Part shown: one piece after another, positions 1 to 64,000 of the stretch | How positions within the stretch are numbered: position 1 is the first letter of the stretch | How the letters are laid out: the number at the start of each line of letters is the position of its first letter | Source of the DNA: Chthoniobacterales bacterium | GTDB lineage: Bacteria > Verrucomicrobiota > Verrucomicrobiia > Chthoniobacterales > UBA10450 | Direction: 5' to 3' | NCBI GenBank assembly: GCA_045809745.1 | Contig: JBJMXE010000091.1 | Coordinates: 3,016-67,015, forward strand | Length of the DNA stretch: 64,000 nucleotides | Made by a program: the position numbers and the translations under genes | The notes under the pieces: model-generated | The model's input: only the letters and a program-made list of their open reading frames with translations | What the model was told of the DNA's origin: nothing | Databases searched by the model: none

Positions 1-342
1 AGGTTCTGCGGCGGCTGAGAGTTTGTCCGATAAACAGAGATCGGAGGCCAAAGCCGCTCGCCAATCTGGCGGAGCTGTCGGCAGTCAGAAGGAAAGCTAA
101 CTTGCGGCAAGGCACCCGGCATTTGCCGGGTGCGGTGGCCGGTGGTGATAATGCCTCCAGCTACGGATGTTCTGATCGATCTGTCTTGCGATGTTGGTTC
201 ATCTGTAGCTGGTCCAGAAGATCACGATCAGGAGCATGATCAGAAGAGATACTGCGTTCATATCTATCCGGTCTGGGGCGCTCTGCGGAGGTCTGATGGG
301 TTCGCAGTTGTTTTTTGCGGCGGATCAAATTACAAAATCGAC

Positions 343-870
343 ATGCTTTCGCCTCAGCCAATCAAAGATCCACCAACCGTAACTGCCGCCGGCGAGCGAC
401 TCGGCACTCGCATCGAAGGAGTTGAGGTCCGCCGCGCGGTGACTCATACCGATGAACGAGGAACGTTGTGCGAAATCTTGAGTCCAGCCTGGAACGTTCA
501 TCCTCTGCCGCTGGTGTATGTTTATCAATTCACGATTCGGCCGGGTAAGGTGAAAGGCTGGCACGTGCATCGACTGCACGACGACCGCATTTTCATCAGC
601 CGGGGCGAAGTCAAAGTGGTGCTTTACGATTCGCGGGTGAACTCGCCCACTCACGGACTGGTTAACGAAATTTTCCGAACCTCGCTTGACCGCGATTTAA
701 TGGTGATTCCGGCGGGAGTGTATCACGCACATCAGAATTGCGGCGCGGAGGATGCCCTCTTCATCAGCATGCCAACGCGGCCTTACAATCATGACGATCC
801 TGACGTCTATCGCCTGCCCGTAAACAACGACGTCATACCGTATCGTTTCGAGAATAGTCTCGGCCGCTAA
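343..870 (+). CDS. dTDP-4-dehydrorhamnose 3,5-epimerase-like cupin (RmlC family)
   Basis: ORF track 130..870. The conserved part begins at ATG 343 (MLSPQPIKDPP). Motifs ERGTLCEI, KGWHVHR, DRIFISRGEVKVVLYDSR and GVYHAHQN fit RmlC-type cupins. The 70 upstream codons look non-coding. Confidence 0.6.
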   Translation: MLSPQPIKDPPTVTAAGERLGTRIEGVEVRRAVTHTDERGTLCEILSPAWNVHPLPLVYVYQFTIRPGKVKGWHVHRLHDDRIFISRGEVKVVLYDSRVNSPTHGLVNEIFRTSLDRDLMVIPAGVYHAHQNCGAEDALFISMPTRPYNHDDPDVYRLPVNNDVIPYRFENSLGR

Positions 871-877
871 GCACAGC

Positions 878-2230
878 ATGGGAATGGATGGTGACACGCC
901 GTTGGTAAGTGTCATCACCGCGACCTACAACTGGAGCAGTGTTCTTCGATATGCGCTTCTTAGCGTCCAGGCGCAGACATTCAGAAACTTCGAGGTACTG
1001 GTCATTGGCGACGGCTGCACTGATGACTCGGAAGACATCGTTAGATCGTTAGGCGATGCTCGTTTTAAATGGGATAATCTACCGGTTAACCACGGCCACC
1101 AGTCTGCTCCCAACAACCGCGGACTGGAGCTCGCTCGCGGTGAATGGATTGCGTATCTCGGTCACGACGATTTGTGGATGCCGAATCATCTGGAGCTTCT
1201 ACTTCGAAAACTCAAGGAAACCCGCGCCGACGTTGGCTTTTCGTTGGCCATGTTGGTCGGAGCACCGGGTTGCGACGGCCGAATGCTGTTTCCAGTTTTT
1301 GAGGAAGGCAAATACCAGCGGGGTTCCGACATTCCCCCGTCGGTCTTGATGCATCGCCGAACCCTGGTGAAGTGGGGTGATTGGCCCGATCACCACCTTA
1401 CGGAGGGCACACCAGAAGGAGTGTTGCTGGCCCGGTTTCACGACGGAGGCGCCGAATTTGCATCGTTGGCCGAAGTCACAGCTTTCAAATTCCCATCATC
1501 CTGGCGCCCGCACTGTTACACCACGCGAAGCTGTGAAGAGCAGGCTGGTTTCTTCAGGAGAATGCACAACGAACCTGATTTCCTGCACCGTCAGCTGATT
1601 GAACTGGGGCTGGCGACGCAACTACTCAAACCTCACACCCGCGTGCCGGCCACGCGGCGCCAGGAAAACCTTCTGCCCGGCGCAGTGATCGAGGGCTATC
1701 GTCGCACCCGCGGCCTAACCGGAGATCCTCCCGAAGAAGGTCTCCCGCGATATGTTACGACGGCGGCGATGGCCGAGATGTTAGCCAAGCTCGTGAACGA
1801 CGAAATCCAGCGGCGACAACTCGATCGTTTCGCGGTCTTCGAAATGTTTTGGGCGGCAGACGGCAGATACAGTGCGGAGCGTTCCACGCGCACCCTTGTT
1901 CCGATCGGACGCTGGGTGCGGATCAGAATTCCGCTCAAGCATACTTCACAGGGCGCACCGCTCCGAATCGATCCGTGCGAACGTCCGGCAATGATCGAAG
2001 TGGCATGGGTTGCTTTGCGTCGGAACGGGTCTGTGAAATGGTGTGCGCGCGGAGCCGGACTCGAGGCTCTGACACTCGGGGGTGATGCTTTCCGGATTGA
2101 CGTCAGACGGGTGTTGAGGATTCGAAGCCGCGGTAACGATCCGGTCTTCTATTTGCCCGCGGATGTGGCCGTTGACGCGCCGCTGGTGTTCGACTGTTGG
2201 TTGAGAATCAGTGGCTTGGCGGAGAATTAA
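878..2230 (+). CDS. family 2 glycosyltransferase with long uncharacterised C-terminal extension
   Basis: N-terminal GT-A signature VSVITATYNWSSVLRYALLSVQAQTFRNFEVLVIGDGCTDDS and a YLGHDD acidic motif. The last ~220 aa have no motif I recognise. Confidence 0.8.
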   Translation: MGMDGDTPLVSVITATYNWSSVLRYALLSVQAQTFRNFEVLVIGDGCTDDSEDIVRSLGDARFKWDNLPVNHGHQSAPNNRGLELARGEWIAYLGHDDLWMPNHLELLLRKLKETRADVGFSLAMLVGAPGCDGRMLFPVFEEGKYQRGSDIPPSVLMHRRTLVKWGDWPDHHLTEGTPEGVLLARFHDGGAEFASLAEVTAFKFPSSWRPHCYTTRSCEEQAGFFRRMHNEPDFLHRQLIELGLATQLLKPHTRVPATRRQENLLPGAVIEGYRRTRGLTGDPPEEGLPRYVTTAAMAEMLAKLVNDEIQRRQLDRFAVFEMFWAADGRYSAERSTRTLVPIGRWVRIRIPLKHTSQGAPLRIDPCERPAMIEVAWVALRRNGSVKWCARGAGLEALTLGGDAFRIDVRRVLRIRSRGNDPVFYLPADVAVDAPLVFDCWLRISGLAEN

Positions 2231-2419
2231 AAACCGCGGGGAAGGTCGCGGAGACGGTAGGACAACAGGCGAAGGGTTAGCTTTGTGATGTCGAGTGTAG
2301 CCGAGACATCTCTTGCTCTATCGCTCGTTAGGCACGCTGGCCGAGTGGCCACAGCACCCGCATCCTTCCCGCCCCAGCCTGCAATTTGCACGAAGTGCGA
2401 TTGTGTTTCTCTTAGGTTA

Positions 2420-3463
2420 ATGCCGCGACTTGAGGAGCTGCTCGGGATCGATCTTCCAATCATCCAGGCGCCGATGGCTGGGGCGCAGGGCAGCGCGCTC
2501 GCCATAGCGGTGGCGAACGCCGGCGGGATGGGGTCTGTACCGTGCGCAATGTTGAGCATCGATTCGATGCGAACCGAACTGGCGTCGATCCGCGCCGCCA
2601 CGGACAAACCGATTAACGTGAATTTCTTTTGTCACCATGAGCCCGTGACTAACGAATCGGCGCTTTCAAAATGGAGAAAAAGGCTTGCTCCCTATTATAA
2701 AGAACTTGGACTGGAAATCGACGGCCAATCGGCGGGAGTCGGCGGTGGCCACCGGAAGCCGTTCAATCGCGAGGCGGCTGAGGCGATCGGGGAATTTAAA
2801 CCGGAGGTTGTCAGCTTTCATTTCGGTTTGCCTGCTCCCGAACTGCTCAGCCTGGTCGGTCAATGGGGTCCGAAGATTATTTCTTCCGCGACGACCGTGG
2901 AAGAAGCGCAATGGCTAGAAGCACATGGTGCCGATATCATTGTCGCTCAAGGATTAGAGGCGGGTGGACATCGCGGTCATTTTCTATCGGCCGACCTAAC
3001 GATGCAGCCTGGGACCTTTGCGCTGCTGCCGCAGATGGTCAAGGCGGTCGCCGTCCCAGTAGTCGCAGCAGGCGGGATTGCGGATGCAAAGGGAGTGGCG
3101 GCGGCCCTGGACCTTGGTGCGGCCGGGGTCCAAATCGGTACTGCTTACCTGTTGTGTACGGAAAGCACGATCACCCCATTACACCGTTCCGCACTAAAAA
3201 GTGAAGCGGCCCGGCATACTGCGGTCACCAATGTGATCACCGGACGTCCAGCACGTGGTATCGTCAATCGAATCATGCGCGAACTCGGCCCGATCGATGC
3301 CGACACGCCGGAATTCCCGCTCGCTTACAATGATGTTGCCCCGCTCCGGGCAAAAGCTGAAGCCAACGGCAGCTCGGATTTTTCTCCGTTGTGGTGCGGC
3401 CAGAATGCGAGCGGATGCAGGGAAATCGCCGCAGCCGATCTGACGCGCGAGCTCGCCGGCTGA
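2420..3463 (+). CDS. nitronate monooxygenase (FMN-dependent, 2-nitropropane dioxygenase family)
   Basis: ORF 2285..3463. The likely start is ATG 2420 (MPRLEELLGIDLPIIQAPMAG). Motifs IIQAPMAG, GLEAGGHRGHF and AAGGIADAKG are present. Confidence 0.8.
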   Translation: MPRLEELLGIDLPIIQAPMAGAQGSALAIAVANAGGMGSVPCAMLSIDSMRTELASIRAATDKPINVNFFCHHEPVTNESALSKWRKRLAPYYKELGLEIDGQSAGVGGGHRKPFNREAAEAIGEFKPEVVSFHFGLPAPELLSLVGQWGPKIISSATTVEEAQWLEAHGADIIVAQGLEAGGHRGHFLSADLTMQPGTFALLPQMVKAVAVPVVAAGGIADAKGVAAALDLGAAGVQIGTAYLLCTESTITPLHRSALKSEAARHTAVTNVITGRPARGIVNRIMRELGPIDADTPEFPLAYNDVAPLRAKAEANGSSDFSPLWCGQNASGCREIAAADLTRELAG

Positions 3464-3468
3464 TTGGG

Positions 3469-5475
3469 TCAGTTAGGCAAAGAAGCGATCGCTCGCTGAA
3501 ATCGCGGGTCTTGTCGAATCGGATCGAGCACTGGATTTAATTTGAGCTGCAAGGCAAACCAGCTCCGCTCTTCTACAACTTTCGGCAACCAGGCCAGCGC
3601 CTGTTCAGTGTCTCCGGTGCGGAGGTAGGCCGAAACGTAATCCCAAGCGGGGAAAAAGCGGCCGGCTGCGCTTTCGGTTTTCAACTTCTCAAGCTGCCTT
3701 TCTCCAAGGGCGCGAACGGCGGCATCGAATCCTGATGATGCGAAAGTTTGCTCAAGAAGATCAGCAAGTGGAGCCCGCCCGGTGAAACGCAATGCTGCCG
3801 CCCATTGGGTGATCGCTTCGTGCGTCATTCCGTTTTGGGCGCACGCGTCTCCGAAGTATTCATGAGCCGCAGGAGACCCCGGCTGTAACTCGAGGGTCTT
3901 GATGTAGCGCTTTATTGCCGCGTCGTAATCGCGCATGAAAAAGAAGACGCGGCCGGCGTGCAAATGCAGGCCGGGAAAGAATGGATCGAGCTCCGTCGCA
4001 TGGTCCATCACAGCGATGCCCTCCTCCGGCCGCCCGTGGAGAACCAGGCACAAACCGTAGTGATGCCTAACGTCCGATAGGTTCGGACTTAGTTCCGCCC
4101 CTCGTTTGAAAGCGCGCTCGGCCGCAGTCCAGTTGCGCTTATAATACACTTCGACGGCAGCCAGTGGGTTGTACGCTTCAGGCAGCAATTCGTCGAGTTC
4201 CAGCGCTCTATTCACCGCCTTCTCCGCCAACGGCCAGTGTTCGGGGTGCAAAACGCCGTTAGCGGCGCCGAACGAATGATAAAGGCTCAGCCCCGCATAA
4301 GCCGCTGCGTAGCTGGGATCGAGTTCGATTGCTTTCTCGAAACTTTCCCGCACCCGCTCGTAGCCAGGCGCGAGAAAATTTCGCCACAAATGCTTGCCTC
4401 TAAGGTAGAACTCATGCGCCTCTCTGTTCTTGGTGGGTTGTGTGGAAATTGCCCGCCGTTCGGCGCCGGTTAGTTCGGCTTTCAGCGCATCCGCAATTTT
4501 GGAAGCAATATCCGTTTCAACTTCAAAGATGTCGGTAAGAGTCCGATCGTACCGTTCCGCCCAGAGGTGAGCGTCGGTTTCAGCATCAATGAGCTGAACA
4601 TGCACCCGAACGCGGTCGCCCGACTTTCGCACGGAGCCTTCCACGATATTCGCGACACCGAGCTGCCTTGCGATCTCCGGCAAATTCTCGGTCACTCCCT
4701 TGAAGCGCAGCGTCGATGTCCGGGAAATGACTTTGAGCTGGTTGATCGTCGACAATCGGCTCAAAAGTTCCTCCTGAATTCCATCGGCGAAATAGGCGTT
4801 CGCTTTGTCTTCGCTAAGATTTTCAAAAGGGAGCACGGCGATCGACTTGCCTAACGGAACTCTCTTCGGTGGGGACGGCTCCTCAGCGGGAGTCAATGAC
4901 TTCAATTTTTGCGGCGGCTCCGGGTTTCCAAACTCTTCCGAATAAAGGTTCACCAAAGCGAGCTTGGTTCCATGTTTCACTTCGCATGTACCGAGATCGT
5001 GCAAGAGCGGCCGCCATCTGGCGTACTGCTCGAGATCGTCCGCGACGCGTTTGGACAACAGAAGGTGACCGGCGTCCCCGCAATCCATGACGCGTTGCGC
5101 GATGTTGATGCCGGCGCCGGCGATGTTTGCCTGCTCGTTCAGGTCAGTGACTTCTTTGATCGGTCCGCTGTGAATCCCGATGCGGGCTTTAAGATCGGGA
5201 TGTTTTCGTAAGGCTTTGCTGACTTCCACCGCGCAACGGACAGGTGCTTCTGGAGTAGTATAAAAAACGAGCGCACCGCCATCGCCGCTGGGCAGGCGCA
5301 GTAACTTGCCGTCTGCTTGCGCAGTTTGGAAAGGCTCGGTGGCGCGAACGATCTCGCGCAGCCGTTCCAGCTGCTCCGCCTGCTCATGGATCATCAGCTT
5401 CGAATAGCCAACGATATCGATAAATAAAACATGCCCGATCTCGAAAGTAACATCGGAAGGAGAAGGGCCGGCCAT
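3469..5475 (-). CDS. class III adenylate/guanylate cyclase fused to TolB-N-like and TPR repeat regions
   Basis: N-terminal cyclase motifs FEIGHVLFIDIVGYSKL, GDGGALVFY and RIGIHSGP. A central SIAVLPFENLSEDK segment is followed by C-terminal TPR-like repeats. Confidence 0.8.
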   Translation of the reverse strand: MAGPSPSDVTFEIGHVLFIDIVGYSKLMIHEQAEQLERLREIVRATEPFQTAQADGKLLRLPSGDGGALVFYTTPEAPVRCAVEVSKALRKHPDLKARIGIHSGPIKEVTDLNEQANIAGAGINIAQRVMDCGDAGHLLLSKRVADDLEQYARWRPLLHDLGTCEVKHGTKLALVNLYSEEFGNPEPPQKLKSLTPAEEPSPPKRVPLGKSIAVLPFENLSEDKANAYFADGIQEELLSRLSTINQLKVISRTSTLRFKGVTENLPEIARQLGVANIVEGSVRKSGDRVRVHVQLIDAETDAHLWAERYDRTLTDIFEVETDIASKIADALKAELTGAERRAISTQPTKNREAHEFYLRGKHLWRNFLAPGYERVRESFEKAIELDPSYAAAYAGLSLYHSFGAANGVLHPEHWPLAEKAVNRALELDELLPEAYNPLAAVEVYYKRNWTAAERAFKRGAELSPNLSDVRHHYGLCLVLHGRPEEGIAVMDHATELDPFFPGLHLHAGRVFFFMRDYDAAIKRYIKTLELQPGSPAAHEYFGDACAQNGMTHEAITQWAAALRFTGRAPLADLLEQTFASSGFDAAVRALGERQLEKLKTESAAGRFFPAWDYVSAYLRTGDTEQALAWLPKVVEERSWFALQLKLNPVLDPIRQDPRFQRAIASLPN

Positions 5476-5549
5476 GATCCTCCCTTTCTTAGCACGAACT
5501 CCAAGCTTGAACGAGCAGTATCAAACCGCCCGTCGACGGCTGGAGGAGC

Positions 5550-7499
5550 CTAGCCGTTGGTAACGCTTTCCCACTCCGTTGTTAACCGGGCAAGGTCATC
5601 CGTCACAACAGCCAGTTCGCGGTTAATTGATACCGCGCGACCACCGGCCTCATAAGCCGCCGGATCTTCTAAGGCCGCAACCAATTCTTTTTGCTGGCCT
5701 TCCAAAGCCGCGATTCTCATCTCCAGCGCGTGAATACGCGCTTCCCGGTCGCGCCGGGCTTTGGCAGCGGCATTCCGTGCCTCGGCTTCCAAACGTTTGT
5801 CCTGTTTCGTCTTCGGAACAGATCGCGGTGCACTTTTAACCTGCTTCTTTGCCGAGATGCCGTTCGAACCGTCGGCTGCTGCGGTAAGACCGACCTGTGC
5901 CGTGACCGCTTTTGATTTTTCAAGGTAGTAGTCGTAATCGCCCGGATAAAAGGTGAGCCGATTATCAGGCGATTGAGGGTCACCGCTTACGCGCAGCACA
6001 CTTGTCGCGATCGCGCGGATGAAATGCACGTCATGGCTGATAAAAATCAGGGTGCCTTGATACTGGGAGAGGGCACCAATCAAGGCATCAATCGATCCCA
6101 CGTCCAGATGGGTCGTCGGCTCGTCCATGAGCAGAACGTTAGGCGGATCGAGCAACAGTTTAACCAGCGCTAGTCGCGATTTTTCTCCGCCGCTGAGCAC
6201 TCGGACGGTTTTGAAGACGTCGTCCCCACGAAACAGGAACGAACCGAGCACAGTGCGGGCGGTCTGCTCTGAGACGGGGTGGATCATGTCTCGACCGCTA
6301 TCGAGAACGGTATGATGAGGATTGAGCATATCGATCCGATTCTGCGAAAAATACCCAACCCGCACGTTGTGGCCGAGCTGACGACTGCCGTTCTGCACCG
6401 GCAACACCCCCGCCAACAACTTCAGCAGAGTTGATTTCCCGGCTCCGTTAGGCCCAACCAGCACGGTGCGTTGTCCGCGTTCAGCCACAAAGTTCAGGTC
6501 GCGGTAGACTTTCAGGTTGCCGTAAGAATGATCGACCTCTTTCAGTGTGATCGCGCGCAGCCCACTGCGCGGCGGCTGCGGAAAGTGGAATTTGATCGTT
6601 TTTGCGTGCGCCACTGGCGCTGCGATCTTCTCCATTCTGTCGATCTGCTTCAGTTTGCTCTGAGCCTGGGAAGCTTTACTGGCCTTGGCCCGGAAGCGGT
6701 CGGCGAAGAGTTGGAGCGAAGCGATCTCTTTCTGCTGATTTTTGTAGGCCGCAGCCTGCTGCTCTTCTCTCGCCGCTTTCTGTTCCACGTAACTGCTCCA
6801 GTTCCCGCGATAGCGAACCAGCTTCGAATGCGCGATTTCAATGATGCTGTCGACCAGTTGGTTCAGAAACTCGCGATCGTGAGAGATCATGACGATCGCT
6901 CCGCGATAACTTTTCAGATACTCCTGAAACCATTGCAGCGACTCGAGATCGAGATGGTTAGTCGGCTCGTCCAGAAGAAGGAGATCCGGCTCCATTACCA
7001 ACAACCGCGCCAGATGAGCGCGCATGATCCAGCCTCCGCTCATTGCCCGGGCCGGCCGATTGAAATCGCTCTCTCGGAATGCCAGGCCGGCAAGCATCCG
7101 CTTCGCCTTCGGCTCCAACTCCCAACCGCCGTGTGATTCAAAAACATGAAGTGCGTCGTTATAAGCGGCTTCGCTGGAACCGCGGCCGGCCTCGTGATTC
7201 TTAATCACCTTCTGCGCATGAAGCAGTTCCGGTGAAACAGCCAGGACGAGCTCCAAAACGGTCTCGTTACCCGCAGCAGCCGTTTCCTGCGGCAGAAAGC
7301 CAACGCTGGCACTTTTTTCGAGACCGATTTTTCCGGCGTCCGGACTGGCGTCGCCGAGAAGTAGCGAGAACAAGGTAGATTTGCCTGAACCGTTCGGACC
7401 GACGAGTCCAATCCGCTCCCCCCGATTCACCTGCAAAGAGACGTCGTCGAATAATCGGCGGCCACCGAAAGACTTACTGAGTTGCGATACCGTGAGCAT
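5550..7499 (-). CDS. ABC-F family ATPase (soluble tandem ABC cassettes)
   Basis: Two Walker A motifs (GPNGSGKST, GPNGAGKST), Walker B LLLLDEPTNHLD and VLLMDEPTTHLD, and signature SGGW/LSGGEK. There are no TM segments. The C-terminus is a basic coiled-coil tail. Confidence 0.9.
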   Translation of the reverse strand: MLTVSQLSKSFGGRRLFDDVSLQVNRGERIGLVGPNGSGKSTLFSLLLGDASPDAGKIGLEKSASVGFLPQETAAAGNETVLELVLAVSPELLHAQKVIKNHEAGRGSSEAAYNDALHVFESHGGWELEPKAKRMLAGLAFRESDFNRPARAMSGGWIMRAHLARLLVMEPDLLLLDEPTNHLDLESLQWFQEYLKSYRGAIVMISHDREFLNQLVDSIIEIAHSKLVRYRGNWSSYVEQKAAREEQQAAAYKNQQKEIASLQLFADRFRAKASKASQAQSKLKQIDRMEKIAAPVAHAKTIKFHFPQPPRSGLRAITLKEVDHSYGNLKVYRDLNFVAERGQRTVLVGPNGAGKSTLLKLLAGVLPVQNGSRQLGHNVRVGYFSQNRIDMLNPHHTVLDSGRDMIHPVSEQTARTVLGSFLFRGDDVFKTVRVLSGGEKSRLALVKLLLDPPNVLLMDEPTTHLDVGSIDALIGALSQYQGTLIFISHDVHFIRAIATSVLRVSGDPQSPDNRLTFYPGDYDYYLEKSKAVTAQVGLTAAADGSNGISAKKQVKSAPRSVPKTKQDKRLEAEARNAAAKARRDREARIHALEMRIAALEGQQKELVAALEDPAAYEAGGRAVSINRELAVVTDDLARLTTEWESVTNG

Positions 7500-7635
7500 G
7501 GGGCGGAACGCGCAGTGTTCACTTGGAGGCGCTTCTTCGCAAGTTCCAGCACTGGAAACGACGTCCGGCAGAAAACGGGCGAGGGTGGACGTTGCCAGCC
7601 ATATCTACCCGCGAAGGATTGTGTATATTCGGATC

Positions 7636-7965
7636 ATGATCCGATTTTTTCTTCGCATCGTGTGTTGCCTCCTGCTGGTTCCGGTGTTCGCATCGGCTCA
7701 GCCTACGGCTAATAGTCCCGATCCCAAATCCGGCGCCGAAATGACCGGTACCATCAGAGAGTACACCGCTGGAAATACGTTGGTGCTTGAGACTCTCGCT
7801 CCGAACGAACCGGTGCAGTTCAAATTGGGCAAAGACGTGACCTATGCTGATACCGACGGCAAGACGATCGAAGCCGCCGGCCTAACAACGAATCGCAGGG
7901 TCAGGGTTCATTATCACAAAGTCGGGGGCGATAACGTGGCCGACAAAATCAGCCTGGTGGAATAG
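7636..7965 (+). CDS. small secreted hypothetical protein
   Basis: ORF 7381..7965. The plausible start is ATG 7636, which gives the signal peptide MIRFFLRIVCCLLLVPVFASAQ. The upstream part overlaps the ABC-F gene on the other strand. Confidence 0.5.
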   Translation: MIRFFLRIVCCLLLVPVFASAQPTANSPDPKSGAEMTGTIREYTAGNTLVLETLAPNEPVQFKLGKDVTYADTDGKTIEAAGLTTNRRVRVHYHKVGGDNVADKISLVE

Positions 7966-8040
7966 GGCAGGGGCAAAGTCGGTTGATGTAAGAGCTGCCG
8001 GCTCGACACCGTCCACCGTCTACGGCTAGCATCGAGTTCA

Positions 8041-8577
8041 ATGGATCCTGATTTCGCTCAGCTGGCCAACGATCGCTACGAAATAGCCGATGCACTGCAT
8101 CGATATGCCTTTGCCCTCGATCATGATCATCCGGACACGCTTGCCTCGGTGCTGACTGACGACTGTCGCTTTGATTTTGGGCCGGCGGCCAAAAAGATTG
8201 GTGTTGAGATGGCGGTCCTGAATGGCCGTGATGCAATTGTGCAAAACGTGCTGCCACGGATTGGTCCGTTGAAGACCAGTCACAGCGTGAGCAACATTCA
8301 GATTGAGATTAGCGGAGATACCGCGAGCCTGACCGCCTACGTGGCTTCCCAACACTTCGTCGGACGCAACGGCTCGGCGAGCGATTTCGCGCTGCTGATG
8401 AACCGTTATGACTGCGGTCTCGTCCGAACATCCGCTGCGGACGCGCCGGACCGTGTGCGATGGCAATTCAAGCGCATCACAATCGACAATGCCTGGTTCC
8501 AGGGTAATCCCGACGTCCTGGATGCGTCCTCAATGTCGAATGCTTTGCGGACCAAAAGACTGAAGCGAAACGCCTAG
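8041..8577 (+). CDS. SnoaL-like / NTF2-fold protein
   Basis: The N-terminal pattern DRYEIADALHRYAFALDHDHPDTLASVLTDDCRFDF is typical of SnoaL_4-type NTF2-fold proteins. Confidence 0.6.
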   Translation: MDPDFAQLANDRYEIADALHRYAFALDHDHPDTLASVLTDDCRFDFGPAAKKIGVEMAVLNGRDAIVQNVLPRIGPLKTSHSVSNIQIEISGDTASLTAYVASQHFVGRNGSASDFALLMNRYDCGLVRTSAADAPDRVRWQFKRITIDNAWFQGNPDVLDASSMSNALRTKRLKRNA

Positions 8578-8627
8578 GTCGACAGCTCGAGGGTTGAGGA
8601 CCGAAGCGTGGAGCGGTCCGGTGCCGC

Positions 8628-9794
8628 CTAACCTTCGTCGCCCCCGTCATCACCACCACCGTCGTCTCCTCCATCATCGCCAGAGTCGTCCGCGCCATCG
8701 TCCACGTCGTCCATTCCTTCGTCGTCCGCGCTGTCTTCGACGCCGTCATCGTTAGCATCATCTTCCATGCTGTCGTTATCATCGGCAGCTGCGTCTTCAT
8801 CGGTGTCCTCTTCGGCCGCGACCTCATCCTCCTCGGCGTCAGTCATCTCCACTTTCTCGTTAGCCGCGAAGTCGTCCTGACTATCAATGTCGGCGTCTGA
8901 AAGTGTGTCCTCGACATCAACGTCTTCGTAAACTTCCACCGGTGTGTCGGTGTAGACCCAATCGTACGACACCGGATCAGCCCATTCGTAGTAGTAGGTG
9001 TCGTACCAATCTACGTAGTTAACCAGCGTCGCGTAGTCACCGCGCCAGTCTTTATCGACATAGTACTGATAGCCCCGGATAAGGCCGGCTTGAACATCCA
9101 GCAGGTAAAGTGCAGCGAGGTAAGTATCGAGCGTCACTGGATCGTTCACGATCTTATCAGCCTGTTTTTCGATCTCACCTAGGCCTTTCTCCAGCGCCTT
9201 GTCCTTTGTCGCACTGGCCTGGAGCTTGTTGATCTTCCCTAACAGCTCTTTCTGTTTCGCCTTGATCTTCTCAAACGCTGCCTTTTCTTCGGCCGTTAAC
9301 GGGCCGCCTTTTTTCTTCCGGGCGGCTTCCTTTGAAAAATCCTGCCGCAGCGCGGAAAGCGCGTGATCGAGCGTTCTGCCACTTTCGATCACCGCCTTGT
9401 TCTTCGAGTCGGTCAACTGCCAGTTAACCTTCAGCTCCTCGCCCGCTTTCCGGGCACCCTCCACTCCCTTGAAAAAATCGTTCGTTTTGGCTGACAACCC
9501 CTTATCTGCTGTCTTCAGATTCTTGGCGACAGACTGCGCCGATTTCCAAAATGGTTTGTTTTTCGCCGTGCTCGGATCAAGCCCGTTGTCGGCACGAGCA
9601 TCTTTTACCATTGCCGCCAGCGCTTTCCGGGCGTCGTGAAGCAAAGTTTTAGCGTCAGCTTTTGTGGTGGGATGCTTTTTGGCCGGTTTTGCCGCAGTTT
9701 TGGCGGCAGGCGGCGCTTTGGTGGGTGTGACTGCCTTGGCGATGGCGAACCAAGTCAGCGAGAGGCAGAGCAGGATGGCGGTGAGACGCTTCAT
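8628..9794 (-). CDS. secreted hypothetical protein with extremely acidic C-terminal tail
   Basis: Signal peptide MKRLTAILLCLSLTWFAIAKA, then a Lys/Ala-rich helical region. The last ~95 aa are almost entirely D/E/G (DDGADDSGDDGGDDGGGDDGGDEG). Confidence 0.6.
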   Translation of the reverse strand: MKRLTAILLCLSLTWFAIAKAVTPTKAPPAAKTAAKPAKKHPTTKADAKTLLHDARKALAAMVKDARADNGLDPSTAKNKPFWKSAQSVAKNLKTADKGLSAKTNDFFKGVEGARKAGEELKVNWQLTDSKNKAVIESGRTLDHALSALRQDFSKEAARKKKGGPLTAEEKAAFEKIKAKQKELLGKINKLQASATKDKALEKGLGEIEKQADKIVNDPVTLDTYLAALYLLDVQAGLIRGYQYYVDKDWRGDYATLVNYVDWYDTYYYEWADPVSYDWVYTDTPVEVYEDVDVEDTLSDADIDSQDDFAANEKVEMTDAEEDEVAAEEDTDEDAAADDNDSMEDDANDDGVEDSADDEGMDDVDDGADDSGDDGGDDGGGDDGGDEG

Positions 9795-9983
9795 AAGCCG
9801 GTGAGGCTGAGGCGCTCAACATTTATGTCAATGGTATTCGTTTGATCGTGTGCTGTAACCCGGCAATGCGCGTTAGCCGGAGTAACGCACCGGGCGTAGC
9901 CGAACAGATCAACTTACTTCGTGTACTATATATAGAGAGAAAGCGACGCAAGACCGGTCGGCCGACAGGAACAGTGACGCAAT

Positions 9984-11027
9984 TCAGTGGTCAGCGTTTT
10001 TCCGCGCGGTCAGCACGATCTCTTCTCCGAGTTCTGGCCGAAACAGCACTAATAATCGGCCGAAAATTTCAAAGACCAATGCGCGGACGGAAATCATCGA
10101 CAGCATGGTCGCGTTATGAGTCGCCTTTTTTCCGACATTTCGCATGGCTGCACTCATGCCGAGGGCATACCACGCGCTTCGGTTCGTTGTTCGCATTTGT
10201 GTTACTTCAAACCCAGTGCTTGCGGTTAGCTGTTGGAGACCGCGCGGGGTGAAGAGCTGCAAGTGCCGCGGCGTTTCCAATCCACGCCAGAATCTTTTGT
10301 AATGTCGGTGGCCCCATCCGCCTGCATTTGGTGTGACGATCACGAGTTCGCCACCAGACGCGAGTAGTCGGTGGCATTCAAGGAGAAGGGTTCGGGGCTC
10401 CTTGAGGTGCTCCATTACGTGGCCCATGTAAATGGCGTCGAAACTCTTGTCGGTTAGACCTAAATCACGAACATCGCTGCCGTAGCAGGTAAGACCCTGT
10501 GCCTGCGCTTTTGCGACGCACGCGGGGTCAAACTCAATTCCGGCAACAACCCATCCCTGTGTCCGCATTTTTTCCAGCAGGGCTCCGCTGCCCGATCCGA
10601 TTTCCAGAAGACGCGCGCCTTTGCCGCGGGCAGCCAGGAACATCGCGTCACCCGCAATTGCATCCACGCCGGCCGGATGCAGAAACGCCAGGGGAGCGAG
10701 AATCCGCCACCATTTCGGGCCGACGTTGTGCCGATACCCGTATTGCGCCTGGAGATACCCGTGCTTGATTGGACGGTACAGCGCCCGCAGCAATTGCGCG
10801 GCGGATCGCCGCTCCGGCGCCGGCGGATCCAGATGAGTGTGATAAAATTCGTAACTCCTGGTGAGATCGCGTGGAATCGGATCCAACCAAACCGTTCCGC
10901 AAGGCGTGCTACAGGATCGGTAAGTCCACAATCCCTGCGTGCCAAACAGCGCATCGCGAAGCCCGCGGTAAAGTAAGGTTCCGGTGGCGCCGCAAACCGG
11001 GCACGACGGAACCGGAATCGTTTCCAC
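9984..11027 (-). CDS. class I SAM-dependent methyltransferase with N-terminal zinc ribbon
   Basis: CPVCG...C..PCG zinc ribbon followed by the SAM-binding motif LLEIGSGSGALL and DAIYMGHVMEHL. Confidence 0.8.
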   Translation of the reverse strand: METIPVPSCPVCGATGTLLYRGLRDALFGTQGLWTYRSCSTPCGTVWLDPIPRDLTRSYEFYHTHLDPPAPERRSAAQLLRALYRPIKHGYLQAQYGYRHNVGPKWWRILAPLAFLHPAGVDAIAGDAMFLAARGKGARLLEIGSGSGALLEKMRTQGWVVAGIEFDPACVAKAQAQGLTCYGSDVRDLGLTDKSFDAIYMGHVMEHLKEPRTLLLECHRLLASGGELVIVTPNAGGWGHRHYKRFWRGLETPRHLQLFTPRGLQQLTASTGFEVTQMRTTNRSAWYALGMSAAMRNVGKKATHNATMLSMISVRALVFEIFGRLLVLFRPELGEEIVLTARKNADH

Positions 11028-11306
11028 TGTCTCACATTTTGCCTTTTTCGGTCACAGCAGTCCCGTTCTTTTTTGCGGGGAGTGCCTGCGCGATTCGAAC
11101 AGAGCGCATACTAATTCCTCGCTTTGCTGCCAGTCTGAGAGAGAGCGTCGACTGCCGCCGCTGGACTAGGTGCGTGGAGTGAAGGAAGGGCCACGAACCA
11201 GAAATACATCCGGCTGCGGTCTGTTCTCGTGTTCCGCAAACCACTTGGCGGAGGCATCAAATACACACGGCAGTCATGGCCGCTCCGTGGGCGCGGACCC
11301 CGCCTG

Positions 11307-11402
11307 TGTCATTTCGACCGAGTGGAGAGATTTCTTGATCTAAATTCCTCGCCGCGCTCGCCAGATGGTGAGAGATGACTTCCCGCGGCCGCGGGACTCG
11401 AC
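11307..11402 (+). repeat. ~95-bp MITE/REP-like element, copy A
   Basis: It aligns over its whole length with 11673..11767: TGTCATTTCG..AGTGGA..TCTAAATTCCTCGC..GCTCGCCAGA..GTGAGA..CTTCCCGCGGCCGCGGGACTCGA. It contains the perfect 16-bp palindrome TCCCGCGGCCGCGGGA at 11381..11396. Confidence 0.8.
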
Positions 11403-11487
11403 ATCACAATATTCTTATTGTGTCGCTATGGTTGGTGACGTCCGATTGCTCTTTCCGGAGCGATCTAACTGAAGCACCACTCCGACC

Positions 11488-11592
11488 ATGTTTGCGTTCT
11501 TCTCCAATCGAGCCGGCTGTCTCGGGTCTGTCGTAGTCTCGATCATCGGTACGATCATCCTGACTCTGCTATTGCGCGGCTGTCATGGTTAG
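11488..11592 (+). CDS. candidate 34-aa hydrophobic small protein
   Basis: ATG 11488 to TAG 11590..11592 encodes MFAFFSNRAGCLGSVVVSIIGTIILTLLLRGCHG, one TM-like helix. It is below the ORF-track cutoff. I see no clear SD sequence. It lies between repeat copies A and B. Confidence 0.3.
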   Translation: MFAFFSNRAGCLGSVVVSIIGTIILTLLLRGCHG

Positions 11593-11672
11593 TGCCGCGG
11601 TTGCGGGCACATCTCAGCGACCCAAAAGGGCATTACGAACCGGTGAACGGTACCGGATTCTGCAACGCTCTT

Positions 11673-11767
11673 TGTCATTTCGGCCGGAGTGGACACATCT
11701 CTTCTTCTAAATTCCTCGCTCCGCTCGCCAGAGAGTGAGATGTCTTCCCGCGGCCACGGGACTCGAG
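11673..11767 (+). repeat. ~95-bp MITE/REP-like element, copy B
   Basis: Same element and orientation as 11307..11402. Its palindrome has one mismatch (TCCCGCGGCCACGGGA, 11746..11761). It ends ~97 bp upstream of the hydrolase start. Confidence 0.8.
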
Positions 11768-11863
11768 ATAACAAACAATTGGATGCGGTGGGGACACTCG
11801 CCATCGAGCACGACGATTTAAACTCAGTCTGTTCAAACTCAACCGATTGCCTGTAGCTACACA

Positions 11864-13342
11864 ATGTCCTTAATCCGAAAATCGACGGTGATGATGCTTT
11901 GCCTCGGCGGCGCCGTGATGCTGATCAGCGCCTTCGTTAGCCGGCGCACTGTAGCCCAAGGTTCTCCAGGGCCGACGGTAAGGTTAAAGCCTTGTCATAT
12001 CGAAGACGTCAAGCAGGAGTTGCTCTGCGGGACGTACCAAGTATTTGAGAACCGCCGAACCCGATCCGGGAGAAAATTGCCGCTGAAGATTGTCGTTATT
12101 CCGGCGCGGCACCGGCATCCGGAACAAGGCCCAGTGTTCTATATGGCAGGCGGGCCCGGTGAATCCGCTACCGAACTGACCTCGTTGGTCGTGCAGTGGG
12201 GAGATGAAGAGGACCACGATGTAGTGCTGGTAGATGAACGCGGAACCGGCGCAGGCTATCAGCTCGATTGTCCGTCGAGGACATCCGATGAAAATCTGGA
12301 TGAATACCTCAACGGACCGTTCGATGCGATAGCCGCCAGATCATGTCGCGAAGACCTGTCTAAAAAGTTCGATCTGAGCCAATACAGCACGCCTAACTTC
12401 GCCGACGACATCGATGAGATCCGCGCCGCCATGGGCTATGACAAAATCAATCTGAACGGCGGCTCATTTGGAACATACGCAGCACAAATCTATATGCGCC
12501 GGCACACGGACCGGGTCCGGACCGCATATTTAACAAGCTTGGTGACGCTGTCGGAACGCGTGCCCCTGTACCACGCCCGTAATGCTCAAGCCGGGCTTGA
12601 TCAGTTATTTCTGGAATGCGAACAGGACGTCTCTTGCCGATCGGCCTACCCAAATTTGCGTCAAGATTTCGCTGCTATCATGAGGCAGTTGCGCGAAAAG
12701 CCGGCAACAACATTTGTGAAGCACCCCGTTACCGGCGTGAAAACCGGGATTCATCTGACGGAGAGGGCGTTCGCGGATGCGTTGCGCACGATGATGTATC
12801 GCGAGTCGAGCGCTCGTGAAATACCATTTCTGATCCACCAGGCTGCGGCTGGTGACCTCAGCAGATTCGCCGATGCAGCGGTGCAGTCGAGTCGGAATGT
12901 CTATTCTGGCGGCCGCATGGCGCTGCATTACTGCATTACCTGCAACGAGTTCGTGCGCCGGATCAAACCCGATGAAATTGATCAGGCTACCGCAGGAAGT
13001 TTCCTGGGATCGTGGCGTGTCCGCGATCAGATAGCAGCCTGTAAAGAATGGCCAACCACGGAACTGCCATCCGATTTCTTCGAGCCGTTCCGGTTAGAAG
13101 CTCCTGCTGTACTGGTCTCAGGTGCGGCGGATTCGGCTTCTCCGCCGAGTTGGGGAGAGGAAGCCAAATCATACATGCCGAATGCGATTCATGTCATCGT
13201 TCCCGGCGGAGCGCATACTCCGGAGAACGGATGTGTGCGAGCGATTCGACACGACTTATATCGCACCGGGACGAGCAAGGGGCTGGACACAAGCTGCATT
13301 GCAAAGATTCAGCCGTCGCCGTTTAAACTGCCTAACAAATAA
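11864..13342 (+). CDS. secreted alpha/beta hydrolase (S33-type peptidase-like)
   Basis: Signal peptide, GPVFYMAGGPGES oxyanion region, nucleophile elbow GGSFGT, and a C-terminal PGGAHTPE region containing a His. Confidence 0.8.
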   Translation: MSLIRKSTVMMLCLGGAVMLISAFVSRRTVAQGSPGPTVRLKPCHIEDVKQELLCGTYQVFENRRTRSGRKLPLKIVVIPARHRHPEQGPVFYMAGGPGESATELTSLVVQWGDEEDHDVVLVDERGTGAGYQLDCPSRTSDENLDEYLNGPFDAIAARSCREDLSKKFDLSQYSTPNFADDIDEIRAAMGYDKINLNGGSFGTYAAQIYMRRHTDRVRTAYLTSLVTLSERVPLYHARNAQAGLDQLFLECEQDVSCRSAYPNLRQDFAAIMRQLREKPATTFVKHPVTGVKTGIHLTERAFADALRTMMYRESSAREIPFLIHQAAAGDLSRFADAAVQSSRNVYSGGRMALHYCITCNEFVRRIKPDEIDQATAGSFLGSWRVRDQIAACKEWPTTELPSDFFEPFRLEAPAVLVSGAADSASPPSWGEEAKSYMPNAIHVIVPGGAHTPENGCVRAIRHDLYRTGTSKGLDTSCIAKIQPSPFKLPNK

Positions 13343-13372
13343 TTTAGCTGAAGCGGGCAAGACTGGGCGGTG

Positions 13373-13429
13373 ATTCCTCGCTGCGCTCGCCAGAATGAGG
13401 GATGTCTTCCCGCGGCCGCGGGACTCGAC
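13373..13429 (+). repeat. MITE/REP-like element, right-half copy C
   Basis: ATTCCTCGCTGCGCTCGCCAGAATGAGGGATGTCTTCCCGCGGCCGCGGGACTCGAC matches the right half of copies A and B. The perfect palindrome is at 13408..13423. It lies 31 bp after the hydrolase stop. Confidence 0.75.
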
Positions 13430-13533
13430 TAATGCAAGATGGATGCACCACGGATGAATAGCCAAACCAGGACGCAACAATCTGGCCATGTGATTTGTCT
13501 GGCGAATTGAGGACTGCCAAAGATAATCCCGCC

Positions 13534-14340
13534 ATGAAGCAGCTACCAGGCTTTTGGATAATCCTCCTACTGAGCTCCTCGTTTGCGATCGCCGCCACGG
13601 TAAAAGTGACCGTCGCCCTGTCCGCCGCGCCTCAAGACAACCCCGTTAGTGCGTTCAGCGCCGACACACCGAAGATCTACGCGATGTTTAAGACCGAGGG
13701 AGTCAGCTCCGGCACGAAGCTCAAAGCGGTGCTGATTGCTGAAGATGTTGGCGATGCGGCGCCTGCGAACACAGTGGTGCTCGATAAAACGTTGGATCTG
13801 AATGAAGACACCAGTGACGGCGCGTTTAACTTCAGCAAACCAGATAAAGGATGGCCGGTGGGCAAATATCGCGTTGAGTTTTACGCTAACGACACGCTGG
13901 CGACGAAAGCCGCCTTCACAATCGAGGGAGACAAGAACGCGGGCTCATCGAAGCAAGCTGGAGCGCCCCAGCCAGTCCCGGATAAAGAGGAGCTGGCGTC
14001 AATGACAGATGCTTCGATCACCGAGTTCGGTGAGGCCATCAAGGAGAAGGACTTTTCCGGATTCTATCTCGATATAGCTGAGCTCTGGCAGAAACAGACC
14101 ACGGCGGAAAAGCTGGCTGACACATTCAAGGAGTTCTACGGCAAAGATATCGATTTGCCGGCAGCGATCGAAGGAAAGGAACCGGTGTTCGACAAGCCGG
14201 CGGCGATCAATTCCGACGGTGTGCTGGTAGTGCAGGGTTATTATCCGACTGCGCCTAACCGAATCGTATTTCAGCTGAAGTACCTAAACGAAGAAGACGA
14301 GTGGAAGCTGATGGGAATTGATGTAAACCTGAAAAAGTGA
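13534..14340 (+). CDS. secreted hypothetical protein
   Basis: ORF 13495..14340. ATG 13534 gives the signal peptide MKQLPGFWIILLLSSSFAIAA. I recognise no catalytic motif. Confidence 0.6.
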   Translation: MKQLPGFWIILLLSSSFAIAATVKVTVALSAAPQDNPVSAFSADTPKIYAMFKTEGVSSGTKLKAVLIAEDVGDAAPANTVVLDKTLDLNEDTSDGAFNFSKPDKGWPVGKYRVEFYANDTLATKAAFTIEGDKNAGSSKQAGAPQPVPDKEELASMTDASITEFGEAIKEKDFSGFYLDIAELWQKQTTAEKLADTFKEFYGKDIDLPAAIEGKEPVFDKPAAINSDGVLVVQGYYPTAPNRIVFQLKYLNEEDEWKLMGIDVNLKK

Positions 14341-14428
14341 TCGGCGCCCGCTAGCATGGGACCGGGACTGAATAGTCGGTCGGGCCATAGTACACAATAA
14401 TACCGGGGACCAGCCGAGGTTGGCGCAA

Positions 14429-15178
14429 TCATCGCTCGGTAAGAAAGTAATCGGCTAACTGGCGAAGCTCGTTAGCGTTCAGGTCAGAAACGGCCCAAAA
14501 TTCCATCTGCTGTTTTCTCCATCGAATCACATTATAGCCGCGGCGTGTCAGCGCGGTCGGTGAGAGATCAACCTCCCCTGGTGCGGGGGCGATCAGCACA
14601 TTGATTGGATGCTGATTCCGGCGATAAACCAAGGCCGCCACGGTCTTGCCGTGCAAGTAGTCGAGTCGGCCACCCACCAGCGGAAAACCTTGGGCCGAAA
14701 AATCGCGTACTTCCGGCGCGAAATCGACCTTTCCGTTGAACCACGGTTTGACGGTATGTTGATCGGACGATGGAACATCAACCAGATGTGTCGCCAACAG
14801 TGACCGCACATGATCAGAAATGACATCTTCGACGATCGTGTTTCCGCCAACGCGAGAATTCTGAAAAAGTAGAAAGCTGACGAGCAATAGTGCCGTTGCC
14901 AGGGAGAAGCTGGCCAAGCCGAACCAGCTGGCGGCGTTTTCGCCTGCTTCTTTTTCTGCGTGTCGTAAGGCCTTTCGCACGCTCTTGCGCAGACGTGCTG
15001 GCGCAGCGAATGCCGGCGCTGTGTCAGTTAGGCTTTTTTGTAACGCCCGGATCCGCAGTTCGACCGCTCGGCATTCCTCACAATCGCGCAGGTGCTCCTC
15101 CACGCCGCGGGCGTTGGCAGCGTCTAACTCGTTATCGAGATAAGGATGAATCAGCTCCGCAACTTCCTGGTGGTTCAT
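14429..15178 (-). CDS. anti-sigma factor (zf-HC2 type, single-pass membrane)
   Basis: The N-terminal HLRDCEECRAV zinc-binding anti-sigma motif is followed by one TM helix (ASFSLATALLLVSFLLF). Its ATG directly abuts the sigma-factor stop (ATG TAG ATG). Confidence 0.8.
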   Translation of the reverse strand: MNHQEVAELIHPYLDNELDAANARGVEEHLRDCEECRAVELRIRALQKSLTDTAPAFAAPARLRKSVRKALRHAEKEAGENAASWFGLASFSLATALLLVSFLLFQNSRVGGNTIVEDVISDHVRSLLATHLVDVPSSDQHTVKPWFNGKVDFAPEVRDFSAQGFPLVGGRLDYLHGKTVAALVYRRNQHPINVLIAPAPGEVDLSPTALTRRGYNVIRWRKQQMEFWAVSDLNANELRQLADYFLTER

Positions 15179-15718
15179 CTACATCCCTTCGCGGTAAACG
15201 TTGGCCAAAATCCGCGCCAGCTGAGCTCGGGCCCGCGCCAGACGCGACATGACTGTGCCGACCGGCACGCTGGCGATCTCCGCAATCTCCTTATAGGAGC
15301 AATCTTCCAGTTCGCGCAGAGTGATGACTTCGCGGAATTCGGGAGGCAATTGATCGATCGCGGCGCGAACGGCCGCTCGATCGTAGACAAGGTCACTCGC
15401 GGAGCCGCTGACTTCGGCAGTAGCACCTTCGGGACTGTGCAGTTCTTCATCAAATACCACATGACTTTGGTGCCCCTGCGTTTCCTTCATTGCGGTGAAA
15501 GCCGTGTTTCGCACGATTCGCAAAAACCAGGCGCGGCTGTTTTGGCCGCGGAAGGCGTCGAAAAATCGGAAGGCCCTTAGCATTGCCTCCTGCACTGCAT
15601 CCTCGGCATCGTGCTCGTTTCGTAAAAGGAACCGGGCCAGGCTGAACGCCGCATCGAGATGCGGCAAGATCTCGCGCTCGAATTCCGTTCGGCGCGTTGC
15701 CCGGGTAAATCCAATCAC
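15179..15718 (-). CDS. ECF-type RNA polymerase sigma-70 family factor
   Basis: Region 2 (DAEDAVQEAMLRAFRFFDAFRG..AWFLRIVRN) and region 4 (REVITLRELEDCSYKEIAEIASVPVGTVMSRLARAR). GTG start at 15718. Confidence 0.9.
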   Translation of the reverse strand: MIGFTRATRRTEFEREILPHLDAAFSLARFLLRNEHDAEDAVQEAMLRAFRFFDAFRGQNSRAWFLRIVRNTAFTAMKETQGHQSHVVFDEELHSPEGATAEVSGSASDLVYDRAAVRAAIDQLPPEFREVITLRELEDCSYKEIAEIASVPVGTVMSRLARARAQLARILANVYREGM

Positions 15719-15762
15719 GATTCGGTTCTTTCATTCATAAGGAACAAGACTGCAGCGCCGGC

Positions 15763-15828
15763 CGGTTTATTCCCGCATTTCAATAAAAGTTTTCGGCCGG
15801 GAATAAACCGCCTCCTAGCCGAGTCGTA
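15763..15828. promoter_or_regulatory. 13-bp perfect inverted repeat carrying ECF -35-like boxes, plus a -10-like CGTA
   Basis: CGGTTTATTCCCG (15763..15775) and CGGGAATAAACCG (15798..15810) are exact reverse complements separated by 22 nt. On the + strand, AAAC ends at 15808 and CGTA starts at 15825. That 16-nt spacing matches AAC-N16-CGT ECF promoters and sits ~20 nt before ATG 15849. Confidence 0.5.
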
Positions 15829-15848
15829 GTCGGCGAAGGAACAAACAT

Positions 15849-16799
15849 ATGAAAGACCAAGACATTATTCTGCATAACGACAATTCTGATGGGATCGACA
15901 GACGCGGTTTCTTAAAGTGCATGGCCTGGGCAGGAACCGGCGTGCTCTGGACCGTTAGCGGCGGCGTGCTCACCTCCAAATTACTTGGCGCCACCGCTCA
16001 AGCGGCGGGCGCTGACTTCAGCTTCGTTCAAATCAGCGACAGCCACATCGGGTTTAACAAGGACGCGAACAAGGATGTGATCGGCACGTTGCAAAAAGCA
16101 ATAGCCAAGATCAATGCGTTGCCGCATCCGCCAGACTTCGTCCTACACACGGGTGATTTGAGCCACCTGTCGGAGGCCGAGGAATTCGACGGGCTGGATC
16201 AAAATTTAAAGTCACTGAAGACGGGCGAGATTTTCTACGTTCCCGGAGAGCATGACGTTCTCAGTGACAATGGCGGGCTGTATCGCGAGAGATTTGCTAG
16301 GAAAGCGACCGGAGCGGGGTGGTACAGCTTTGACCGGAAAGGGGTTCACTTCGTCGGACTCGTTAACGTCATGAATATCCGCGAAGGCGGGCTGGGCGTC
16401 ATTGGTGCGGATCAGCTGGACTGGCTGAAGAAAGATCTCGAACCATTGTCGGCCAGCACACCCGTCGTAGTGTTCGCGCACATTCCGCTTTGGGCGGTTT
16501 ATCCTCAGTGGGGATGGGGCACTGACGATGCCGAGCAGGCGCTCGGATATCTCCGGCGATTCGGATCGGTGACGGTATTGAACGGCCACATCCACCAGAC
16601 GGTGAAGAAGGTGGAGGGAAACATCACGTTTCACACCGCGATGTCGACAGCATTCCCTCAGCCGGCGCCGGGCACAGCACCAAAGCCGGGTCCGATGAAG
16701 GTAGAAGCTGAGAGGCTCGGTTCCGTTCTCGGCATCACCGACATCAATTACGTAGAGGGAAAGCATCCGCTGGCCGTCGTCGATACCAGTCTGTCGTGA
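15849..16799 (+). CDS. Tat-exported metallophosphoesterase (CpdA-like)
   Basis: Twin-arginine signal DRRGFLKCMAWAG. Metallophosphoesterase motifs QISDSHIG, HTGDLSH, GEHD, FAHIPL and LNGHIHQ. Confidence 0.8.
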   Translation: MKDQDIILHNDNSDGIDRRGFLKCMAWAGTGVLWTVSGGVLTSKLLGATAQAAGADFSFVQISDSHIGFNKDANKDVIGTLQKAIAKINALPHPPDFVLHTGDLSHLSEAEEFDGLDQNLKSLKTGEIFYVPGEHDVLSDNGGLYRERFARKATGAGWYSFDRKGVHFVGLVNVMNIREGGLGVIGADQLDWLKKDLEPLSASTPVVVFAHIPLWAVYPQWGWGTDDAEQALGYLRRFGSVTVLNGHIHQTVKKVEGNITFHTAMSTAFPQPAPGTAPKPGPMKVEAERLGSVLGITDINYVEGKHPLAVVDTSLS

Positions 16800-16822
16800 A
16801 TTCCAGCCACTAATCCTACACT

Positions 16823-17245
16823 ATGAACGCAATCTTTTGGTCAAGGCTGCACGGCGGTGCGACGCACTTTCCGATCGCATTAATATTCGCGGCCGCGCTG
16901 TTTGATGCACTGGGATTCTTTCTGCGCGGATCTCATCGGCAGCATCAATTCAAGGTGCTCGGTTACTGGCTTGCCATTCTGGGCGCCCTGAGCTCGTTCG
17001 GCGCAGTATTCTCGGGACTGGCCTTGAGCAAGTGGATGGTGGGCGGCAGCGGCCTTGTGTTCCGTCATCACCTGTTCGTCTGGCCGGCGTTCGCGATCAT
17101 CGTCGCGCTTGGCACATGGCGCGGTTTGGTTGGACCGCGAACATCGCGCCGGGCCTTCGCACTTTACCTAACAAGCATGGTCATCGGGTGCGCGCTGATC
17201 AGTGTGGCCGGGTTCTTCGGTGGGGAAATGCTGCTGGGTCGTTAA
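16823..17245 (+). CDS. DUF2231-like integral membrane protein
   Basis: Four predicted TM helices. The N-terminal HGGATHFPIALIFAAALFD resembles the DUF2231 family. Confidence 0.55.
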   Translation: MNAIFWSRLHGGATHFPIALIFAAALFDALGFFLRGSHRQHQFKVLGYWLAILGALSSFGAVFSGLALSKWMVGGSGLVFRHHLFVWPAFAIIVALGTWRGLVGPRTSRRAFALYLTSMVIGCALISVAGFFGGEMLLGR

Positions 17246-17255
17246 GGGGTGAACG

Positions 17256-17657
17256 ATGAAACGTTGGACCGAGGGCAAGGCAGCTATCGCCGCAGTAACC
17301 GTTGCCACGGCCGCTTTACTGGGAACGTTTGGTTTTGCCTGGGTCATGCGGAACGCGGAGTTTGCAAGCAAGTTGCCGGACCTGCCGCAAACCGCAGGGG
17401 CGAAGCCGGTTGCCGTTAACGTAATCGATGTCGCATCGGAGGGACGCCATTTGTTCCTGATGAATTGTGCTCACTGCCACGGGGATGACGCTCGCGGAGA
17501 TGAAGGACCCGATCTGCATGATCTACGTCGCAGCGACTCGCGAATTCACGAAGTAATTACCGCCGGTATCAAAGGGGAGATGCCGTCATTTGGGAAGAAG
17601 CTGGGCGACACGGATGTACGAGCGCTCACCGCATACCTGCGAACGTTGCGAGGGTAA
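17256..17657 (+). CDS. membrane-anchored class I c-type cytochrome
   Basis: N-terminal anchor, heme-binding CAHCHG, and a distal Met in GEMPSFG. Confidence 0.85.
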   Translation: MKRWTEGKAAIAAVTVATAALLGTFGFAWVMRNAEFASKLPDLPQTAGAKPVAVNVIDVASEGRHLFLMNCAHCHGDDARGDEGPDLHDLRRSDSRIHEVITAGIKGEMPSFGKKLGDTDVRALTAYLRTLRG

Positions 17658-17701
17658 AACCGAACAGGTGAACCGCGCCGCCCTTGCTTGGTGGTGCGCT
17701 A

Positions 17702-19240
17702 TTACCGGGCCAGGCTCAGCCGAAAAAACTTTTTCGGCGCCAAGGCGCTTGGAACAGGAGTTTTGAGCCTGAACTTCACCGTCTCAGTCTCGCCATCACC
17801 GGATCCAACAATACTGACCAACTCGATCTGGTTCCCACTCGTGTCCCAGGTCACAAGGTCGTCCGATACCTGAACTACGGCAGGATTTCCATTCCATCCA
17901 AGGAGCTGGTGGAACGCAAAGGTCAGGTATTTGGCCCCGTCGAACGATTCGATGGCCGTGCGGGGCAAGGCATTCGCGTCCGCTATTGGAATTCCGGCTA
18001 ACGGGTCAGTATTAAAAAAATATTCGAGACCGTTCGCGATCCCGTCTTTATCCGGATCGGCCGCCCAGCCGCTGATCTGAAGATTGTTTAATTGGTTAGT
18101 ATCGAAGTGGTCGCTCTGCCATTCCGCAAATGTTTGGGGTACCGGAGAGATTTCCACTGAATCTAAAACAACGTCTGCATCGTGATTCTCCAGTCCAACG
18201 TTCGAGAACTCTATGGTCGAAATCGAAGTCTCCGCGGTGAAGACAAAATGGTAGTGCTGAAGCTGAACCGCGCTCGAATTGAATGTGCTGAAGTAGGGCG
18301 GGTTAATTATTTGCTGGAATATTGGGGTGTTGCCAATCAACCGAACCCTGAGCATTTGAACAAAGTCGCTTATACCGTAAACCCCAGCATCGAAATCGAT
18401 CGAATATGCACGACCCGACGTGGTGAAGAACTGTTGCGAAAGAACATCGTCCTGGAAATCGCCGCCGGGCCCGAATGCAACTGAATGGCTGCCACTGCTG
18501 GCCGCTTCAGATCTGATCGCAGCCTCGCTCACGCCATAAACCGACCAGCCGAAAACGGTGCCGTTCGAATCGAACGGACCGGTCTCGAAATCCCCGTTAA
18601 CCAGAGGCAATAGGACCGGGGGCGGCAGAAGAGTTGGCACGACTGAAACGGTATCGACCATGACATCGGCGTTGAGGTTGCCCAAACCGATGTTGGTAAA
18701 TTGCAGCGTTGTGCTCGAGCTATCGGCAATGAAGCCGTAGCGATAATGTCGAAACACTACAAAGCTCGGATCGAATGTGCTCGCGTCAGGCGGTGTGACT
18801 ATCTGGTCAAGCAAAGACGCCACCCCAGAGACTTCAACAGCGAGTTGCAACGGAGCCTCGGTCCGGACTCCGAACACTCCGGCATCAAACTGCACCAGGT
18901 ACGCTTGTCCCGCCGTGGTTCCAAACGTTTGCGACAAGATATTAGCGTCGCTGTCGCCGCCGATACTGAGTGCGGCTGCGAAACTGCCGCTGGTTGCGCC
19001 TTGCATTGCCGAATGAATGAATCCGGCGCCGAGAATATCCCAATCGAGAATGGTACTGGATGGGTCGTGCGGTACCGCTTCGAAGTCCCCGTTGTGGATG
19101 AGATTCTGCGCATCCATCGCCGCGGCGACACAAAAGCTAAGCAGTACAAGAATGATGGGGCGGAGTTGCACGGGCTGGAGGGACAGGGGGACTGGTTCGG
19201 CGACGGTATCACAAAGTGAGCGGTCAGCTAGAACCAACAC
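17702..19240 (-). CDS. secreted protein with two tandem DUF642/CBM-like domains, a TSP3-like Asp motif and an FFRL-type C-terminal domain
   Basis: Two ~165-aa repeats begin NLIHNGDFE and LVNGDFETGPF. They are followed by DPDKDGIANGLEYFFNTDP and a C-terminus ending KKFFRLSLAR. The real start may be GTG 19171, just before the signal peptide. Confidence 0.7.
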   Translation of the reverse strand: MLVLADRSLCDTVAEPVPLSLQPVQLRPIILVLLSFCVAAAMDAQNLIHNGDFEAVPHDPSSTILDWDILGAGFIHSAMQGATSGSFAAALSIGGDSDANILSQTFGTTAGQAYLVQFDAGVFGVRTEAPLQLAVEVSGVASLLDQIVTPPDASTFDPSFVVFRHYRYGFIADSSSTTLQFTNIGLGNLNADVMVDTVSVVPTLLPPPVLLPLVNGDFETGPFDSNGTVFGWSVYGVSEAAIRSEAASSGSHSVAFGPGGDFQDDVLSQQFFTTSGRAYSIDFDAGVYGISDFVQMLRVRLIGNTPIFQQIINPPYFSTFNSSAVQLQHYHFVFTAETSISTIEFSNVGLENHDADVVLDSVEISPVPQTFAEWQSDHFDTNQLNNLQISGWAADPDKDGIANGLEYFFNTDPLAGIPIADANALPRTAIESFDGAKYLTFAFHQLLGWNGNPAVVQVSDDLVTWDTSGNQIELVSIVGSGDGETETVKFRLKTPVPSALAPKKFFRLSLAR

Positions 19241-19373
19241 AGGCTGGTTCGCTAAATTTTCACAACTCCGATATCTGCTATAAAAACACGACTGGCCATT
19301 ATGGCTAACGACCTGTTCGTCCGAGTTCGCCGGTCAGACCGCACTCGGCCGATCGGTATCGTGCGGAGTGGAC

Positions 19374-22300
19374 TCAGCGCTCCGCGCCGCCAATCGGCGG
19401 CAGCCCAGACGCTCGCAATGTCTCGTTCAAAGCCGGTAGTTCGGTCGCAATAGTCCGATTCCATTGATCAATCGCCGGCCCGGAGAGGTTTTGAACTTCG
19501 TTCACCCCAGCTTTCATTGGTGGAGTGACCGGCGCATCGCAGCCCTGAATGTTGTCGAACAGCGCTTTGGCAGCTTCGAGTGCATGGATCGAAAGCTGCG
19601 CGTCCGGTCTGGCATTCGGCGGCCCGAGTTCTTTCAACTTCGCGGTCAGCGCATTGACTTTGTCCAGCACCGACGGCTCTGGCCGCTGATCTTTTAACTT
19701 CTCGAGCTGCTCGACCAGCAATCTGAAGTCGCGGCCGATGGGCTCCAGCTTAGCCCTGATTTCAACGAGCCGTTGCGACAGATCCGCCTGTTCCTGCAAC
19801 TGGGCAGAGGACATGTTCACCCGCGGATCCATTTTCACGATCATTGGCTGGGAGTAAGTTTTCCCATCTGCAGTGAGCACGACGGTGTAATCGCCAGGAA
19901 CCACCCAGGGCGAGGTCGGTGCCGGCGCGGTATTGTGGAAAACGGCTGCAATCGGATACTCCGGCTCGGTCCCGTTCAACGGCGCGGGGTGCATGTCCCA
20001 GAGGAACCGGTGAAGACCGCGTTGCGCGGAGAGGATCCCTGGCGGCCGAATCCAGTAGCGCGGAATTCTGAGCTTCGCCGGATCCGGTTGCGCTGGTGCA
20101 TCGGTGCTGGAATAACGCCTAACGACAGCGCCTTTGGAGTTTTTGATCTCCAGGGTGACCGGAGCCGTCGAATCACTCGCGAGATAGTAATCGATGATGG
20201 CGCCGTCCGGCGGATTTTCGCCAACTGGCTCGTCTGGCGGTAGCGGAGTGTCAGGGTTCGTATTCCAGCGCACCCGAACTGCCGGCTGCGGTTTGAATAA
20301 CACCGCCTGCCGCTGACCCTCAGCGCCCTGGCGCAGCGGCGTAATGTTGTCGAGAATCCAGAAGCCGCGCCCGTGCGTGGCGATGGCCAAATCGTCATCC
20401 TTCACGATCAAATCGCGAACCGAAGTAGCCGGCAGGTTCAGCCGGAGCGGCTGCCAATTCTCACCATCATCAAAAGAGACGTAAACACCGCGCTCGGTTC
20501 CGGCGAAGAGAAGGCCTTTCCGGCGTGGATCCTCCCGAACGGCATTCACCGTTTGGCCGGGCGGAATACCCGTAACGATTTCCGTCCACGTTTTGCCTTC
20601 ATCATGCGTTCGGTAGATGTGAGGACGCACGTCATCCAGTCGCAACGTGTTGACCGCGGCATAGGCGGTGTTGGAATCAAAATGACCGGCATCGATGATT
20701 GAGATCTTTTGCCATGGTGTTAGCGCCGGCGGGGTGACGTCTCTCCAATTCTTGCCGGTATCAGTGGTTAGGTGGATGAGACCGTCATCGGTTCCACACC
20801 AGATGCGCTTCCCATCCAGAGGGGACGGTGCTACGGCGTATATTACCCCGCGCTGTTTGGCTTCAGCAGCGGCTGCGTCCCGGTATTTTCCGATGCTAAC
20901 CGGCAGATCGTAGCTCTTCCGCGTCAGATCGGGACTGATTTTCTGCCAGTGGTCTCCGCGGTCGCGCGTTTGCCACAGGGTGTTACCCGAGAAAAACAGC
21001 AGGTGCGGATCGAGCGGTGAAAAGATGATCGGCTGCGTCCGGATCATCCGGAAATCGGGTGACCGCACGGCTACCGGAAGGATGGACTGAGCTTGACCCG
21101 TCCGCCAATCGAACCGGCTTAGTTTACCGCCATAGACGATGTTAGGGTCTAGCGGATCGGCCACCACGTAGCCGTATTCTTCGGCTGCTACCGGATGCCA
21201 ATCACGGAATGTAATCGCACCATCGTTGCCCCTGCTGGCAATCCCGACGGATCCGCTTTCCTGCTGACCACTGTAAAGCCGATACGGAAAAGTGTTATCA
21301 GCTGTAACGTGATAGAGCTGCGCGGTGGATTGGTTGTACCACGAACTCCATGTCTGCCCGCCGTTAACGGTAACGATCGCACCCTGGTCACTGCCGAGCG
21401 CTATTATCTTAGGGTTCGCCGGATTAATCCAAACGTTTTGGTAATCGTCGCCGCCCGGGGCGCCTCGCCATCCATCCCATGTCCTGCCGCCATCGGTTGA
21501 TTTCCAGCAAACCACGCTTGCTGAATAGATGACATCGGGGTTCTTCGGATCGATGCGCACCACCGGCAAGTCGCCGCCGCCGATGCCAGCTGCCGGGCGA
21601 GGATCGTCGGTAGTTTTGCTCCACGTCGCGCCAGCATCGTTTGAGCGGTAAAGTTTCGATCCGGTAGGCGTTCTCACCGCCGCGATCACGATCTGCGGGG
21701 AACTGGCGGTAACGGCGAGATTTGCCTGCACGATATTTTCGGGGAGACCGCCCGCCAGCTGCTTCCACGTCTTGCCCGCATCGACCGATTTAAAAATGCC
21801 GCCGTTCGTTCCATCCCAGGTGCTGTTTTCCCATGGGCCTTCGCGTGACTGCCACAATGAGGCATAAACAACATCGGGATTCGCCGGGTCGATCTGCACG
21901 TCGCCCGCTCCAGTATTCTCATCGCGGTATAGAACCTTTTCGAAGGTTGCGCCACCATCCAACGACCGGAAGACGCCACGCTCCTCGTTAGGTCCGTAGG
22001 GGTGACCCGCGGCAGCAACGAACAGCCGATCAGGATTGAGCGGATCAACCGCGATTTGGGCAATCTGCTGAGCATCGCGCAAACCAAGGTGGTTCCAGGT
22101 TTTTCCGCCATCTATCGATTTGTAGATGCCGTCCCCGACGGAAAGATCGGGGCGATGCAGACCTTCGCCGCTGCCAACGTAGATCACTTCGGGGTTCGAC
22201 ACCGGTATGGCGATGGCGCCGACCGACGCGGTTGGTTGATCGTCAAAGATCGGCTCCCATGTCCGGCCGAAATCAGTGCTCTTAAAAACGCCGCCGTTTA

Positions 22301-22499
22301 CCTGCGCCATGTAGAAAACGTTCGGCTGCGATGGCACACCGCATAGGGCGCGGGTTCTGCCGCCACGATATGGACCGATGTTACGCCAGCGCAATGCGTC
22401 TTCGAACCGCAGTCCGTCAGCGCCGGCCGATGCAGGCGGTGGGTCGGCCGACAAAATAAAAACGAATAAACAACCAAACAGAAAGCGCACGATGGTCAT
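19374..22499 (-). CDS. secreted BNR/Asp-box repeat beta-propeller protein (sortilin/VPS10-like, GH74-like)
   Basis: ORF 19374..22670. ATG 22499 gives the signal peptide MTIVRFLFGCLFVFILSA. At least 10 Asp boxes are present: STDFGRTW, SIDGGKTW, SLDGGATF, SVDAGKTW, SNDAGATW, STDGGRTW, VNGGQTW, TDTGKNW, THDEGKTW, FDDGENW. Confidence 0.8.
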   Translation of the reverse strand: MTIVRFLFGCLFVFILSADPPPASAGADGLRFEDALRWRNIGPYRGGRTRALCGVPSQPNVFYMAQVNGGVFKSTDFGRTWEPIFDDQPTASVGAIAIPVSNPEVIYVGSGEGLHRPDLSVGDGIYKSIDGGKTWNHLGLRDAQQIAQIAVDPLNPDRLFVAAAGHPYGPNEERGVFRSLDGGATFEKVLYRDENTGAGDVQIDPANPDVVYASLWQSREGPWENSTWDGTNGGIFKSVDAGKTWKQLAGGLPENIVQANLAVTASSPQIVIAAVRTPTGSKLYRSNDAGATWSKTTDDPRPAAGIGGGDLPVVRIDPKNPDVIYSASVVCWKSTDGGRTWDGWRGAPGGDDYQNVWINPANPKIIALGSDQGAIVTVNGGQTWSSWYNQSTAQLYHVTADNTFPYRLYSGQQESGSVGIASRGNDGAITFRDWHPVAAEEYGYVVADPLDPNIVYGGKLSRFDWRTGQAQSILPVAVRSPDFRMIRTQPIIFSPLDPHLLFFSGNTLWQTRDRGDHWQKISPDLTRKSYDLPVSIGKYRDAAAAEAKQRGVIYAVAPSPLDGKRIWCGTDDGLIHLTTDTGKNWRDVTPPALTPWQKISIIDAGHFDSNTAYAAVNTLRLDDVRPHIYRTHDEGKTWTEIVTGIPPGQTVNAVREDPRRKGLLFAGTERGVYVSFDDGENWQPLRLNLPATSVRDLIVKDDDLAIATHGRGFWILDNITPLRQGAEGQRQAVLFKPQPAVRVRWNTNPDTPLPPDEPVGENPPDGAIIDYYLASDSTAPVTLEIKNSKGAVVRRYSSTDAPAQPDPAKLRIPRYWIRPPGILSAQRGLHRFLWDMHPAPLNGTEPEYPIAAVFHNTAPAPTSPWVVPGDYTVVLTADGKTYSQPMIVKMDPRVNMSSAQLQEQADLSQRLVEIRAKLEPIGRDFRLLVEQLEKLKDQRPEPSVLDKVNALTAKLKELGPPNARPDAQLSIHALEAAKALFDNIQGCDAPVTPPMKAGVNEVQNLSGPAIDQWNRTIATELPALNETLRASGLPPIGGAER

Positions 22500-22699
22500 G
22501 AAGCGTGAACAGTGGCTGAGATTCGATCGAATGGGAAGCGTGAGTGGACATCCCGATGACACCGGGTTCCCTATGCGAAGCACGAATCCAAACACAGTCG
22601 CCTTGCCAAATCGACGGAGATGGCAGCCGCGCGTTGAATTGAACGCCGACACTTCTATTCTGTAAGGCAAGCTGCTAGCGTCCCCCTTTTCGCGTCCTG

Positions 22700-25279
22700 A
22701 TGATTTTCGAGTGCCCTAATTGCAGCCAGAGCCTCGAAGTGGAGAATGCCGGGGCCGGTCAAACAATCCATTGTCCGACATGCGGACAGCCGGTAATCAT
22801 TCCGGATCCCTCGTTTGAGTCGGCGCAGGAGCAAACATCGGGAACAATTGGGCCTCGGCCGCCGATGCACGTCCCATTGCAGCCCGTCGCTCCGGGCGTG
22901 GCGAAGCCGCTGGTAAAGAAACGGCGAGGTTGCGGCTGCGGAAGCTCTCTGCTGCTCTTTCTTATCATCGCGGCCGCCGGATTCGTTTACCTGATGTACC
23001 GTTTCCAGGAATCACCGCACCAAACAGCGGGACGCCTAACTACGTTTGCACGTGGTCTTCTTCAGCATCGCGCTGAACCCGCGACAGAACAAGCGCCCGA
23101 ACAAACACCTGCGCCAACCATTCGACCTGACCCGATTGCCTGGATGAAACAGCACAAGGAGCGATGGCCGGCAGAGGTAATCTTGCGGGAGCCGTTTGAG
23201 TTCCCCGCGGTTTCGAACGGCAACGTTGTCGGATCGCTCAGAGTACCGGCCAGGGCGTCGGTGAAAGTGATCGACATCTCACAAAGCGAAATTGAAGCGG
23301 ACTACATGGGTGGGCGCAGGAAGGTTCCAATCGCCGCGACAGATCTGCGGGTGCGGGCAGAAGCTGCACTGGCTTCGTCCGAACGCGAACAGCCGGCGGG
23401 TCCCGGCCCTTCAGTCACGAACGAAATCGCGAATACGCAAGAGGTAGATTCATCGCGGGAAGCGGATCGCGACCAGATCAAGAGTGGCCTCGGCGCACTA
23501 TATACCGGGGCGGCCACCACCTTTCGGCTGTTCGCGCCTGCAAGTAAGAACGTAGCCGTCGTTCTTTACAATCAATCCACTGGCGAAGAAGGGCGGTCAG
23601 TTTATTCGTTGAAGCAGCAGCCTAACAATCTGTGGGAGACGAGTGTCCGGGGCGATTTGCGGGGCAAGTTTTACACGTTCCTGCTGGACCAGAAGAATTC
23701 GAAAGCTGCGCGGGAAATCTTGGATCCTTATGCGGTGAACTCGGTTGCTAATAGCTCCCGGGGACGGATCACCCCGTTGAATGCGCCACTCACCCATGGG
23801 CCGAGTCTGGCCTCCCCTACTGACGCTATCATTTATGAAATGCACGTCCGGGATTTCACCATTGCCCCGAGTTCCGGCGTTAAGCAGGCGGGGTTGTATC
23901 CCGGCTGGACCGAAAGCGGAGCGCGTCTGCCGGATGACGAGCAGATCAAAACCGGAATCGATCATCTGCGCGAGCTTGGCATCACCCATGTGGAATTGAT
24001 GCCGGTCCAGGATTTCGACAACGACGAAAGTAGCCGCAGCTATAATTGGGGCTACATCACCAGCGCGTTTTTCTCACCTGAAGGAATGTTTGCCACTAAT
24101 CCGGACGACGACACCCGCGTTCGTGAATTGAAGGCACTCATTCGTGCCCTTCATTCCGGCGGAATCGCTGTCATCATGGACGTGGTCTACAATCATACGT
24201 CGGGAAATTCGTCGCTACTGGCGATCTCACCCGATTATTACTATCGACATTCACCTAACGGTTCGCTGGCTAACGGCTCCGGTTGTGGAAATGAATTTAA
24301 GAGCGAGTCGCCGATGGGCCGGCGGTTGATCATCGATTCGTTAAAGTTCTGGGCGAAGGAGTATGGGGTAGATGGGTTCCGGTTTGATCTCATGGCATTG
24401 ATCGACCAGGAAACAATCCGCCAGGCGGATCGGGAGCTTAAGAAAATCAATCCCGGAATCATTTTGTTTGGAGAGCCGTGGACCGGCGGCACGACTCCGC
24501 TGCATGAGAAGACCGACAAACAAGCTCTTCGGCAGGTGCCGGCGGGCGTATTCAACGATGATTTTCGCAACGCCCTCAAAGGCTCGCCCGATCACGACGA
24601 TCCCGGATGGATTCAAAATGGATCCAAACGCGATGCGTTGAAGTCTGCCATGGTGATTAACGACTGGTGCCCGTCACCCGGCCAGTCAATCAACTACATG
24701 ACCTGCCACGACAATCTGGTGTTGTGGGACAAGCTCGTTCACTCAATGCCAAAAGCCGACGACGGTTTGAAGCTGGAGACGATGAAGCTCGGTTATCTGG
24801 CGTTGCTTACCTCGCAAGGGGTTCCATTTATGCATGGCGGCGAAGAATTCGCGCGAACCAAAGGCGGCAACAATAATTCGTTCGAAGCGCCGGATTCGGT
24901 GAACCAGGTTGATTGGAATTTGAAGCGGCAGCATCTGGATCTGTTCACCTACGTCCGTGATCTGATCGGGTTGAGGAAGTCACACCCGATGTTTCGATTG
25001 AGAACGCGCGCTGATGTCCGTTCTCGAGTTCAATTCATAAATGCCTCGGATTCTTCAGTCCTGATGTTTACCGTAAGCGGAGAGGGTGTTCCGGGTGAAG
25101 GATGGAAACGAGCGTGCGTCATTATGAATAGCGCGGACGAAAAAACGGCAGCGGTTAGCCTTCCGGGTGGGGAATGGCAGGTGGCGATGACTGAACAGGG
25201 GAGTGCAACGTCGCCGCGTCTGATTAGCGGGAAGGCGGAAGTTCGGTATAAGTCGGGGCTGGTGCTGTTCCAGCAATAA
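22700..25279 (+). CDS. membrane-anchored type I pullulanase / debranching enzyme (GH13) with N-terminal zinc ribbon
   Basis: N-terminal CPNC..CPTC ribbon and a TM helix (LLLFLIIAAAGFVYLMY). GH13 regions are present: VIMDVVYNHT, GFRFDLMA, GEPW, YMTCHDN. Confidence 0.85.
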   Translation: MIFECPNCSQSLEVENAGAGQTIHCPTCGQPVIIPDPSFESAQEQTSGTIGPRPPMHVPLQPVAPGVAKPLVKKRRGCGCGSSLLLFLIIAAAGFVYLMYRFQESPHQTAGRLTTFARGLLQHRAEPATEQAPEQTPAPTIRPDPIAWMKQHKERWPAEVILREPFEFPAVSNGNVVGSLRVPARASVKVIDISQSEIEADYMGGRRKVPIAATDLRVRAEAALASSEREQPAGPGPSVTNEIANTQEVDSSREADRDQIKSGLGALYTGAATTFRLFAPASKNVAVVLYNQSTGEEGRSVYSLKQQPNNLWETSVRGDLRGKFYTFLLDQKNSKAAREILDPYAVNSVANSSRGRITPLNAPLTHGPSLASPTDAIIYEMHVRDFTIAPSSGVKQAGLYPGWTESGARLPDDEQIKTGIDHLRELGITHVELMPVQDFDNDESSRSYNWGYITSAFFSPEGMFATNPDDDTRVRELKALIRALHSGGIAVIMDVVYNHTSGNSSLLAISPDYYYRHSPNGSLANGSGCGNEFKSESPMGRRLIIDSLKFWAKEYGVDGFRFDLMALIDQETIRQADRELKKINPGIILFGEPWTGGTTPLHEKTDKQALRQVPAGVFNDDFRNALKGSPDHDDPGWIQNGSKRDALKSAMVINDWCPSPGQSINYMTCHDNLVLWDKLVHSMPKADDGLKLETMKLGYLALLTSQGVPFMHGGEEFARTKGGNNNSFEAPDSVNQVDWNLKRQHLDLFTYVRDLIGLRKSHPMFRLRTRADVRSRVQFINASDSSVLMFTVSGEGVPGEGWKRACVIMNSADEKTAAVSLPGGEWQVAMTEQGSATSPRLISGKAEVRYKSGLVLFQQ

Positions 25280-25484
25280 GCGGGTAGCAGGCCGGCATCA
25301 AAACTCTCTCTCTATATATAGAGCGCCGGTCGGAAATGGATCGTCGCCCGCCGTGCTTACGCTCACGATAGTAGGCACGCCTCCTGCCCCACACCTTTGG
25401 CTGTGCCCGTCGCGTTAACCGTTCGAACTACATTATTGCCCGCGGCCAAGTTGACCTTCACAAACGTAGAAGGCTTAGGGCTCA

Positions 25485-26858
25485 ATGTGTTTTAGCTCGA
25501 TACCTGGTCGGCCGCTCGGTTGGGCTGCCTCGATCGCGTTGGCCGTCACATTTACATCGGGCGAGTCGACGGCCGAGACTGCCGCACCGCGCCATGATGC
25601 TTCGTTGCTCCAGCCTGAAATGGAGACGCAGGTGGCGGCGCTACCGCCTGGCGATTACATGTTCGCTGATTGGGGCGGCGTTCGATCGAACTTGCACGAG
25701 CTGGGGATTGATTTCTTCGGCTTCTACAACGCCATCATCAACGGCAACGTGGTGGGCGGATTTGATCCCGGCCACGCCACCTACGCGCACGACATCTGGC
25801 TGGGAGCGAAGTTCGATCTGGAGAGACTGTTTGGATGGACCGGCGGCTTGTTTGGCATCAGCTTCATCGATCGCGCCGGAGATGACCTAACGACACAGCA
25901 TATCGGCAGTATTTATTCGACTCAGCAGCTGGTCGGCGGCCAGCGGCCGTTCTTATACCAGCTTTATCTCCAGCAGAAGTTTGGAAGCTACATCACTGCC
26001 GAGGTAGGCCGTTACGGCGCCTCCGATGATTTCAATACTTCTCGATGGTACGGCTATGCCTTGAACAATGGCATCAACGGCAACATTCGAAATGTTCTGT
26101 TCGACACCCGCTTTTCAGCCTATCCGTTCGCGGTCTGGGCGGCGTCCGTGTTCCTTGACCCGACTCCGGAATTCCATCTCAAGGCCGGCGTATTTCAGGT
26201 TTCGGAAGGGATGTTCGAGAATGATGATAACGGGCTGAACTTCGGCATCGGCGACCGTGATGGTTACCTGGCGATCGTCCAAGTCGCCTGGACACCGGAG
26301 TTCTGCAAAACCGGGACAACTTCAGTTGCCGATCCCAAGAACGGGCCGCTGATGACGAAAGGCATGCCGGGTCATTACTGGTTAGGCGCAACATTCTCTC
26401 AGTGGGATCTTTACCAGAAATTTCTGGGCGGTTTTCTGGATCATTCCTACGGGTTTTATGCTCATGCCGATCAGATGGTTTATCGTGAACAGGTTGGCAG
26501 CGAGCAGGGCCTAACCGTATTTGTCGCGTCCGGTTATTACCCGCAGGAGGAAATCTCGCGTGTTCCATTCCAAATTAATGCCGGCCTGAACTACCGGGGC
26601 CTGTTCCCGGGCCGGGACAACGATCACACTATTGTTTATTTCATTTACGGCGATATCGGCAGCGACTACGCCAGAAGCGTGCAGAAGCCCGGTGGTCACC
26701 GTGCGCAATCAGAAAAGGTAATCGAAGTCGGTCACCGCTTTCAGGTTACCCGGTGGAGCTACATCCAGCCCGATCTGCAATGGGTGATCGACCCCGGCGG
26801 CACGGGTGACATTCCCAACGCCGTTGTGGTCGGCGCGCAAATGGGCGTGACCTTTTAA
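25485..26858 (+). CDS. carbohydrate-selective porin (OprB family)
   Basis: Signal peptide, beta-barrel-like alternating pattern, an OprB-like N-terminal region (DWGGVRSNLHELGIDF) and a C-terminal aromatic residue (GVTF). Confidence 0.75.
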   Translation: MCFSSIPGRPLGWAASIALAVTFTSGESTAETAAPRHDASLLQPEMETQVAALPPGDYMFADWGGVRSNLHELGIDFFGFYNAIINGNVVGGFDPGHATYAHDIWLGAKFDLERLFGWTGGLFGISFIDRAGDDLTTQHIGSIYSTQQLVGGQRPFLYQLYLQQKFGSYITAEVGRYGASDDFNTSRWYGYALNNGINGNIRNVLFDTRFSAYPFAVWAASVFLDPTPEFHLKAGVFQVSEGMFENDDNGLNFGIGDRDGYLAIVQVAWTPEFCKTGTTSVADPKNGPLMTKGMPGHYWLGATFSQWDLYQKFLGGFLDHSYGFYAHADQMVYREQVGSEQGLTVFVASGYYPQEEISRVPFQINAGLNYRGLFPGRDNDHTIVYFIYGDIGSDYARSVQKPGGHRAQSEKVIEVGHRFQVTRWSYIQPDLQWVIDPGGTGDIPNAVVVGAQMGVTF

Positions 26859-26871
26859 GGAGGACATCAAC

Positions 26872-28266
26872 ATGGCTACAGCAATCACACCGCGGTCAAC
26901 GGCCCCAGCCGGACGAATGGATCCGCGCACCGCGCGGCGCGGAATGTTTGTCATCGATAACGGGAGGAACGTTGCCTTCACCTTCTTCCTGCTGGTGTTC
27001 CTGTTTGCCCTGTGGGGTTTTTGCAACGGGATGATCGACGTGATGGACAAGCATTTTCAGGAGGAATTACACCTGAACCTGGCCCAATCAGCCTGGGTCC
27101 AGTTCGCGCACTACCTCGGCTATTTTGTGATGGCGATTCCCGCCGGGTGGCTGGCCATCAAACTCGGCTACAAAGGCGGTATCATCGCCGGATTGCTGAT
27201 GGTGGCAGTCGGCGGGTTCTGGTTCATTCCGGCTACTCACATTGCCCAGTTCTGGGCGTTCTTGTTAGGCGTGTGCGTGATTGCGGCCGGGCTGACGTTC
27301 CTGGAGACGATTGCCAATCCCTACACCACGGTTCTCGGTCCACCGCAGTATGCCGCTACCCGGATCAATCTGGCTCAATCCATTAACGGTATCGGTTTGT
27401 TATGCGGGCCGATCGTGGGTGGAGCGTTTTTCTACTCAAAAAACGCCTCCGGCATAAGCACTGGGAGCGAGCGGCTTTGGATACCCTACGCATTTATCGG
27501 CGTAATGGTGATCGTCCTCGCCATCGTCTTCTTTTTTGCGCCGATGCCCGACATCGAGATGGAAGACGATTACCAAATCGATGATCAGGCCGCGGATGGG
27601 CGCCGATCGATCTGGTCTCATCCACATTTCTGGATGGCGGTCATCGCGCAGTTTCTATACATCGCGGCGCAGGCCGGCATCTTTAGCTTTTTCATCAACT
27701 ACATGACGTCACAGGTGCCGGCGGTACCAGGTTCGTGGGCAACGGCATGGCCCGGCTGGTTCGAGCTGCACCCCAACGGCATTCTCGGTTTTAGCAACAA
27801 GGGGGCATCAAATCTGGCTTCGTTAGGCTTTCTCTGCTTTCTGATCGGCCGCTTTAGCGGCAGTGCGATCCTGAAAAAATTCACTCCTTATAAGGTGCTG
27901 GCCTGGTATTGCATTGCCGCCGCGGTTCTCTGCCTTGTTATCTTCTTCAAACTGGGATGGGTATCGGTAGCGTCGGTCTTCCTCACCTACTTCTTCATGT
28001 CGATCATGTTTCCGACGATCTTTGCGCTCGGAATCTTCGGCCTCGGTCAATGCGCCAAAAAAGCGTCATCCTTCATTGTCATGGCGATCATGGGTGGCGC
28101 TATCCTGCCGAAGGTCATGGGGGCGGTGGCCGATCGCTACGATTTATCGCGAGGCTTCATTGTTCCGATGCTCTGCTTTGCGTTTGTGGCGTTTTATGGC
28201 TTCATGTGGCCACGACTGAGTCATGGCGAAGGTGCCGTGACCGTCTCCACTTCGACCGGCCACTGA
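26872..28266 (+). CDS. MFS sugar:H+ symporter (FucP / glucose-galactose GluP family)
   Basis: About 12 TM helices. The family-typical N-terminal motif FALWGFCNGMIDVMDKHFQ is present. Confidence 0.85.
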   Translation: MATAITPRSTAPAGRMDPRTARRGMFVIDNGRNVAFTFFLLVFLFALWGFCNGMIDVMDKHFQEELHLNLAQSAWVQFAHYLGYFVMAIPAGWLAIKLGYKGGIIAGLLMVAVGGFWFIPATHIAQFWAFLLGVCVIAAGLTFLETIANPYTTVLGPPQYAATRINLAQSINGIGLLCGPIVGGAFFYSKNASGISTGSERLWIPYAFIGVMVIVLAIVFFFAPMPDIEMEDDYQIDDQAADGRRSIWSHPHFWMAVIAQFLYIAAQAGIFSFFINYMTSQVPAVPGSWATAWPGWFELHPNGILGFSNKGASNLASLGFLCFLIGRFSGSAILKKFTPYKVLAWYCIAAAVLCLVIFFKLGWVSVASVFLTYFFMSIMFPTIFALGIFGLGQCAKKASSFIVMAIMGGAILPKVMGAVADRYDLSRGFIVPMLCFAFVAFYGFMWPRLSHGEGAVTVSTSTGH

Positions 28267-28832
28267 TGAGTGCGACGTTCGAAGTAGATCATTCCAGGAT
28301 CGCGACCGACCCGGCGCTGGCACACTTCGCTGAGGAACTCGATCGGCTGTGCCCTATCGATTCGGTTGACGCGTTCAATCGTTATTCCCGTACCGCATGT
28401 CGACTTTGGCGTGACCGTTTCCCGGACCGCGCTGGCGAAATCCCTGACCGATTTCGCAAACTTCGGGAACAGATCGATTCCGGAGGTGCGAACGTAATCC
28501 GGACACGGTGGGGCGGCGTGGTCGTCACTTTGCACGAACACCCGCGAGTCGAGAAGTTCCTCGTGGTCGACTCCGGCCATTATCTCGCACTCGAAAAGCA
28601 CGAGCAGAAGGTCGAGCGCCTGGAATCGACTGAAGGAATGGGTCTGGTGCTCTGGCGGAATGCCGGTTCCGGCGGCTTGTTAGCGGAGCTGTTTTTGCCG
28701 TCCGGGGTATTGCAGCTTGGTCCCGGCATCGAGCATTGCCTTATCGGCCTCGAGAATCTCGTGGTGTTTGAACGGTCCATTGACCCGAAAGGGATGGACC
28801 AAGACCTGATTTTTATCTACGAGCCGAACTGA
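28266..28832 (+). CDS. cupin-like protein resembling the type II phosphomannose isomerase C-terminal domain
   Basis: ATG 28266 overlaps the transporter stop (TGATG). The C-terminal half (KFLVVDSGHYLALEKHEQKVERLESTEGMGLVLW...GMDQDLIFIYEP) resembles the PMI-type cupin. The longer ORF from 27909 overlaps the transporter in another frame. Confidence 0.5.
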   Translation: MSATFEVDHSRIATDPALAHFAEELDRLCPIDSVDAFNRYSRTACRLWRDRFPDRAGEIPDRFRKLREQIDSGGANVIRTRWGGVVVTLHEHPRVEKFLVVDSGHYLALEKHEQKVERLESTEGMGLVLWRNAGSGGLLAELFLPSGVLQLGPGIEHCLIGLENLVVFERSIDPKGMDQDLIFIYEPN

Positions 28833-28833
28833 C

Positions 28834-29763
28834 ATGAGGGGCGAGTTCTTTGCGTTCGGTGAGATGCTTTGGGATTGTCTGCCGTCGGGGAAGCACGCAG
28901 GGGGCGCGCCCTTCAATGTTGCCGCGCATCTTGCCCAACTCGGTGTGCCAGTGGCGCTCATTTCAGCGGTAGGTCGCGACCCATTAGGCGATGAGCTATT
29001 ACAGGTAGCTCGAGACAAAAAGATATTTACCGATTTCATCGGACGCGTCCGCATTGGTCTGCCGACCGGAACGGTGGTGGCAACGTTAGACCAAAAAGGC
29101 AACGCAACTTACGAGTTGGTCCAGCCAGCAGCGTGGGATGAAATCAAAATTTCAGCGAAAGCACTTACTGCCGTCGCGCAGGCGCGCGCTTTGACCTTCG
29201 GATCGCTCGCTGGCCGCTCCCCTTACAACCTTGAACAGTTGAACGAGCTATTGAAGGTCAATGGACCGTTAAAGTTTTTCGACGTCAATCTCCGCCCGCC
29301 ATTTGTTGATCCGCCACTGGTGATCGACCTGGCTAAACGTGCCGACGTACTCAAGCTGAACGATGGCGAAGTTGGTAAACTGGCGGCGTGGTTGGAAACG
29401 GGCGAGCTCGCGGGTAACGGTCCGCGTGGTCCCGATGAGGTGGCCCGCGCTTGCGCGATCGTTGCCGATGCCACCGAGGTCACACGCATTTGTGTGACGC
29501 TGGGGGAAGCGGGGGCAGCTTTGTGGGATCAGGGCAATGTGTTTACCGCGCTGGCTCCGAAAGTCGTTGTGCGGGACACGGTGGGGGCCGGCGACGCATT
29601 CATGGCTGGCTTGATGGTTGGCCTAACACGTGGCATCAATCCAACGACCATGCTGGAGAATGCATGCCGGCTCGGAGCCTATGTAGGGTCCCATTATGGG
29701 GCAACTCCATTGCTGCCGCCGGAGATCACCGAGCTGTTTAAGGCCCGAAGCACCGGCTCCTAG
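28834..29763 (+). CDS. PfkB-family sugar kinase (fructokinase-like)
   Basis: Motifs GGAPFNVAAHLAQLG and DTVGAGDAF. The start is 1 nt after the preceding stop. Confidence 0.85.
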   Translation: MRGEFFAFGEMLWDCLPSGKHAGGAPFNVAAHLAQLGVPVALISAVGRDPLGDELLQVARDKKIFTDFIGRVRIGLPTGTVVATLDQKGNATYELVQPAAWDEIKISAKALTAVAQARALTFGSLAGRSPYNLEQLNELLKVNGPLKFFDVNLRPPFVDPPLVIDLAKRADVLKLNDGEVGKLAAWLETGELAGNGPRGPDEVARACAIVADATEVTRICVTLGEAGAALWDQGNVFTALAPKVVVRDTVGAGDAFMAGLMVGLTRGINPTTMLENACRLGAYVGSHYGATPLLPPEITELFKARSTGS

Positions 29764-29974
29764 GGCAAGCTCAAACCAGGAAAACCACGCCTGGACGGCG
29801 GTCCGAGATCATGAGCAACCGCTGCTGTAATGGCAGTAACCGTGGGTTTTTATAGCAGGGTCTGACTTTTAACCTCGCATCCGCTCTTTTTGCCGGTCAT
29901 ACGAATTCTGATGCAGTTGAAAGGCCGTTTCTGTTAGACTTGAAAGATTCGCGTCTTTTGACCCGACCATAACA

Positions 29975-30703
29975 ATGAAGCAGGCACTCTGGATAGCTAT
30001 CGTTAACAGCATAGTCGCGGCACAACTCTCGGTCTGTTTGGCTGGAACGGACTCTGTCCGCGATAGCAAGGACATGAAGCAAGTCGCCACCGAGCCCCCG
30101 CCGGCGGAACTGTGCGACTGGACTGGATTCTATGTAGGCGTTCACAGCGGCGGCCAGTTCGGCCATAGCGCAACGCAAGATTTTGCAACCGGCCGCGTGT
30201 TCGGATATGACGAATCGGGGTTCAATGGCGGCTTGCAACTTGGTTACAATTTTCAATGGAAATGGCTGGTGGTGGGTCCTGAAATTGATGTCGGCTACAT
30301 GAATCTGGAAGGTCACGGCGACGAACCGAACTTTCGCGGTGTTCACGGCGAGACCGACAGTGACTTCTACACGACACTGCGAGGCCGGCTGGGCGTTAGG
30401 CTAAATTGCCATGGCTGCTGGCTCGTTTACGCAACCGGCGGAGCTATTGGAGTAAACTATACGACCAGGTTCCACGTTGATCCTGATTTCTTCGACGCGC
30501 GCGGTAACGACTTCAACTGGGGGTATACTGTAGGCGGCGGCGTTGAACGGAAGATTGGTCGCCACTGGTCGGTGAAAGCCGAGTATCTTTATTACCGCCT
30601 CGACCAGCAGTCGTTTGGCGGGCCGCTGAACGGTGTGCCGATCGATTTTCGGGCCGAAACGAGCGGTCATATCTTGCGCGCCGGATTGAACTACCAGTTT
30701 TAA
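29975..30703 (+). CDS. outer-membrane beta-barrel protein (OMP_b-brl type)
   Basis: Signal peptide, alternating beta-strand pattern, and a terminal LNYQF with C-terminal Phe. Confidence 0.75.
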   Translation: MKQALWIAIVNSIVAAQLSVCLAGTDSVRDSKDMKQVATEPPPAELCDWTGFYVGVHSGGQFGHSATQDFATGRVFGYDESGFNGGLQLGYNFQWKWLVVGPEIDVGYMNLEGHGDEPNFRGVHGETDSDFYTTLRGRLGVRLNCHGCWLVYATGGAIGVNYTTRFHVDPDFFDARGNDFNWGYTVGGGVERKIGRHWSVKAEYLYYRLDQQSFGGPLNGVPIDFRAETSGHILRAGLNYQF

Positions 30704-30880
30704 ACAACTCGGCCCGGTTCGCAGCGAACCTGTTTGTTTTAGCCGCCTCGCTCTGTCGAGGGGAAGGGAAGAAGACGCGAACTCAACGCCGTGGTCGGAT
30801 TGGCGGCTAGGAGCGCGAGGCGCTCTCGTGGTAATTCTGGAAGGGTCCATTCCTGGTTCGAGCCGCGATTCTTTGATGTT

Positions 30881-31465
30881 ATGGAACTCGAAACCTTGCG
30901 TGATTTGTACGTTCATGAACTGAAGGATCTTTACAGCGCGGAGCAACAACTCATCAAAGCGCTGCCAAAGATGAAGAAGGCGGCGAAGAATCGCAGCCTG
31001 GCAGCAGGCTTCAATCAACATTTCGAGCAAACCAAGCGCCACGCCAAGCGGCTCGAGCAGATTCTAAAACGGCACGATCAGTCAACCCGCGGTCCTAAGT
31101 GCGAAGGCATGGAGGGGTTAATCAAGGAAGGCGACAAGATGGCGGGAGAAGATGCCCAGGACGACGTGCGTGACGCCGGCTTGATCGCTTCAGCACAACG
31201 AGTGGAGCATTACGAAATTGCCGGCTATGGTTGCGCTCGGACCTATGCCGAGTTGTTAGGCGACAGCCAGGGTGCCCGGCTGCTCGATACCACTCTGCGT
31301 GAGGAGGCGAACACCGATAAGAAGTTAACGAAGCTGGCGAAGCAGTTGATAAACGTCAAAGCCAGGAAGGCGCGGCCCGCGACAAACAAATCGGACGGCG
31401 GAATGACCGGCGCCATCAAACGCGTGGTAGCGAAGGTTACCGGCGGCGCGAACGGACAACGATAG
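30881..31465 (+). CDS. ferritin-like DUF892 (YciE/YciF family) protein
   Basis: ORF 30791..31465. ATG 30881 gives MELETLRDLYVHELKDLYSAEQQLIKALPKM, the family-typical N-terminus. Confidence 0.8.
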   Translation: MELETLRDLYVHELKDLYSAEQQLIKALPKMKKAAKNRSLAAGFNQHFEQTKRHAKRLEQILKRHDQSTRGPKCEGMEGLIKEGDKMAGEDAQDDVRDAGLIASAQRVEHYEIAGYGCARTYAELLGDSQGARLLDTTLREEANTDKKLTKLAKQLINVKARKARPATNKSDGGMTGAIKRVVAKVTGGANGQR

Positions 31466-31599
31466 GGCGCGGGACTTCCTAACCAGTCGGAGCGGTAGGG
31501 CAAGCGCGTCGCTTGCCGCGGATCTAAACCGGCATGCGGAGCGCCTGCCCTGCAACTGAGGTTGAGACATTGTTGCCTACGGGCCGTATCAGCCGGATC

Positions 31600-31624
31600 G
31601 GCGTCTGACACAGACGCCCTACAA
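31600..31624 (-). repeat. GTAG-headed REP-like hairpin (class GGCGTCTG)
   Basis: The reverse complement reads TTGTAGGGCGTCTGTGTCAGACGCC, identical over 25 nt to 63173..63197. It has an 8-bp stem and a TGT loop. Confidence 0.8.
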
Positions 31625-31832
31625 TTCGTGAATAGCCGATTCGTTAGGCTCGGGGCGCCCTATTTTTGTCCCGGCTGTCGGCCCGGTGGAACGCGATCTC
31701 CGCGCGCGTTGTTGAATCGATCGCAGCGAAGCTGCGATAAGATTGAGCGGCATAGCGGCTGATCGGTAACAACGGGCTGGGGAGATCGCGTTCCGCCGTC
31801 GAGACCGATGCTTGCCTGCCCCGATCGAACCG

Positions 31833-32480
31833 CTAGCGTACACGCGAAAACGCGAGCCGCGCGCCGAACCCGATCATCGCCAATCCCGAGACAGCTTCCA
31901 GACTGGCTTTCACCCGCGGCTTTGTCAGAAAAGCTCGCATTCTCCCGGCGCATATCGCGATTCCTCCAAGCCAGATTACGCCCATCAAATAATGACAGAA
32001 TGTCATGAGGAGCGATTTCATCAACACCGGGTCGTTAGGGCTGATGAACTGAGGCAGGACCGCGAAATAGAAGACCGCGATCTTCGGATTCAAGGCGTTG
32101 GTAAGAAGACCTTGCCGGTAGCAGCGCCAGCGGCTGCCAGCGTTATTGCGCCGATCGATGTTTGCCTGGACAGCGAATCTCTTTGTCCATAGTCGGCCCG
32201 CTTCCAGCAAGCTCTGAATTCCAAGGTAAAGGAGGTAGAACGCTCCCGCGATTTTGACGAGGTTGAAAGCGACTGGCAAACGAACGAACAGTGCGGCAAC
32301 GCCGAGTGTTGCCAGGAACGGCTGAAAAACAAATCCGGAACAGATGCCGGCCATGGTGCACAAACCGTCCCGGGTTCCGCCTGAGAGCGTATTACGGAGG
32401 GTCAGCACGGTGTCAGCCCCGGGGGTGATGGTTAGCACTGCGGCCAACGCTAAAAAAGCCCAGAACAGGGAATCAAACAT
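31833..32480 (-). CDS. LysE/RhtB family amino-acid exporter
   Basis: The N-terminal ITPGADTVLTLRNTLSGG motif and about 6 TM helices. Confidence 0.85.
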   Translation of the reverse strand: MFDSLFWAFLALAAVLTITPGADTVLTLRNTLSGGTRDGLCTMAGICSGFVFQPFLATLGVAALFVRLPVAFNLVKIAGAFYLLYLGIQSLLEAGRLWTKRFAVQANIDRRNNAGSRWRCYRQGLLTNALNPKIAVFYFAVLPQFISPNDPVLMKSLLMTFCHYLMGVIWLGGIAICAGRMRAFLTKPRVKASLEAVSGLAMIGFGARLAFSRVR

Positions 32481-32531
32481 AGCGCAACAGATTACGATAT
32501 TTGTTGGCGCCGATGAATACGAAAGACTCGC

Positions 32532-32556
32532 TGTAGCCGGGGACGGTGACCCCGGC
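32532..32556 (+). repeat. GTAG-headed REP-like hairpin (class GCCGGGG)
   Basis: TGTAGCCGGGGACGGTGACCCCGGC with a GCCGGGG/CCCCGGC stem. It lies in a divergent intergenic region. Confidence 0.6.
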
Positions 32557-32679
32557 TGACATTCAGGTAATCATCTCCAAGACGGGGGTGAGCGACCCGG
32601 CTTCAACCAGATGGGTCCGGCTACAGGTCGCCATTCGGCTGGACTTTTTCCCCTGAAGCAGGTAAAAACCTTGACTCGG

Positions 32680-34191
32680 ATGCGGTGGAAAAATCTATAT
32701 TTTTGCGGGAACGCTTTGTTAGCGACCGCAGTTCTATTGGCGGCGGCGATGGTATCAAGCGCGGTCGCAGGGACAATTACTGTGACCAGCACTGCTGACA
32801 ACGGCGCGGGCAGTTTGCGGGCGGCGCTCGGTTCCGCGGGCGGTAACGACACCATTGATTTCGCTCTGAACTTGCCGGCAGTGATTACGCTGACCACCGG
32901 CGAACTACTCGTCACCAACAACGTGACGATCTCCGGACCTGGAGCCGCCAATCTGACGATCAGCGGAGGTAACGCGGGGCGGGTGTTTCATGCCGGAACA
33001 TCGAATACGGTCACCATTTCGAGCCTAACGATTGCCGATGGGCTGGTGAGCGCAGGCGGCGTCGGCGCGGGGATTTATCTCGAGAACGCGAATTTGACGC
33101 TGCTGAACTGCGTCATCCAGAACAACCACGCTACTGGTGGAAGCACCGCGCACGGTGCCGGAATTTACGCCATCCAATCTCAGCTCACTCTGACTGGATG
33201 CACCATCGGCAGCAATGTTGCTTCAGGAAACGGCGGAGGTGTTTACAACATTGGTTCCACCGTAACGCTGAATCGCAGCACAATCAGCGGAAACAGTGGA
33301 CTGAATGGCGGCGGGTTGTTCAGTGCCGCTGGCACGACCAACCTGATTGGCTGCCTCGTTAGCGCGAACGTTGCGACTCATGGCGGCGGCGTAGCGAACG
33401 TAGGCGCGCTCGGCGCAGCTGCGCTGACAATGAATAACTGTACCTTTAGCAGCAACACCGTGTCTGGCGCGAGCGCTACCGGAAGTCAGGTTTATAATTC
33501 GCGTCAACTATCAGCCACTTCGGCAGCGATCATCAACTCGACAATTTTGAGCAATATGGTTGCGGGCAATTATGCCGGCGGAGCGGTCTACAATGAAAAT
33601 GGAGCAACTGTTACCGCAGGGAGCAGCATCATTCAGACAAGCGTGCAGGAACATAGCTTCGTTAACGCCGGCGCGGGAAGCATCACTTCGATGGGTTACA
33701 ACCTGAGTTTCGATACCGGTAACGGTTTTCTGACTGGTCCGGCCGATCAGATCAGTACCGATCCATTGCTCGATGTCGGCACTGGACCTCGTGACAACGG
33801 CGGCCCTACGTTCACAATCGCTCTCCAGGCGAACAGTCCGGCGATTGATAAGGGCAAAGTGTTCGGCAGCGGCACCGATCAGCGGGGCGAACCGCGACCA
33901 TTCAACGACCCGGGTGTGCCCAACGCTGTAAACGGGGACGGGAGTGACATCGGGGCATACGAAGCGGATCTGCGCCTAACAAGTCTGGCCAGAGTGAGCA
34001 ACAATTTGCAGCTTAACTTTACCACTATTGTCGGAAAGAGTTACCAGCTACAGAGCCGGCCAAGCCTGGTGATGGGCGGTTGGAACGGTGTTGGTGGCGC
34101 GTTGGCCGGCAATGGCGGGATTGAAGGTTCAACGGCCACGAACGCGTTCAGTTCGGCAGTGCAGTTCTATCGCATCTTGCAGACGCCGTAG
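32680..34191 (+). CDS. secreted right-handed beta-helix protein (choice-of-anchor Q / PMP-repeat-like) with FYRI-type C-terminal domain
   Basis: ORF 32611..34191. ATG 32680 precedes a signal peptide. The N-terminal motif is TVTSTADNGAGSLRAALGSAGGNDTIDF. Repeated GGG(V/L)(Y/F) turns follow, and the protein ends VQFYRILQTP. Confidence 0.7.
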   Translation: MRWKNLYFCGNALLATAVLLAAAMVSSAVAGTITVTSTADNGAGSLRAALGSAGGNDTIDFALNLPAVITLTTGELLVTNNVTISGPGAANLTISGGNAGRVFHAGTSNTVTISSLTIADGLVSAGGVGAGIYLENANLTLLNCVIQNNHATGGSTAHGAGIYAIQSQLTLTGCTIGSNVASGNGGGVYNIGSTVTLNRSTISGNSGLNGGGLFSAAGTTNLIGCLVSANVATHGGGVANVGALGAAALTMNNCTFSSNTVSGASATGSQVYNSRQLSATSAAIINSTILSNMVAGNYAGGAVYNENGATVTAGSSIIQTSVQEHSFVNAGAGSITSMGYNLSFDTGNGFLTGPADQISTDPLLDVGTGPRDNGGPTFTIALQANSPAIDKGKVFGSGTDQRGEPRPFNDPGVPNAVNGDGSDIGAYEADLRLTSLARVSNNLQLNFTTIVGKSYQLQSRPSLVMGGWNGVGGALAGNGGIEGSTATNAFSSAVQFYRILQTP

Positions 34192-34422
34192 ACAGCAGGC
34201 TTCCCGCCGCGCCTGCGCGTGGAGATCCAGGGAGCGGCGGTCGCCGAAGCGCCGACCCGGTTCGGCGACTGGGAAGTCCCGCTCAGTGATCAAAGAATTC
34301 CGGTATTCTGACCGCGCCATCCAGAGTCTTACGGCCGAATCCGACCAAAGCGGACCGGGTAAACCGTTCGGCTGCAGCAGATTTCGCTAGCGCTGGCATT
34401 GTTTTGGCGGAGAATTGTTCTC

Positions 34423-34953
34423 ATGACGAAGGCTTGGGCTGTTGGGTTGGCCGTGTTGTCGGGTCTCTGCTCTGGGATGAACGCGCAGCAGAATGACGGG
34501 ATGAGCGCGCTCGATGGTGCAAACCGACCATCATCGGCGCCCGTCGCCGCGCTCGGCTTGTCAGATGGGCATCATTTTCCTTTCCGGAGCGCTTTTGCCT
34601 GGATGGAACCGGCTAACGATTTTCTTCCGAACTGGAAGCCGGATGGATGGGACTCCGCGCCGGATTACAAGGTGGCGACCAAATCGCGTCAGCCCCGACA
34701 GCGAACTAACGACTACAAAAATGTGTCCGAGGGCAAAGACTCGACCGGGGGATCGGTCGAACTGCGGAAGAGTTTATTTGATAACGTCCATGGCGAGGTG
34801 GGCTTCCTTTACGGCGCTTCGAGCGGAGGGCGAGTCAGTCATCAGCTCGAGTCCAGCTACATTTTTGGCAGCGTTGGCGATGAGCATGTGCAGATTAGCG
34901 CCGGTGCGTTCTACGAACACTCGAACACCGATTTTTCCCGGCGCGGCCGCTAG
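34423..34953 (+). CDS. secreted hypothetical protein
   Basis: ORF 34399..34953. ATG 34423 gives the signal peptide MTKAWAVGLAVLSGLCSGMNA. No motif recognised. Confidence 0.45.
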   Translation: MTKAWAVGLAVLSGLCSGMNAQQNDGMSALDGANRPSSAPVAALGLSDGHHFPFRSAFAWMEPANDFLPNWKPDGWDSAPDYKVATKSRQPRQRTNDYKNVSEGKDSTGGSVELRKSLFDNVHGEVGFLYGASSGGRVSHQLESSYIFGSVGDEHVQISAGAFYEHSNTDFSRRGR

Positions 34954-34963
34954 ATGGTTCTCC

Positions 34964-34989
34964 TTGTAGCGGCGGTCTCTGACCGTCGC
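34964..34989 (+). repeat. GTAG-headed REP-like hairpin (class GCGGCGGTC)
   Basis: TTGTAGCGGCGGTCTCTGACCGTCGC has a 9-bp stem with one G-T wobble. It starts 11 nt after the stop at 34953. Confidence 0.75.
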
Positions 34990-35007
34990 ACTAATTCTGC
35001 TGAAGGG

Positions 35008-35039
35008 TTCCTCGCTCGCTCGCAGATCGAGAGATGTCT
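35008..35039 (+). repeat. MITE/REP-like element, degenerate right-arm fragment D
   Basis: TTCCTCGCTCGCTCGCAGATCGAGAGATGTCT matches the TTCCTCGC..GCTCGCCAGA..GAGAGATGTCT core of copies A-C. It lacks the palindrome. Confidence 0.55.
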
Positions 35040-35070
35040 CGACGACGCTCAACACGACATCCAAAATTAC

Positions 35071-37437
35071 TCAATCGGGCAGTACTCGGAGGCGATATTG
35101 CCGCTGACTTACTCCTGAAGCGGAGGCATCGCTAACAACCAGACTCGTGGAATCCGCAGCGCGGATGTTACCGAACTGCGTCCACGTGCCGGACATCAGA
35201 TTATCCACGTATTCGGCGACGTAACGTTTGAGCGGCACTGATCGAAAGGTCAGCGTGACCGTCGTTCCGTCCGCGGTGATCCTTGCAGGCGCCAGATTGT
35301 CGGCTGCGTCTACCGGGCTCGTTCCGGCAATAAACTCGGCGTAGTTGCTCATTCCGTCGCCATCGCTATCGATATTCGGCGATGCTGCGGTTGTGGATCC
35401 GAAGTATTGCTGTTCCCAGTCGTTAGGCAGGCCGTCGTTGTCGCTGTCGCTGCGAATCACAAACCCGGCGACGTCACTGGTAGCCTTTTCTGGCCTCACA
35501 TCCGAGCCGTTCAACCTGGAGACACAGTTGGTGAAGGTGACGGCGTTGGCATGCCGCATGTAGTAGCCATAGGCTGGAAGATTTCCCCACAAATTCGCCT
35601 CCGGGTACTGATTGCTGTCCCATTCCGGCGGATTTGGCGGCACCGTGTTCAGGCCGCCCTTGAATGTAATATTGCAGTTTGTGAAAAACAGATTCTTGAT
35701 CGGATAGATCGTGCCGTTGTAGAGCTGACCGCTGATGTTCGATCCGTAGATGTCACTGGTGCTGTTGTCTACACTGCAAAGAATGTCGGTGAAGTGGACG
35801 TTGTCGAGGGTGCCTAACTTATCCATGTCTCCATCGGGATGGCCGGGTTGCTGACCCAGGAACACGAAAAAAGCCGAACCGCAATTGGAGAATTCCAAAC
35901 GTGAGAAGTTGATGTTGCTGACATCCGCGCCATTGCGCGACATTACCACCATGGCCGCAAACCGGGCATTCTTAGCGTAGCAATCCTGGAGCAACGCATT
36001 TGTGAAGCCGCCATAGCTGGCGGTGCCGAACTTGTAGCTGTTCGCGCCCGTGTGCGCGGTGAAACAATCTTTGATCACCAGATCATCCACTCCTCGGCGG
36101 ATTCCCGTTTTCGGGCAGAATGAATCGTCGCCGGTATACACGGTGCAATCCTGAATGACGGCGTGATGACAGTCTACCGGATCGATGCCATCACGAGTTG
36201 GAAAAAGGTCCACGTTCAGCAAAACGTCTTTGATGAGCACGTTATCGGTTTCCATCGGCACAATCGTCCACATCGCCGAAAGTCTAACGTAGATGTTTTG
36301 GATGGTGACGTGATCGGAAAGCACTGTCCAAATGGTTATCGGTCGCTCCGCTTCCTTTATATCGGTGTTGTACCACGATTTCCCATCGGTCGAACCATCG
36401 AGTCCACTTCCGTCGATTGTTCCGCCGCCGTCAATTGTGAGGTTGGTGCAGCCTTCGGCGTAAAGGTGAGCGCGACGGCAGTTCAAAAGCTGGTTGTTGG
36501 TAGTGGCTGGAGATTGTTTGGGAAAGTCCGCGCCGTTAAGTGACGCCTTCAAGTTCGCCGTGCTTTCGATGAAAAGAGTCATGTTGCTCTTCAGATTCAA
36601 CATGCCGGTGAGATAAGTTCGGGGACCGCTCAGGTAAACACTTCCTCCGGTGCCGGCGCAGGCGTCAATGGCGGACTGAATAGCAGCGGTGTCGTTAGTC
36701 GTGCCGTCACCCACCGCATTGTATGGAGGAGCATGCACATCCAGCACCGGACCCGGTGGAGCGCCGATGAAGGCGCCCAACTCCCAAATCTTCACGTTGT
36801 CCACGTACAAGATGCCGGTGTTCGTGCCATCCATGTAAAACTTCAGCTGGCCGAGGCTGCCGCCGGTGGGAGCATTGCGGACAGCGGCGTTATTCAGTTT
36901 CCGCACACCGTCGATGAACAGGTCATACGTGTTGGCGGTCGTATTGATCACCACCCGGATCATGTACCAGTCGTTGGGCACGAAAGGTTGAATGGTTGTT
37001 TTCGTACCGCCGATGTAGGAGACGATATTTCCGTTTTCCAAACCCACCGAAACAACAGCGATCCCGTTCCCATCATAGATATACGGGCACACTTTGAAGC
37101 CGTTTGTGGCGCGGGTGAGCACCTTCGCTTCGAACGCAACTCTTCCGCTCTGACTTGCAAACGTCCGGGAAAGCGTTGATTCGCCTGAAGTAGTAGTCTT
37201 CTCGATCCGGACGCTCTTGTCTGCGGCGAAAGGGTATTCTCTGATCTGCACCGACCCGCTGGTGGCAACGCTAATCCAGTTGTTAGCTGGACCGGCATTG
37301 GTCGTCATTCCGTTGAATTTCTCGTTAACGACATAGATGCCGGTCGCATCCGCAGTTCCCGCGCACAGAAGCAGGCCGATAAGACCGATCGCTCTGTATG
37401 AGAACACGGCTAGCCGGGTGAAAGGCTGATACGGCAT
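35071..37437 (-). CDS. secreted LamG-like lectin domain + GH28-type beta-helix glycosidase + TSP3-like repeats + YRL-type C-terminal domain
   Basis: ORF 35071..37716. ATG 37437 precedes a signal peptide. The N-terminal concanavalin/LamG-like region ends in LYVDNVKIWE. The pectate-lyase-3/GH28-like region has YNAVGDGTTNDTAAIQSAIDAC and TGDDSF. These are followed by SDSDNDGLPNDWE, DSDGDGMSNYAEF and the ending RQYRLRVLPD. Confidence 0.75.
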   Translation of the reverse strand: MPYQPFTRLAVFSYRAIGLIGLLLCAGTADATGIYVVNEKFNGMTTNAGPANNWISVATSGSVQIREYPFAADKSVRIEKTTTSGESTLSRTFASQSGRVAFEAKVLTRATNGFKVCPYIYDGNGIAVVSVGLENGNIVSYIGGTKTTIQPFVPNDWYMIRVVINTTANTYDLFIDGVRKLNNAAVRNAPTGGSLGQLKFYMDGTNTGILYVDNVKIWELGAFIGAPPGPVLDVHAPPYNAVGDGTTNDTAAIQSAIDACAGTGGSVYLSGPRTYLTGMLNLKSNMTLFIESTANLKASLNGADFPKQSPATTNNQLLNCRRAHLYAEGCTNLTIDGGGTIDGSGLDGSTDGKSWYNTDIKEAERPITIWTVLSDHVTIQNIYVRLSAMWTIVPMETDNVLIKDVLLNVDLFPTRDGIDPVDCHHAVIQDCTVYTGDDSFCPKTGIRRGVDDLVIKDCFTAHTGANSYKFGTASYGGFTNALLQDCYAKNARFAAMVVMSRNGADVSNINFSRLEFSNCGSAFFVFLGQQPGHPDGDMDKLGTLDNVHFTDILCSVDNSTSDIYGSNISGQLYNGTIYPIKNLFFTNCNITFKGGLNTVPPNPPEWDSNQYPEANLWGNLPAYGYYMRHANAVTFTNCVSRLNGSDVRPEKATSDVAGFVIRSDSDNDGLPNDWEQQYFGSTTAASPNIDSDGDGMSNYAEFIAGTSPVDAADNLAPARITADGTTVTLTFRSVPLKRYVAEYVDNLMSGTWTQFGNIRAADSTSLVVSDASASGVSQRQYRLRVLPD

Positions 37438-37827
37438 CAATCTCTTAGTGCGATACTGAGTTGAAAATCTGCGGCTCACCGCAACAACGCAGCGAGATTC
37501 GGGGTCAGGACGAGTGTCAGTATTCTGCGCAGCATGAACGCGCCAGATCAAGGCAAAACCGGCCATTTTAGCCGGTACCAGCCTGCAAACGCGGCGCAGG
37601 CGCCTTGCACTTCGGGCTCTAGAGCGGCTCGCTGCCATTATGCAACGAGCGCGCTCAGAGTGTCCGGACTTCCTAGCGTGGGCTTCCAGCCTATGTTTTG
37701 CCCCGACCATCGGCAAAGTGCCGATGCCACAACTTTAGGATGAACAGAACGCGAACGTTCGCGCGCTGACCATCAGCAGGCTTTGACCGTTCCAGGAAAA
37801 TCCTGACGGTCCTCCCGGCCGATGCGG

Positions 37828-38295
37828 TTAGGCCTTATCGTAAACGCCCGTCGTCTTGTATTTCTTGCCTTTCGGCGTTGTCCCCGAGGTAGTGACGGTC
37901 CGCGTCTTTCCGTCAGCAGAAACGACCACCTTTCCCGTACCGACAACTTTGCCGCCTTTTTTCACTGTCATGTTCAACGTGCGATCGTTCACTTTGGTAT
38001 ACGCGCGAGTGTCCGTATTTGGGTCGCCGCTAACGGCGTAGTCCTTGCCATCAAATTTTCCTTTCCACTCGTTGTGAGTTGCCTTTCCGTCCGGACCGGT
38101 GCCGTCGACCGTCACCCTGACTTTCCCCATGACCGTATCCTCATACGTAACGGTGCTGTTCTTTCCCATCCCGGGGGCCAATTTGGATTTCGACTCGTTC
38201 AGCTTCCATGTTCCCTCGAGTGGATGATCGGTCGCGTACAAGGCCCCGACGGCGAGAAATATCCCCAAGCTAGCTACAATGATTTTGGTTCGCAT
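37828..38295 (-). CDS. small secreted lipocalin-like protein
   Basis: ORF 37828..38418. ATG 38295 gives the signal peptide MRTKIIVASLGIFLAVGALYA, followed by GTWKLNESKSK and a beta-rich sequence. Confidence 0.55.
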   Translation of the reverse strand: MRTKIIVASLGIFLAVGALYATDHPLEGTWKLNESKSKLAPGMGKNSTVTYEDTVMGKVRVTVDGTGPDGKATHNEWKGKFDGKDYAVSGDPNTDTRAYTKVNDRTLNMTVKKGGKVVGTGKVVVSADGKTRTVTTSGTTPKGKKYKTTGVYDKA

Positions 38296-38445
38296 GGCTG
38301 CATGGAGCAGAGATTTCGCGGAGAGGTCAACGTTTTTCTGGTTCGTAAATTGCGCGGATCGAGGAAGTTCCGACGGGTTCTGCAAAAGAAGTGAGCCGAA
38401 TTTGATTGTCGGGTGCACCGGGCGCGGATATGCCGTACAGCATCG

Positions 38446-40452
38446 ATGAGTTCGCTATTCCGAATACTAGTATTTGGCAGCCTGATCGGCTTGACGATGC
38501 GGGCTACCGCGGCGCAAGAACGGACCGACAAAGTGCTGTTACAGGGGAATGCGGCAGGTTCCCAAATCGTCCAGACAGAATCGCTGACATCCGCGCGCGC
38601 CGAATATTCGTATAACGATCGCGGCCGTGGCGATCACATTATCGCCACTTGGAAAGTGGATGCTTCCGGCGTGCCGGTGGAATACGATGGCCACGGCAAC
38701 GATTACATGAAGGCGGGGGTCGAAGAACACTTCAGTGTTACCGACGGCAAAGCGGTTTGGAAAAATCGCAGCGAACACGGCGAGCAGCCATTAAATCGCC
38801 CGACGTTTTACCTGCCGGCGAACGCGCCTCCGGAATTCACGGCCGTTCTCGCTCGGGCCCTGCTGAAAGCGCCTGACCACAAGCTGCCGTTGCTGCCGGC
38901 CGGTGAAGCCGCGCTCCAGGAAACCCGCAAAACGAAGGGCACAAACGAGACGCAATTGACTTGTTATCGCATCGACGGCCTGGGCTTTCAGCCGGAATTT
39001 GTCTGGCTTGCTCCGGGCGGTGACATGGCGGCGCTGCTGGACGAATGGCTTGCGGTTGTCGCGCCCGCCGATCAGAACGTGCTCGCCGAGATGCGGTCAT
39101 TGCAGGATGCGGCCAGGGGCGATTGGGCCGCAGACATTGCTCGGAAGACGGTGCGTGTGCCGAAAGGCGACGTCGTGATCACCAATGCGCGATTGTTTGA
39201 TCCGCGCGACCTAACCGTTACTCCCGGAGCAACCGTTGTACTCCGGGGGCAGAGGATCATTCGGGTCGGCGCGGGGTCTGATGTCAACCGTGACATTGGT
39301 GCCGAGGTGATCGACGCGCGCGGTGGTTTTCTCATGCCCGGATTGTGGGATAACCACCAACATTTCGGCTCTGTCGACGGCGCCCTCGACTTGGCATGCG
39401 GCGTGACGGACGCGCGCGACATGGCAAACAACACCGACGCTTTTCTGGAACGCGTCGCCCGGTTCGATTCAGGAACGGAGCTGGGCCCACATGTTTTGAA
39501 AGCGGGCATTATCGACGGCACCGGCCAGTTCGCCGGCCCCACCAAAATGCGCGTGGATACGCCGCAACAAGCGACTGACGACGTCGATTGGTACGCGGAC
39601 CACGGATATGCTCAAATCAAAATCTATTCGTCTGTGAAACCGGAGCTGGTGCCGGTTATCGCCGATCGCGCGCATAGTAAAGGACTACGGGTGAGCGGTC
39701 ATGTGCCGGCATTCATGTCCGCCCGACAGTTCATCGAAGACGGTGCCGATGAGATCCAGCATCTGAATTTTATCGAGCTGAACTTCCTCTTTCCAGAGGT
39801 GAAGGAAACCAGAAATCGTGACCGCTTCATCAAAGTTGCCGAGCGGGCGCGTGAATTTACTCCCGACAAACCCCAGGTGCGGGAATTCATCGAATTTCTC
39901 AAGAAGCATCACACGGTGCTGGACCCGACAATGAACGTCTTCGAAGGCCTGTTCTGCGGCGACCCGACCCGCGCCGCACCGGGTACCGCAGCGGCGGCCG
40001 ACCGATTTCCGCCACAAGTCATGCGATCATTGTTGAGCGGAGCGCTGGAAATTCCAAAGGGGAAAGAGGACGCCTATCGAGCGGCCTTTCCGGCGATGCT
40101 TGAATTGCTGAAAGCGATTCACGACGCTGGTATAACGATCATTCCCGGAACGGATTCGCTTGCCGGTTACACTTTTCACCATGAGTTGGAGCTTTATGCA
40201 CGCTCCGGAATTCCGGCGGCTGAAGTACTGCGAATGGCGACGCTCACCTCGGCGGAGGTCATGGGTGTAGATAAAGACCGGGGAGTCATCGCTCCCGGTA
40301 AGATCGCCAACATGGTCTTAATAGAAGGGGATCCGATCAAAAACATCTCCGATGTCCGCAGAGTTGTCACCGTGTTCAAAGACGGGAAGATCTGTGATCC
40401 GGCGGCGATTGAAAAAGCATTAGGGATCGCGCCGCGATCGCAGACGCAATAG
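38446..40452 (+). CDS. secreted amidohydrolase-family metallohydrolase
   Basis: ORF 38413..40452. ATG 38446 precedes a signal peptide. Metal-ligand-like motifs WDNHQHFG, VSGHVPAF, EIQHLNF and IIPGTDS are present. Confidence 0.8.
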   Translation: MSSLFRILVFGSLIGLTMRATAAQERTDKVLLQGNAAGSQIVQTESLTSARAEYSYNDRGRGDHIIATWKVDASGVPVEYDGHGNDYMKAGVEEHFSVTDGKAVWKNRSEHGEQPLNRPTFYLPANAPPEFTAVLARALLKAPDHKLPLLPAGEAALQETRKTKGTNETQLTCYRIDGLGFQPEFVWLAPGGDMAALLDEWLAVVAPADQNVLAEMRSLQDAARGDWAADIARKTVRVPKGDVVITNARLFDPRDLTVTPGATVVLRGQRIIRVGAGSDVNRDIGAEVIDARGGFLMPGLWDNHQHFGSVDGALDLACGVTDARDMANNTDAFLERVARFDSGTELGPHVLKAGIIDGTGQFAGPTKMRVDTPQQATDDVDWYADHGYAQIKIYSSVKPELVPVIADRAHSKGLRVSGHVPAFMSARQFIEDGADEIQHLNFIELNFLFPEVKETRNRDRFIKVAERAREFTPDKPQVREFIEFLKKHHTVLDPTMNVFEGLFCGDPTRAAPGTAAAADRFPPQVMRSLLSGALEIPKGKEDAYRAAFPAMLELLKAIHDAGITIIPGTDSLAGYTFHHELELYARSGIPAAEVLRMATLTSAEVMGVDKDRGVIAPGKIANMVLIEGDPIKNISDVRRVVTVFKDGKICDPAAIEKALGIAPRSQTQ

Positions 40453-40563
40453 TGCGCGGTGGCCGCGCCGGCAGGCAGACGCAGGGCGGAGCTCCTGCGA
40501 CGCCGTGCTTTATCAATGACGCTGGTCGGCGGTCATGCAGGAGCTCGCCCACGCGCGGAGAAG

Positions 40564-40593
40564 TTGTAGAGGTGCTCGCTGCGGCGAGGACCT
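40564..40593 (+). repeat. GTAG-headed REP-like hairpin followed by a T5 run
   Basis: TTGTAGAGGTGCTCGCTGCGGCGAGGACCT has a 10-bp stem with one mismatch, followed by GTTTTTC. It faces the next hairpin in a convergent pair. Confidence 0.6.
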
Positions 40594-40603
40594 GTTTTTC
40601 TAG

Positions 40604-40632
40604 AGAGGCGGTTGACACAACCGCCTCTACCA
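40604..40632 (-). repeat. GTAG-headed REP-like hairpin (class AGAGGCGGTTG)
   Basis: The reverse complement reads TGGTAGAGGCGGTTGTGTCAACCGCCTCT. It has an 11-bp perfect stem and a TGT loop. Confidence 0.75.
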
Positions 40633-40673
40633 CGGTCGGTCGATCCGACGTTCCTGCGATTGGCCTAACAGCC

Positions 40674-43600
40674 CTACGGATAGGCTATTCGGTAAAATCG
40701 CTTCTGCGGGTTTGGCGGATTCGAATCGTTGAACGGAAAAGCTCCGTTGGAATCGGCGGTTGGTGACCCGATGGTGTTGAAGCTGTTAGGCACAGTCAGG
40801 TCATCGGTGGCTTCGATTCGGTTCACCGCATTGGCTACACCCAGGCAGTTTAACGACACTCCGGACCCCAACGGGGTGATTGACGTAATCCGCAGGTCGA
40901 CGGGCAGAGAAGTCGGCAGCGGCCAAACGTAAGCGCCGCGGCTGCGGGTCCACACCGAAAGCGTGGTTGAGCCGCGATCGATCTGGATATCCCAGATCAT
41001 GGCGTGCGGCAGACCATTCTCGAACCGCTGCCATACTGGTGACGCAGCATTGATGTTGTTGGTGTAGTACAAACCCCAATCGGTGCCGGCGAACACCTGT
41101 TGCGGAACGTTCGGATTCACAATAACGGAATCAACCGGAACGTTAGGGAGATTGCCGGTCTTATTCTGCCACGTCGGCGCCGCGCAGTTGGCGTTGCAAA
41201 CGACCTGATAAACGTGGCCGGGAGTTGTCGGCGTATTCTCATTGAAGCCTCCCACCGCGGCATAGCCGACCGGAGTCGCGGCAGCGGCGACCGAGGGATC
41301 GAGCGCTATACCAAGAATCGGACGGTTAGGCAGCACGGTGTTGTTATTCGTGAGGTTTATCCAGTTCGCCTGGCTGGGAGATCCGGTGCCGAGGTTAAAT
41401 CCGATCCACACGTTGCCGTCGTTTGTTCCGGCCATGGCAACCGAGTGATATTTCGGAGAGTATTTAACCTGATTGATATGCGACCGGTCGCTCAGGCTTT
41501 GCTTGGTCATGTTCTGGGTCGACGGGTTGTTGGTCACGTACCAGCTATTACCGTTCATGTTGCTGATCCCGCCCGAGGTCGTTTCCCAGACCCGAGTGGT
41601 ACCGACAATGAGCTGTCCACAACCGCCGGGGACGCCGGCGGCCGCGCAGTCGTCGCCGTTAGGTATCCCGCCGTGAAACAAATCATAAGGAAGAATGAAT
41701 GATTGGGTGTCGGTCGCCCAGCGGCCTTTGACGTTCGTCCAAGTCGCACCCGAAGCAGTACAATTGCTGACACAACGGCTGATGCCGCCACTGTTGTTCC
41801 CTTGGAAGAATCGAAGGCTTGTGCCGGTGCCTACGGGATCAATCCGGCTGTAGAAACCATCGCCTCCGAGTCCGGTTTGCCACTGAATCGGTCCTGTAGG
41901 CGTGCCGGAAAACATTACCGAACTCGCGCCGTTGTCCTGCGCACCGCCACTGGCCTGGGGCGTCGCCGAAGTCGCAAAATTGCCGCTGATATCACCCGAA
42001 TAAAACTCAATCGTGTTCAGCCCGGTATCCATATTGAACCAGGTTGGATCCGTGGCTGCCGTGGCCAGGTTCGCCATTGTCGTTCCATGAATACCGCCGT
42101 CATTTCCGACGAGCAGAATGCTGGAGGAGCCGGGAACGAAGGCGAGGGCATGCTGATCTACGTGCACACCGTTGTTTTTTGCCGCATACCCGCAGGTGAT
42201 ATCGTTCCACGGAAGAGTCGAAGTAGCGACGTTGCTTCCGTCCCAAAACCAAATCTCGAACGTATCGAAAAATGCGCGGTTAGGGTTATTCGGATCCACG
42301 GCCACACCCTGATCGTACCAGTTTTGCGAGTAATCGCCCGCACCGCCCTGGCAATCGGTTAGGGAACTGCCGGGCGATCCGGGAATTTGGGTCCAGTTGG
42401 CGCCTCCATCAATGGAGCGGTAGGCGCCAAGCTGGCACCCGGGCGCGTTGCCGCAGCTCGATTGCGGGGCGATCGCCTGCAACTGGGCGTAGATGTAATT
42501 CGGATTGCTGGGCGCGACGGCAATATCGATGCGCCCAACCTGATTGCCCACAGCTGCGCCTCCATATGGAGTGCCGCTGGTGGCGTGCAAGCCTGTCCAA
42601 CCGTTGTTATCCGTGGCGATTGGAGCGAAGTCGCCGGGACAGCCGCTGGCTGGGATGGTGCCTTTGTAAATTCCATTCGCGCCGTTGAGGTTCAGGTTGT
42701 ACTGAACGGCCGTCGAGTAACCGCGAACGCCGACCGCGGCGATGACGCGTGTACTGCTGCCGTCATCCACCAAGGCTAGACCGGTGATGTCCTGTCGCTG
42801 GGTGTTGAAATTATCGGTTGTGCACGGGCCGGCCCAATTTGTGCCGCCGTCGTAGGAGAAGTACAGACCGGTTTTCGTGCCCGCGACGACGTTGTTGCTA
42901 TTTCTGGGATCGACTCGCACTTTGCCTACCGATTGGTATTGCGGGAACTGACCTGCAGGTTGTGCGAGCGCCGGCCCAAACACATCTGCACCGAGCAATA
43001 TCCAGCTCGCTCCGGCGTCAGTGGACTTCAGAATGCCCTGGCTACCCATCGAAAACGTGCCGAAGTTGAGGTCACCCGTTCCGGCATAGATGGTGTTGTG
43101 ATTATTGGGGTCGATCGTTAGGGTGTCGATGCTGATTGTTGCCAGAAGTGGGTCGTCCGTTACCGCAGTCCAGTTGGTGGTGGTGCTGCAACAGTTAGTT
43201 GTCTTCCACACACCACCGCCGTCCGATCCCAGGTAGGCAACAATAGTGCCATTGCTAGTGGTGGTCGGATCGACCACAATGTCGTTAACGCGGCCGGCCG
43301 TGGTAGTGTAATCGTAGCACCCGGTGCAGCCGGTCATGCGCAACGGTTGCGGGCCGAGGGCAGTGAAAGCATTCGGGTTGAGACCGGCCGTCGCCGCCGG
43401 ACTGGCCGCTACGTTGGCCCTCGATCCTTTCACGTTGGATCTGGAAGTGCCAAACGGCACGCCGCGCCGGATGGCCCCATCTTGAAGGGCGGCACTCCGC
43501 AGCCATGAAGGATCAAACCGCCCGGTCGGATAGGTCAGGCGGTTATTCCATTCCTGTTCCAGCCGTTCCAGATCTTCGCCTTTTTCTCCGGCAACCGGCA

Positions 43601-43772
43601 TGTCGCGGAAACGTTCTTCGGCGGGCGCACCCGAACTCTCGCCTGGCATCTGTGGCCGGGAAACCCCTACCACACTGGCGTAGGCGAGGAATGCACCCGC
43701 GGAACACAGGGTAACGGCCGCGACGAGCCTTGGGGTGACAAAACCAGCCGTAGGCATAGCGATCTTAGACAT
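40674..43772 (-). CDS. large secreted Asp-box/BNR beta-propeller protein with FYRI-type C-terminal domain
   Basis: ORF 40674..43817. ATG 43772 (or 43757) precedes a signal anchor. Asp boxes STDAGASW, SYDGGTNW and SIDGGANW are present. The protein ends KRFYRIAYP. Confidence 0.75.
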   Translation of the reverse strand: MSKIAMPTAGFVTPRLVAAVTLCSAGAFLAYASVVGVSRPQMPGESSGAPAEERFRDMPVAGEKGEDLERLEQEWNNRLTYPTGRFDPSWLRSAALQDGAIRRGVPFGTSRSNVKGSRANVAASPAATAGLNPNAFTALGPQPLRMTGCTGCYDYTTTAGRVNDIVVDPTTTSNGTIVAYLGSDGGGVWKTTNCCSTTTNWTAVTDDPLLATISIDTLTIDPNNHNTIYAGTGDLNFGTFSMGSQGILKSTDAGASWILLGADVFGPALAQPAGQFPQYQSVGKVRVDPRNSNNVVAGTKTGLYFSYDGGTNWAGPCTTDNFNTQRQDITGLALVDDGSSTRVIAAVGVRGYSTAVQYNLNLNGANGIYKGTIPASGCPGDFAPIATDNNGWTGLHATSGTPYGGAAVGNQVGRIDIAVAPSNPNYIYAQLQAIAPQSSCGNAPGCQLGAYRSIDGGANWTQIPGSPGSSLTDCQGGAGDYSQNWYDQGVAVDPNNPNRAFFDTFEIWFWDGSNVATSTLPWNDITCGYAAKNNGVHVDQHALAFVPGSSSILLVGNDGGIHGTTMANLATAATDPTWFNMDTGLNTIEFYSGDISGNFATSATPQASGGAQDNGASSVMFSGTPTGPIQWQTGLGGDGFYSRIDPVGTGTSLRFFQGNNSGGISRCVSNCTASGATWTNVKGRWATDTQSFILPYDLFHGGIPNGDDCAAAGVPGGCGQLIVGTTRVWETTSGGISNMNGNSWYVTNNPSTQNMTKQSLSDRSHINQVKYSPKYHSVAMAGTNDGNVWIGFNLGTGSPSQANWINLTNNNTVLPNRPILGIALDPSVAAAATPVGYAAVGGFNENTPTTPGHVYQVVCNANCAAPTWQNKTGNLPNVPVDSVIVNPNVPQQVFAGTDWGLYYTNNINAASPVWQRFENGLPHAMIWDIQIDRGSTTLSVWTRSRGAYVWPLPTSLPVDLRITSITPLGSGVSLNCLGVANAVNRIEATDDLTVPNSFNTIGSPTADSNGAFPFNDSNPPNPQKRFYRIAYP

Positions 43773-43972
43773 AGAGCAGGGGAATAGGGGGACAGTTCTT
43801 CTGGGAAGAACGAACAAAGTTTATCGCAGGTCAGTAACCGATGTGCCAGTGAATTCGTCCAGATTATTTGCCATTGGCCGCCCGTCCGTAGGCGAGCTGA
43901 CCGGCGGCGGTGTGGCGCCACTGACATAAAACGGTGAAACACGGTCGGTGGTATTGAAATCGTCGCCCCAAC

Positions 43973-44752
43973 TTACGTTCGTGAGGTTGCCGAGAGGATC
44001 AGGCTGCAACAGGTCACTCCGGCCTCGGCTTTCTGCAATTCAGATACGTCAACGGTCCGGATTGAGAAACCTTTCTGCTCCAAGCGCTCGGCTGTGTCGG
44101 GAAACGATTTCGCGATGATAATCGTGCCGTTCAGCGAAAGAACATTGGCCGCGGCGCTTTCTGTGTGGGGAACTTCCAACGACTGAAACTCTGCAAACGC
44201 TGAGCCGGCCAGCCACGAGCGGTTAATTAAAACCGTGCTGTCGCCAACGTATGAAACCGCACTCTTCAGGTGCAGGACGTGTCGGAGTCGAACGGCGTCG
44301 ACCGCGTAGCCATATTTTTGCAGGATACTTCGAAGCTGAATAAATCCGGCTTCGTTTGTGCGATTCGACAAACCCACAAAGACTCGCTTGCCCGCGCGCA
44401 ACACATCACCGCCATCCAGCGTCGCAGGAGCATGCAAGTATTCGAGCTCTCGATATGGACACAGCGCCGGAATGATCGTCTTGATTTCGTCCCGCCGTGA
44501 CGCCGCTCCCATCACTGGGATCACCGCAATCTCGTCGAACACGACGGCCGCATCTTCGACGAAAACGGAATCGGGAAACCCCGGCTCTGCCGGAAGTCTG
44601 ACGACATGTGCCCCCAACTGCTCGAGGCACTGCCGATACGAGTTGTGTTGCGCGACTGCCTTCGCCAGGTCGATAGGCTTCCGCGAGCGAAACGAAAGCT
44701 CACAATTGTTGATGCTGGGACTGACATCGCGGGTGATGGCAATTGTCGACAT
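43973..44752 (-). CDS. dimethylarginine dimethylaminohydrolase (DDAH) / amidinotransferase-fold enzyme
   Basis: The N-terminus ITRDVSPSINNCELSFRSRKPIDLAKAVAQH, DSVFVEDAAVV, and a C-terminal catalytic Cys context GVTCCSL. Confidence 0.8.
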   Translation of the reverse strand: MSTIAITRDVSPSINNCELSFRSRKPIDLAKAVAQHNSYRQCLEQLGAHVVRLPAEPGFPDSVFVEDAAVVFDEIAVIPVMGAASRRDEIKTIIPALCPYRELEYLHAPATLDGGDVLRAGKRVFVGLSNRTNEAGFIQLRSILQKYGYAVDAVRLRHVLHLKSAVSYVGDSTVLINRSWLAGSAFAEFQSLEVPHTESAAANVLSLNGTIIIAKSFPDTAERLEQKGFSIRTVDVSELQKAEAGVTCCSLILSATSRT

Positions 44753-44780
44753 TCGTCATTAGACTATTACGCCGGAGGCA

Positions 44781-45860
44781 ATGAAAACGCAGCATCTGTT
44801 GAACGTGAGCGATTACGCGCTCGCCGCTCGTGAAATTCTCGAACCAGGCTGCCTGGATTATTACGAGGGCGGCGCGTTAGATGAAATTACGCTGCGCGAG
44901 AACACTGCCGGATGGCAGCGACTGCCGCTTTACTACCGAGTTCTCGCTGGGGTCCGCTCGAGGCAGCTCCAAACGACGGTTCTTGGTCGGCCGATTTCCA
45001 TGCCCATCGCTGTCGCCCCAACCGCTTTTCATCGACTGGCATGTGATGGGGGCGAAATCGCAACCGCGAAAGCGGCAAAGGCTGCCGGCACTTTGTTCGT
45101 CCTCAGCTCGCTCTCGAACACCGCGATGGAGGCCGTGTTTGCGGAGGCGGGGAGTCCGCGCTGGTTCCAGCTCTATATATATAGGGATCGTGCTATCACG
45201 GCAGAGTTAGTGAAGCGGGCCGAAGCGGCTGGCGCGGAAGCCATCGTTCTCACGGTCGACGCGCCTGGTCTCGGCACTCGGGAGCGCGATACCCGGAATA
45301 GCTTTCGCTTATCGGACGGACTGCGAGTCGAAAATCTGAGTCCGCTCGGTAAAGGAGATGTGCCCGAAGTGGAAGGTTCCGGCCTTGCCGCCTACGTCCA
45401 CGCAAATTTCAAAGCTGATCTCAGCTACGCGGACCTCGATTGGCTGTGTCATGTCACCTCTCTACCCGTAATCGTGAAAGGTGTGGTCCGCGGAGAGGAT
45501 GCGATTCGATGCGTGGAGCATGGCGCGAAGGGAGTGGTAGTGTCGAATCACGGTGGACGTCAGCTTGATACTGCCGTCGCGACCTGCGAGGCGCTGCCCC
45601 ACGTGACAGACGCTGTTGGATCGTCGTGCGAGATCTACGTCGACGGCGGAATCCGCCGGGGTAGCGATGTGTTAAAAGCGGTGGCGCTTGGCGCCCGCGC
45701 TGTTTTAGTCGGCCGACCGATTTTGTGGGGACTCTCGGTGGCGGGGGAGCAAGGCGCAGCACGCATTCTCGACATTCTCCGGCGGGAACTCGATGAAGCG
45801 ATGTTACTCTGCGGATGCACGACGTTAGGCGATATCACGCCATCCTTGCTCCGGCCGTGA
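44781..45860 (+). CDS. FMN-dependent alpha-hydroxy-acid oxidase/dehydrogenase (LldD/glycolate oxidase family)
   Basis: Motifs WFQLYIYRD, VLTVDAP, SNHGGRQLD and VDGGIRRGSDVLKAVALGA. Confidence 0.85.
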   Translation: MKTQHLLNVSDYALAAREILEPGCLDYYEGGALDEITLRENTAGWQRLPLYYRVLAGVRSRQLQTTVLGRPISMPIAVAPTAFHRLACDGGEIATAKAAKAAGTLFVLSSLSNTAMEAVFAEAGSPRWFQLYIYRDRAITAELVKRAEAAGAEAIVLTVDAPGLGTRERDTRNSFRLSDGLRVENLSPLGKGDVPEVEGSGLAAYVHANFKADLSYADLDWLCHVTSLPVIVKGVVRGEDAIRCVEHGAKGVVVSNHGGRQLDTAVATCEALPHVTDAVGSSCEIYVDGGIRRGSDVLKAVALGARAVLVGRPILWGLSVAGEQGAARILDILRRELDEAMLLCGCTTLGDITPSLLRP

Positions 45861-45887
45861 TTCTGTAGTCGCTGGTCAAACTGCGCC

Positions 45888-47099
45888 TTACACGGGCACC
45901 AGCGTCACGTGCACGATCTCCGCCGGGGCGTTCACCCGGAGCGGAAACCAGTTTCCAACGCCATTCGACACAATCAGAGTACTTTCTGCTCGGCGATACA
46001 GCCCGCTCCAATAGCGAAACATTGCCGGGCCGAACCCGTATCGCCGATTCAACATCAGTTGACCGCCGTGAGTATGGCCGGAGAGCGTCAGGGGAATTTT
46101 TGCATCGGCGGCAGCATCGAATGCGTGAGGATGATGGGCTAACAGCATCCGGAATACGTCGGGTTGAGATTGAGTTAATAATCGCTGCACCGCGGCGGTA
46201 ATTTCATGGTCGCGATTCTGGCGCGTGCGCGTCCAACTTAAACCTAATAACTGTATCGGTACCCCGCGTATGGTGATCACGGCGGCTTCGTCGAGAAGGA
46301 AGGGAATACCCGAAGATTTCATGCGTCGCTCGAACTCTTCCGGATTTTCGATCAGGTCATGGTTCCCCTCGATCAGGTAAGCGCCGTATTTCCCATGCAT
46401 TTGCCTAACCAGACCTATACCGGTATCGAGATCAGCCAGCGCGTCATTGATCAGATCGCCGGTCAACAAAACAAGATCAGCATTGAGATTGTTTGTAGCG
46501 TTAACGACATCGCGCAGCACGCGCCCGGACGTGAACCGACCAACATGGATGTCGCTGACCTGCGCGATTGTCAGTCCGTGTAAGTCGGGTGGCAGCTCGT
46601 GAACGGGGACAACGAAACGCCTGATCCGGAAGTCAGTAAGTTGTTGCAGGGCGATTCCAGTCAGCCCGAGAGTTGCCAGGGGTGGAGCGATAGCGGCGGT
46701 GGCGGCGAGGAATTCCCGCCGGGTCCAGTGAGATTCCGGATTAGATATTGCCGGCTCGTGACTGCGCCGCCGGCGATGCATGATGATGCGCTCCAAATAC
46801 GTCAGCAGCGCTGCTCCGCCGACAAGGAGTAGGGCTGCGATGGAGATTGGCAGGACGATCATGTGCCAGATTAGCAACGCCGCAACCATCCATTTGGGCA
46901 GAAGCCGGTCCCATGCGCCCTGCGACAAGCGGCCTGAGATCAACCAGGCAAGCCCACCAATCTGAAAAACCATGAAAGCGGCGGTGACATAACGCCATGG
47001 CGTGGCGCGAGCGAAACGCCAGGAGGCCACCCACCAAAGCAGGTTCAATCCGACAATCGCCCCGATGATAATAAGGAAAAAGCTCACCCAGATCGTCAT
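45888..47099 (-). CDS. membrane-anchored metallophosphoesterase (YkuE-like)
   Basis: ORF 45888..47231. ATG 47099 begins the TM helices. Motifs QVSDIHVG, LTGDLIND, EGNHD and GHTHGGQ are present. Confidence 0.8.
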   Translation of the reverse strand: MTIWVSFFLIIIGAIVGLNLLWWVASWRFARATPWRYVTAAFMVFQIGGLAWLISGRLSQGAWDRLLPKWMVAALLIWHMIVLPISIAALLLVGGAALLTYLERIIMHRRRRSHEPAISNPESHWTRREFLAATAAIAPPLATLGLTGIALQQLTDFRIRRFVVPVHELPPDLHGLTIAQVSDIHVGRFTSGRVLRDVVNATNNLNADLVLLTGDLINDALADLDTGIGLVRQMHGKYGAYLIEGNHDLIENPEEFERRMKSSGIPFLLDEAAVITIRGVPIQLLGLSWTRTRQNRDHEITAAVQRLLTQSQPDVFRMLLAHHPHAFDAAADAKIPLTLSGHTHGGQLMLNRRYGFGPAMFRYWSGLYRRAESTLIVSNGVGNWFPLRVNAPAEIVHVTLVPV

Positions 47100-47230
47100 T
47101 CCCGGCGGCGACTCTTCTGCACCGCCAGACAGTATAATACGCCGTGAAGCTTCTTCGCGCCTGCCCGGGATTGTGGTCGGAGATGCGAAATCGCGGAGCA
47201 AGGGTATGGCGCGTGCTCCGTTGCCGCCCA

Positions 47231-47746
47231 ATGAATATTTCTATCATCACTAAATCCATCGTCTGCGTCACCGCGGTGTCGCTACTCGCCGCAGCGCCGG
47301 CTTTCTCCAAGACCGTGCAGCTGCCTAACGACGATTTCGCGATCGCCTCGATCGATTTCCCCGCCAGCTGGGAACCGGAAGAGATCAACAATGGAGTGGC
47401 CGCCGAAAGTCCGGACAAAGCGGTGTTTCTTTCAGCGGTGGCCGTCGGCAGCGACAAAGGTATGAATGCCGAGCTCGATGACACTTTCGACTTTCTCAAA
47501 GAACACAACGTGGAGTTGGACAAGAAGAGCAAGTCCGAGGGCAAGTTTAAGATTGGCGATCTGGAAGCCGAAGAGCTGACATTCCAGGGTAAAGATGAAG
47601 ACGGTCCGGCCGCGGTCAGCATCGCGTTCGTCACCATCAAAGATAAAGTGGTCGTTCTGACCTACTGGGTTTCCACCGACAAGGAAAAGGAACATTCGGA
47701 CGAAGTAGGCAAGATTCTCCGAAGCCTGAAGCCAGCGTCCAAGTAA
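47231..47746 (+). CDS. secreted hypothetical protein
   Basis: ORF 47144..47746. ATG 47231 gives the signal peptide MNISIITKSIVCVTAVSLLAAAPAFS. Confidence 0.55.
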   Translation: MNISIITKSIVCVTAVSLLAAAPAFSKTVQLPNDDFAIASIDFPASWEPEEINNGVAAESPDKAVFLSAVAVGSDKGMNAELDDTFDFLKEHNVELDKKSKSEGKFKIGDLEAEELTFQGKDEDGPAAVSIAFVTIKDKVVVLTYWVSTDKEKEHSDEVGKILRSLKPASK

Positions 47747-47775
47747 GTCGTTCGTTAACTTTCTAAGCTAATTTA

Positions 47776-47812
47776 GCGCGGATCGGAGAACCCGGTCCGC
47801 GCTTTTCGATTT
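47776..47812 (+). terminator. rho-independent terminator
   Basis: GCGCGGATCGG-AGAAC-CCGGTCCGCGC forms an 11-bp stem with one G-T wobble, followed by TTTTCGATTT. It lies 30 nt after the stop at 47746. Confidence 0.75.
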
Positions 47813-47896
47813 GTGGGTCATCGACATGCTCCAACGGAGGGCAGAGCTCCTGCGGCGCCGCACCTTCCTTGTTTCGGCATGGACGGTCCCGAGTCA

Positions 47897-47920
47897 TCGT
47901 AGCGGCGGTCTATGACCGCC
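47897..47920 (+). repeat. GTAG-headed REP-like hairpin (class GCGGCGGTC)
   Basis: TCGTAGCGGCGGTCTATGACCGCC has a 7-bp stem and a TAT loop. Confidence 0.65.
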
Positions 47921-48028
47921 AAATCTTGCCGCTCTGCTCGAGGCTGCGGCGTGACAGGGCGCCTCTCCGCTGATGTTTGCGTCGTAATCCACTTTCTTAT
48001 GCGGGCGGTTCGGTTCATCGTAATCTTT

Positions 48029-48376
48029 ATGTGCCGAAATATCAGAACCCTTCACAATTTCGCGCCACCAGCCACGACCGACGAGGTTCGGGCCAGTGCC
48101 TTGCAATTCGTTCGGAAAATCAGCGGATTTCATTCACCTGCAAAGCTGAACGAGGCCGTCTTCAATCACGCGGTGGATCACGTGGCCGCGGCGGCTCACG
48201 AACTTCTGGAGTCGCTCGTGACCAATGCGCCGCCGCGCGATCGCGACATTGAAGCGGCTAAAGCGCGAGCTCGCGCTGCCAAACGGTTTCACAGCAGCCG
48301 GACTGGTGTCACGGCAATGGCGCCGTTGAAACAGACATCCACATCAGCGCCAGGCGTCCGCTCCCGCAGGCGGTAA
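48029..48376 (+). CDS. DUF2277-domain protein
   Basis: ORF 47912..48376. ATG 48029 gives MCRNIRTLHNFAPPATTDEVRASALQFVRKISGF, the family-typical N-terminus. The last ~29 codons overlap the 3' end of surE on the opposite strand. Confidence 0.6.
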   Translation: MCRNIRTLHNFAPPATTDEVRASALQFVRKISGFHSPAKLNEAVFNHAVDHVAAAAHELLESLVTNAPPRDRDIEAAKARARAAKRFHSSRTGVTAMAPLKQTSTSAPGVRSRRR

Positions 48377-48978
48377 TCGCCGGCGAAGAATAGTCCGCTC
48401 TCCTCTTCGTGCCGGTAATTTAATGGCAGCGGATTCGGATCCAGTTCGCACCACACGACCTCCGGATCAGATGTGTCCGGAGGCAGGTGCGGCAGATTGA
48501 CGTTGTAGAACATTCCGGACTCGTTAGGGCGTCCGAAAATGTCGCGAAGGATTGGAGTTACCCATTTCGAAGCGCGATCCCAATCATAATCAGATCCAGC
48601 TTTGTAGTAATGCGATACGGCCACGCCCGGCCAGCCATGAAGTACCGCTTCCCGCACTGCCGCCACCGTGCCGGAATAGTACATGTCAGCTCCGAGATTC
48701 GATCCATGGTTGATGCCACTCAGCACCCATTCCGCATCCGATACGACGCGCAGCAGGCCCAGTCTGGTGCAATCGGCAGGCGTACCGTGGATCGCGAATT
48801 CCGTTTCGCCGCGCTTTTCAATGCGGACGCCGTCCTTCCACGTGACGGCGTGGCTGACGCCTGATTGCGGGCCCGCGGGTGCGACGACAATCCCTTCACC
48901 GAAGGCCTTCGATGCTTTGACCAGCGCACGCAATCCCGCGGCGGCGATGCCATCGTCGTTCGTAATGAGAAATTTCAC
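48289..48978 (-). CDS. surE: 5'/3'-nucleotidase SurE
   Basis: KFLITNDDGIAAAGLRALV and GINHGSNLG. The likely start is GTG 48978, preceded by AGGAAGGAG. The track ORF extends to 49002. Confidence 0.85.
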   Translation of the reverse strand: MKFLITNDDGIAAAGLRALVKASKAFGEGIVVAPAGPQSGVSHAVTWKDGVRIEKRGETEFAIHGTPADCTRLGLLRVVSDAEWVLSGINHGSNLGADMYYSGTVAAVREAVLHGWPGVAVSHYYKAGSDYDWDRASKWVTPILRDIFGRPNESGMFYNVNLPHLPPDTSDPEVVWCELDPNPLPLNYRHEEESGLFFAGDYRLRERTPGADVDVCFNGAIAVTPVRLL

Positions 48979-49072
48979 TTCGCTCCTTCCTAAAGGTCCC
49001 ACTGTTCAGTGCTAAGCGGCGTTACGCCAGCGAGCAATTCACTCGCTAGGCGAGATTCGGCAGACCCAATCT

Positions 49073-49098
49073 TTGTAGCGGCGGTCTCCGACCGTCAC
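49073..49098 (+). repeat. GTAG-headed REP-like hairpin (class GCGGCGGTC)
   Basis: TTGTAGCGGCGGTCTCCGACCGTCAC has a stem with one wobble and one mismatch. A left-arm fragment of the 95-bp element (TGTCATTTCGGCC) follows at 49123..49135. Confidence 0.7.
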
Positions 49099-49212
49099 CG
49101 ACTGGTTGGCGGCGTGGCTCGTTGTCATTTCGGCCTGATCTGCTCGCGGAACGCAGCGTGTTTTGCGAACCGCCCGCATAATTTGGCCGGGAACGCGCCC
49201 GAAAAAAACCCT

Positions 49213-49236
49213 TGATTCATACAAACGTATGAATTA
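49213..49236. promoter_or_regulatory. palindromic candidate TetR operator
   Basis: ATTCATAC-AAAC-GTATGAAT (49215..49234) is a perfect 8-bp inverted repeat. It ends 11 nt upstream of the TetR GTG start at 49246. Confidence 0.6.
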
Positions 49237-49245
49237 ATCTGCCGG

Positions 49246-49917
49246 GTGAGTCAATCCACCATCGAGCCCTTCCCGCAGCACACCAAGCTCGCCATCCTCG
49301 ATACTGCCGAGCGCCTCTTCGCCACCCACGGCTTTAAGGCCACTTCACTCCGCGCCATCACCGGCGAAGCCGATGCCAATCTCGGCGCGGTAAATTATCA
49401 TTTCGCCTCCAAGGACGCCCTCATCCTGGCCGTTCTCCGACGGCGCATGCAGCCCATGAACCGGGCGCGACTCGAATTGCTGGAGCGGTTCGAACAGGAA
49501 GCTGGTGAACATCCGGTCGAGCTCGAGAAAATTCTCGAGGCCTTATTTCGACCTCCCGTCGAACTGGTTGCCCGCGGAGCCAAAGGGGGCCGGTATTTTT
49601 TGCGGCTGATGGCGCAGTGTTTAGCAGAGCCAGGTGCTTATCTGCAGCCCCTGATCCACGAAGAGTTCGCTGAGAAAAATCGCAGGTTTCACGCGGCCAT
49701 TCAGCGAGCACTCCCGTATTTATCTGATGAAGAAGTTCACTGGCGCCTTCATTTCGCCACCGGTGTGTTTTTGCACACCGTCGCGCATGCAGACGTCCTG
49801 GAACTTTGCTCAGCAGGTCGGTGCCGCGTGTCCAGTGTGGAAGGAACGCTACGCAGGATGATTGGATTCTGTACCGCCGGGCTTAGAGCGAGGGAAGAAT
49901 CGGGGAAAACATCATGA
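49246..49917 (+). CDS. TetR/AcrR family transcriptional regulator
   Basis: N-terminal HTH: ILDTAERLFATHGFKATSLRAITGEADANLGAVNYHFASKDAL. Confidence 0.85.
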   Translation: MSQSTIEPFPQHTKLAILDTAERLFATHGFKATSLRAITGEADANLGAVNYHFASKDALILAVLRRRMQPMNRARLELLERFEQEAGEHPVELEKILEALFRPPVELVARGAKGGRYFLRLMAQCLAEPGAYLQPLIHEEFAEKNRRFHAAIQRALPYLSDEEVHWRLHFATGVFLHTVAHADVLELCSAGRCRVSSVEGTLRRMIGFCTAGLRAREESGKTS

Positions 49918-51176
49918 GCGTTATAGAAGCACCACCTGAACAATCGAACGTGTCGCGTCGCGAGCACTACGCGAACACCACGCCCCCCGCCGCTGACAAA
50001 CGGCCGTTGTTAAAACGTCCCGGCGTAATCATCGGCGCTGGTGCGCTGCTGATCGTCGGGATCATCTACGCAGCCTTCGTGTTGTTTCACTCTTTCACCC
50101 ACGAGTCTACCGATGACGCATTCATCGATGCGCATATCATCGCGATTGCTCCGAAGATCGCCGGAAGGGTTGACAAGGTCTACGTCAACGACAATCAAAT
50201 GGTGAAGAAGGGTGATCTTCTGGTGGAGATCGACCCGGCCGATCCGCAAGCCGTGATTGCTCAGAAGCGGGCGTCGTTAGACGTAGCCAGGGCCCATGCG
50301 CGCAATGCTGAGATGTCGGCTGAACAAGCGGATGCGCACCTGCAAACCTTGCGCGCCGGATATGAAGCTGCCGGAGCGAACGCTGCTGCGGCAGCCGCCG
50401 ACACCGCGAAACTGAAAGGTGATTTGCAGCGGAACACCGAGCTGGTGAAGAGTGGCGCTATTTCGCGGCAGGATTACGAACATTCGGCAATCGATACCAC
50501 CGCGTCGCAATCCAATCTTGATTCGAAGAAAAAACAGATGGACGCGGCGGCGGCTTATCTGAAGGAATCGGACAAGCAAGCCCAGGCCACGCACAGTCAG
50601 GCCGATGCCGCCACTGCCGAGGTCAACGAAGCCGAGGCGTCCGAACGTCAGGCGGAACTCCAGCTTTCATATTCGAAAATTACAGCACCCGAAGACGGCC
50701 GCGTCACGATGAAAGCGGTGGAACCCGGCGCCTACGTGCAGGTGGGTCAGAATCTATTCGCTCTGGTTACTCCGCAGCTCTGGGTGACCGCGAACTTCAA
50801 AGAGACGCAGCTTACCGAAATGCGGCCTGGGCAATCAGCCACGGTCACAGTCGACGCGTATCCCGGAAGAGCATTGGGCGCGCACGTCGACAGCATTCAA
50901 GCCGGCAGCGGCGCACGGTTCATTTTGCTTCCGCCTGAAAACGCCACCGGCAATTACGTGAAGGTCGTGCAGCGGGTTCCGGTGAAAATCGTGCTTGATG
51001 AACGGCCCGATGTGCAGCGCATTCTCGGACCGGGAATGTCTGCCGTGCCGGATGTAAAGGTGAAGAGCGGCTTGTCCACTGCCGTGCACGTAATGATCGC
51101 GGCCACGATTGCGATTGCGATTGTGGTGACTGGAGCTGCGGTTTGGATCGGCCGGACCCGCGCAACTCGTCGTTAA
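49914..51176 (+). CDS. HlyD/EmrA-type membrane fusion protein
   Basis: ATGA overlap with the TetR stop. It has a single N-terminal TM helix, a long coiled-coil and barrel-sandwich motifs (GDLLVEID, KITAPEDGRV). Confidence 0.85.
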   Translation: MSVIEAPPEQSNVSRREHYANTTPPAADKRPLLKRPGVIIGAGALLIVGIIYAAFVLFHSFTHESTDDAFIDAHIIAIAPKIAGRVDKVYVNDNQMVKKGDLLVEIDPADPQAVIAQKRASLDVARAHARNAEMSAEQADAHLQTLRAGYEAAGANAAAAAADTAKLKGDLQRNTELVKSGAISRQDYEHSAIDTTASQSNLDSKKKQMDAAAAYLKESDKQAQATHSQADAATAEVNEAEASERQAELQLSYSKITAPEDGRVTMKAVEPGAYVQVGQNLFALVTPQLWVTANFKETQLTEMRPGQSATVTVDAYPGRALGAHVDSIQAGSGARFILLPPENATGNYVKVVQRVPVKIVLDERPDVQRILGPGMSAVPDVKVKSGLSTAVHVMIAATIAIAIVVTGAAVWIGRTRATRR

Positions 51177-51179
51177 CCC

Positions 51180-52760
51180 ATGGCCGAAGGGGGAGCAGCA
51201 CCGCCGGCTCGGCATTGGACGCCGGCCCACAATCCGTGGCTCATCGCTGTGGCGGTGATGTTGGCTACGTTCATGGAGGTACTCGACACCTCCGTCGCGA
51301 ACGTGTCCCTGCCACACATCGCCGGCAATCTGTCGGCCACCACTGATGAAGCAACCTGGGTGTTGACGAGCTACCTGGTGGCAAACGCGATTATTCTCCC
51401 GGCGACGAACTGGTTAGGGCAATTGTTCGGCCGCAAGCGGTTTCTGATCACTTGTATTGCGCTGTTCACTCTCGCTTCGGCCTTGTGCGGCATGGCGCAA
51501 AGCCTCGGCTTTCTGATCATCGCCCGAGTTTTGCAAGGCGCCGGCGGCGGAGCGTTGCAGCCGATATCGCAGGCTGTGCTGCTGGAAAGTTTTCCGCCGC
51601 AAAAAAGGGGCGCGGCAATGGCGGTATTCGCGATGGGTGTGGTGGTCGCGCCGATCCTCGGCCCAACCCTGGGCGGCTGGATCACTGACAATTATTCGTG
51701 GCGCTGGATCTTCTACATCAATTTGCCGATCGGAGTCATGGCCATCGTCATGGCTAACGCAATGGTCGAGGATCCGCCTTATCTGAAACGGATTTCCGCC
51801 GCCAACATCGACTACATCGGTTTTGGTCTGCTCGGCATCTGGCTGGCGACATTACAGTTCATGCTCGATAAGGGCCAGGAGCTGGATTGGTTCCAGTCCG
51901 CGGCCGTGGTCTGGTGCACCATTGTTTCTGCTGGCGCATTCATTGGCTTTATCGTTCGCGAACTAACGACCGCTCATCCAATCGTCGACTTGCGCGTCCT
52001 CAAAAATCGGAATTTTGCCGTTGGCTCGACCATGATTCTGCTGCTCGGCGCGTTGCTCTATGGCACAACGGCGATCCTGCCTTTGTTTATGCAAAACCTG
52101 CTGCACTACACTGCGGTTGATGCCGGTATTGCCATGAGTCCGCGCGGAATCGGAGCGCTCATCATGACCATCCTGGTTGGTCGAATAGTCGGCAAGGTCA
52201 GCAACCGGATCCTTATTGGTGTCGGATTTCTATTGCTCAGTTACTCGTGTCTCATGTTCGCCCACATCAATCTGCAGGTTGGGATGGGCAGCATTGTGTT
52301 TCCGGTAGTCGTTAGCGGGGTTGCCATCAGTCTCATCTTCGTGCCATTGACTACGGCAACGATGGGTACGCTGTCGCAACAGCAGATCGGTAACGCGAGC
52401 GGCATTTTTAACCTGATGCGGAATGTAGGCGGCAGCGTCGGCATCGCGATGATCACCACGTTCGTTGCCCGGACCGCGCAAACTAATCAGGCGATTCTCT
52501 CGTCCCACGCATCCATGTTCAATCCTGTGTTTCAGCAGAAGCTGGCCGCGATACAGTCCGGACTCGAACAGCACGGAGGCCATTGGCAGGCCATGAAACA
52601 AGCGCCTCGAATCCTTTACGGATTGATTCAGGAGCAGGCTGCGCTGCTCAGCTATGTTCACAATTTCCGATTCTTCGCGCTCATGTGCCTCATCTGCACA
52701 CCGCTGGTGCTTCTCATGAAGAAGGTGAAGAAGCCGGCTGGACCGATCGCCGCACATTAA
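51180..52760 (+). CDS. DHA2-family MFS efflux transporter (EmrB/QacA type, 14 TM)
   Basis: FMEVLDTSVANVSLPHIAGNL, GRKRFLI, and about 14 hydrophobic segments. Confidence 0.9.
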   Translation: MAEGGAAPPARHWTPAHNPWLIAVAVMLATFMEVLDTSVANVSLPHIAGNLSATTDEATWVLTSYLVANAIILPATNWLGQLFGRKRFLITCIALFTLASALCGMAQSLGFLIIARVLQGAGGGALQPISQAVLLESFPPQKRGAAMAVFAMGVVVAPILGPTLGGWITDNYSWRWIFYINLPIGVMAIVMANAMVEDPPYLKRISAANIDYIGFGLLGIWLATLQFMLDKGQELDWFQSAAVVWCTIVSAGAFIGFIVRELTTAHPIVDLRVLKNRNFAVGSTMILLLGALLYGTTAILPLFMQNLLHYTAVDAGIAMSPRGIGALIMTILVGRIVGKVSNRILIGVGFLLLSYSCLMFAHINLQVGMGSIVFPVVVSGVAISLIFVPLTTATMGTLSQQQIGNASGIFNLMRNVGGSVGIAMITTFVARTAQTNQAILSSHASMFNPVFQQKLAAIQSGLEQHGGHWQAMKQAPRILYGLIQEQAALLSYVHNFRFFALMCLICTPLVLLMKKVKKPAGPIAAH

Positions 52761-52761
52761 C

Positions 52762-53035
52762 TGGTAGCGGCGGTTCACCGAACCGCCATTCTGCGCCTGC
52801 TTGCGACGCGCCCTCGCCCTGGGACCCGGGGATCCCTGGCGATTGGGTCAATCGCCTCTACCACTGACGGCGTTCGGACCTTTGGTAGCGGCGGTTCACC
52901 GAACCGCCATTCTGTGTCTGCTTGCGACGCGCCCTCGCCATGGGACCCGAAGAAGCCTGGCGATTGGGTCAATCGGCCTCTACCATCGATGGCGTTCGAA
53001 CCTTTGGTAGCGGCGGTTTACCAAACCGCCATCTG
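52762..53035 (+). repeat. tandem array (2.3 x ~121 bp) of REPIN-like units
   Basis: Units start at 52762, 52883 and 53005. Each full unit has a forward hairpin TGGTAGCGGCGGTTCACCGAACCGCC. Each also has a reverse-oriented hairpin (GGCGATTGGGTCAATCGCCTCTACCA at 52838..52863 and 52959..52985). Units 1 and 2 are ~90 percent identical. Confidence 0.85.
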
Positions 53036-53136
53036 CGATCTCCATCCCAGCCTCCGCGGCAGTTTTCCCAGCCAGTGATCCACGTGTGATCTGATTTTTG
53101 GCCGCGCAGTTACCACTCGAATTGCGAAATTTCCAT

Positions 53137-53985
53137 ATGAACACCGAGACCACTTTAATTACCGGCGCGAGCAGCGGCATCGGATTACACCTCGCAAAAG
53201 AATTTGCCAGTCATGGTCATCCTCTGGTGCTGGTTGCGCCGGTTGAATCCGAACTGAAGCAGATTGCAGCCGAGTTAGAGGATCAACATGGCATTTCCGT
53301 TCGCGTGATCGCAAAGGATCTCGAACGGCCTGAGGCGCCCGAGGAAATCTTTAACCAATTGGCCAGCGAACGCGTCGAAATTGAGATCCTGGTTAACGAC
53401 GCCGGCCATGGGCAAAAAGGAAAATTTTGGGAAATCCCGATCGAAAGAGATCTATCCATTCTCCGGCTGAACGTGGAGGCGGTGCTTCGCCTAACCAAGT
53501 TGTTTCTCCGACCGATGATTCAACGCAAGCGCGGCCGCATTTTAAACGTCGCGTCGATCGCGGGTTTCGAGCCCGGTCCTCTGCTCGCAGTCTATCACGC
53601 CTCGAAGGCTTTCGTTCTTTCCTGGAGTGAAGCCCTGGCCACGGAACTGAAGGACAATGATACCGGTGTGACGCTGACTGCGCTCTGCCCCGGGCCTACC
53701 GACACCGATTTCTTCCCGAAAGCGGACATGGTGGGCACGACGGCATTCCAGAAAGGAAACTTGATGGCGCCTCAGCCAGTAGCGGAAGCAGGATACAAGG
53801 GTGTGATGGACGGGGAGCGGATCGTTGTGCCGGGCGCGGCGAATAAAGCGCTGGTATTTTCACGTCGATTCCTGCCCTCAACCGCCCAAGCCAAGCTTCA
53901 CGAGAAAATGTACTCGGATGTTGGTCCGGAGGATCGGAAGCGAGTGCCGCACGAAGAAGAAGCAAAAGCGGCAAGAGACGAATGA
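53137..53985 (+). CDS. short-chain dehydrogenase/reductase (SDR)
   Basis: ORF 53098..53985. ATG 53137 is the likely start. Motifs TGASSGIG, NDAG and YHASK are present. Confidence 0.85.
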   Translation: MNTETTLITGASSGIGLHLAKEFASHGHPLVLVAPVESELKQIAAELEDQHGISVRVIAKDLERPEAPEEIFNQLASERVEIEILVNDAGHGQKGKFWEIPIERDLSILRLNVEAVLRLTKLFLRPMIQRKRGRILNVASIAGFEPGPLLAVYHASKAFVLSWSEALATELKDNDTGVTLTALCPGPTDTDFFPKADMVGTTAFQKGNLMAPQPVAEAGYKGVMDGERIVVPGAANKALVFSRRFLPSTAQAKLHEKMYSDVGPEDRKRVPHEEEAKAARDE

Positions 53986-53987
53986 TT

Positions 53988-54014
53988 GGTGTAGCCGGGG
54001 TCGCTGACCCCGGC
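53988..54014 (+). repeat. GTAG-headed REP-like hairpin (class GCCGGGGTC) between convergent genes
   Basis: TGGTGTAGCCGGGGTCGCTGACCCCGGC has a perfect 9-bp stem. It starts 3 nt after the SDR stop. Confidence 0.75.
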
Positions 54015-54031
54015 CGCTGACTTTTTCGCTC

Positions 54032-54457
54032 CTATTGCCACCGGACAAAGGTCCACACCACGAAGGCAGACACCAACGCCGCAATCGAGGTTACCAGGCC
54101 TAACGAGCGGGACCGGATCCATCCGCTCAACCCGAGGCTGAGCAGGTTTGAGTAGATGCCGAGGCCGAACGACACAAACAGAGTGCGCTGGGCCCAGGGG
54201 AGAAACTCCGGCGCCGCGAATCCCCGGGGCGCGCTCGGGTTCAACACCAGGCCAACGAGCGTGCCCGCAATAACCGCGATCATGAAGGACGCTGATGCCA
54301 CGGCCGCAGCACCCGCCGCCAAACCGACATGTCGCCGCGGACTTTGCGATTGAAGCAGGATTCCGAGGAACGTAGCGGCGAAGCCGCCAAGAAACGCGCT
54401 GACCGAGGCGAGTTGCCTCGCCAGTTCGCCGTAAAATTCCAGATCGCCTGGCTTCAT
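54032..54457 (-). CDS. hypothetical integral membrane protein
   Basis: Four hydrophobic helices. No motif recognised. Confidence 0.5.
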   Translation of the reverse strand: MKPGDLEFYGELARQLASVSAFLGGFAATFLGILLQSQSPRRHVGLAAGAAAVASASFMIAVIAGTLVGLVLNPSAPRGFAAPEFLPWAQRTLFVSFGLGIYSNLLSLGLSGWIRSRSLGLVTSIAALVSAFVVWTFVRWQ

Positions 54458-54560
54458 TCTAACCTGTAGTCGTCGAAATCAGGGAGTCTCCGGGAGGTCG
54501 CTTTTCTTCTTCATAACCCGCGCGACAGGAACCACGGTACAAGCAGCAGCGAAAAAGCCA

Positions 54561-54764
54561 TCACCGCTGTCCCGAGAAATATCCCCAAATCATACCGACG
54601 GCAGCTGCGTAGCGCATCACGGACCCCGCCGCAGCATCCCGAGTAAATAGCGAAGCCACAAATTCGGGCGAGATCAGCGCGACATTACAGGCAAAGATCC
54701 CGCCGATCGCCGACGAGGCGAGAGCGCCGCCAACGATCCAGCTGAAATATTTTAGGAACGTCAT
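54561..54764 (-). CDS. small hypothetical membrane protein
   Basis: Two hydrophobic helices. Its ATG lies 1 nt after the upstream methyltransferase stop (TGA G ATG), which suggests translational coupling. Confidence 0.45.
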   Translation of the reverse strand: MTFLKYFSWIVGGALASSAIGGIFACNVALISPEFVASLFTRDAAAGSVMRYAAAVGMIWGYFSGQR

Positions 54765-54765
54765 C

Positions 54766-55644
54766 TCAGGAATGGGCCGTTCTGCCGGTAACAGCGAAAG
54801 CTTCCGCGGGGAAGCTCATTTTTCCGTTCACGAAATATGGTCTCGCGGCATCGGCTGATGCCCGCTTCACGGCCGCTAATTGAGCAGCAGTAAGTGCGGC
54901 GGTTTTTTCGCGCAGAGTTTGCGACATCTCCGTTCGCAACTGCCAGAATTGGTCAAACGAGATGGCCGCTTCCACGGGGAAAGCCAGGTGACGTTCGATC
55001 ACATCTGTTGCACCGGCGCCTTTCAGTATCTCCGCCAGCTTGCCTGGGACGGCAAAACGGAAAGGATCCGGGGCATCGCTCGCATCTGCGTGTGGTCCCA
55101 CGCATTCCTCGACCAAGTCGGTGATCGCGGAAAAGAAGGGGTTTGCTGCCTCTGAACCCCACACCACAAATGAGACTCTCCCGCCGTCGACAACCACTCT
55201 CAGCGCCTGCCGCAGAGCCGCGGCTGGGTCCGCAAAGAACATCGCGGACAGCCTGCCCACGGCGACGTCGAATGTGCGGTCCGCAAACGGCAGGTCATCG
55301 CCTGAACATTGGGTGAAGGAGATGTTTGTCAGGCCCAGTTCGTTTGCTTCGTTCCGAGCTGTCTCGAGCATCTCGGCTATCGGATCGGTATACATGACTG
55401 ATCCTTTTTCGCCGACGATTCGCGAAATGGTGAGCGATGGCTCTCCTCCGCCGCCTCCAATGTCGAGCACTCGTTGGCCACTTCGGATCCGTGCTTCTTC
55501 GACCAAGAGAGAAGTTAACGGCGCGAACATCTGTGCGATTAGCGGGCGATACTTGTCCCAGTATTGAGCAGACTGTTTCCATCCCTCCATGTTCTCGCTC
55601 TGTTCCTTGGCGCTCATTATTTGCTCAGACGAATTGGTCAGCAC
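54766..55644 (-). CDS. class I SAM-dependent methyltransferase
   Basis: SAM motif VLDIGGGGGEPS and FDVAVGRLSAMFF. An alternative start is ATG 55617. Confidence 0.8.
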   Translation of the reverse strand: MLTNSSEQIMSAKEQSENMEGWKQSAQYWDKYRPLIAQMFAPLTSLLVEEARIRSGQRVLDIGGGGGEPSLTISRIVGEKGSVMYTDPIAEMLETARNEANELGLTNISFTQCSGDDLPFADRTFDVAVGRLSAMFFADPAAALRQALRVVVDGGRVSFVVWGSEAANPFFSAITDLVEECVGPHADASDAPDPFRFAVPGKLAEILKGAGATDVIERHLAFPVEAAISFDQFWQLRTEMSQTLREKTAALTAAQLAAVKRASADAARPYFVNGKMSFPAEAFAVTGRTAHS

Positions 55645-55677
55645 ACAGGACGTCGGATTGCGGCGAGTGCCAGCATT

Positions 55678-57546
55678 TTAGCTGCGACGATCAGCGATAG
55701 CAGAATTGGGCTTCTCCGACCCCGCCGTGTTCGCTGCCTGCTGTTTGATCCATCGCTCCACGCGCTCCTGCAGTAGGTCCAGTGGCATCGCTCCGCCATT
55801 CAGGATCTCGTCGTGAAACGCTTTGATGTCGAACTTTGCTCCGAGCTGCTGTTTCGCTTCGTCCCGCAGCTTGCGGATCGTGAGCTGGCCTATCTTGTAA
55901 GCGAGAGCCTGTCCCGGCCAGGCAATGTAACGGTCTGCCTCAGTCTGGGCCATCGCATCGTTCACGTCATTGGCGTGCATATAATCGATCACCTTTTCGC
56001 GGCTCCAATTCTTATCGTGGATGCCGGTATCCACCACCAGCCTAACGGCGCGGAAGAGTTCGGAGTTCAGCCGTCCGTAATCAGAGACCGGCTCCTGGTA
56101 GAAACCAATCTCTTTACCCAAATCTTCGGCATAAAGTGCCCAGCCTTCCGCGTAGGCGGAATAAAAGCCGTGCAACCGAAATTTTGGAATGTCGGGCAGC
56201 GTCTGGGCGATGCTGATCTGCATGTGATGGCCCGGCACACCTTCATGATAAGCGACGGCTTCGTCATCAACCAGAGTACGCTTCGTCGGGTCAGCCACCG
56301 CCACCACCACGCGCCCCGCTCTTTTGCCGTCGGGTGTGCCGGCGACGTAATGCGTTGCCGCGGCTTTGTTGAAGTCAGGGATCGGTTCAACTGTCACCGG
56401 CGCCTTCGGCAGAAGTCCGAACAATTGCGGCAGCTTCGGCTCCATTTGGTGAATGTATTTCTCGAAATCTTCAACGATCTGCCGTTCGCTTTTGGGCTTC
56501 CACTTCGGATCGCCGTTGATGGCTGCGCGGAACGTGGCGAGATCCTTCTGTCCATTCGCCTGCGCTAGTTTCGTCATCTCGCCGGTGATGCGCTCGACCT
56601 CCTTTAATCCAATCTCGTGGACCTCGGCGGGGGTTACGTTGATCGTGGTCATCGTTTTCACCGCTTCGGCGTAGCGACGCTTGCCGTCCGCCAGACTCTC
56701 GATCGAGAGATCCTTACGTCCTTTCGCGTCGTACTCGGTCCGCAGAAACTCGGCGAACTTTCGGTAGGCCGGGAAAACCTCATCGTTAACCGTCTTTGTA
56801 ATCTCGTCGGTTAGGCGTTTTTTATTTTCCTCTGAAAAGTCCGCCGGGAATTTTTTGAGAGGCAGAAGGAACGGGTTCGCAGCGATAATTCCGTCGCATT
56901 GTCCGGGCAGCTTATCGAGCACCAGTTCCGGCGGCATCAGTTTGTCTTTTTCGCCCTGCCGCAGCACCTCCGTTGTCTGATCGAGCGCCCGGGGGATTTG
57001 ATGCAGCCGTGAAATGTAATCCTGGTAGTGCGCCACCGAATCGAACGGCACGCTGAGCGGCATGTCGGCGAGTCCGGTGTGCACACCCCGCTGCTGGTTT
57101 ATCGGCATCTCGTAGTTTTTGAGATCGTAGTTTACGTCCTCACGTTCCAGTTGACGCTGCATGAGCTGATGACTCAGCAGGTCCTTCTCGCTCATTCCAT
57201 CCGTCGGGATGGCTTTGAGGCGTTTTAAAAACTCATCGGCTTCGGCGTGCTGGCGCTCGATTTCCTTGAGTGAGTACTGCGCCAGCAGCCCGTTGTAGCG
57301 GTAGTCACCAAACGATGTTGCTCGCTCGGGTGCATTCTTCAGTCCCGTCTCATAAAATTCATCGAACAATGCATTCTGTTTGGCCACGCGCTCTTCCAGA
57401 GGCGCCGGTTGGGTGAAGCCGGAAAACGGGACGGCTATAATGAATGCCCAGACGAGGGAGCTGGTTCGGTAGCCGCGACATGGACGGGAAGCAGTTGGCG
57501 CTGCCGGTCTGAGCGTCGGCCTGCGCCGATAATCGATTTTTCGCAT
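55678..57546 (-). CDS. DUF885-family protein (putative metallopeptidase-like)
   Basis: HEGVPGHHMQ motif, the length, and a signal-anchor N-terminus are all typical of DUF885. Confidence 0.8.
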   Translation of the reverse strand: MRKIDYRRRPTLRPAAPTASRPCRGYRTSSLVWAFIIAVPFSGFTQPAPLEERVAKQNALFDEFYETGLKNAPERATSFGDYRYNGLLAQYSLKEIERQHAEADEFLKRLKAIPTDGMSEKDLLSHQLMQRQLEREDVNYDLKNYEMPINQQRGVHTGLADMPLSVPFDSVAHYQDYISRLHQIPRALDQTTEVLRQGEKDKLMPPELVLDKLPGQCDGIIAANPFLLPLKKFPADFSEENKKRLTDEITKTVNDEVFPAYRKFAEFLRTEYDAKGRKDLSIESLADGKRRYAEAVKTMTTINVTPAEVHEIGLKEVERITGEMTKLAQANGQKDLATFRAAINGDPKWKPKSERQIVEDFEKYIHQMEPKLPQLFGLLPKAPVTVEPIPDFNKAAATHYVAGTPDGKRAGRVVVAVADPTKRTLVDDEAVAYHEGVPGHHMQISIAQTLPDIPKFRLHGFYSAYAEGWALYAEDLGKEIGFYQEPVSDYGRLNSELFRAVRLVVDTGIHDKNWSREKVIDYMHANDVNDAMAQTEADRYIAWPGQALAYKIGQLTIRKLRDEAKQQLGAKFDIKAFHDEILNGGAMPLDLLQERVERWIKQQAANTAGSEKPNSAIADRRS

Positions 57547-57625
57547 ATATCCATGCTAGCAGAGTTCCTCAGACGCGCATGACGTCAGCGGTAGGAGCTC
57601 CGTCGGTTGATCAGCAGGGCAGTTA

Positions 57626-60040
57626 TCACTCTTCCCGCATCAGTTCGGTCGGATCGACGGCAAGGGCTCGCAATGCCGGGATAGCGGAGGCGGCAATGCC
57701 GAGCAGCGCCATCGTTAGTACCGCCCCGATCACCACCGTAGGCTCCCGTGAATTCGCCTGATACACTATTTGTCCGAGTATCCGACCGGCGAAGAAGCCT
57801 AACAACACTCCCACCAACGATCCTGTGCCGAGAAGCATGATCGGTCTTCCGACAGCTGCCCTAATCACGTGCTTTGCGCGGGCGCCAAGTGCAACACGGA
57901 TACCGAGCTCCTTCATTCTTCGACTTACGTTGTAAGCCGCCATGCCGAAGATGCCGGTTACCGCCAGCATCGCGGCCAGCCCTCCCATGATACCCATTGC
58001 TGTTGTCGATGCGCGTGCGGGGAATAGCGCGTTCACCCCGCTGAGCACATCCTCCCACCTCTGCACCGTGACGATCGCATTCGGCTCCAGCGAAGTCAGG
58101 GTGCGTTCAAGCGTTGGCGCGAATTCGTTCTCCGGGCGTGGCGATCGGACGACAAACATGATTGAGCTCCGCTCGTTCTGCGCCAACGGCAGAAACACCG
58201 CCGGCTGGGCTGGCTCCAGCATGTTGTGATACTTGCCGTCCTCCACCACGCCGATCACTTCCGTTAATCGCTCGGAGACGATGAACCGCTGTCCGATCGC
58301 CGCCGCTTCGCCCCACATCTTCCGCGCGAAGGTCTGATTCACCACCGCGACGTGTGGTTTCTCGCTGTTATCATGCCAGGAGACATCGCGGCCGTTCAGG
58401 AGCCGCGTGCCGGCAGCCTCGAAGTATCCGGGCGATATGGTGAAGACATACGGCGAAAGGACAGCATTGTTCGGCGTCAACTCTGTCGTCCCAGGCGCGA
58501 ATATCGGAATGCCACGCAATCCTCCGTTGAAGGGCCCCCGGCTGACCGTGCCCACCGCCGTCACGCCAGAAATGTTTCGCAGCGCGTCGATCATTGCTCG
58601 CTTTCTGTCAAGCGGCACGTCGCCCGCCACCTCAGTTAGGTCCAGGTCGGCCAGCAAGGCGCCTTGCGGTTGGAAACCTAGCGGAGCGTGCAGCATGCGC
58701 ACCATCCCGCGAAGGGCGACGAACGAGGCCATGACCAGCAGCGTGCAAAGTGCAATCTGAGCGCCTAACAACAGGTCCCGCAGGGCGAGCCGGCGCATGG
58801 GCGTGGCACCGACCGATCCGCTCTTCATCGCCTGCAACGGGCTGGTCTGCCAGACGTGCCGCGCCGGGATCAGGCCGAACAGCAGCCCGCTGGTGATAGT
58901 TAAGATCAGGGCCGCCAGGTAGACACTGGCATCCGCACTCACTGCGGTACGGCCATACGGGGACTGCCATTGGTTCAGCAACCCTAACAGCACGCGTGCC
59001 GCCAATAGCCCCGCGGCTCCGCCGATCAGCGACACCACCATTGCCTCCGTCATGAGCTGTCGCACAACCCGCCAACGGCTCGCCCCGATGGCAACACGCA
59101 ACGCGAGCTCCCTGCTCCGATCCGCCGCGCGCGCGGCAAAAAGGCTCGCCAGATTAGCGCATGCCGCAGCCAGCACCAGCAGAGCGAATCCGGTGATGCT
59201 CCAAAGAAATCCGCGAATGACGTCACCGTTGTCGGCGAAGAGGCCGGGCCGGACCAGTCGCAGCGGCATTCCCGTATCTGTCTTCGGATGCTCCAGTGCT
59301 AACTGCGCGGCGATTGTGCTGAGATTTTCCGCAGCCTGTTCGGGCGTGACGCTGGGCTTCAGCCGTCCAAGAACCGTTAGGGCGTTCGATGTCCGGCTCT
59401 GCAGAGACTCCGGCCCGAAGTAATTCACGATCGGAATCCAAAAGTCGGGCCACTCGAATTTGTCGGTGCCATGGAACCTCGCCGGCGCGACGCCGATTAT
59501 GGTGAAGGAATCTTTGCCGAGGGTGACGGCGGTGCCGACGACGCCCGGATCTGCGTTGAAGACGCTTTGCCACAGCTGATGACTCAAGACCAAGTACGGC
59601 GCCGAACCCGTGCCATGCTCGTCCGCCTCGTCGATGAACCGTCCGACCTCCGCTGGCACACCCAACAGTTCGAAATAATTGCCGGTTACCGCGTGACCGT
59701 AGACACTTTTCACGGTGCTGCCCCAGTGCAGTCTCGCCTGACAATATCCGTAAAAGCCGGCCATGCGGCTGAAGGTGGTGTTACGCTGCCGAATGTCTTG
59801 AAACGCCGGATAGGACGTCGTCAGCAGCTTGAAACTTGTCCACGGCTGGAGCCGAAGTTGGTAAAGGTTGTCTGGATCCTTTACGTCGACGGGACGCAGC
59901 AGCACCGCATTCAGCACTCCGAACACGACGATGTTCGCGCCAATCGCCAGCATCAAAGTGAGCACCGCTACCACAGTGAATGCCGGAGATTTCCACAAGA
60001 CGCGCAGCGCATAACGAATGTCGAGCAGCAGGTCGTTCAT
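57626..60040 (-). CDS. duplicated FtsX/MacB-type ABC permease (ADOP-like orphan permease)
   Basis: The N-terminus is DIRYALRVLWKSPAFTVVAVLTLMLAIGAN. Two permease halves each have a periplasmic domain plus a 4-TM FtsX module. There is no adjacent ATPase gene. Confidence 0.85.
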   Translation of the reverse strand: MNDLLLDIRYALRVLWKSPAFTVVAVLTLMLAIGANIVVFGVLNAVLLRPVDVKDPDNLYQLRLQPWTSFKLLTTSYPAFQDIRQRNTTFSRMAGFYGYCQARLHWGSTVKSVYGHAVTGNYFELLGVPAEVGRFIDEADEHGTGSAPYLVLSHQLWQSVFNADPGVVGTAVTLGKDSFTIIGVAPARFHGTDKFEWPDFWIPIVNYFGPESLQSRTSNALTVLGRLKPSVTPEQAAENLSTIAAQLALEHPKTDTGMPLRLVRPGLFADNGDVIRGFLWSITGFALLVLAAACANLASLFAARAADRSRELALRVAIGASRWRVVRQLMTEAMVVSLIGGAAGLLAARVLLGLLNQWQSPYGRTAVSADASVYLAALILTITSGLLFGLIPARHVWQTSPLQAMKSGSVGATPMRRLALRDLLLGAQIALCTLLVMASFVALRGMVRMLHAPLGFQPQGALLADLDLTEVAGDVPLDRKRAMIDALRNISGVTAVGTVSRGPFNGGLRGIPIFAPGTTELTPNNAVLSPYVFTISPGYFEAAGTRLLNGRDVSWHDNSEKPHVAVVNQTFARKMWGEAAAIGQRFIVSERLTEVIGVVEDGKYHNMLEPAQPAVFLPLAQNERSSIMFVVRSPRPENEFAPTLERTLTSLEPNAIVTVQRWEDVLSGVNALFPARASTTAMGIMGGLAAMLAVTGIFGMAAYNVSRRMKELGIRVALGARAKHVIRAAVGRPIMLLGTGSLVGVLLGFFAGRILGQIVYQANSREPTVVIGAVLTMALLGIAASAIPALRALAVDPTELMREE

Positions 60041-60126
60041 GAATGAGAATCAGCGATGGCTAGTCGTAAACTGCGAATTGACGACCCTGATAGGCTCATT
60101 TGGAAATCTCAGCCGAACAAACATTT

Positions 60127-60624
60127 ATGTCGCTCGAACAATTATCTTACCTCGCGCAAATCGTTGGCTCGGCCGGAATCATTATATCGTTCGTGTTCGT
60201 CGGTCTACAGATCAGACAGAATACCGCTGCGCTTCAGCGTAACGAACATAATTCGACGATGCGCGAATGGACGGTGATCCGGATGGGAATTGCCGGAAAC
60301 CGCGACCTTGCCGAGTTGATGACTGCCGGACTTCGGGGCGAGAGCGTCCTGGATCCGGCCGATCAACTGCGGCTGGAAATGTTTCTGAATGAACAGACTT
60401 GGGCGGCTTTTCACATCTGGGACAGAACGCAGCGCGGAGTTTTCCCGAAAGGCACGTTCGAGTTCTCGACTGGAAAGTACCTCGCGGATATTTTCCGAAC
60501 ACCGCGCGGCGAAACCTGGTGGCGAAGCGCAAAGACCACCGCTTTTCCTCCGCCGTTCGTCGCAGATGTCGATGCCGTGGTCGCGGGTGTGGCCTCGCCA
60601 ATTCCGTCAATGAACGCGGACTAG
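60127..60624 (+). CDS. hypothetical membrane-anchored protein
   Basis: ORF 60100..60624. ATG 60127 precedes one TM helix (LAQIVGSAGIIISFVFVGL). Confidence 0.45.
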   Translation: MSLEQLSYLAQIVGSAGIIISFVFVGLQIRQNTAALQRNEHNSTMREWTVIRMGIAGNRDLAELMTAGLRGESVLDPADQLRLEMFLNEQTWAAFHIWDRTQRGVFPKGTFEFSTGKYLADIFRTPRGETWWRSAKTTAFPPPFVADVDAVVAGVASPIPSMNAD

Positions 60625-60699
60625 AACTTCGACAACTCTAATGGGCCGCATCGCGCATCGACGAACGTCGGGCTTCTCCCTACGTCTCATTGGTGATCG

Positions 60700-61077
60700 T
60701 TATTTGTCGTCCTGCACTTCAACAACCATCAACTCGATAGGGTGATCGCCTGCATTTACGTCGGTATGCATGGTGTTCGGAGGATTAGCGGGTAACCAGT
60801 AAGCTTTTCCGGTCTCCCACACGTGGGTTTCGGATGCGCCGGATTGATCCACGATCTTCATCGTGCCGCCCTGGAGAGCAACGATCACGCGGCCATGGTC
60901 ATGACGATGCAATGACAACGGCGCATTCGGAACAATGGTGGATTTCCAAACTTTCACATGCGCATTCTCCAATTGAGGAAGGCGCTGCGTGGCAGAGGGC
61001 GTAACGGAGGACCGCACCCCTGAGGCGGCGACGACAAGAGCAATACCAACAGAGCTAAGAGTGATCGTGCGATTCAT
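60700..61077 (-). CDS. secreted cupin-domain protein
   Basis: Signal peptide, then cupin motifs LHRHDHGRVIVALQGG and HTDVNAGDHP. Confidence 0.65.
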   Translation of the reverse strand: MNRTITLSSVGIALVVAASGVRSSVTPSATQRLPQLENAHVKVWKSTIVPNAPLSLHRHDHGRVIVALQGGTMKIVDQSGASETHVWETGKAYWLPANPPNTMHTDVNAGDHPIELMVVEVQDDK

Positions 61078-61134
61078 GATGTTTCCTTCGATTGTTCTCT
61101 TACGGGGATTTCCGGCAAAATTTACCTCTGCCCT

Positions 61135-61617
61135 CTACGCCAGCTTGGCGAAACCCGCACCCAGTGACGTGATTTGGGCCAGTGCTGCGGAACCAGCAGT
61201 GGCGATTTCGAAATCCTGAAACTCGAATCCGGGAGCGACCGTGCATCCGACCAGGCTAAATGCGCCGAGCGGCCTGGCCGCCTGCCAACATCCGGCCGGG
61301 ATCACGCAAACGGAACGACCATTCGAAGTACTAGTTCCGAGCACCTCGTGGCGTGGCTGGCCGTGACCGTCGATCCAGTAAAGTTCAAGTGGATCACCTT
61401 CATAAAAGTGCCAGACCTCATCGGAGGCAACCCGGTGCCAGCGGCTGTGCTGGCCTTTTCCCAGCATGAAGTAGATGGTCGTTAGCGCCGAACGCGCTGA
61501 TCTCTCGTCCAATGGCTGTACTTCCCGCGAAGATCGGAAAATCTCACGAAAGTATCCTCCTTCGGGATGGGGTTGCAGATCGAGATCGCTGATCAGTTTG
61601 CTGGCGCGGTCATGCAT
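61135..61617 (-). CDS. DUF985 cupin protein
   Basis: The N-terminus LQPHPEGGYFREIFRS and WHRVASDEVWHFYEGDPL are typical of DUF985. Confidence 0.75.
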   Translation of the reverse strand: MHDRASKLISDLDLQPHPEGGYFREIFRSSREVQPLDERSARSALTTIYFMLGKGQHSRWHRVASDEVWHFYEGDPLELYWIDGHGQPRHEVLGTSTSNGRSVCVIPAGCWQAARPLGAFSLVGCTVAPGFEFQDFEIATAGSAALAQITSLGAGFAKLA

Positions 61618-61755
61618 CTTCTTGTTGCACCATTAAGAAAAAACACCGGTTCACGGCTAACGTTGACAGGTTACACCTCCGCGATCGAATTCTAAACCGA
61701 GCAATCGGCCGAAATCATCAAATCGCTGAACCATCCAGATGGTGTAGGCTCATGT

Positions 61756-62580
61756 GTGAAGTTATCCATTGCCGACAAGCGGAAAGGATTTCGGAAACTA
61801 CATGAATCGGGTTGCTTTGTGTTGCCAAACCCCTGGGATATCGGCAGTGCGCGTTATCTGGCTTCGTTAGGCTTCAAAGCGATCGCCAGCACATCTGCGG
61901 GATTCGCGTTCTCCCGCGGTTTGCCTGATAACGCGGTCGGTCGCGACGCGGTGCTCGCTCATCTACGGGAACTCGTCGCGTCAACAGATCTGCCGGTAAA
62001 TGCTGATTTCGAGAACGGATTTGCCGACGATCCAGAGGAGCTTGCTGAAAACGTGCGGCTGGCGATTGAGACCGGCATCGCTGGACTTTCGATTGAAGAT
62101 TCCACCGGAAAATCGGCCGATCCGTTGTACACAATTGAGCATGGTACGAATCGAATTCGAACTGCCCGGCGAGCGATCGATAAGAGCGGATCGGATGTCG
62201 TTCTGGTAGGTCGCGCTGAATGTTACCTGGTGGGTACGGAGGATATATCCGAGACGACGCGCCGACTGAAAGCGTATGCCGAGGCCGGGGCCGATTGCCT
62301 TTACGCCCCTGGCATCGACAGCCTCGAACAAGTGGCCGCAATCGTGGACGCCGTGGAACCGAAACCGGTAAACGTCCTGATCAGCGGTCCCGGCAGCCTG
62401 ACGATTGCAGATGTTGCGGGCGTTGGAGTGAGGCGCGTCAGTGTTGGTGGCGCGCTGGCCCGCGCCGCATGGGGAGGATTTATTCGCGCCGCGAAAGAGC
62501 TGGCGGAGCAGGGGACGTTTGGCGGGTTTGCCGGGGCGGCTGGCCACGGGGAGTTAACCAGTTTTTTTCGGAAGCAGTGA
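61756..62580 (+). CDS. isocitrate lyase / PEP mutase superfamily enzyme (2-methylisocitrate lyase-like)
   Basis: GTG start. Motifs LPNPWDIGSARYLASLGFKAIASTSAG and GLSIEDS are present. Confidence 0.8.
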   Translation: MKLSIADKRKGFRKLHESGCFVLPNPWDIGSARYLASLGFKAIASTSAGFAFSRGLPDNAVGRDAVLAHLRELVASTDLPVNADFENGFADDPEELAENVRLAIETGIAGLSIEDSTGKSADPLYTIEHGTNRIRTARRAIDKSGSDVVLVGRAECYLVGTEDISETTRRLKAYAEAGADCLYAPGIDSLEQVAAIVDAVEPKPVNVLISGPGSLTIADVAGVGVRRVSVGGALARAAWGGFIRAAKELAEQGTFGGFAGAAGHGELTSFFRKQ

Positions 62581-62668
62581 TGCGGAGACAACGATGGCGA
62601 GCACGAGAACGATTACGACTACGAGCACTAACGGGAGGCGATCAGGATCAGGATAGGAGGAGAGGAAT

Positions 62669-63137
62669 ATGGCAGCGCGGAACAGTGATGTTGAATCTAT
62701 CGATGCGATTATTACCGCCGCTTATGAAGCGGTGTCTGGTAAAGCCGGCGAAAAGCGCGATTGGGATCGGTCACGCGCCTTATTCGCGCCCGGGGCGCGG
62801 CTGATCCCCACCAGCAAACAGGCGGGTGTCAACGTACCTGATAGCGAACCGCCACAGCCGCTCGACGTGGAAGGTTATATTGCGCGAGTCAGCGGATTTT
62901 TTTGAGCAGGTTGGCTTTTACGAGCAGGAAGTGGCGCGACGGACGGAGCAATTCGGCCGGATTGCTCACGTGTTCAGCACATATGATTCACGCCATGATC
63001 CTTCCGATTCGGAGCCGTTCATGCGAGGAATTAACAGCATTCAGCTGTATCACGACGGCGAGAGGTGGTGGATCATTTCGATCTACTGGCAGCAGGAGAA
63101 CCGGGAGACGCCGATTCCGGAGAAGTATCTTCGGTAG
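62669..63137 (+). pseudogene. NTF2-fold protein gene split by a 1-nt frameshift in a T7 run
   Basis: ORF 62669..62905 ends ...[15 protein letters not shown] 62826..63137 (frame +1) continues ..[12 protein letters not shown].... Both read through the same T7 run at 62897..62903. Removing one T gives one continuous ~155-aa protein. Confidence 0.65.
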
Positions 63138-63172
63138 ATTCACGCAGTTAGGCCATCTCGGCTGCGCGGCCA

Positions 63173-63197
63173 TTGTAGGGCGTCTGTGTCAGACGCC
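63173..63197 (+). repeat. GTAG-headed REP-like hairpin (class GGCGTCTG)
   Basis: TTGTAGGGCGTCTGTGTCAGACGCC is identical to the reverse complement of 31600..31624. Confidence 0.8.
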
Positions 63198-63329
63198 CGC
63201 CGATGAGGATGATTGCTGCGATCGGGCAGAGTCCACGATCACCAACCATGAAACGGGAGAGGATGGGGATACGATCATGATCAGGAGCAAGATCATGATT
63301 AGGATTAGGAAACAGCGGGCGGGGGCGGA

Positions 63330-64000
63330 TCAATCGCCGGTGGCGGAATACAGATCCAGATACTTTATTCCCGAACCGGTGTTGAAGATTACCACGCGAT
63401 CTGTCGCTGAAATCTCATCGCGCAACAGAGGCAAGGCAGCAAAACAAGCGGCACCTTCCGGAGCGACGAATAAGCCTTCTGCCGCGCCGACCTGCCGTGT
63501 TACCTCAATCATCTTGTCATCATCGATCGCGATTGCGCCGCCGCCGGACTCGCGCAAAATCCGGAGCATTAGAAAATCGGCGACCGCTTTCGGCACTCGC
63601 AATCCCGAAGCGACGGTATGAGCGTTGGGGAATTCGGTGGCACTTGTTTCGTTAGCCTCGAATGCCCGCACAATCGGCGCGCAACCACTGGCTTGGATGG
63701 AAAACATACGTGGGCGTTTCGATCCGATCCATCCCATTGCCTCCATCTCATCGAACGCTTTCCACATTCCGATCAGGCCGGTGCCGCCGCCCGTTGGATA
63801 AAGGATCATGTCAGGCAACTGCCAGCGCATTTGCTCGGCCAGTTCGTAGCCCAGCGTTTTCTTCCCCTCGAGACGATAAGGCTCCTTCAGAGTGGACATG
63901 TCGAACCAGCCTTCATCCGATTTGCGCCGGCCGATCTCCGCTCCGCAGTCAGTGATGAGTCCGTCGATTAACGTCACATGCGCTCCGAACTCGCGGCACT
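63330..64000 (-). CDS. thrC: threonine synthase, C-terminal part (5' end beyond window)
   Basis: PLP-fold motifs [26 protein letters not shown] and FNTGSGIKY. The reading frame stays open to the window edge. Confidence 0.8.

Follow-up and report, generated by a model that had tools for sequence, protein, structure and literature searches.

The window, a 64-kb stretch of DNA analysed at its full length, comes from a Chthoniobacterales genome, that of an Udaeobacter-like soil bacterium. The word GTTAGGC/GCCTAAC is dispersed over both of its strands. An automated search of the whole window found 44 copies, 20 of GTTAGGC and 24 of GCCTAAC (Table 1); every start position listed in a preliminary description of this DNA proved exact. 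Four gene ends had been placed at copies (3472, 8626, 13330 and 37827), and all four lie in or beside one. The pair at 40663 and 40785 was considered as an attC site but is unconvincing, with a terminal stem of 10 bp only.

Table 1. Copies of the word in the window, with the two preceding bases in lower case or, for full 9-mers, as TCGTTAGGC
Position	Strand	Sequence	Context
1048..1054	+	TCGTTAGGC	
1713..1719	-	cgGTTAGGC	
2327..2333	+	TCGTTAGGC	
3472..3478	+	caGTTAGGC	adjoins end of gene 3469-5475(-)
4065..4071	-	acGTTAGGC	
4849..4855	-	ccGTTAGGC	
6138..6144	+	acGTTAGGC	ABC-F gene; GCC-CCT-AAC-G at conserved PPN
6447..6453	+	ccGTTAGGC	ABC-F gene; CCT-AAC, synonymous, at GPNG of Walker A
7880..7886	-	ttGTTAGGC	
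8626..8632	-	agGTTAGGC	TAG within is stop codon of gene 8628-9794(-)
12391..12397	-	aaGTTAGGC	
13330..13336	-	ttGTTAGGC	stop of gene 11864-13342(+) 4 nt further on
14253..14259	-	cgGTTAGGC	
15027..15033	+	caGTTAGGC	T-run follows; shares bases with one terminator-like hairpin tail
20117..20123	-	TCGTTAGGC	
23034..23040	-	taGTTAGGC	
23620..23626	-	ttGTTAGGC	
26381..26387	+	tgGTTAGGC	
26509..26515	-	cgGTTAGGC	
27264..27270	+	ttGTTAGGC	
27822..27828	+	TCGTTAGGC	
29621..29627	-	gtGTTAGGC	
30395..30401	+	gcGTTAGGC	
31255..31261	+	ttGTTAGGC	
31643..31649	+	TCGTTAGGC	
33023..33029	-	TCGTTAGGC	
33974..33980	-	ttGTTAGGC	
35422..35428	+	TCGTTAGGC	
35812..35818	-	aaGTTAGGC	
37827..37833	+	cgGTTAGGC	TTA within is TAA stop of ORF 37828-38418(-)
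40663..40669	-	ctGTTAGGC	left arm of GCCTAAC...GTTAGGC pair, 122 nt apart
40785..40791	+	ctGTTAGGC	right arm of pair begun at 40663
41325..41331	+	cgGTTAGGC	
45824..45830	+	acGTTAGGC	
46403..46409	-	tgGTTAGGC	
47323..47329	-	TCGTTAGGC	
53489..53495	-	tgGTTAGGC	
54098..54104	-	TCGTTAGGC	
56040..56046	-	ccGTTAGGC	
56810..56816	+	cgGTTAGGC	followed by T-run
57797..57803	-	ttGTTAGGC	
58763..58769	-	ttGTTAGGC	
61866..61872	+	TCGTTAGGC	
63147..63153	+	caGTTAGGC	

Excess of the word and constraint on DNA

A roughly five-fold excess over about 8 expected copies had been claimed, and it stands. The expectation is 8.4 under a zero-order and 6.9 under a third-order Markov model; dinucleotide-preserving shuffles (n=100) gave 4.4 +/- 2.0 copies with a maximum of 11, and none reached 44. 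The excess is thus 5- to 10-fold, and GTTAGGC ranks first among over-represented 7-mers in the window. Earlier control counts were identical on recount (NTTAGG: G=33, C=3, A=4, T=2; CCTAAN: C=32, G=1, T=3, A=3), and the one-off word GTTAGC/GCTAAC occurs 34 times (about 33 given before). Of the 9-mer TCGTTAGGC there are 10 copies, with 0.4-0.6 expected, in agreement with the earlier 10 against about 0.5. Copies are spaced in a Poisson-like manner (gap CV 0.94 vs 0.98 for random placement) and unordered in orientation (23 runs vs 22.8 expected), and their 20:24 strand split has no polarity. A maximal-order Markov model expects 36 copies where 44 are observed; this expectation is high because the motif itself inflates its sub-words.

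By gene strand, 19 copies are sense, 20 antisense and five intergenic or at gene edges, a slight revision of the earlier 18 and 22. All four stop-free frames are occupied, as described before (TTA-GGC 13, GTT-AGG 6, CCT-AAC 11, CTA-AC 9). Of the rare codons noted earlier, 13 of 115 TTA, 9 of 93 CTA and 6 of 83 AGG in the window fall in copies. Synonymous CCT-AAC in the conserved Walker A GPNG motif creates copies independently in different lineages, and so do K>R changes. Across 185 sites, information content is limited to nine positions, and flanks show no conservation over +/-25 nt. It is the word as DNA that is constrained, rather than the protein, as the preliminary description had proposed: both strands, all stop-free frames and intergenic DNA are used, spacing is Poisson-like, copies are gained independently by synonymous change, and flanks are unconserved.

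Individual sites turn over. Orthologous copies are kept in 38 of 96 cases, with 25 expected for generic 7-mers; maintenance is statistical rather than site-specific. The one-off neighbours HTTAGGC are depleted (5 observed vs 32 expected). Overlap with terminator-like sites is at chance level, close pairs have no orientation preference (convergent/divergent/direct = 12/11/13), and the non-coding fraction of copies is proportional to non-coding sequence.

Distribution in two phyla

Within Chthoniobacterales, the word is limited to one monophyletic clade. In strongly enriched relatives (99 kb), TCGTTAGGC reaches 53 copies where 0.6 are expected, a 91-fold excess; its one-mismatch forms are enriched 3-4-fold, while two-mismatch forms are not enriched. 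The true unit is this 9-mer, with GTTAGGC as its core. A compact form of 8-9 bp is C/TC-GTTAGGC. Enrichment ranges from 30- to 90-fold and density from 0.7 to 1.2 per kb. Relatives that lack the phenomenon have 14 copies in 346 kb against 14.4 expected. Because these sit at expectation, general composition does not account for the excess, which is specific to the lineage. Conservation in close relatives holds for one clade and fails for the window's nearest relatives (L020, L042, L037 and L012), which carry GATCGACA instead at the same density (up to 10 per 10 kb; 22 vs 1.2 expected in L020). GATCGACA is unrelated in sequence to GTTAGGC; a different word has taken over in these sister lineages.

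A second, unrelated phylum is also involved: CGTTAGGC is hyper-abundant in some soil Gemmatimonadaceae. The 9-mer unit, the second phylum and the other word of the sister lineages all go beyond the preliminary description. The 1.1-Mb plasmid of the cultured Gemmatirosa kalamazoonensis has 892 copies (456:436 by strand), about one per kb, spaced a little more evenly than a Poisson process would give (CV 0.85). Every replicon sampled bears the word, at similar density: the whole of plasmid 1, 22 kb of the chromosome and 50 kb of plasmid 2. Distribution within the family is patchy: 26 copies per 21 kb in L209, but 3 and 2 in L205 and L204, whose RecA is 91-92% identical to that of L142. A phage-like contig, with helicase, exonuclease, polymerase and primase genes of its own, bears the word at host density, with 16 copies where 0.8 would be expected in 14.8 kb. 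An artefact of composition, codon usage or assembly, to which the high maximal-order expectation might point, has next to no probability and is already refuted by the shuffles, the word-free relatives and the use of all frames; the same word also appears in independent assemblies from different projects and in the finished PacBio genome of the cultured strain.

Strand-symmetric sites dispersed at about one per kb, with gaps a little more even than random and similar density across replicons, are what binding by an abundant chromosome-organising protein under weak selection per site might leave. This possibility, raised already in the preliminary description, is very improbable. Single sites turn over nearly as fast as generic sequence, and unless there is a drive, it is implausible that selection on each site would be strong enough to impose rare codons at thousands of positions; neither the quick replacement by an unrelated word in sisters nor the copies on the phage-like contig would be expected.

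Candidate readers of the word

A mobile modification or mismatch-nicking system could bias repair toward the word in any replicating DNA, as for HIP1; an example would be an m5C methyltransferase paired with a nuclease of the very-short-patch type. Such a drive would affect chromosome, megaplasmids and phage equally, and mobile systems that swap specificity fit the patchiness among close relatives, the two phyla and the switch to an unrelated word. Depletion is seen for GTTAAGC and ATTAGGC, both transition neighbours; however, it extends to all three HTTAGGC neighbours, not the transition product alone. The E. coli Dcm/Vsr effect is small, and a T:G repair bias at a single position is unable to yield 30-90-fold enrichment of a 9-mer. 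HIP1 is palindromic, whereas this word is not. DNA methyltransferase, restriction and Vsr-type domains were not found in the window, where two methyltransferase matches are generic small-molecule/UbiE-type domains. The methylome check proposed earlier was negative: the word is not among the m6A or m4C motifs of G. kalamazoonensis (PMC3974934), although that SMRT methylome would miss m5C. A HIP1-like drive is considered unlikely.

Somewhat less doubtful is a Chi-like self-marker, read by a host RecBCD/AddAB or other DNA-scanning nuclease that spares and recombines DNA bearing it. Word-bearing alleles would then gain a transmission advantage in any DNA exchange, and phages would be selected to mimic the word. 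The host density of the phage-like contig's replication module and the presence of the word on all sampled G. kalamazoonensis replicons are consistent with this. Chi sequences of different genera are mutually unrelated, and the unrelated words of sister lineages resemble this diversity. There is also a weak excess on the G-rich strand (57-59% of copies per GC-skew segment of the plasmid) and a local orientation excess in L047 (6:20) and L031 (1:10). However, the orientation bias of E. coli Chi is roughly 75%; the whole 1.1-Mb plasmid, at 51:49, has no Chi- or KOPS-like polarity, and neither has the window. The Gemmatimonadaceae bias is largely predicted by codon compatibility, as 75% of copies are sense, mostly xxG-TTA-GGC. 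An enrichment of 30-90-fold at one per kb for a 9-mer is far beyond known Chi sites, and a specificity shared by two phyla would require nuclease transfer.

The word had been thought to match no described motif. No published account of GTTAGGC as a genome-wide word was found in the literature, but in integrons GTTAGGC/GCCTAAC is the archetypal recombination sequence: it matches the canonical core site, GTTRRRY, and its inverse, RYYYAAC. The G. kalamazoonensis plasmid carries a real integron, with a 57-cassette attC array and intI. Both of its R-box arms are CGTTAGGC/GCCTAACG; reading the R'' arm in reverse gives GATTCGTTAGGC, within which lies the verrucomicrobial 9-mer. R boxes of other soil integrons match the same sequence. 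Among the 16 GTTRRRY variants on the plasmid, GTTAGGC is enriched 8.9-fold and GTTGAAC 4.7-fold, and the remaining 14 do not exceed expectation. Integrases place cassettes at GWT sites in genomes (10.1101/2022.09.11.507474), and the copies could be attG- or attI-like R boxes made or kept by an integron integrase or related tyrosine recombinase. This is distinctly improbable. Four IntI-bearing soil genomes have no copies in 40 kb of non-array flank and no genome-wide enrichment, which indicates that an integron alone is insufficient. No intI was found in the window or the verrucomicrobial loci. Copies are solitary, are born by point substitution in conserved genes and lack attC structure; base conversion without cassette insertion matches no known integrase reaction, and thousands of good intragenic insertion sites ought to harm. 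Nor is GATCGACA an R box. Identity with the attC R box may be coincidence, or may reflect a reader tuned to cassette DNA.

A possible self-recognition word and DNA uptake sequences

The explanation tentatively favoured, from comparison of sequences, is that the word may be a lineage-specific self-recognition word upheld by some drive that is tied to the exchange of DNA, much as for uptake sequences. We infer both the existence of such a drive and its coupling to uptake or recombination. A genome-wide substitution drive, not the function of single copies, would hold the word at about one per kb. When cells of the lineage exchange DNA, one sequence-specific step would be the likeliest driver: fragments bearing the word might be taken up preferentially, like the DUS/USS of Neisseriaceae and Pasteurellaceae, or might be favoured in survival and recombination. 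Alleles acquiring the word would then spread, and near-matches would turn into matches. The occurrence of one word in two phyla implies that its reader moved horizontally, or convergence.

Natural transformation is known to supply chromosomal integrons with cassettes (PMC12614218), a link between cassettes and transformation that is in line with this explanation. No competence genes are present in the window. In a motif scan of the fetched loci, T2SSE/PilB/PilT-type ATPase Walker A had no match, and prepilin-like matches occur only in L046 and L049, both outside the word-bearing clade. One word-bearing Gemmatimonadaceae contig encodes a type IVa pilus PilT ATPase; PilT is found in word-free relatives too.

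Known uptake sequences are 9-10 nt long, have hundreds to thousands of copies and form dialects, and about half of DUS/USS copies lie in terminators or inverted pairs (10.1101/2025.10.24.684340). The likeness to uptake sequences noted in the preliminary description holds in part. Unlike DUS/USS, the word has no preference for terminators or inverted pairs, and the host density of the phage-like contig argues against a pure transformation drive. DUS/USS dialects differ by few bases, whereas the GATCGACA of sister lineages is unrelated to the word. The word resembles DUS/USS in its length (9 nt), density (about one per kb), fold-enrichment, strand symmetry and lineage specificity.

Abundance and placement of the word in the window

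GTTAGGC and its reverse complement GCCTAAC occur 44 times in the 64-kb window, 20 times on the plus strand and 24 times on the minus strand. A pattern search returned exactly the positions that had been listed by hand in the preliminary description. Dinucleotide-preserving shuffles of the window (n=100) give 4.4 +/- 2.0 copies, with a maximum of 11, and a 3rd-order Markov model gives 6.9; the over-representation claimed earlier therefore stands, and the word ranks first among over-represented 7-mers. A maximal-order Markov model expects 36 copies; this is not counter-evidence, since the 6-mers are themselves composed of the motif. The internal controls are reproduced on recounting: NTTAGG (G=33, C=3, A=4, T=2), CCTAAN (C=32, other bases 1-3 each), the one-off word GTTAGC/GCTAAC (34, claimed as about 33) and the extended 9-mer form TCGTTAGGC (10 copies). 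Calculated by us from the counts in the window, the prefix TC and the suffix GC each contribute enrichment of their own on either side of a core GTTAG. The spacing of copies is close to Poisson (gap CV 0.94), and their orientations follow no order, with 23 runs where 22.8 are expected. A compositional, codon or assembly artefact is scarcely credible as the cause of the excess.

Half-words that have the left part TCGTTA and lack the GGC end are 3-6-fold enriched in the window (TCGTTA 68 times, TCGTTAAC 13 times, the palindrome CGTTAACG 16 times, GTCGTTA 27 times). The density of CGTTA is 2.3/kb, about three times the 0.8/kb of relatives in which GTTAGGC sits at chance count. Short (TA)4-5 runs are also present, with 4 matches against 0.06 expected; two of the three runs are intergenic (Table).

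By a simple gene call, the copies divide into 19 in sense, 20 in antisense and 5 that lie between genes or at the edge of one. Each of the four frames free of stop codons is occupied (TTA-GGC 13, GTT-AGG 6, CCT-AAC 11, CTA-AC 9). The earlier observation that both orientations and two frames of each are used stands, while its tally of 18 sense and 22 antisense is replaced by these figures. The rare codons TTA (13/115), CTA (9/93) and AGG (6/83) are found inside copies, as had been reported, and so are 11 of 140 CCT codons. The use of every stop-free frame, of both strands and of intergenic DNA rules out codon or dipeptide bias as the cause and bears out the proposal that selection is on the DNA word; the constraint acts on DNA, not protein.

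The genes of the window have ordinary metabolic, transport and envelope functions according to Pfam, which was applied to 49 of the 52 called ORFs (the other three encode 91-126 aa). No competence, recombination/recombinase or restriction domains were found among these 49, and two methyltransferase matches are to generic small-molecule or UbiE-type domains. There is no association of the word with terminators (25 terminator-like sites, 22.7 by chance) and no preference for inverted pairs; pairs less than 200 bp apart are 12 convergent, 11 divergent and 13 direct. A terminator or hairpin role is ruled out by these counts. Non-coding DNA contains the fraction of copies that its length predicts.

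Features with coordinates in the window, on G. kalamazoonensis plasmid 1 (NZ_CP007129.1) and on other contigs
Feature	Replicon or contig	Position	Strand	Remarks
ABC-F protein gene	window	5550-7499	-	used for phylogenetic placement
(TA)4-5 run	window	9927-9934		in intergenic gap 9795-9983
(TA)4-5 run	window	25313-25320		in intergenic gap 25280-25484
(TA)4-5 run	window	45174-45183
GCCTAAC/GTTAGGC pair	window	40663-40791		sole pair in R''..R' orientation; just a 10-bp terminal stem, z = -2.8; overlaps ORF end; not convincing as attC
Complete sedentary integron	plasmid 1	810,283-857,810		L229:10283 to L230:7810 in the fetched pieces
attC array	plasmid 1	~810-856 kb		~57 co-oriented elements
Integron integrase gene	plasmid 1	856,827-857,810	-	TIGR02249, 423 bits (cutoff 265); adjoins array
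Short tandem repeats based on the word	L142; L108 (Gemmatimonadaceae contigs)	840-930; 1866-1910		18-nt unit (GTC)GTTAGGCGCAGGCAAG; 12-nt unit GTTAGGCCGCTC x4
attC-like hairpin	L109 (soil metagenome contig, 60% G+C)	910-999		90 nt; R'' GCCTAAC, R' GTTAGGC
Near-perfect palindrome	L118 (soil metagenome contig, 62% G+C)	2164-2309		146 nt; bounded by GCCTAACGAG...CTCGTTAGGC
Phage-like contig	L358 (IMG/VR viral contig, 67% G+C)	1-14800		16 copies of the word

Distribution in Chthoniobacterales and Gemmatimonadaceae

The ABC-F protein encoded in the window places it in Verrucomicrobiota, Chthoniobacterales, near Candidatus Udaeobacter; no identical protein is on record, and the best match has 85% identity and comes from soil MAGs. 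The word has a very patchy distribution over the 80 related loci that were fetched. It is strongest in five loci of relatives (L047, with 26 copies in 22 kb, L043, L016, L017 and L031), where the unit is the 9-mer TCGTTAGGC; 99 kb of strong relatives contain 53 copies of it against 0.6 expected. Enrichment of the exact 9-mer is 91-fold in the strong loci, 30-fold in intermediate loci and 28-fold in the window. Its one-mismatch neighbours are 2- to 4-fold enriched and its two-mismatch neighbours are not enriched. The independent effects of prefix and suffix in the window suggest that the word there is the same but that its drive is weaker or decaying, this drive being a proposed genome-wide substitution bias that would create or keep the word. 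In the ABC-F tree the word is restricted to one monophyletic clade, with graded strength inside it. Pooled relatives without the phenomenon, comprising relatives outside the clade and four word-poor clade members, have 14 copies in 346 kb (14.4 expected). Conservation among close relatives, which the preliminary description had raised, is thus found in one Chthoniobacterales clade; it is patchy there, and the nearest relatives have little or none of the word.

Among 185 pooled sites, information is limited to T(-2), C(-1) and GTTAGGC. The flanks are unconserved within +/-25 nt, which rules out a mobile or miniature repeat element. The top words of five other loci (L046, L026, L072, L008, L071) do have conserved flanks; these are longer repeats and a different phenomenon. 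A codon alignment of ABC-F genes contains independent synonymous gains of CCT-AAC in the invariant Walker-A GPNG in different lineages, together with occasional conservative replacements such as K>R, which yields GTT-AGG. In alignable relatives, 38 of 96 copies are conserved, while 25 would be expected for generic 7-mers, so individual copies are protected only slightly; the abundance of the word is maintained statistically. Some one-off neighbours are depleted (HTTAGGC 5 against 32 expected, GTTAAGC 4 against 13) and variants at weak positions of the word are enriched, as a genome-wide drive toward the word would predict.

Local orientation excesses are seen in L047 (6:20) and L031 (1:10). 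They have no tie to gene strand, follow GC skew inconsistently and contrast with the balanced count on the whole G. kalamazoonensis plasmid. The 4.4-kb contig L118 has 13 copies of the 9-mer, and its palindrome (Table) may be an inverted-repeat element with the word at both termini.

The nearest relatives by ABC-F identity (L029, L042, L034, L037, L020) have little or no GTTAGGC. These five loci, and also L006, carry another word instead, GATCGACA, with the upstream preference CA[A/G]; in the 21.9 kb of L020 it is scattered over both strands in 22 copies, where 1.2 are expected. One locus, L012, has both words. In the window GATCGACA is at chance level (4 copies, 3.2 expected). The clade thus seems to have a general system that maintains one or another 8-9-mer at about 1/kb and whose specificity has switched. 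Because the switch separates close relatives, phylogenetic profiling can be used to find the gene responsible.

The word also occurs in another phylum. When metagenomes were scanned for copies in close direct pairs, many of the matches were chance or tandem-repeat ones in low-GC contigs; the scan also gave soil contigs of 67-75% G+C with scattered GTTAGGC at 1.5-2 per kb, which are from Gemmatimonadaceae. RecA of one such contig (L142) is 89-97% identical to Gemmatimonadaceae proteins, and the best match of a hydantoinase on another (L097) is Gemmatirosa kalamazoonensis (73%). The syntenic RecA region has 26 copies in 21 kb in L209, with 3 copies in L205 and 2 in L204 (RecA 91-92% identical to L142). 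PilT is present on L142; a T2SSE-family ATPase gene lies at the same place in word-free relatives. A 22-kb sample of the chromosome of the cultured G. kalamazoonensis KBS708 contains 18 copies, 17 of them the octamer CGTTAGGC, against 0.5 expected; Roseisolibacter agri has no copies. Some Gemmatimonadaceae contigs contain short tandem repeats based on the word (Table).

Plasmid 1 of KBS708 (1,106,233 bp, joined from 23 pieces) was read whole. The word is its top 7-mer, with 892 copies at 0.81 per kb, 456:436 by strand (51:49). C(-1) is present in 87% of copies; the +1 position is G or A, with T nearly absent, and +3 is C in 60%. The flanks thus contrast between the phyla, TC- in the verrucomicrobial form and C- with R at +1 in Gemmatimonadaceae. 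Copies outside called ORFs make up 31%, compared with 28% of the sequence. The dominant frames are sense xxG-TTA-GGC (291) and antisense xxG-CCT-AAC (164), and 54 copies supply an ORF stop codon. Gaps have a CV of 0.85 and there are no large deserts, only two gaps exceeding 7 kb (3.1 expected). Orientation tracks three GC-skew segments weakly, with 57-59% of copies on the G-rich strand. Of genic copies in Gemmatimonadaceae, 75% are sense; by our own rough estimate, dipeptides that can accommodate the word are frequent enough to give about this share, which is hence no sign of replication polarity. Such polarity was rejected because skew and orientation agree inconsistently in the loci and the bias per segment of the whole plasmid is no larger than 57-59%. 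Outside the integron of plasmid 1, GTTGAAC/GTTCAAC occurs 162 times against a zero-order expectation of 35, and several 10-mers such as AGGACTGAAG (81 copies) suggest other repeat families there.

A scan of viral contigs gave mostly chance matches. The exception is L358, with 16 copies on both strands in 14.8 kb (0.8 expected); copies lie inside helicase, exonuclease, DNA polymerase and primase genes (PHROGs). A phage-like replicon is thus at host word density, and L358 is probably a Gemmatimonadaceae phage that mirrors its host's word. Phages can mimic host Chi. A Chi-like self-marker, read after DNA entry, would account for this contig and for the presence of the word on every replicon sampled; it sits badly with the near-absent polarity and the extreme enrichment, and is rather unlikely.

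HIP1, the cyanobacterial highly iterated palindrome GCGATCGC, is linked to cognate methyltransferases; its function is unexplained. A similar drive on GTTAGGC, coupled to modification or repair, would suit the mobility and the switching of the word. Against it, the SMRT methylome of KBS708 has m6A motifs at RGATCY, ATGCAC and CCAGN7TCA only and none at GTTAGGC (PMC3974934). Since the word is not in this published motif list, it is no m6A or m4C target there. Modification, which the preliminary description had suggested looking for in methylome data, is thus not reported for the word in data of a type that cannot show m5C (PMC3974934). A single-base repair bias would moreover be unable to raise a 9-mer to such enrichment, and a drive of this kind is judged less likely still than a Chi-like marker.

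The word and the integron core site

GTTAGGC and GCCTAAC form the archetypal pair of integron recombination sites in attC and attI, fitting exactly the consensus of the core (GTTRRRY) and that of the inverse core (RYYYAAC). The earlier statement that no motif of this sequence has been described is hence not upheld; the pair fits the integron sites and is found in real attC arrays. The sole relevant literature match for the word is an integron paper.

Plasmid 1 contains a complete sedentary integron (Table). Its elements are about 105 nt each and 350-1400 bp apart, with small ORFs between them. Each reads GCCTAAC-GAATCGTTGCAGCTGACGGAGGCGCG...CGCGCCTCCGCAGCTGAACTCCAG-CGTTAGGC in ORF sense, with R'' GCCTAACG and R' CGTTAGGC; they are textbook attC sites. 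The integrase gene is oriented the same way as the cassettes. Both R-box arms are the genome-wide octamer, and the R'' arm read backwards (GATTCGTTAGGC) includes the verrucomicrobial 9-mer. The word is about 2-3-fold rarer in cassette interiors than on the remaining plasmid (~12-20 copies, 33 expected).

Integrases of this type are widespread among soil phyla. Four other IntI-bearing contigs (Minicystis sp., Myxococcota, and three high-GC contigs) have GCCTAAC...GTTAGGC pairs about 80 nt apart on the array side and no copies in 40 kb of non-array flanks (10 kb each). The word is a generic R box of soil attC sites. The word-free flanks rule out the integron as a sufficient cause; an integron alone does not yield the genome-wide excess. 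An integrase-linked origin of the word would explain the striking identity with the integron core, but it is without a mechanism, has failed this test of sufficiency and leaves GATCGACA unexplained; it is improbable.

The window has the identical GCCTAAC/GTTAGGC pair, yet its copies differ from integron sites. They are solitary, lie inside housekeeping genes and arise by substitution; they have no L boxes, hairpins or arrays and are not attC sites, which are hairpin-forming imperfect palindromes of about 60-140 nt (R''-L''...L'-R'). No intI gene or cassette array was found in the window (Pfam, 49 of 52 ORFs). The inner stem of the hairpin on L109 (Table), AAGCTGGCGGCGCGCG, is related to the attC family of G. 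kalamazoonensis. This contig has a G+C content typical of the verrucomicrobial clade.

Integron integrases can insert cassettes at genomic GWT sites, and attG needs GWT alone (10.1101/2022.09.11.507474). Natural transformation provides single-stranded DNA for the recruitment of cassettes by chromosomal integrons (PMC12614218). It is conceivable, at rather long odds, that the protein reading the word is tuned to the attC R box, that CGTTAGGC serves as an uptake or self-recognition word, and that the two phyla converged on this specificity or exchanged it. DNA acquisition would then be directly coupled to cassette capture. With core sites seeded on both strands at about one per gene, the genomes could offer a landscape in which cassettes insert or even originate, and GATCGACA of the sister lineages would be a sign that one specificity can be exchanged for another. 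The identity of the word with the integron core, of which no mention was found in the literature, bears on the movement of cassettes between soil bacteria and on the origin of attC.

Explanations and comparison with known genomic words

Hyper-abundant self-words with a shown function or mechanism are known from two proteobacterial families only, as the DUS of Neisseriaceae and the USS of Pasteurellaceae, together called DUES (10.1101/2025.10.24.684340). The best explanation for GTTAGGC, held tentatively, would be a drive of the same type, in which word-bearing DNA gains a transmission advantage during exchange, as with uptake sequences. It is favoured because a non-palindromic 9-mer, enriched 30-90-fold at about one copy per kb, balanced between strands, generated by substitution, turning over and lineage-specific, matches DUS/USS. 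Binding by a nucleoid protein would be another reading of the word, and a very doubtful one. The explanations are ranked, in falling order, as uptake-type drive, Chi-like marker, HIP1-like drive, integrase-linked origin, nucleoid-protein word and artefact.

The likeness to uptake sequences that was remarked on in the preliminary description is supported in part. Like DUS/USS, the word is non-palindromic, 9-10 nt long and tens- to hundred-fold enriched, and its density of about one copy per kb implies thousands per genome. Strands are equally used, genic copies occur in every tolerated frame despite rare codons, one-mismatch forms are enriched, and the word is lineage-specific. The likeness fails in placement. 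A large share of DUS/USS copies lies in terminators, often as inverted pairs (10.1101/2025.10.24.684340), whereas GTTAGGC is enriched in neither, which weakens the uptake reading. It is weakened too by the phage-like contig at host density, and by a replacement word, GATCGACA, that is unrelated in sequence, unlike the dialects of DUS/USS. DUS/USS are depleted in newly acquired DNA and in phages; for GTTAGGC the picture is mixed, with cassette interiors poorer in the word but L358 at host density and plasmid 1 free of large deserts. Verrucomicrobiota and Gemmatimonadota are, moreover, phyla without known competence or a known receptor such as the ComP-type minor pilin of uptake-sequence systems. 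Motif searches for competence and pilin genes in the fetched loci gave only two prepilin-like matches (L046 and L049), both outside the word-bearing clade. Literature searches found nothing on competence in Udaeobacter, on uptake sequences outside Neisseriaceae and Pasteurellaceae, on GTTAGGC as a genome-wide word, or on hyper-abundant words of any kind from Verrucomicrobiota or Gemmatimonadota; the word also goes unmentioned in the genome paper of G. kalamazoonensis (PMC3974934).

If the uptake reading is true, this would be a third family of hyper-abundant self-words with a function. The presence of the word in Udaeobacter-like Verrucomicrobiota and in Gemmatimonadaceae, both abundant and hardly cultured soil groups, points to a step of sequence-specific DNA exchange or genome maintenance that has so far gone unrecognised. 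As strong markers of lineage, the words can serve in binning and in assigning plasmids and phages to hosts, and KBS708 is a cultured system with a finished genome for direct tests.

Comparison with HIP1 gives shared length (8-9 bp), density (about 1/kb), use of all frames and intergenic DNA, presence on chromosome and plasmids, and lineage specificity. Unlike HIP1, GTTAGGC is asymmetric and not self-complementary, and it has no m6A or m4C site in KBS708 (PMC3974934). Chi, the site recognised by RecBCD or AddAB, is likewise short, over-represented and lineage-specific, and the word shares with it carriage by a phage-like contig. The polarity of Chi and KOPS is matched only weakly, at 51:49 overall and 57-59% per GC-skew segment on plasmid 1, and not at all in the window; enrichment and density are far above those of known Chi. 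As a hyper-abundant genomic word, GTTAGGC is of a known kind; what is new is the phyla concerned, the same word in two phyla, the switching between sister lineages and the identity with the integron core.

Follow-up and report, generated by a model that had tools for sequence, protein, structure and literature searches.

A C-terminal beta-sandwich domain on unrelated exported proteins of Verrucomicrobiota as a candidate surface-anchoring or sorting module

Introduction

In soil, water and gut, members of the Verrucomicrobiota abound and break down polysaccharides, and to our knowledge the placement of their enzymes and adhesins on or beyond the outer membrane is largely obscure. The PEP-CTERM/exosortase signal (PF07589, TIGR02595) is a known C-terminal anchor in the phylum; we know of no T9SS there. 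A 64-kb stretch from the MAG of a soil member of the Chthoniobacterales, which we call the window (the whole stretch of DNA analysed), brings the question down to one locus. A sequence-only reading of the window had proposed that four otherwise unrelated secreted proteins share a C-terminal domain, here called the CTD, for which it knew of no named family and which could serve in sorting or anchoring. Do these tails form one domain family, and what would such a domain do at the end of unrelated proteins?

Results

Four window proteins with unrelated N-terminal parts

An ORF check placed all four genes where the sequence-only reading had seen them, and Pfam/NCBIfam scans agreed with its description of their N-terminal parts, including their mutual unrelatedness (Table 1). 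All four N-termini look like signal peptides when read by eye. Among the long window ORFs, an aromatic-aromatic-Arg-aliphatic ending within a credible gene occurred only in these four, and the window's other exported proteins lack the CTD. In the beta-helix protein, a Choice_anch_Q domain (NF041518) immediately upstream of the CTD scored 61 bits (E 9.5e-17; cut-off 25). The Choice_anch_C match (TIGR04362) in the DUF642 protein had an E-value of 1.3e-22, but its 80.8 bits fall short of the cut-off of 120. The TSP3 repeats of the GH28 protein are Asp-rich, of the calcium-binding type, and join the GH28 beta-helix to the CTD.

Table 1. Positions in the 64-kb window of the four proteins and of their C-terminal features.
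Feature	Position	Strand	Details
Double DUF642 / choice-of-anchor C protein, ORF	17702-19240	-	two such domains by Pfam/NCBIfam
DUF642 protein, C-terminal module	17705-17971	-	89 residues; ends KKFFRLSLAR-stop
DUF642 protein, TSP3-like motif DPDKDGIANGLEYFFNTDP before the tail module	18002-18058	-	direct sequence reading
Beta-helix protein, then choice-of-anchor Q, ORF	32611-34191	+	probable start Met24, 32680
Beta-helix protein, Choice_anch_Q	33790-33966	+	residues 394-452
Beta-helix protein, CTD	33967-34188	+	ends VQFYRILQTP-stop; profile positions 2-68
GH28 rhamnogalacturonidase-like protein, then TSP3 repeats, ORF	35071-37716	-	Pfam/NCBIfam
GH28 protein, gene	35071-37437	-	788 aa; PGAP MFL6515243.1; start and name by exact-sequence look-up
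GH28 protein, CTD	35074-35286	-	ends RQYRLRVLPD-stop; profile positions 4-68
GH28 protein, two bacterial TSP3-type repeats	35314-35448	-	PF18884 TSP3_bac, E 1.7e-8
BNR-like propeller protein, ORF	40674-43817	-	Pfam/NCBIfam
Propeller protein, gene	40674-43772	-	1032 aa; PGAP 'hypothetical protein' MFL6515246.1; start and name by exact-sequence look-up
Propeller protein, CTD	40677-40898	-	ends KRFYRIAYP-stop; profile positions 1-67

Three of the four tails belong to one domain family

Pairwise, the four tails resemble one another weakly: identities were 14-25%, and in phmmer comparisons only the beta-helix and propeller tails reached 16 bits, most pairs remaining below 8 bits. Family membership was assessed with a profile built exclusively from 279 database domain copies, with zero window sequences included, and run against 954 window ORFs. 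The GH28 (iE 5e-16), beta-helix (iE 4e-15) and propeller (iE 1.3e-14) tails scored 50-55 bits, with matches stopping 3-4 residues short of the stop codon. The DUF642 protein gave no match (E 3.6), and no further member was found among the 954 ORFs, the next best reaching E 0.7. The proposal of a common C-terminal domain on four proteins thus holds for the beta-helix, GH28 and propeller proteins and is not supported for the DUF642 protein: three tails are true members, and the fourth is related-looking but distinct. Profile searches, which the sequence-only reading had named as a way in which the similarity might prove insignificant, gave significance for these three. That the likeness reflects chance among beta-rich, low-identity sequences, as the pairwise values and the failure of the DUF642 tail would fit, is very improbable and no longer tenable for three of the four, which score at about 1e-15 against a profile free of window sequence and share their architecture with thousands of database homologues.

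A large family in search of a name

In an exhaustive profile search, 12,683 cluster representatives passed a threshold of E<=1e-3, and 537 of them passed E<=1e-10. The exhaustive search was needed, word-indexed searches with the short domain having given just 2 and 4 matches. That no named family covers the domain, as the sequence-only reading had supposed, was borne out: scans of whole proteins, isolated tails, ten canonical members and 56 single domains found no Pfam or NCBIfam model for the CTD, and the 56 single members gave no consistent match to either collection at E<=0.1. Full-text literature searches likewise found neither the domain nor its motif described. DUF7298 was considered as an equivalent family and rejected, since only a single 8-copy protein exceeded its cut-off, with a match of 42 residues.

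All taxon-labelled CTD records, a handful in number, are from Verrucomicrobiota. A scan of a genome collection with a narrow subfamily alignment yielded three loci only, again all from Verrucomicrobiota; the phylum range thus has few labelled records behind it.

The domain sits at the extreme C-terminus

The terminal bias that had been suspected from four tails proved extreme. In 140 of the 150 best-scoring proteins, a list that is skewed, relative to all 12,683 matches, towards multi-copy, high-scoring proteins, the last CTD copy ended no more than 5 residues from the C-terminus, and the single-copy matches were all terminal. Proteins with the domain further than 5 residues from the end comprised three FN3-array proteins with a partial profile match (two with a T9SS-type tail), one truncated protein, one real exception, and cases with short extensions of 6-27 residues (P0001, P0075 and P0034 were inspected; P0052 and P0058 have 6 residues). 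At the DNA level, four neighbouring genes that had not been selected by the search carry the CTD 2-7 residues ahead of a verified stop codon.

The usual ending is [FY][FY]R[VLI]-x-x-x-Pro-stop. The [FY][FY]R[VLI] strand is followed by 3-5 residues to the end in 121 of 137 proteins, and proline is the last residue in 91 of the 137. Compared with the pattern [FY][FY]R[VLI]-x(2-4)-Pro near the stop codon, the window tails FYRILQTP-stop, FYRIAYP-stop and QYRLRVLPD-stop agree with it. Proline stands at position +4 in 61% of terminal copies versus 11% of internal copies, which makes the proline ending a signature of the last copy in particular. The RFYR strand is kept in internal copies as well, and this motif therefore probably has a structural role and does not signal the terminus.

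The domain frequently occurs as 2-10 copies in tandem (more than one copy in 131 of the 150 best matches), and long arrays with alternating subtypes exist. The terminal copy is often set apart from the internal array and is under a somewhat distinct constraint: single-copy domains are more closely resembled by terminal copies (41.5 bits) than by internal ones (30 bits; Mann-Whitney p 2e-7). The cleaved sorting signals that are known (T9SS CTD, PEP-CTERM, LPXTG) are single-copy; the tandem copies of the CTD, unlike these, are easier to reconcile with a module for binding or anchoring than with one for export alone.

A predicted six-strand fold with weak FN3-type neighbours

Structure prediction of the isolated domain, suggested by the sequence-only reading, gave a confident result: with a 56-sequence alignment, AlphaFold2 modelled the CTD of the beta-helix protein as a six-strand beta-sandwich at pLDDT 93.5. 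The domain, of about 70 residues, is accordingly modelled as an autonomously folding unit. The strand order read earlier from the four tails fits both this model and the family consensus, ...L.W....G..Y.vQ.....L....W......tD.......RFYRv...P.

In Foldseek searches of the PDB, the CTD model had no match at E<=0.001; the best (E 0.07, TM 0.52) was FN3-type, and Tencon and cytokine-receptor FN3 domains were matched at TM 0.5-0.6. The family profile matched an 'Fn3-like protein' (3mpc) at E 0.011. FN3 (PF00041) thus provides the best, though weak, structural neighbours, occurs in tandem arrays as the CTD does, and shares its pattern of W in strand B and Y in strand C. It differs in having seven strands against six, and the CTD is some 20 residues shorter and restricted to the protein end. 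PF00041 matched 0 of 56 CTD members at E<=0.1, and hhalign against fibronectin 10Fn3 gave a 13-column local match only. An FN3 domain that lacks its last strand and would be completed by donor-strand exchange was considered as a possible reading of the model.

Comparison with known C-terminal modules

The sequence-only reading had set the domain apart from both the T9SS CTD and PEP-CTERM, and the comparisons agree. T9SS CTD HMMs (PF18962, TIGR04183, PF13585) matched none of the four window proteins, their isolated tails or the 56 members at E<=0.1, and hhalign of the CTD against a T9SS tail gave P 0.34. In the four window proteins, the last 30 residues are of polar, beta-strand type and contain neither a PEP motif nor a hydrophobic stretch of about 20 residues, and no PEP-CTERM HMM matched.

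In organisation, the type A T9SS CTD (Por_Secre_tail, PF18962/TIGR04183) of Bacteroidota is among the closest known modules. Both are small beta-sandwiches (about 70-90 residues in the T9SS case) at the extreme C-terminus of Sec-exported, highly diverse cargo that includes enzymes and adhesins; both are abundant per genome, belong to one phylum, have no transmembrane helix and come after the same 'choice-of-anchor' cargo families. FN3-array proteins among the matches carry a T9SS tail where Verrucomicrobiota proteins carry the CTD. The two differ in that they have no sequence relationship, the T9SS CTD is absent from the top 50 Foldseek matches of the CTD model, and the CTD has six predicted strands, is often tandem and is hosted by Verrucomicrobiota. 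We know of no PorU-type processing for the CTD. PEP-CTERM, in turn, resembles the CTD in standing at the C-terminus of many exported proteins of the same phylum, with choice-of-anchor partners, but is a short linear PEP motif with a transmembrane helix and a basic tail, whereas the CTD is folded, polar and all-beta.

Against the PDB, the family profile also matched the chitosan-binding CBM32/discoidin domains DD1 and DD2 (2rv9, 4zxe) at E 3e-5 over 49 columns. This likeness is local, covering the central hairpin L.W....Y.iq.S.d...W..v; a discoidin domain is a jelly roll of about 130-150 residues, of which a third was matched, against 70 residues for the CTD, and it is absent from the top Foldseek matches. 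No full-length match to F5/8 type C or CBM32 (PF00754/PF22633) was found, sub-threshold Pfam scores appearing only in summed multi-copy proteins. Secreted proteases can likewise end in a beta-sandwich some 70 residues long, PPC (PF04151), thought to aid secretion and to be removed afterwards; it is present in some CTD-carrying proteins. The PPC model does not match the CTD, however, and PPC occurs mainly on proteases of Proteobacteria and lacks the RFYR...Pro end.

Cargo and neighbouring genes

Among 49 proteins, 60 Pfam families accompany the CTD. The carriers include glycosidases, proteases, beta-helix, propeller and Ig-array adhesin-like proteins, and the partners include the NCBI choice-of-anchor C, Q and R domains, that is, families found with alternative C-terminal anchors. 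Window gene content is ordinary metabolism, transport and efflux: no T9SS gene occurs in the 64 kb, and a search for secretion or sortase-like genes dedicated to the CTD found none there and none that recurred at related loci. At one related locus, a T2SS-F and pseudopilin cassette lies directly upstream of an 8-copy protease gene; three other related loci that were examined carry no machinery of this type.

Discussion

The strict terminal position of the CTD on secreted proteins makes it a promising candidate tag for surface anchoring or sorting. From this position and from the partner domains, we infer that it is a phylum-specific C-terminal anchoring or sorting domain, a reading to which we assign a probability of about one half. 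Export of the cargo is suggested by the signal-peptide-like N-termini, and surface localisation and a receptor or machinery are presumed. The CTD would most likely be a folded address or anchor module on Sec-exported, multi-domain extracellular proteins. After Sec export, the terminal copy would be recognised by, or bound to, a component of the outer envelope, possibly an outer-membrane protein or a surface glycan, and the cargo would thereby be delivered to the cell surface and held there. Additional tandem copies may add avidity or reach, and the free, usually proline-capped C-terminus may be part of the functional form of the last copy.

In a more specific and rather doubtful version, the CTD would be the cargo tag of an unrecognised pathway by which Verrucomicrobiota deliver proteins to the outer membrane and attach them, a functional counterpart of the T9SS CTD system in Bacteroidota. 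In a variant, the tag would operate with the phylum's T2SS/pseudopilin-like cassettes; the one 8-copy protease locus is a lead in this direction.

It is possible, though in our judgement unlikely, that the CTD is instead a ligand-binding accessory module, CBM- or lectin-like, which would target enzymes and adhesins to substrates or other cells and would neither sort them nor retain them on the cell's own surface. Tandem multiplicity is typical of avidity-based modules, and the CTD occurs on GH28, alpha-amylase and pullulanase-type enzymes. The profile match to the central strands of CBM32/discoidin and the weak F5/8 type C matches in members point the same way, but the former takes in 49 of about 136 residues, and the CTD is half the size of a discoidin domain. 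Nor are the partners mainly carbohydrate-active, given the S8 proteases, Ig and cadherin arrays, RCC1 and NHL propellers and MBG/YDG proteins among them; and CBMs are not confined to the final residues and have no proline carboxyl end specific to a terminal copy.

A passive role appears improbable to us. Here the CTD would be an Ig/FN3-like spacer, stalk or C-terminal cap spread by shuffling and tandem duplication within Verrucomicrobiota, and its terminal bias would reflect the mode of acquisition together with protection from carboxypeptidases, many of which a C-terminal proline resists, rather than an address. The FN3-type Foldseek matches at TM ~0.5 and the long arrays with alternating subtypes speak for this, as does the N-terminal half of the profile, which cross-matches FN3 arrays of other bacteria. 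Generic spacers, however, sit between modules and not almost exclusively at the end, and single copies occur on compact enzymes with no spacing role, such as the three window proteins. The separate placement and distinct constraint of the terminal copy also tell against a passive unit, as does its place right after choice-of-anchor domains, which is where anchors occur.

With more than 12,000 sequence clusters, a terminal position and no entry in Pfam or NCBIfam, the CTD marks a set of exported proteins, and the annotation gap is obvious from the PGAP label of the window's propeller protein (Table 1). Should it be a true sorting or anchoring tag, it would give a handle on an envelope-targeting mechanism that is as yet unknown. 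As a true cargo tag, it would allow a profile search to list the proteins that this major but poorly cultured phylum of soil and gut secretes or carries on its surface, and phylogenetic profiling would point to the machinery; as a true anchor, it would be a candidate surface-display module for biotechnology. If it is a binding or structural unit, it is still a large new domain family worth a curated model.

The DUF642 tail and the TSP3 linkers

The tail of the DUF642 protein has relatives of its own. Database proteins P0173-P0175 are 53-58% identical to it over the 142-residue query and 51-56% over the last ~89 residues, and they terminate in KF[LI]RL. Aligned with the CTD family profile by hhalign, this tail group gave P 1.6e-4 at a probability of 50%, in the register of the sequence-only reading and with about 13 residues inserted ahead of the last strand. 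Its AlphaFold model (pLDDT 80) has six strands in the order of the CTD; in Foldseek searches of the PDB it produced weak Ig-like matches, none at E<=0.001. The tail is thus a longer six-strand module and, at best, a distant relative of the CTD family.

TSP3 repeats were considered as an obligatory linker to the CTD and rejected, because they precede it in just 6 of 107 database proteins. The TSP3-like motif DPDKDGIANGLEYFFNTDP ahead of the DUF642 tail is kept in P0173-P0175, and it is similar to the GH28 protein's DSDGDGMSNYAEFIAGTSP linker.

The Tails of Three Probably Exported Proteins Belong to One Very Large Domain Family

The sequence-only reading of the window had claimed that four secreted proteins share a C-terminal domain (CTD) of ~70 residues. 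The four ORFs it named were all present, with N-terminal content as it described. Judged by eye, the N-termini of all four proteins are signal-peptide-like, with basic residues, a hydrophobic segment and a cleavage motif of small residues. When every stop-to-stop ORF was scanned with a regular expression, the aromatic-aromatic-Arg-aliphatic ending occurred, among credible genes, only in these four. Pairwise identity of the tails was 14–25%, with only the beta-helix and propeller pair reaching 16 bits; this direct comparison was unconvincing, and a profile was therefore seeded for database searching.

Positions and domain content of the four proteins compared at their C-termini
Protein	Window position	Strand	Content
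DUF642 protein	17702-19240	-	Two DUF642 / choice-of-anchor C domains; PF04862, 1.6e-10; TIGR04362, 1.3e-22, 80.8 bits, under the family's 120-bit cut-off
Beta-helix protein	32611-34191	+	Gly/Asn-rich parallel beta-helix, then choice-of-anchor Q (residues 394-452; NF041518, 9.5e-17)
GH28 rhamnogalacturonidase-like enzyme with TSP3 repeats	35071-37716	-	PF00295, 1.4e-11; PF18884; NF049898, 8e-43, 146.8 bits, under the 500-bit cut-off; PGAP start 37437, 788 aa
BNR-like propeller protein	40674-43817	-	PGAP start 43772, 1032 aa, 'hypothetical protein'

With the seed profile (alignment A2), comprising the four window tails and two database fragments, 1.84 billion cluster representatives were searched exhaustively by HMMER. 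This search, which had been proposed alongside the original claim, matched 12,683 proteins at E ≤ 1e-3, of which 537 passed E ≤ 1e-10 and 9 passed E ≤ 1e-30. A second profile, built without any window sequence from 279 domain copies cut from the best 150 of the 12,683 matches, was searched against the 954 ORFs of 40 or more residues in the window. It matched three of the tails (iE: GH28, 5e-16; beta-helix, 4e-15; propeller, 1e-14), covering essentially the whole profile and ending 3–4 residues before the stop; the next best window ORF had an E of 0.7. These three tails are therefore homologous and belong to a very large family, and chance resemblance is excluded for them. The proposed common domain thus stands for the beta-helix, GH28 and propeller proteins and is not supported for the DUF642 protein, which had no match to the database-only profile (E 3.6).

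Sequence and Predicted Fold of the CTD

The family consensus is ITSITVSGGQVTLTWTSVAGQTYRVQYKDDLASTNWTTLGNDVAATGGTASFTDTNAGGAPQRFYRVRV. In an alignment of 56 diverse members, a Trp and the second Arg (positions 42 and 72 in the beta-helix tail) are each present in at least 90% of the sequences. Structure prediction for the isolated domain, also suggested in the sequence-only reading, yielded a confident six-strand all-beta AlphaFold2 model of the beta-helix tail (mean pLDDT 93.5, pTM 0.79, 56-member alignment). The central hairpin, S/T-x-D-L-x-x-x-W, appears to resemble an Asp-box, and the CTD profile gives a faint match (iE 0.007) in one BNR blade of the window propeller protein (residues 863–892).

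No Pfam-A or NCBIfam model covers the CTD in whole proteins, isolated tails, ten canonical members or 56 single domains, and literature searches found no description of it. DUF7298 (PF23972) scored 38 bits on the database protein P0003, over 42 residues inside one copy, and matched 0 of the 56 single domains. Homology to fibronectin 10Fn3 or to a T9SS tail was rejected, hhalign finding nothing meaningful for either.

The DUF642 Protein Carries a Distinct Tail

Three database proteins with the architecture of the DUF642 protein also have its last 89 residues, being 53–58% identical over a 142-residue C-terminal query and 51–56% identical over the last ~89 residues (alignment A5). The tails of these relatives end in KF[LI]RLxL and are preceded by the motif DPDxD(G/R)xxNGxE(Y/F)FxNT(D/N)P. 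Profile-profile comparison with the CTD family gave P 1.6e-4 and a probability of 50% over 65 columns, in the very register proposed from sequence, with ~13 extra residues inserted ahead of the last strand. The AlphaFold model of the tail has six strands in the same order as the CTD (pLDDT 80), and Foldseek on this model returned weak Ig-like matches only. We regard the tail as a distinct C-terminal module, possibly a distant relative of the CTD family, and not as a member of it.

TSP3-type Asp-rich motifs followed by N-x-x-E-[YF]-x-x-G/N-T-x-P lie before both the GH28 CTD (35314–35448, minus strand) and the DUF642 tail (18002–18058, minus strand). These stretches weakly match the NCBIfam 'Amuc_1099 family pilus-like system protein' (E 5e-5), and a weak match of this type also occurs in the database protein P0105, immediately ahead of its CTD.

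The Last Copy Is Almost Always Terminal and Has Its Own Signature

Among the best 150 of the 12,683 matches, the last copy ends at most 5 residues from the protein end in 140 and at most 10 in 144, and all single-copy matches are terminal. The exceptions comprise three FN3-array proteins (P0065, P0142 and P0079) matched by the N-terminal half of the profile only, one truncated protein, one real case with a further domain downstream, and a few proteins with short extensions of 6–27 residues. At the DNA level, the last copy lies 2–27 residues before a true stop codon in each of the 11 carrier ORFs found in seven loci. Four of these ORFs are neighbours unselected by any search (an alpha-amylase/Big_5 protein, two cadherin/Big_9 array proteins and a 927-residue ORF); the CTD of each ends 2–7 residues before the stop.

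After [FY][FY]R[VLI], 3–5 residues follow in 121 of 137 proteins, and proline is the very last residue in 91 of the 137. Terminal copies have Pro at +4 in 61% of cases and internal copies in 11%, the latter continuing x-L-L-[TGS]-x-x-x-P. When multi-copy proteins were scored with a profile of single-copy domains, terminal copies reached a median of 41.5 bits versus 30 for internal copies (Mann-Whitney p 2e-7). The final copy is therefore distinct in some respects.

Of the FN3-array exceptions, P0065 and P0142 terminate in a classical T9SS-type tail (...YPNP...KILKK); they are array proteins of the same kind with the end-tag of another phylum. Close relatives of the window beta-helix protein (P0001; L001 8669–10309, plus strand) have 22–27 extra residues after the CTD.

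Tandem Copies, Partner Domains and Taxonomic Range

Two to nine CTD copies, separated by a median gap of 12 residues, were present in 131 of the best 150 of the 12,683 matches, a list biased towards multi-copy proteins by its summed scores. In P0003, residues 204–800 hold eight copies of two subtypes in alternation (A-B-A-B...). Partner domains in 49 proteins fell into 60 Pfam families, among them Big_9, I-set/Ig, cadherin-like, MBG_2/YDG, Laminin_G_3, RCC1, PPC, fn3, S8 peptidase and Calx-beta; NHL/SGL propellers and choice-of-anchor R also occur. The carriers are typical extracellular or surface proteins. Every taxon-labelled CTD record (the window, three genome loci, P0011, P0172, P0005 and P0012) is from Verrucomicrobiota, most matches being unlabelled metagenome contigs. 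The window itself belongs to a 67-kb contig of a metagenome-assembled genome with the label 'Chthoniobacterales bacterium', under which exact sequence look-up recovered eight of ten window proteins.

A Putative Anchoring or Sorting Role

Taken together, the strict terminal position, the terminal-copy signature with its final proline, the many unrelated exported cargo proteins, the place directly after 'choice-of-anchor' domains, the high copy number per unit genome and the apparent restriction to one phylum point to a putative C-terminal anchoring or sorting domain, to which we assign a probability of about 0.5. The frequent tandem arrays, with the RFYR strand kept in internal copies, argue for a folded binding unit and not a linear or cleaved signal; putative anchoring through a partner or polymer of the envelope is thereby favoured over a signal for export alone. 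Repeats would then supply avidity for that partner or polymer. Functionally, the T9SS CTD of Bacteroidota comes closest, likewise a small beta-sandwich at the C-terminus of diverse exported cargo; the Verrucomicrobiota domain differs in being unrelated in sequence, in a different phylum, and in having its own terminal signature. A putative extension, which we consider rather doubtful, is that Verrucomicrobiota have an unrecognised pathway for delivery and attachment at the outer membrane, with the CTD as its cargo tag.

Two further readings give the domain no such role. It is conceivable, if somewhat improbable, that the CTD is a substrate- or ligand-binding module without a localisation role; against PDB sequences, its profile aligned locally, over 49 columns, with the central strands of CBM32 / discoidin chitosan-binding modules (2rv9, E 3e-5). 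That the CTD is a passive structural cap or spacer of FN3-like type seems unlikely. The profile matched the 'Fn3-like protein' 3mpc weakly (E 0.011), and there was no good match among solved structures, the best Foldseek hits being FN3-type (E ≥ 0.07, TM ~0.5).

Genomic Neighbourhood of CTD Genes

Carrier genes often adjoin, with two adjacent in locus L005 and three in L007; the window holds three CTD genes and the DUF642 variant within 26 kb. These four window genes lie on both strands, dispersed between unrelated genes that include pullulanase, OprB porin, MFS transporter, PfkB kinase, outer-membrane beta-barrel, DUF892, LysE, amidohydrolase, efflux and ABC systems, and methyltransferases. 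G+C content is even across the window (55–59%), and no tRNA genes and no recognisable secretion or sortase-type apparatus were found in its 64 kb. The CTD is absent from other exported window proteins (an amidohydrolase, an alpha/beta hydrolase, a Sortilin/BNR protein and two of unknown function), and therefore marks a subset of exported proteins.

At L004 1–18985, on a 10.5-Mb contig, the region directly upstream of one carrier, an S8 protease of 2994 aa bearing the CTD in eight copies, contains a T2SS-F gene, three genes of prepilin type (N_methyl) and three unknown ORFs, one of them 1385 aa long. The T2SS-F/prepilin cassette proteins themselves lack the CTD, and three other loci with relatives showed no comparable T2SS-type cassette; its place beside one carrier is only a lead.

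At L006 2038–7870 (GCA_037025285.1), GAAD, GASH, DO-GTPase1, DO-GTPase2 and GAP1-N1 genes lie upstream of the CTD protein P0047, a set that looks like a GTPase-centred conflict system. In the window, a 388-residue ORF at 8628–9794 (minus strand) has a signal peptide, no Pfam match and an extremely acidic tail, its last ~100 residues being nearly all Asp, Glu, Gly and Ala. The pullulanase-type GH13 enzyme at 22700–25279 (plus strand; CBM_48, Alpha-amylase, Pullul_strch_C) has an N-terminal zinc-ribbon-like CPNC...CPTC motif in place of a signal peptide and adjoins the OprB porin, MFS transporter and PfkB sugar kinase genes (25485–29763), which together look like a glucan uptake set.

Follow-up and report, generated by a model that had tools for sequence, protein, structure and literature searches.

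Most of what is known of REP elements and their associated RAYT transposases comes from Gammaproteobacteria, where a genome usually has one to three systems. A GT[AG]G head is common to RAYT-linked REPs across bacteria (PMC2817692; PMC3733652), and one RAYT per genome is typical (PMC5581495). Stenotrophomonas carries several REP classes and RAYTs per genome, some of the classes without their RAYT (PMC2817692). GTAG repeats have been reported in Verrucomicrobia and in the PVC superphylum, including Opitutus terrae and Rhodopirellula baltica (Di Nocera et al. 2013, PMC3733652); in O. terrae different REP families coexist, and species with several families have repeat-specific REPtrons (PMC3733652). 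The situation of many classes under one head is thus already described, in Stenotrophomonas, Pseudomonas and Opitutus.

Here we analyse a window of 64,000 nucleotides from an uncultured Chthoniobacterales-like soil bacterium, together with the rest of its assembly and related genomes. The hairpin modules of the window are very probably GTAG-tagged REP elements spread by RAYTs encoded elsewhere, arranged as singles, inverted doublets (REPINs) and one alternating array (BIME). They resemble the proteobacterial REPtrons (E. coli YafM/TnpA-REP, Pseudomonas, Stenotrophomonas; Nunvar 2010, PMC2817692; Ton-Hoang/Messing 2012, PMC3479197) in their GT[AG]G head and short GC-rich palindrome, in their tens to hundreds of mostly extragenic copies, and in RAYTs that are bracketed by their own REPs and conserve the HUH and Tyr motifs; as in Stenotrophomonas (PMC2817692), one genome holds several classes and RAYTs, and some classes lack their RAYT. 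Unlike those systems, the host belongs to Verrucomicrobiota, and its units are less elaborate and shorter (8-9 bp stem, 3-4 nt loop). The genome also combines a larger number of classes, at least eight with a GTAG head plus GGA- and GGAGC-headed classes, RAYT paralogues are more numerous, with 7 in this assembly and as many as 19 in one congener, and several per cent of the copies lie in frame within genes. Coexisting families with repeat-specific REPtrons are shared with the GTAG-tagged REP superfamily (consensus list GTAG-1 to GTAG-24; PMC3733652), from which the present set differs in genus and order and apparently in its stems. The REP set is of an ordinary kind, and the number of its REP classes and RAYT genes is unusually large.

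GTAG-headed hairpins in the window and across the genome

All 14 modules listed in an earlier note on this DNA were found, its coordinates falling 0-3 nt upstream of GTAG, and the architecture it proposed, a GTAG head followed by a GC-rich stem-loop, is borne out (Table 1). Representative units fold as ssDNA hairpins (z-scores -3.5 to -7), and none of 200 shuffles folds as well; energies of -8 to -12 kcal/mol go with z-scores of -3.5 to -4.8. The list was not complete, as the window contains two or three further copies. The note mentioned G-T wobbles; the copy at 34966 has one G-T pair, and those at 47897 and 49073 have a terminal mismatch or G-T pairs.

Table 1. REP elements of the window (positions of the whole stretch)
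Position	Strand	Feature	Remarks
22662		degenerate REP class F	
31495..31517	+	REP class D1, gcgGTAG GGCAAGCG cgt CGCTTGCC	unlisted earlier; class also flanks RAYT at C102:23368-23778
31531..31553	-	degenerate REP, class D2 partner, GCAG head, GGCAGGCG...	unlisted earlier; 3 mismatches to D2 consensus; doublet with 31495
31600..31622	-	REP class E, ttGTAG GGCGTCTG tgt CAGACGCC	class flanks cognate RAYT L122 in congener G001
32533..32555	+	degenerate REP class G, GTAG CCGGGGAC ggt GACCCCGG	6-8 bp stem, mismatch or 7-nt loop; divergent gap LysE(-) / ORF 32611(+)
34966..34988	+	REP class A, ttGTAG CGGCGGTC tct GACCGTCG	convergent gap
40566..40593	+	REP class C3, ttGTAG AGGTGCTCGC tgcg GCGAGGACCT	inverted doublet, left half
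40606..40630	-	REP class C2, gGTAG AGGCGGTTG tgt CAACCGCCT	inverted doublet, right half
47899..47921	+	REP class A, cGTAG CGGCGGTC tat GACCGCCA	DcrB-like gene on one side, DUF2277 gene on the other
49075..49097	+	REP class A, ttGTAG CGGCGGTC tcc GACCGTCA	divergent gap SurE(-) / TetR(+)
52762..53035	.	BIME-like array B1/B2	alternating REP orientation, period ~121 bp
52764-52787	+	array unit B1	
52838-52861	-	array unit B2	
52885-52908	+	array unit B1	
52959-52983	-	array unit B2	1-nt bulge
53007-53030	+	array unit B1 variant	compensated GGCGGTTT/AAACCGCC
53991..54013	+	REP class G, gtGTAG CCGGGGTC gct GACCCCGG	convergent gap; class brackets decayed RAYT C96:4634-5022
63175..63197	+	REP class E	identical to reverse complement of 31600-31622; 3' of PALP gene (-)

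Beside the 1279 perfect GC-rich hairpins of the genome, GTAG is the top 5' tetramer, at 194 of 2558 flanks where about 5 are expected from its genomic frequency (an enrichment of ~38-fold); a further 95 of these flanks carry the one-base-offset TAGC, and the runner-up, GTGG, reaches 64. In a relaxed scan a hairpin follows GTAG at 22 per 1000 occurrences, compared with 5-9 per 1000 for 15 control tetramers. A class consensus search allowing up to 3 mismatches returned 362 REP sites in at least eight stem classes, with 8-109 sites per class spread over most contigs, extending the five or more classes seen earlier in the window; reversed patterns, searched in the same way as a control, gave no hits genome-wide. 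Every class consensus begins with GTAG, the units span 23-29 nt with stems of 8-10 bp and loops of 3-4 nt, and beyond this genome the units are shared by congeners alone. The genome being 57% GC, could GC-rich palindromes such as these simply have come together by chance, with GTAG chosen by eye? The relaxed scan does yield a background for any tetramer, but the excess of GTAG flanks, the empty reversed controls and the restriction of the units to congeners refute this idea, whose probability we put close to nil.

Gene context and intragenic copies

Although the genome is 89.5% coding (10.5% non-coding), 276 of the 362 copies fall outside crude ORFs. The elements are short GC-rich palindromes with a GT[AG]G head, dispersed at high copy number and mainly extragenic, as expected of REPs. 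The preference for gene 3' ends and convergent gaps noticed in the window extends to the whole genome, where 107 copies lie in convergent and 23 in divergent gaps (p = 4e-14). Convergent-gap sites in the window are those at 31.5 kb, 34.97 kb, 40.6 kb, 53.99 kb and 63.2 kb, and tandem-gap sites are those at 47.9 kb and the array at 52.76 kb. The copy at 32.53 kb does sit in a divergent promoter region, as had been noted, but it is not the sole one, since the copy at 49.08 kb (SurE / TetR) is also divergent.

This distribution, the stability of the hairpins and the T-run after a few class C2/C3 copies (including a T5 between 40593 and 40606) could also be accounted for if the hairpins were mainly host signals, Rho-independent terminators or mRNA 3'-end stabilisers that evolved in place and are immobile. 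The copies do not behave as intrinsic terminators, however: TTTT follows within 9 nt downstream in only 15 of 234, and orientation relative to transcription is unbiased (70 same vs 62 opposite). Moreover, identical 23-27-nt units recur amid unrelated flanks and bracket RAYT genes, and copies occur in divergent promoters and within coding sequences too, which makes a host-signal origin very unlikely. As mobile repeats, the REPs may still serve the host secondarily, for instance by protecting the 3' ends of mRNAs or by providing protein binding sites.

Roughly 14-24 copies are genuinely intragenic, and ~4-7% of copies are in frame within real genes, with IleRS, PurL, Obg, ArgJ and a UvrD-type helicase among the hosts. 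In-frame palindromes are reportedly also found in Rickettsia, whose palindromic elements (RPEs) of ~100-150 bp Ogata and colleagues are said to have described in protein-coding genes in 2000; RPEs are not known to have a RAYT. In both cases genes accommodate short palindromic repeats without a break in the reading frame, here in the loops of housekeeping proteins, but the in-frame copies described here belong, like any others, to REP classes linked to RAYTs, and RPEs are longer.

Doublets and arrays

The earlier interpretation of inverted doublets and alternating units as REPINs and BIMEs is sustained by the pair at 40566/40606 and by the array at 52762-53035, which alternates B1(+) and B2(-). 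As in REPINs (Bertels & Rainey 2011, PMC3116915; PMC3337134) and BIMEs, doublets are inverted at fixed spacing and the array alternates regularly. Head-to-head spacing of the C3/C2 doublets is a recurrent 60-67 bp, as for class C generally, with 32-36 bp in class D, 47 bp in class F and 32-68 bp over classes C, D, F and B. Unlike in REPINs and BIMEs, most copies of classes A, E and G stand singly, and the stems of a doublet often differ from each other (C1 with C2 or C3, B1 with B2, D1 with D2).

RAYT genes and their flanking classes

No RAYT-like gene lies in the window, in agreement with the earlier note, and RAYTs are encoded elsewhere in the genome: the 93%-complete, 155-contig assembly holds 7 RAYT genes and 2 relics. 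For all of them the best family model is NCBIfam NF047646, 'REP-associated tyrosine transposase' (70-103 bits, with 3 genes over its 80-bit cut-off and 4 just under), whereas the IS200 model scores 18-33 bits. Their closest PDB match is E. coli TnpA-REP (4ER8), and the HUH histidines H59 and H61 and the catalytic Y115 (E. coli numbering) are invariant. In three cases the gene sits between GTAG hairpins of its own class, namely class B at C73 (38160-38678), class D at C102 and class H at C45, and the decayed RAYT at C96 has inverted class G REPs on its two sides. The geometry of the flanks is not uniform, which tells somewhat against the simple scheme: the outer upstream and the downstream REP at C45 share one orientation, and the doublets on both sides at C102 are direct repeats. 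The two stems of the window's array flank both the C73 gene and RAYT L121 of congener G001, the latter with an 8-unit array.

Congener genomes carry 3-19 RAYT paralogues, among them enzymes flanked by class A (G001 L120, G003 L146), B (L121), E (L122) and F (G003 L138). Across Verrucomicrobiota, at least 20 RAYT homologues have '+' GTAG hairpins upstream and '-' hairpins downstream. In the RAYT tree each clade corresponds to a flanking stem class, with support of 100/100 for the B clade, 100/97 for J2, 100/99 for GGAGC-GCAYGCG and 99/95 for GGA-GGGACGAG. Orthologous clades retain their stem class across genomes, which indicates vertical inheritance.

These genes also bear on whether the hairpins are instead ends, or MITE/PATE-like miniatures, of autonomous IS200/IS605 elements, the presumed RAYTs being self-copying IS transposases. 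PF01797 hits do place the RAYTs in the same HUH/Y1 superfamily, congeners reach 19 copies per genome, and the paralogues here exceed the single RAYT that PMC5581495 gives as typical. We nevertheless consider this highly improbable: the paralogues are 25-55% identical and single per type, with no set of identical IS copies; the class fidelity of orthologues and the model scores point the other way; hairpins outnumber genes by ~50 to 1; and the RAYT flanks examined showed no tnpB partner. The earlier REP/RAYT reading holds, resting on GTAG-headed palindromes that are dispersed, high in copy number, mostly extragenic, favour convergent gaps and form doublets and an array, and on identical or near-identical hairpins bracketing RAYTs here and in relatives.

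Why should one head serve so many stems? The earlier note had considered several classes sharing a head unusual, but this is expected from several RAYT paralogues, each with its own stem class: there are many stem classes because there are many paralogues. REPs would be non-autonomous, recognised as ssDNA hairpins, and cut and spread by HUH/Y1 RAYTs acting from elsewhere in the genome. Each paralogue, bracketed by one stem sequence or stem pair, is presumably specific for it, and the GTAG head would be the common recognition and cleavage-site element (TGTAG or GGTAG by RAYT clade), which would explain one head for many stem classes. From E. coli TnpA-REP (PMC3479197) we infer that the RAYTs here bind and cleave their cognate REP as ssDNA; a cut beside the head and copy-out/paste-in at replication forks would follow the TnpA-REP and IS200/IS605 paradigm.

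These results settle how ~360 short repeats of this bacterium, and at least 7 of its 'transposase' genes, should be annotated. A genus with many RAYT paralogues and matching REP classes is also a good natural panel for asking how RAYTs read the stem (specificity) versus the head (common element), whether REP families survive the loss of their RAYT, and how REPs end up in frame in essential genes.

Class C, site turnover and a possible loosening of the pairing

Counting congeners, classes A, B and D-H each bracket a RAYT, a decayed one in the case of class G. Cognate RAYTs for classes A, E and F were not found in this 93%-complete, 155-contig assembly, and no RAYT adjoins any class C copy in four congeneric genomes; the link of A, E and F (in this assembly) and of C to a RAYT is by analogy. 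The class C doublet stems CGGTGGTTG, AGGCGGTTG and AGGTGCTYG are restricted to this genus, and the class keeps 20-42 exact-pattern copies in three congeners, none adjoining a RAYT. The fraction of consensus-identical copies is as high in class C as in RAYT-bearing classes; class C may therefore be kept up in trans by a non-cognate RAYT, via the common TGTAG head. On this reading, which is less likely than not, REP classes here might not be strictly one-to-one with a resident RAYT.

Sites turn over between congeners. REP units are 100% identical to those of congeners, compared with 68-76% identity of coding DNA, and the window's REPs are absent from the orthologous intergenic sites. One and the same IleRS loop is occupied in frame by REPINs of class G in G000 and G002 but of class A in G001 and G003, and is empty of REPs in three other genera. 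Different classes in one loop of an essential IleRS suggest repeated targeting or replacement at permissive intragenic sites, a lifestyle that would link ordinary REPs to the in-frame RAYT cassettes found in relatives' alaS, recG, valS and carB. Contigs that end inside REPs, such as C102, explain part of the fragmentation of the assembly.

Window hairpins and their genome-wide distribution

All 14 modules that the earlier note had listed as REP-like are present in the window, and they share a layout in which (T/G)GTAG is followed, after a gap of 0-1 nt, by a GC-rich stem of 8-10 bp, a loop of 3-4 nt and the complementary arm, with some copies imperfect (Table). Folded as single-stranded DNA, the window REPs reach -8 to -12 kcal/mol, and the doublet at 40.6 kb reaches -23 kcal/mol; fold z-scores are -3.5 to -7, with 0 of 200 shuffles folding equally well. 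A consensus search added a D-class doublet, 31495(+)/31553(-), to this set, and the array at 52762-53035 is by definition a BIME, because B1(+) and B2(-) units alternate within it. The neighbours of each window copy were checked with Pfam, which confirmed the gene context of every copy. Copy 32532 does lie in a divergent promoter region, as had been claimed, but it is not the only one to do so, a second being found at 49075 between SurE and TetR.

The assembly that holds the window (contig C91, 3016-67015) comprises 3.50 Mb in 155 contigs at 56.8% GC. Is the GTAG head a feature of GC hairpins throughout this genome? We listed all perfect, GC-rich hairpins with a stem of at least 7 bp and a loop of 3-6 nt (n=1279) and counted the tetramers that adjoin them on either side. 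The commonest is GTAG, at 194 of 2558 flanks, ahead of its one-base-offset form TAGC (95) and then GTGG (64). GTAG occurs 13,965 times when both strands are counted, or 0.2% of the tetramers in the genome, a frequency that predicts only ~5 such flanks, and the possibility that the head is not enriched beside GC hairpins, raised in the earlier note as a refutation, is not borne out.

A relaxed hairpin scan overlooked window copies 47897, 49073 and 32532, owing to terminal mismatches, and we used class consensus searches instead, allowing up to 3 mismatches and taking reversed patterns as control. These returned 362 REP sites genome-wide, and the reversed patterns 0 matches in the same searches of the genome. 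By class, the sites number 109 for A, 31 for B1, 23 for B2, 30 for C1, 21 for C2, 15 for C3, 26 for D1, 19 for D2, 30 for E, 33 for F, 26 for G and 8 for H. Doublets are frequent, with class C head-out at 60-67 bp and spacings of 32-36 bp in class D and 47 bp in class F.

Although 89.5% of the genome falls within crude gene calls, 276 of the 362 copies lie outside ORFs, with 107 in convergent gaps versus 23 in divergent gaps (p = 4e-14; 422 gaps of each kind). We rejected the reading of the hairpins as Rho-independent terminators, since TTTT lies downstream of only 15 of 234 copies and orientation shows no preference, the head pointing along transcription in 70 tandem-gap copies and against it in 62. 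These figures are consistent with REPs and argue against canonical terminators.

RAYT genes and their flanking hairpins

No RAYT, the REP-associated HUH/Y1 tyrosine transposase, lies within the 64-kb window, as the earlier note had stated; a genome-wide search for Y1 transposase genes found seven, of which six are intact and one, on contig C105, is a pseudogene, together with two fragments. For all seven the best model is NCBIfam 'REP-associated tyrosine transposase' (70-103 bits versus 18-33 bits for IS200 TnpA), the closest solved structure is E. coli TnpA-REP (4ER8), and the HUH histidines and catalytic Tyr are invariant. The flanking hairpins are class-specific (Table), and those of the C73 gene are compensated, one-step variants of the units of the window BIME.

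Table. Imperfect window copies, RAYT genes, in-frame REPs and in-gene RAYT domains (C, contig; L, extracted locus in a relative's genome; G000, this genome; G001 and G003, congeners; G008 and G011, other related genomes)
Feature	Location	Detail
Imperfect window copy	34966	G-T pairs
Imperfect window copy	49075	G-T pairs
Imperfect window copy	47899	terminal mismatch
Imperfect window copy	52959-52983	bulge
Imperfect window copy	32533	degenerate stem
RAYT	C73:38160-38678	flanks GGTAGC-GGCGATCG and GGTAGC-GGCGGCTC
RAYT	C102:23368-23778	between D1/D2 doublets; contig end falls inside repeat
RAYT	C45:27454-27963	between class H hairpins, GTAG-(A/C)CGTYKCGC
Decayed RAYT (stops, frameshifts)	C96:4651-4898	inverted class G REPs at 4634(+) and 5022(-)
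RAYTs	C106 and C128:26089	non-GTAG flanks GGA-GGGACRMG
RAYT	C128:38884	flank GGAGC-GCAGGCG
In-frame REP	G000 C16:42057-42079	IleRS
In-frame REP	G000 C103:29568-29590	PurL
In-frame REP	G000 C9:13406-13428	UvrD-type helicase
In-frame REP	G000 C114:2012-2034	ArgJ
In-frame REP	G000 C23:10933-10956	Obg
In-frame REP doublet	G000 C4:112493-112568	DUF255 protein
alaS with RAYT insert	L160 1550-4996 (G001), L161 (G003), L165 (G008), L168 (G011)
RAYT-like domain in RecG	L173, L170, L171, L163, L166
RAYT-like domain in MetH	L174
RAYT-like domain in ValRS	L169, L172
RAYT-like domain in CarB	L164, L167, L175
RAYT-like domain at CDF transporter C-terminus	L176
Mid-match hairpin pairs	L037, L041, L042, L046	Cyclobacterium, Capnocytophaga, Bergeyella, a Planctomycetaceae MAG

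Beside the C73 gene, a 258-bp tandem duplication (C73:37811-38172) has doubled a B2/B1 doublet together with ~30 final RAYT codons, yielding the RAYT fragment at C73:37944-38033. At C106:20353-21008 and C128:26031-26603 the RAYT flanks are direct repeats, (C/T)GGA-GGGACGAG and GGGACACG, then AAATTAAT; these GGA-headed hairpins are a separate REP family with another head, and as hairpin flanks in the genome CGGA (47) and TGGA (21) rank among the more frequent tetramers. The C105 pseudogene (C105:48500-49230), which has one TAA stop, carries on both sides a composite palindrome of ~120 nt (GTGGATCGGCCGCTCCGCC ... AGCCCCGAAGGCTTTCGGGGCT ...) that is TIR-like, not REP-like.

Correspondence of class and enzyme in relatives

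RAYTs are present in 23 of 26 related genomes and number 19, 11, 11 and 3 in four congeners. The nearest homologues of the C73 RAYT belong to Ca. Udaeobacter and other Chthoniobacterales/Verrucomicrobiota MAGs (54-60% identity), and nearly all of these have a GTAG hairpin on either side of the gene, '+' upstream and '-' downstream, whose stems are specific to the lineage. Window classes themselves flank RAYTs in G001 (7 contigs), namely A (L120), B (L121, an 8-unit array) and E (L122), and G003 has RAYTs with class F flanks (L138) and class A flanks (L146). A maximum-likelihood tree of 54 sequences strongly supports the grouping of RAYTs according to the stem class of their flanks; within the GTAG classes, TGTAG-headed flanks fall in one of its two deepest groups (support 85/77) and GGTAG-headed flanks in the other. 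Orthologues of the A-, E- and F-type RAYTs were not found in this assembly, in which the top-scoring sequences are paralogues (42-53% identity); these enzymes have been either lost or left unassembled.

Class C is restricted to the genus, with exact-pattern copies numbering 27 in this genome and 20, 42, 5 and 0 in congeners G001, G003, G004 and G002. It adjoins no RAYT in any of these five genomes, and the four congeners plus 21 other relatives searched yielded no cognate RAYT.

The link between class G and a RAYT rests mainly on the C96 relic in the genome's own sequence. A perfect GTAG-CCGCGGTC-gct-GACCGCGG unit at positions 735-758 of L136 (G003, contig C62) was rejected as a RAYT flank, since this GTAG-CCGCGGTC hairpin sits within the RAYT ORF; the gene is apparently intact, with the top score of all (122 bits), and the actual flank copy lies at ~1106-1130 of the locus. 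Inverted GTAG-GGG(C/T)G... hairpin pairs also occur in distant RAYT homologues (22-28% identity), where they lie midway along the tblastn match and not at its ends (Table).

Turnover and copies inside genes

REP units of 26-30 nt have 100% matches at many congener sites, versus 68-76% identity for window coding DNA. At the orthologous gaps between genes inspected in G002 and G003, the window REPs are absent, a comparison that shows absence only, the coding identity being too low to define exact insertion points. The G002 orthologue of window 47731-48027 (L155, C391:4600-5150), where the class A REP is missing, carries different short hairpin repeats (GGTGCCGTAGGCAC..., GCCGGTGGCGTGAGCCACCGGT, CCCCGGCAGGGGCAG).

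Some ~14-24 copies lie deep within long ORFs, in hosts identified by Pfam (Table), and the octapeptide that they encode is located in linkers or loops, reading VAAVYDRR for class A and VAGVGDPG or PGSATPAT for class G. Among 14 intragenic copies translated, the sense-strand copies are in phase 0 in 7 of 7 cases; phase 2 would introduce a TAG stop. The content of one IleRS loop differs between genomes: G000 and G002 carry a class G REPIN, an inverted REP doublet, there, G001 and G003 carry one of class A, and three other genera (G005, G007, G008) have nothing inserted. This pattern is direct evidence of REPIN gain or replacement.

Flanks, co-phylogeny and turnover demonstrate REP-RAYT links at the sequence level. 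The chemistry of the RAYTs here we infer from E. coli TnpA-REP and IS200/IS605 enzymes (PMC3479197, PMC2817692): by analogy, a RAYT would bind single-stranded DNA at the folded hairpin, with the stem determining specificity and the GTAG head being the conserved element beside the cleavage site, and would spread REP or REPIN units. GTAG REPs are known in Verrucomicrobia, O. terrae being 'highly enriched', and coexisting REP families with repeat-specific REPtrons have been described (PMC3733652); a GT[AG]G head is common to different REP classes, and in Stenotrophomonas REP classes occur without their RAYT (PMC2817692). Each main feature of the present REPs and RAYTs is already in the literature (PMC3733652, PMC2817692). 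What is less ordinary here is how many classes and RAYT paralogues coexist, that class C has no RAYT, and that copies occur in frame.

RAYT domains within housekeeping genes

The GGAGC-headed RAYT subfamily, represented here by C128:38884, occurs in one unbroken frame within AlaRS, RecG and MetH of relatives, and a second RAYT subtype is likewise in frame inside ValS and CarB; host names were assigned by reading the sequences, with a Pfam check for the G001 AlaRS only. The AlaRS insert, a complete RAYT domain with GGAGC/GGTAGC-headed hairpin flanks, forms one open frame in which PF01797 lies between two PF01411 halves. Its insertion site is identical in four genomes, and the alaS of this genome (C133:14965-17424) is an empty site, without the RAYT insert. 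The RAYT-bearing frames of RecG, MetH, ValRS, CarB and the CDF transporter run stop-free for 790-1350 aa, and translation of the hairpin flanks of in-gene RAYTs gives motifs like GSARDSRA and ARESRALP.
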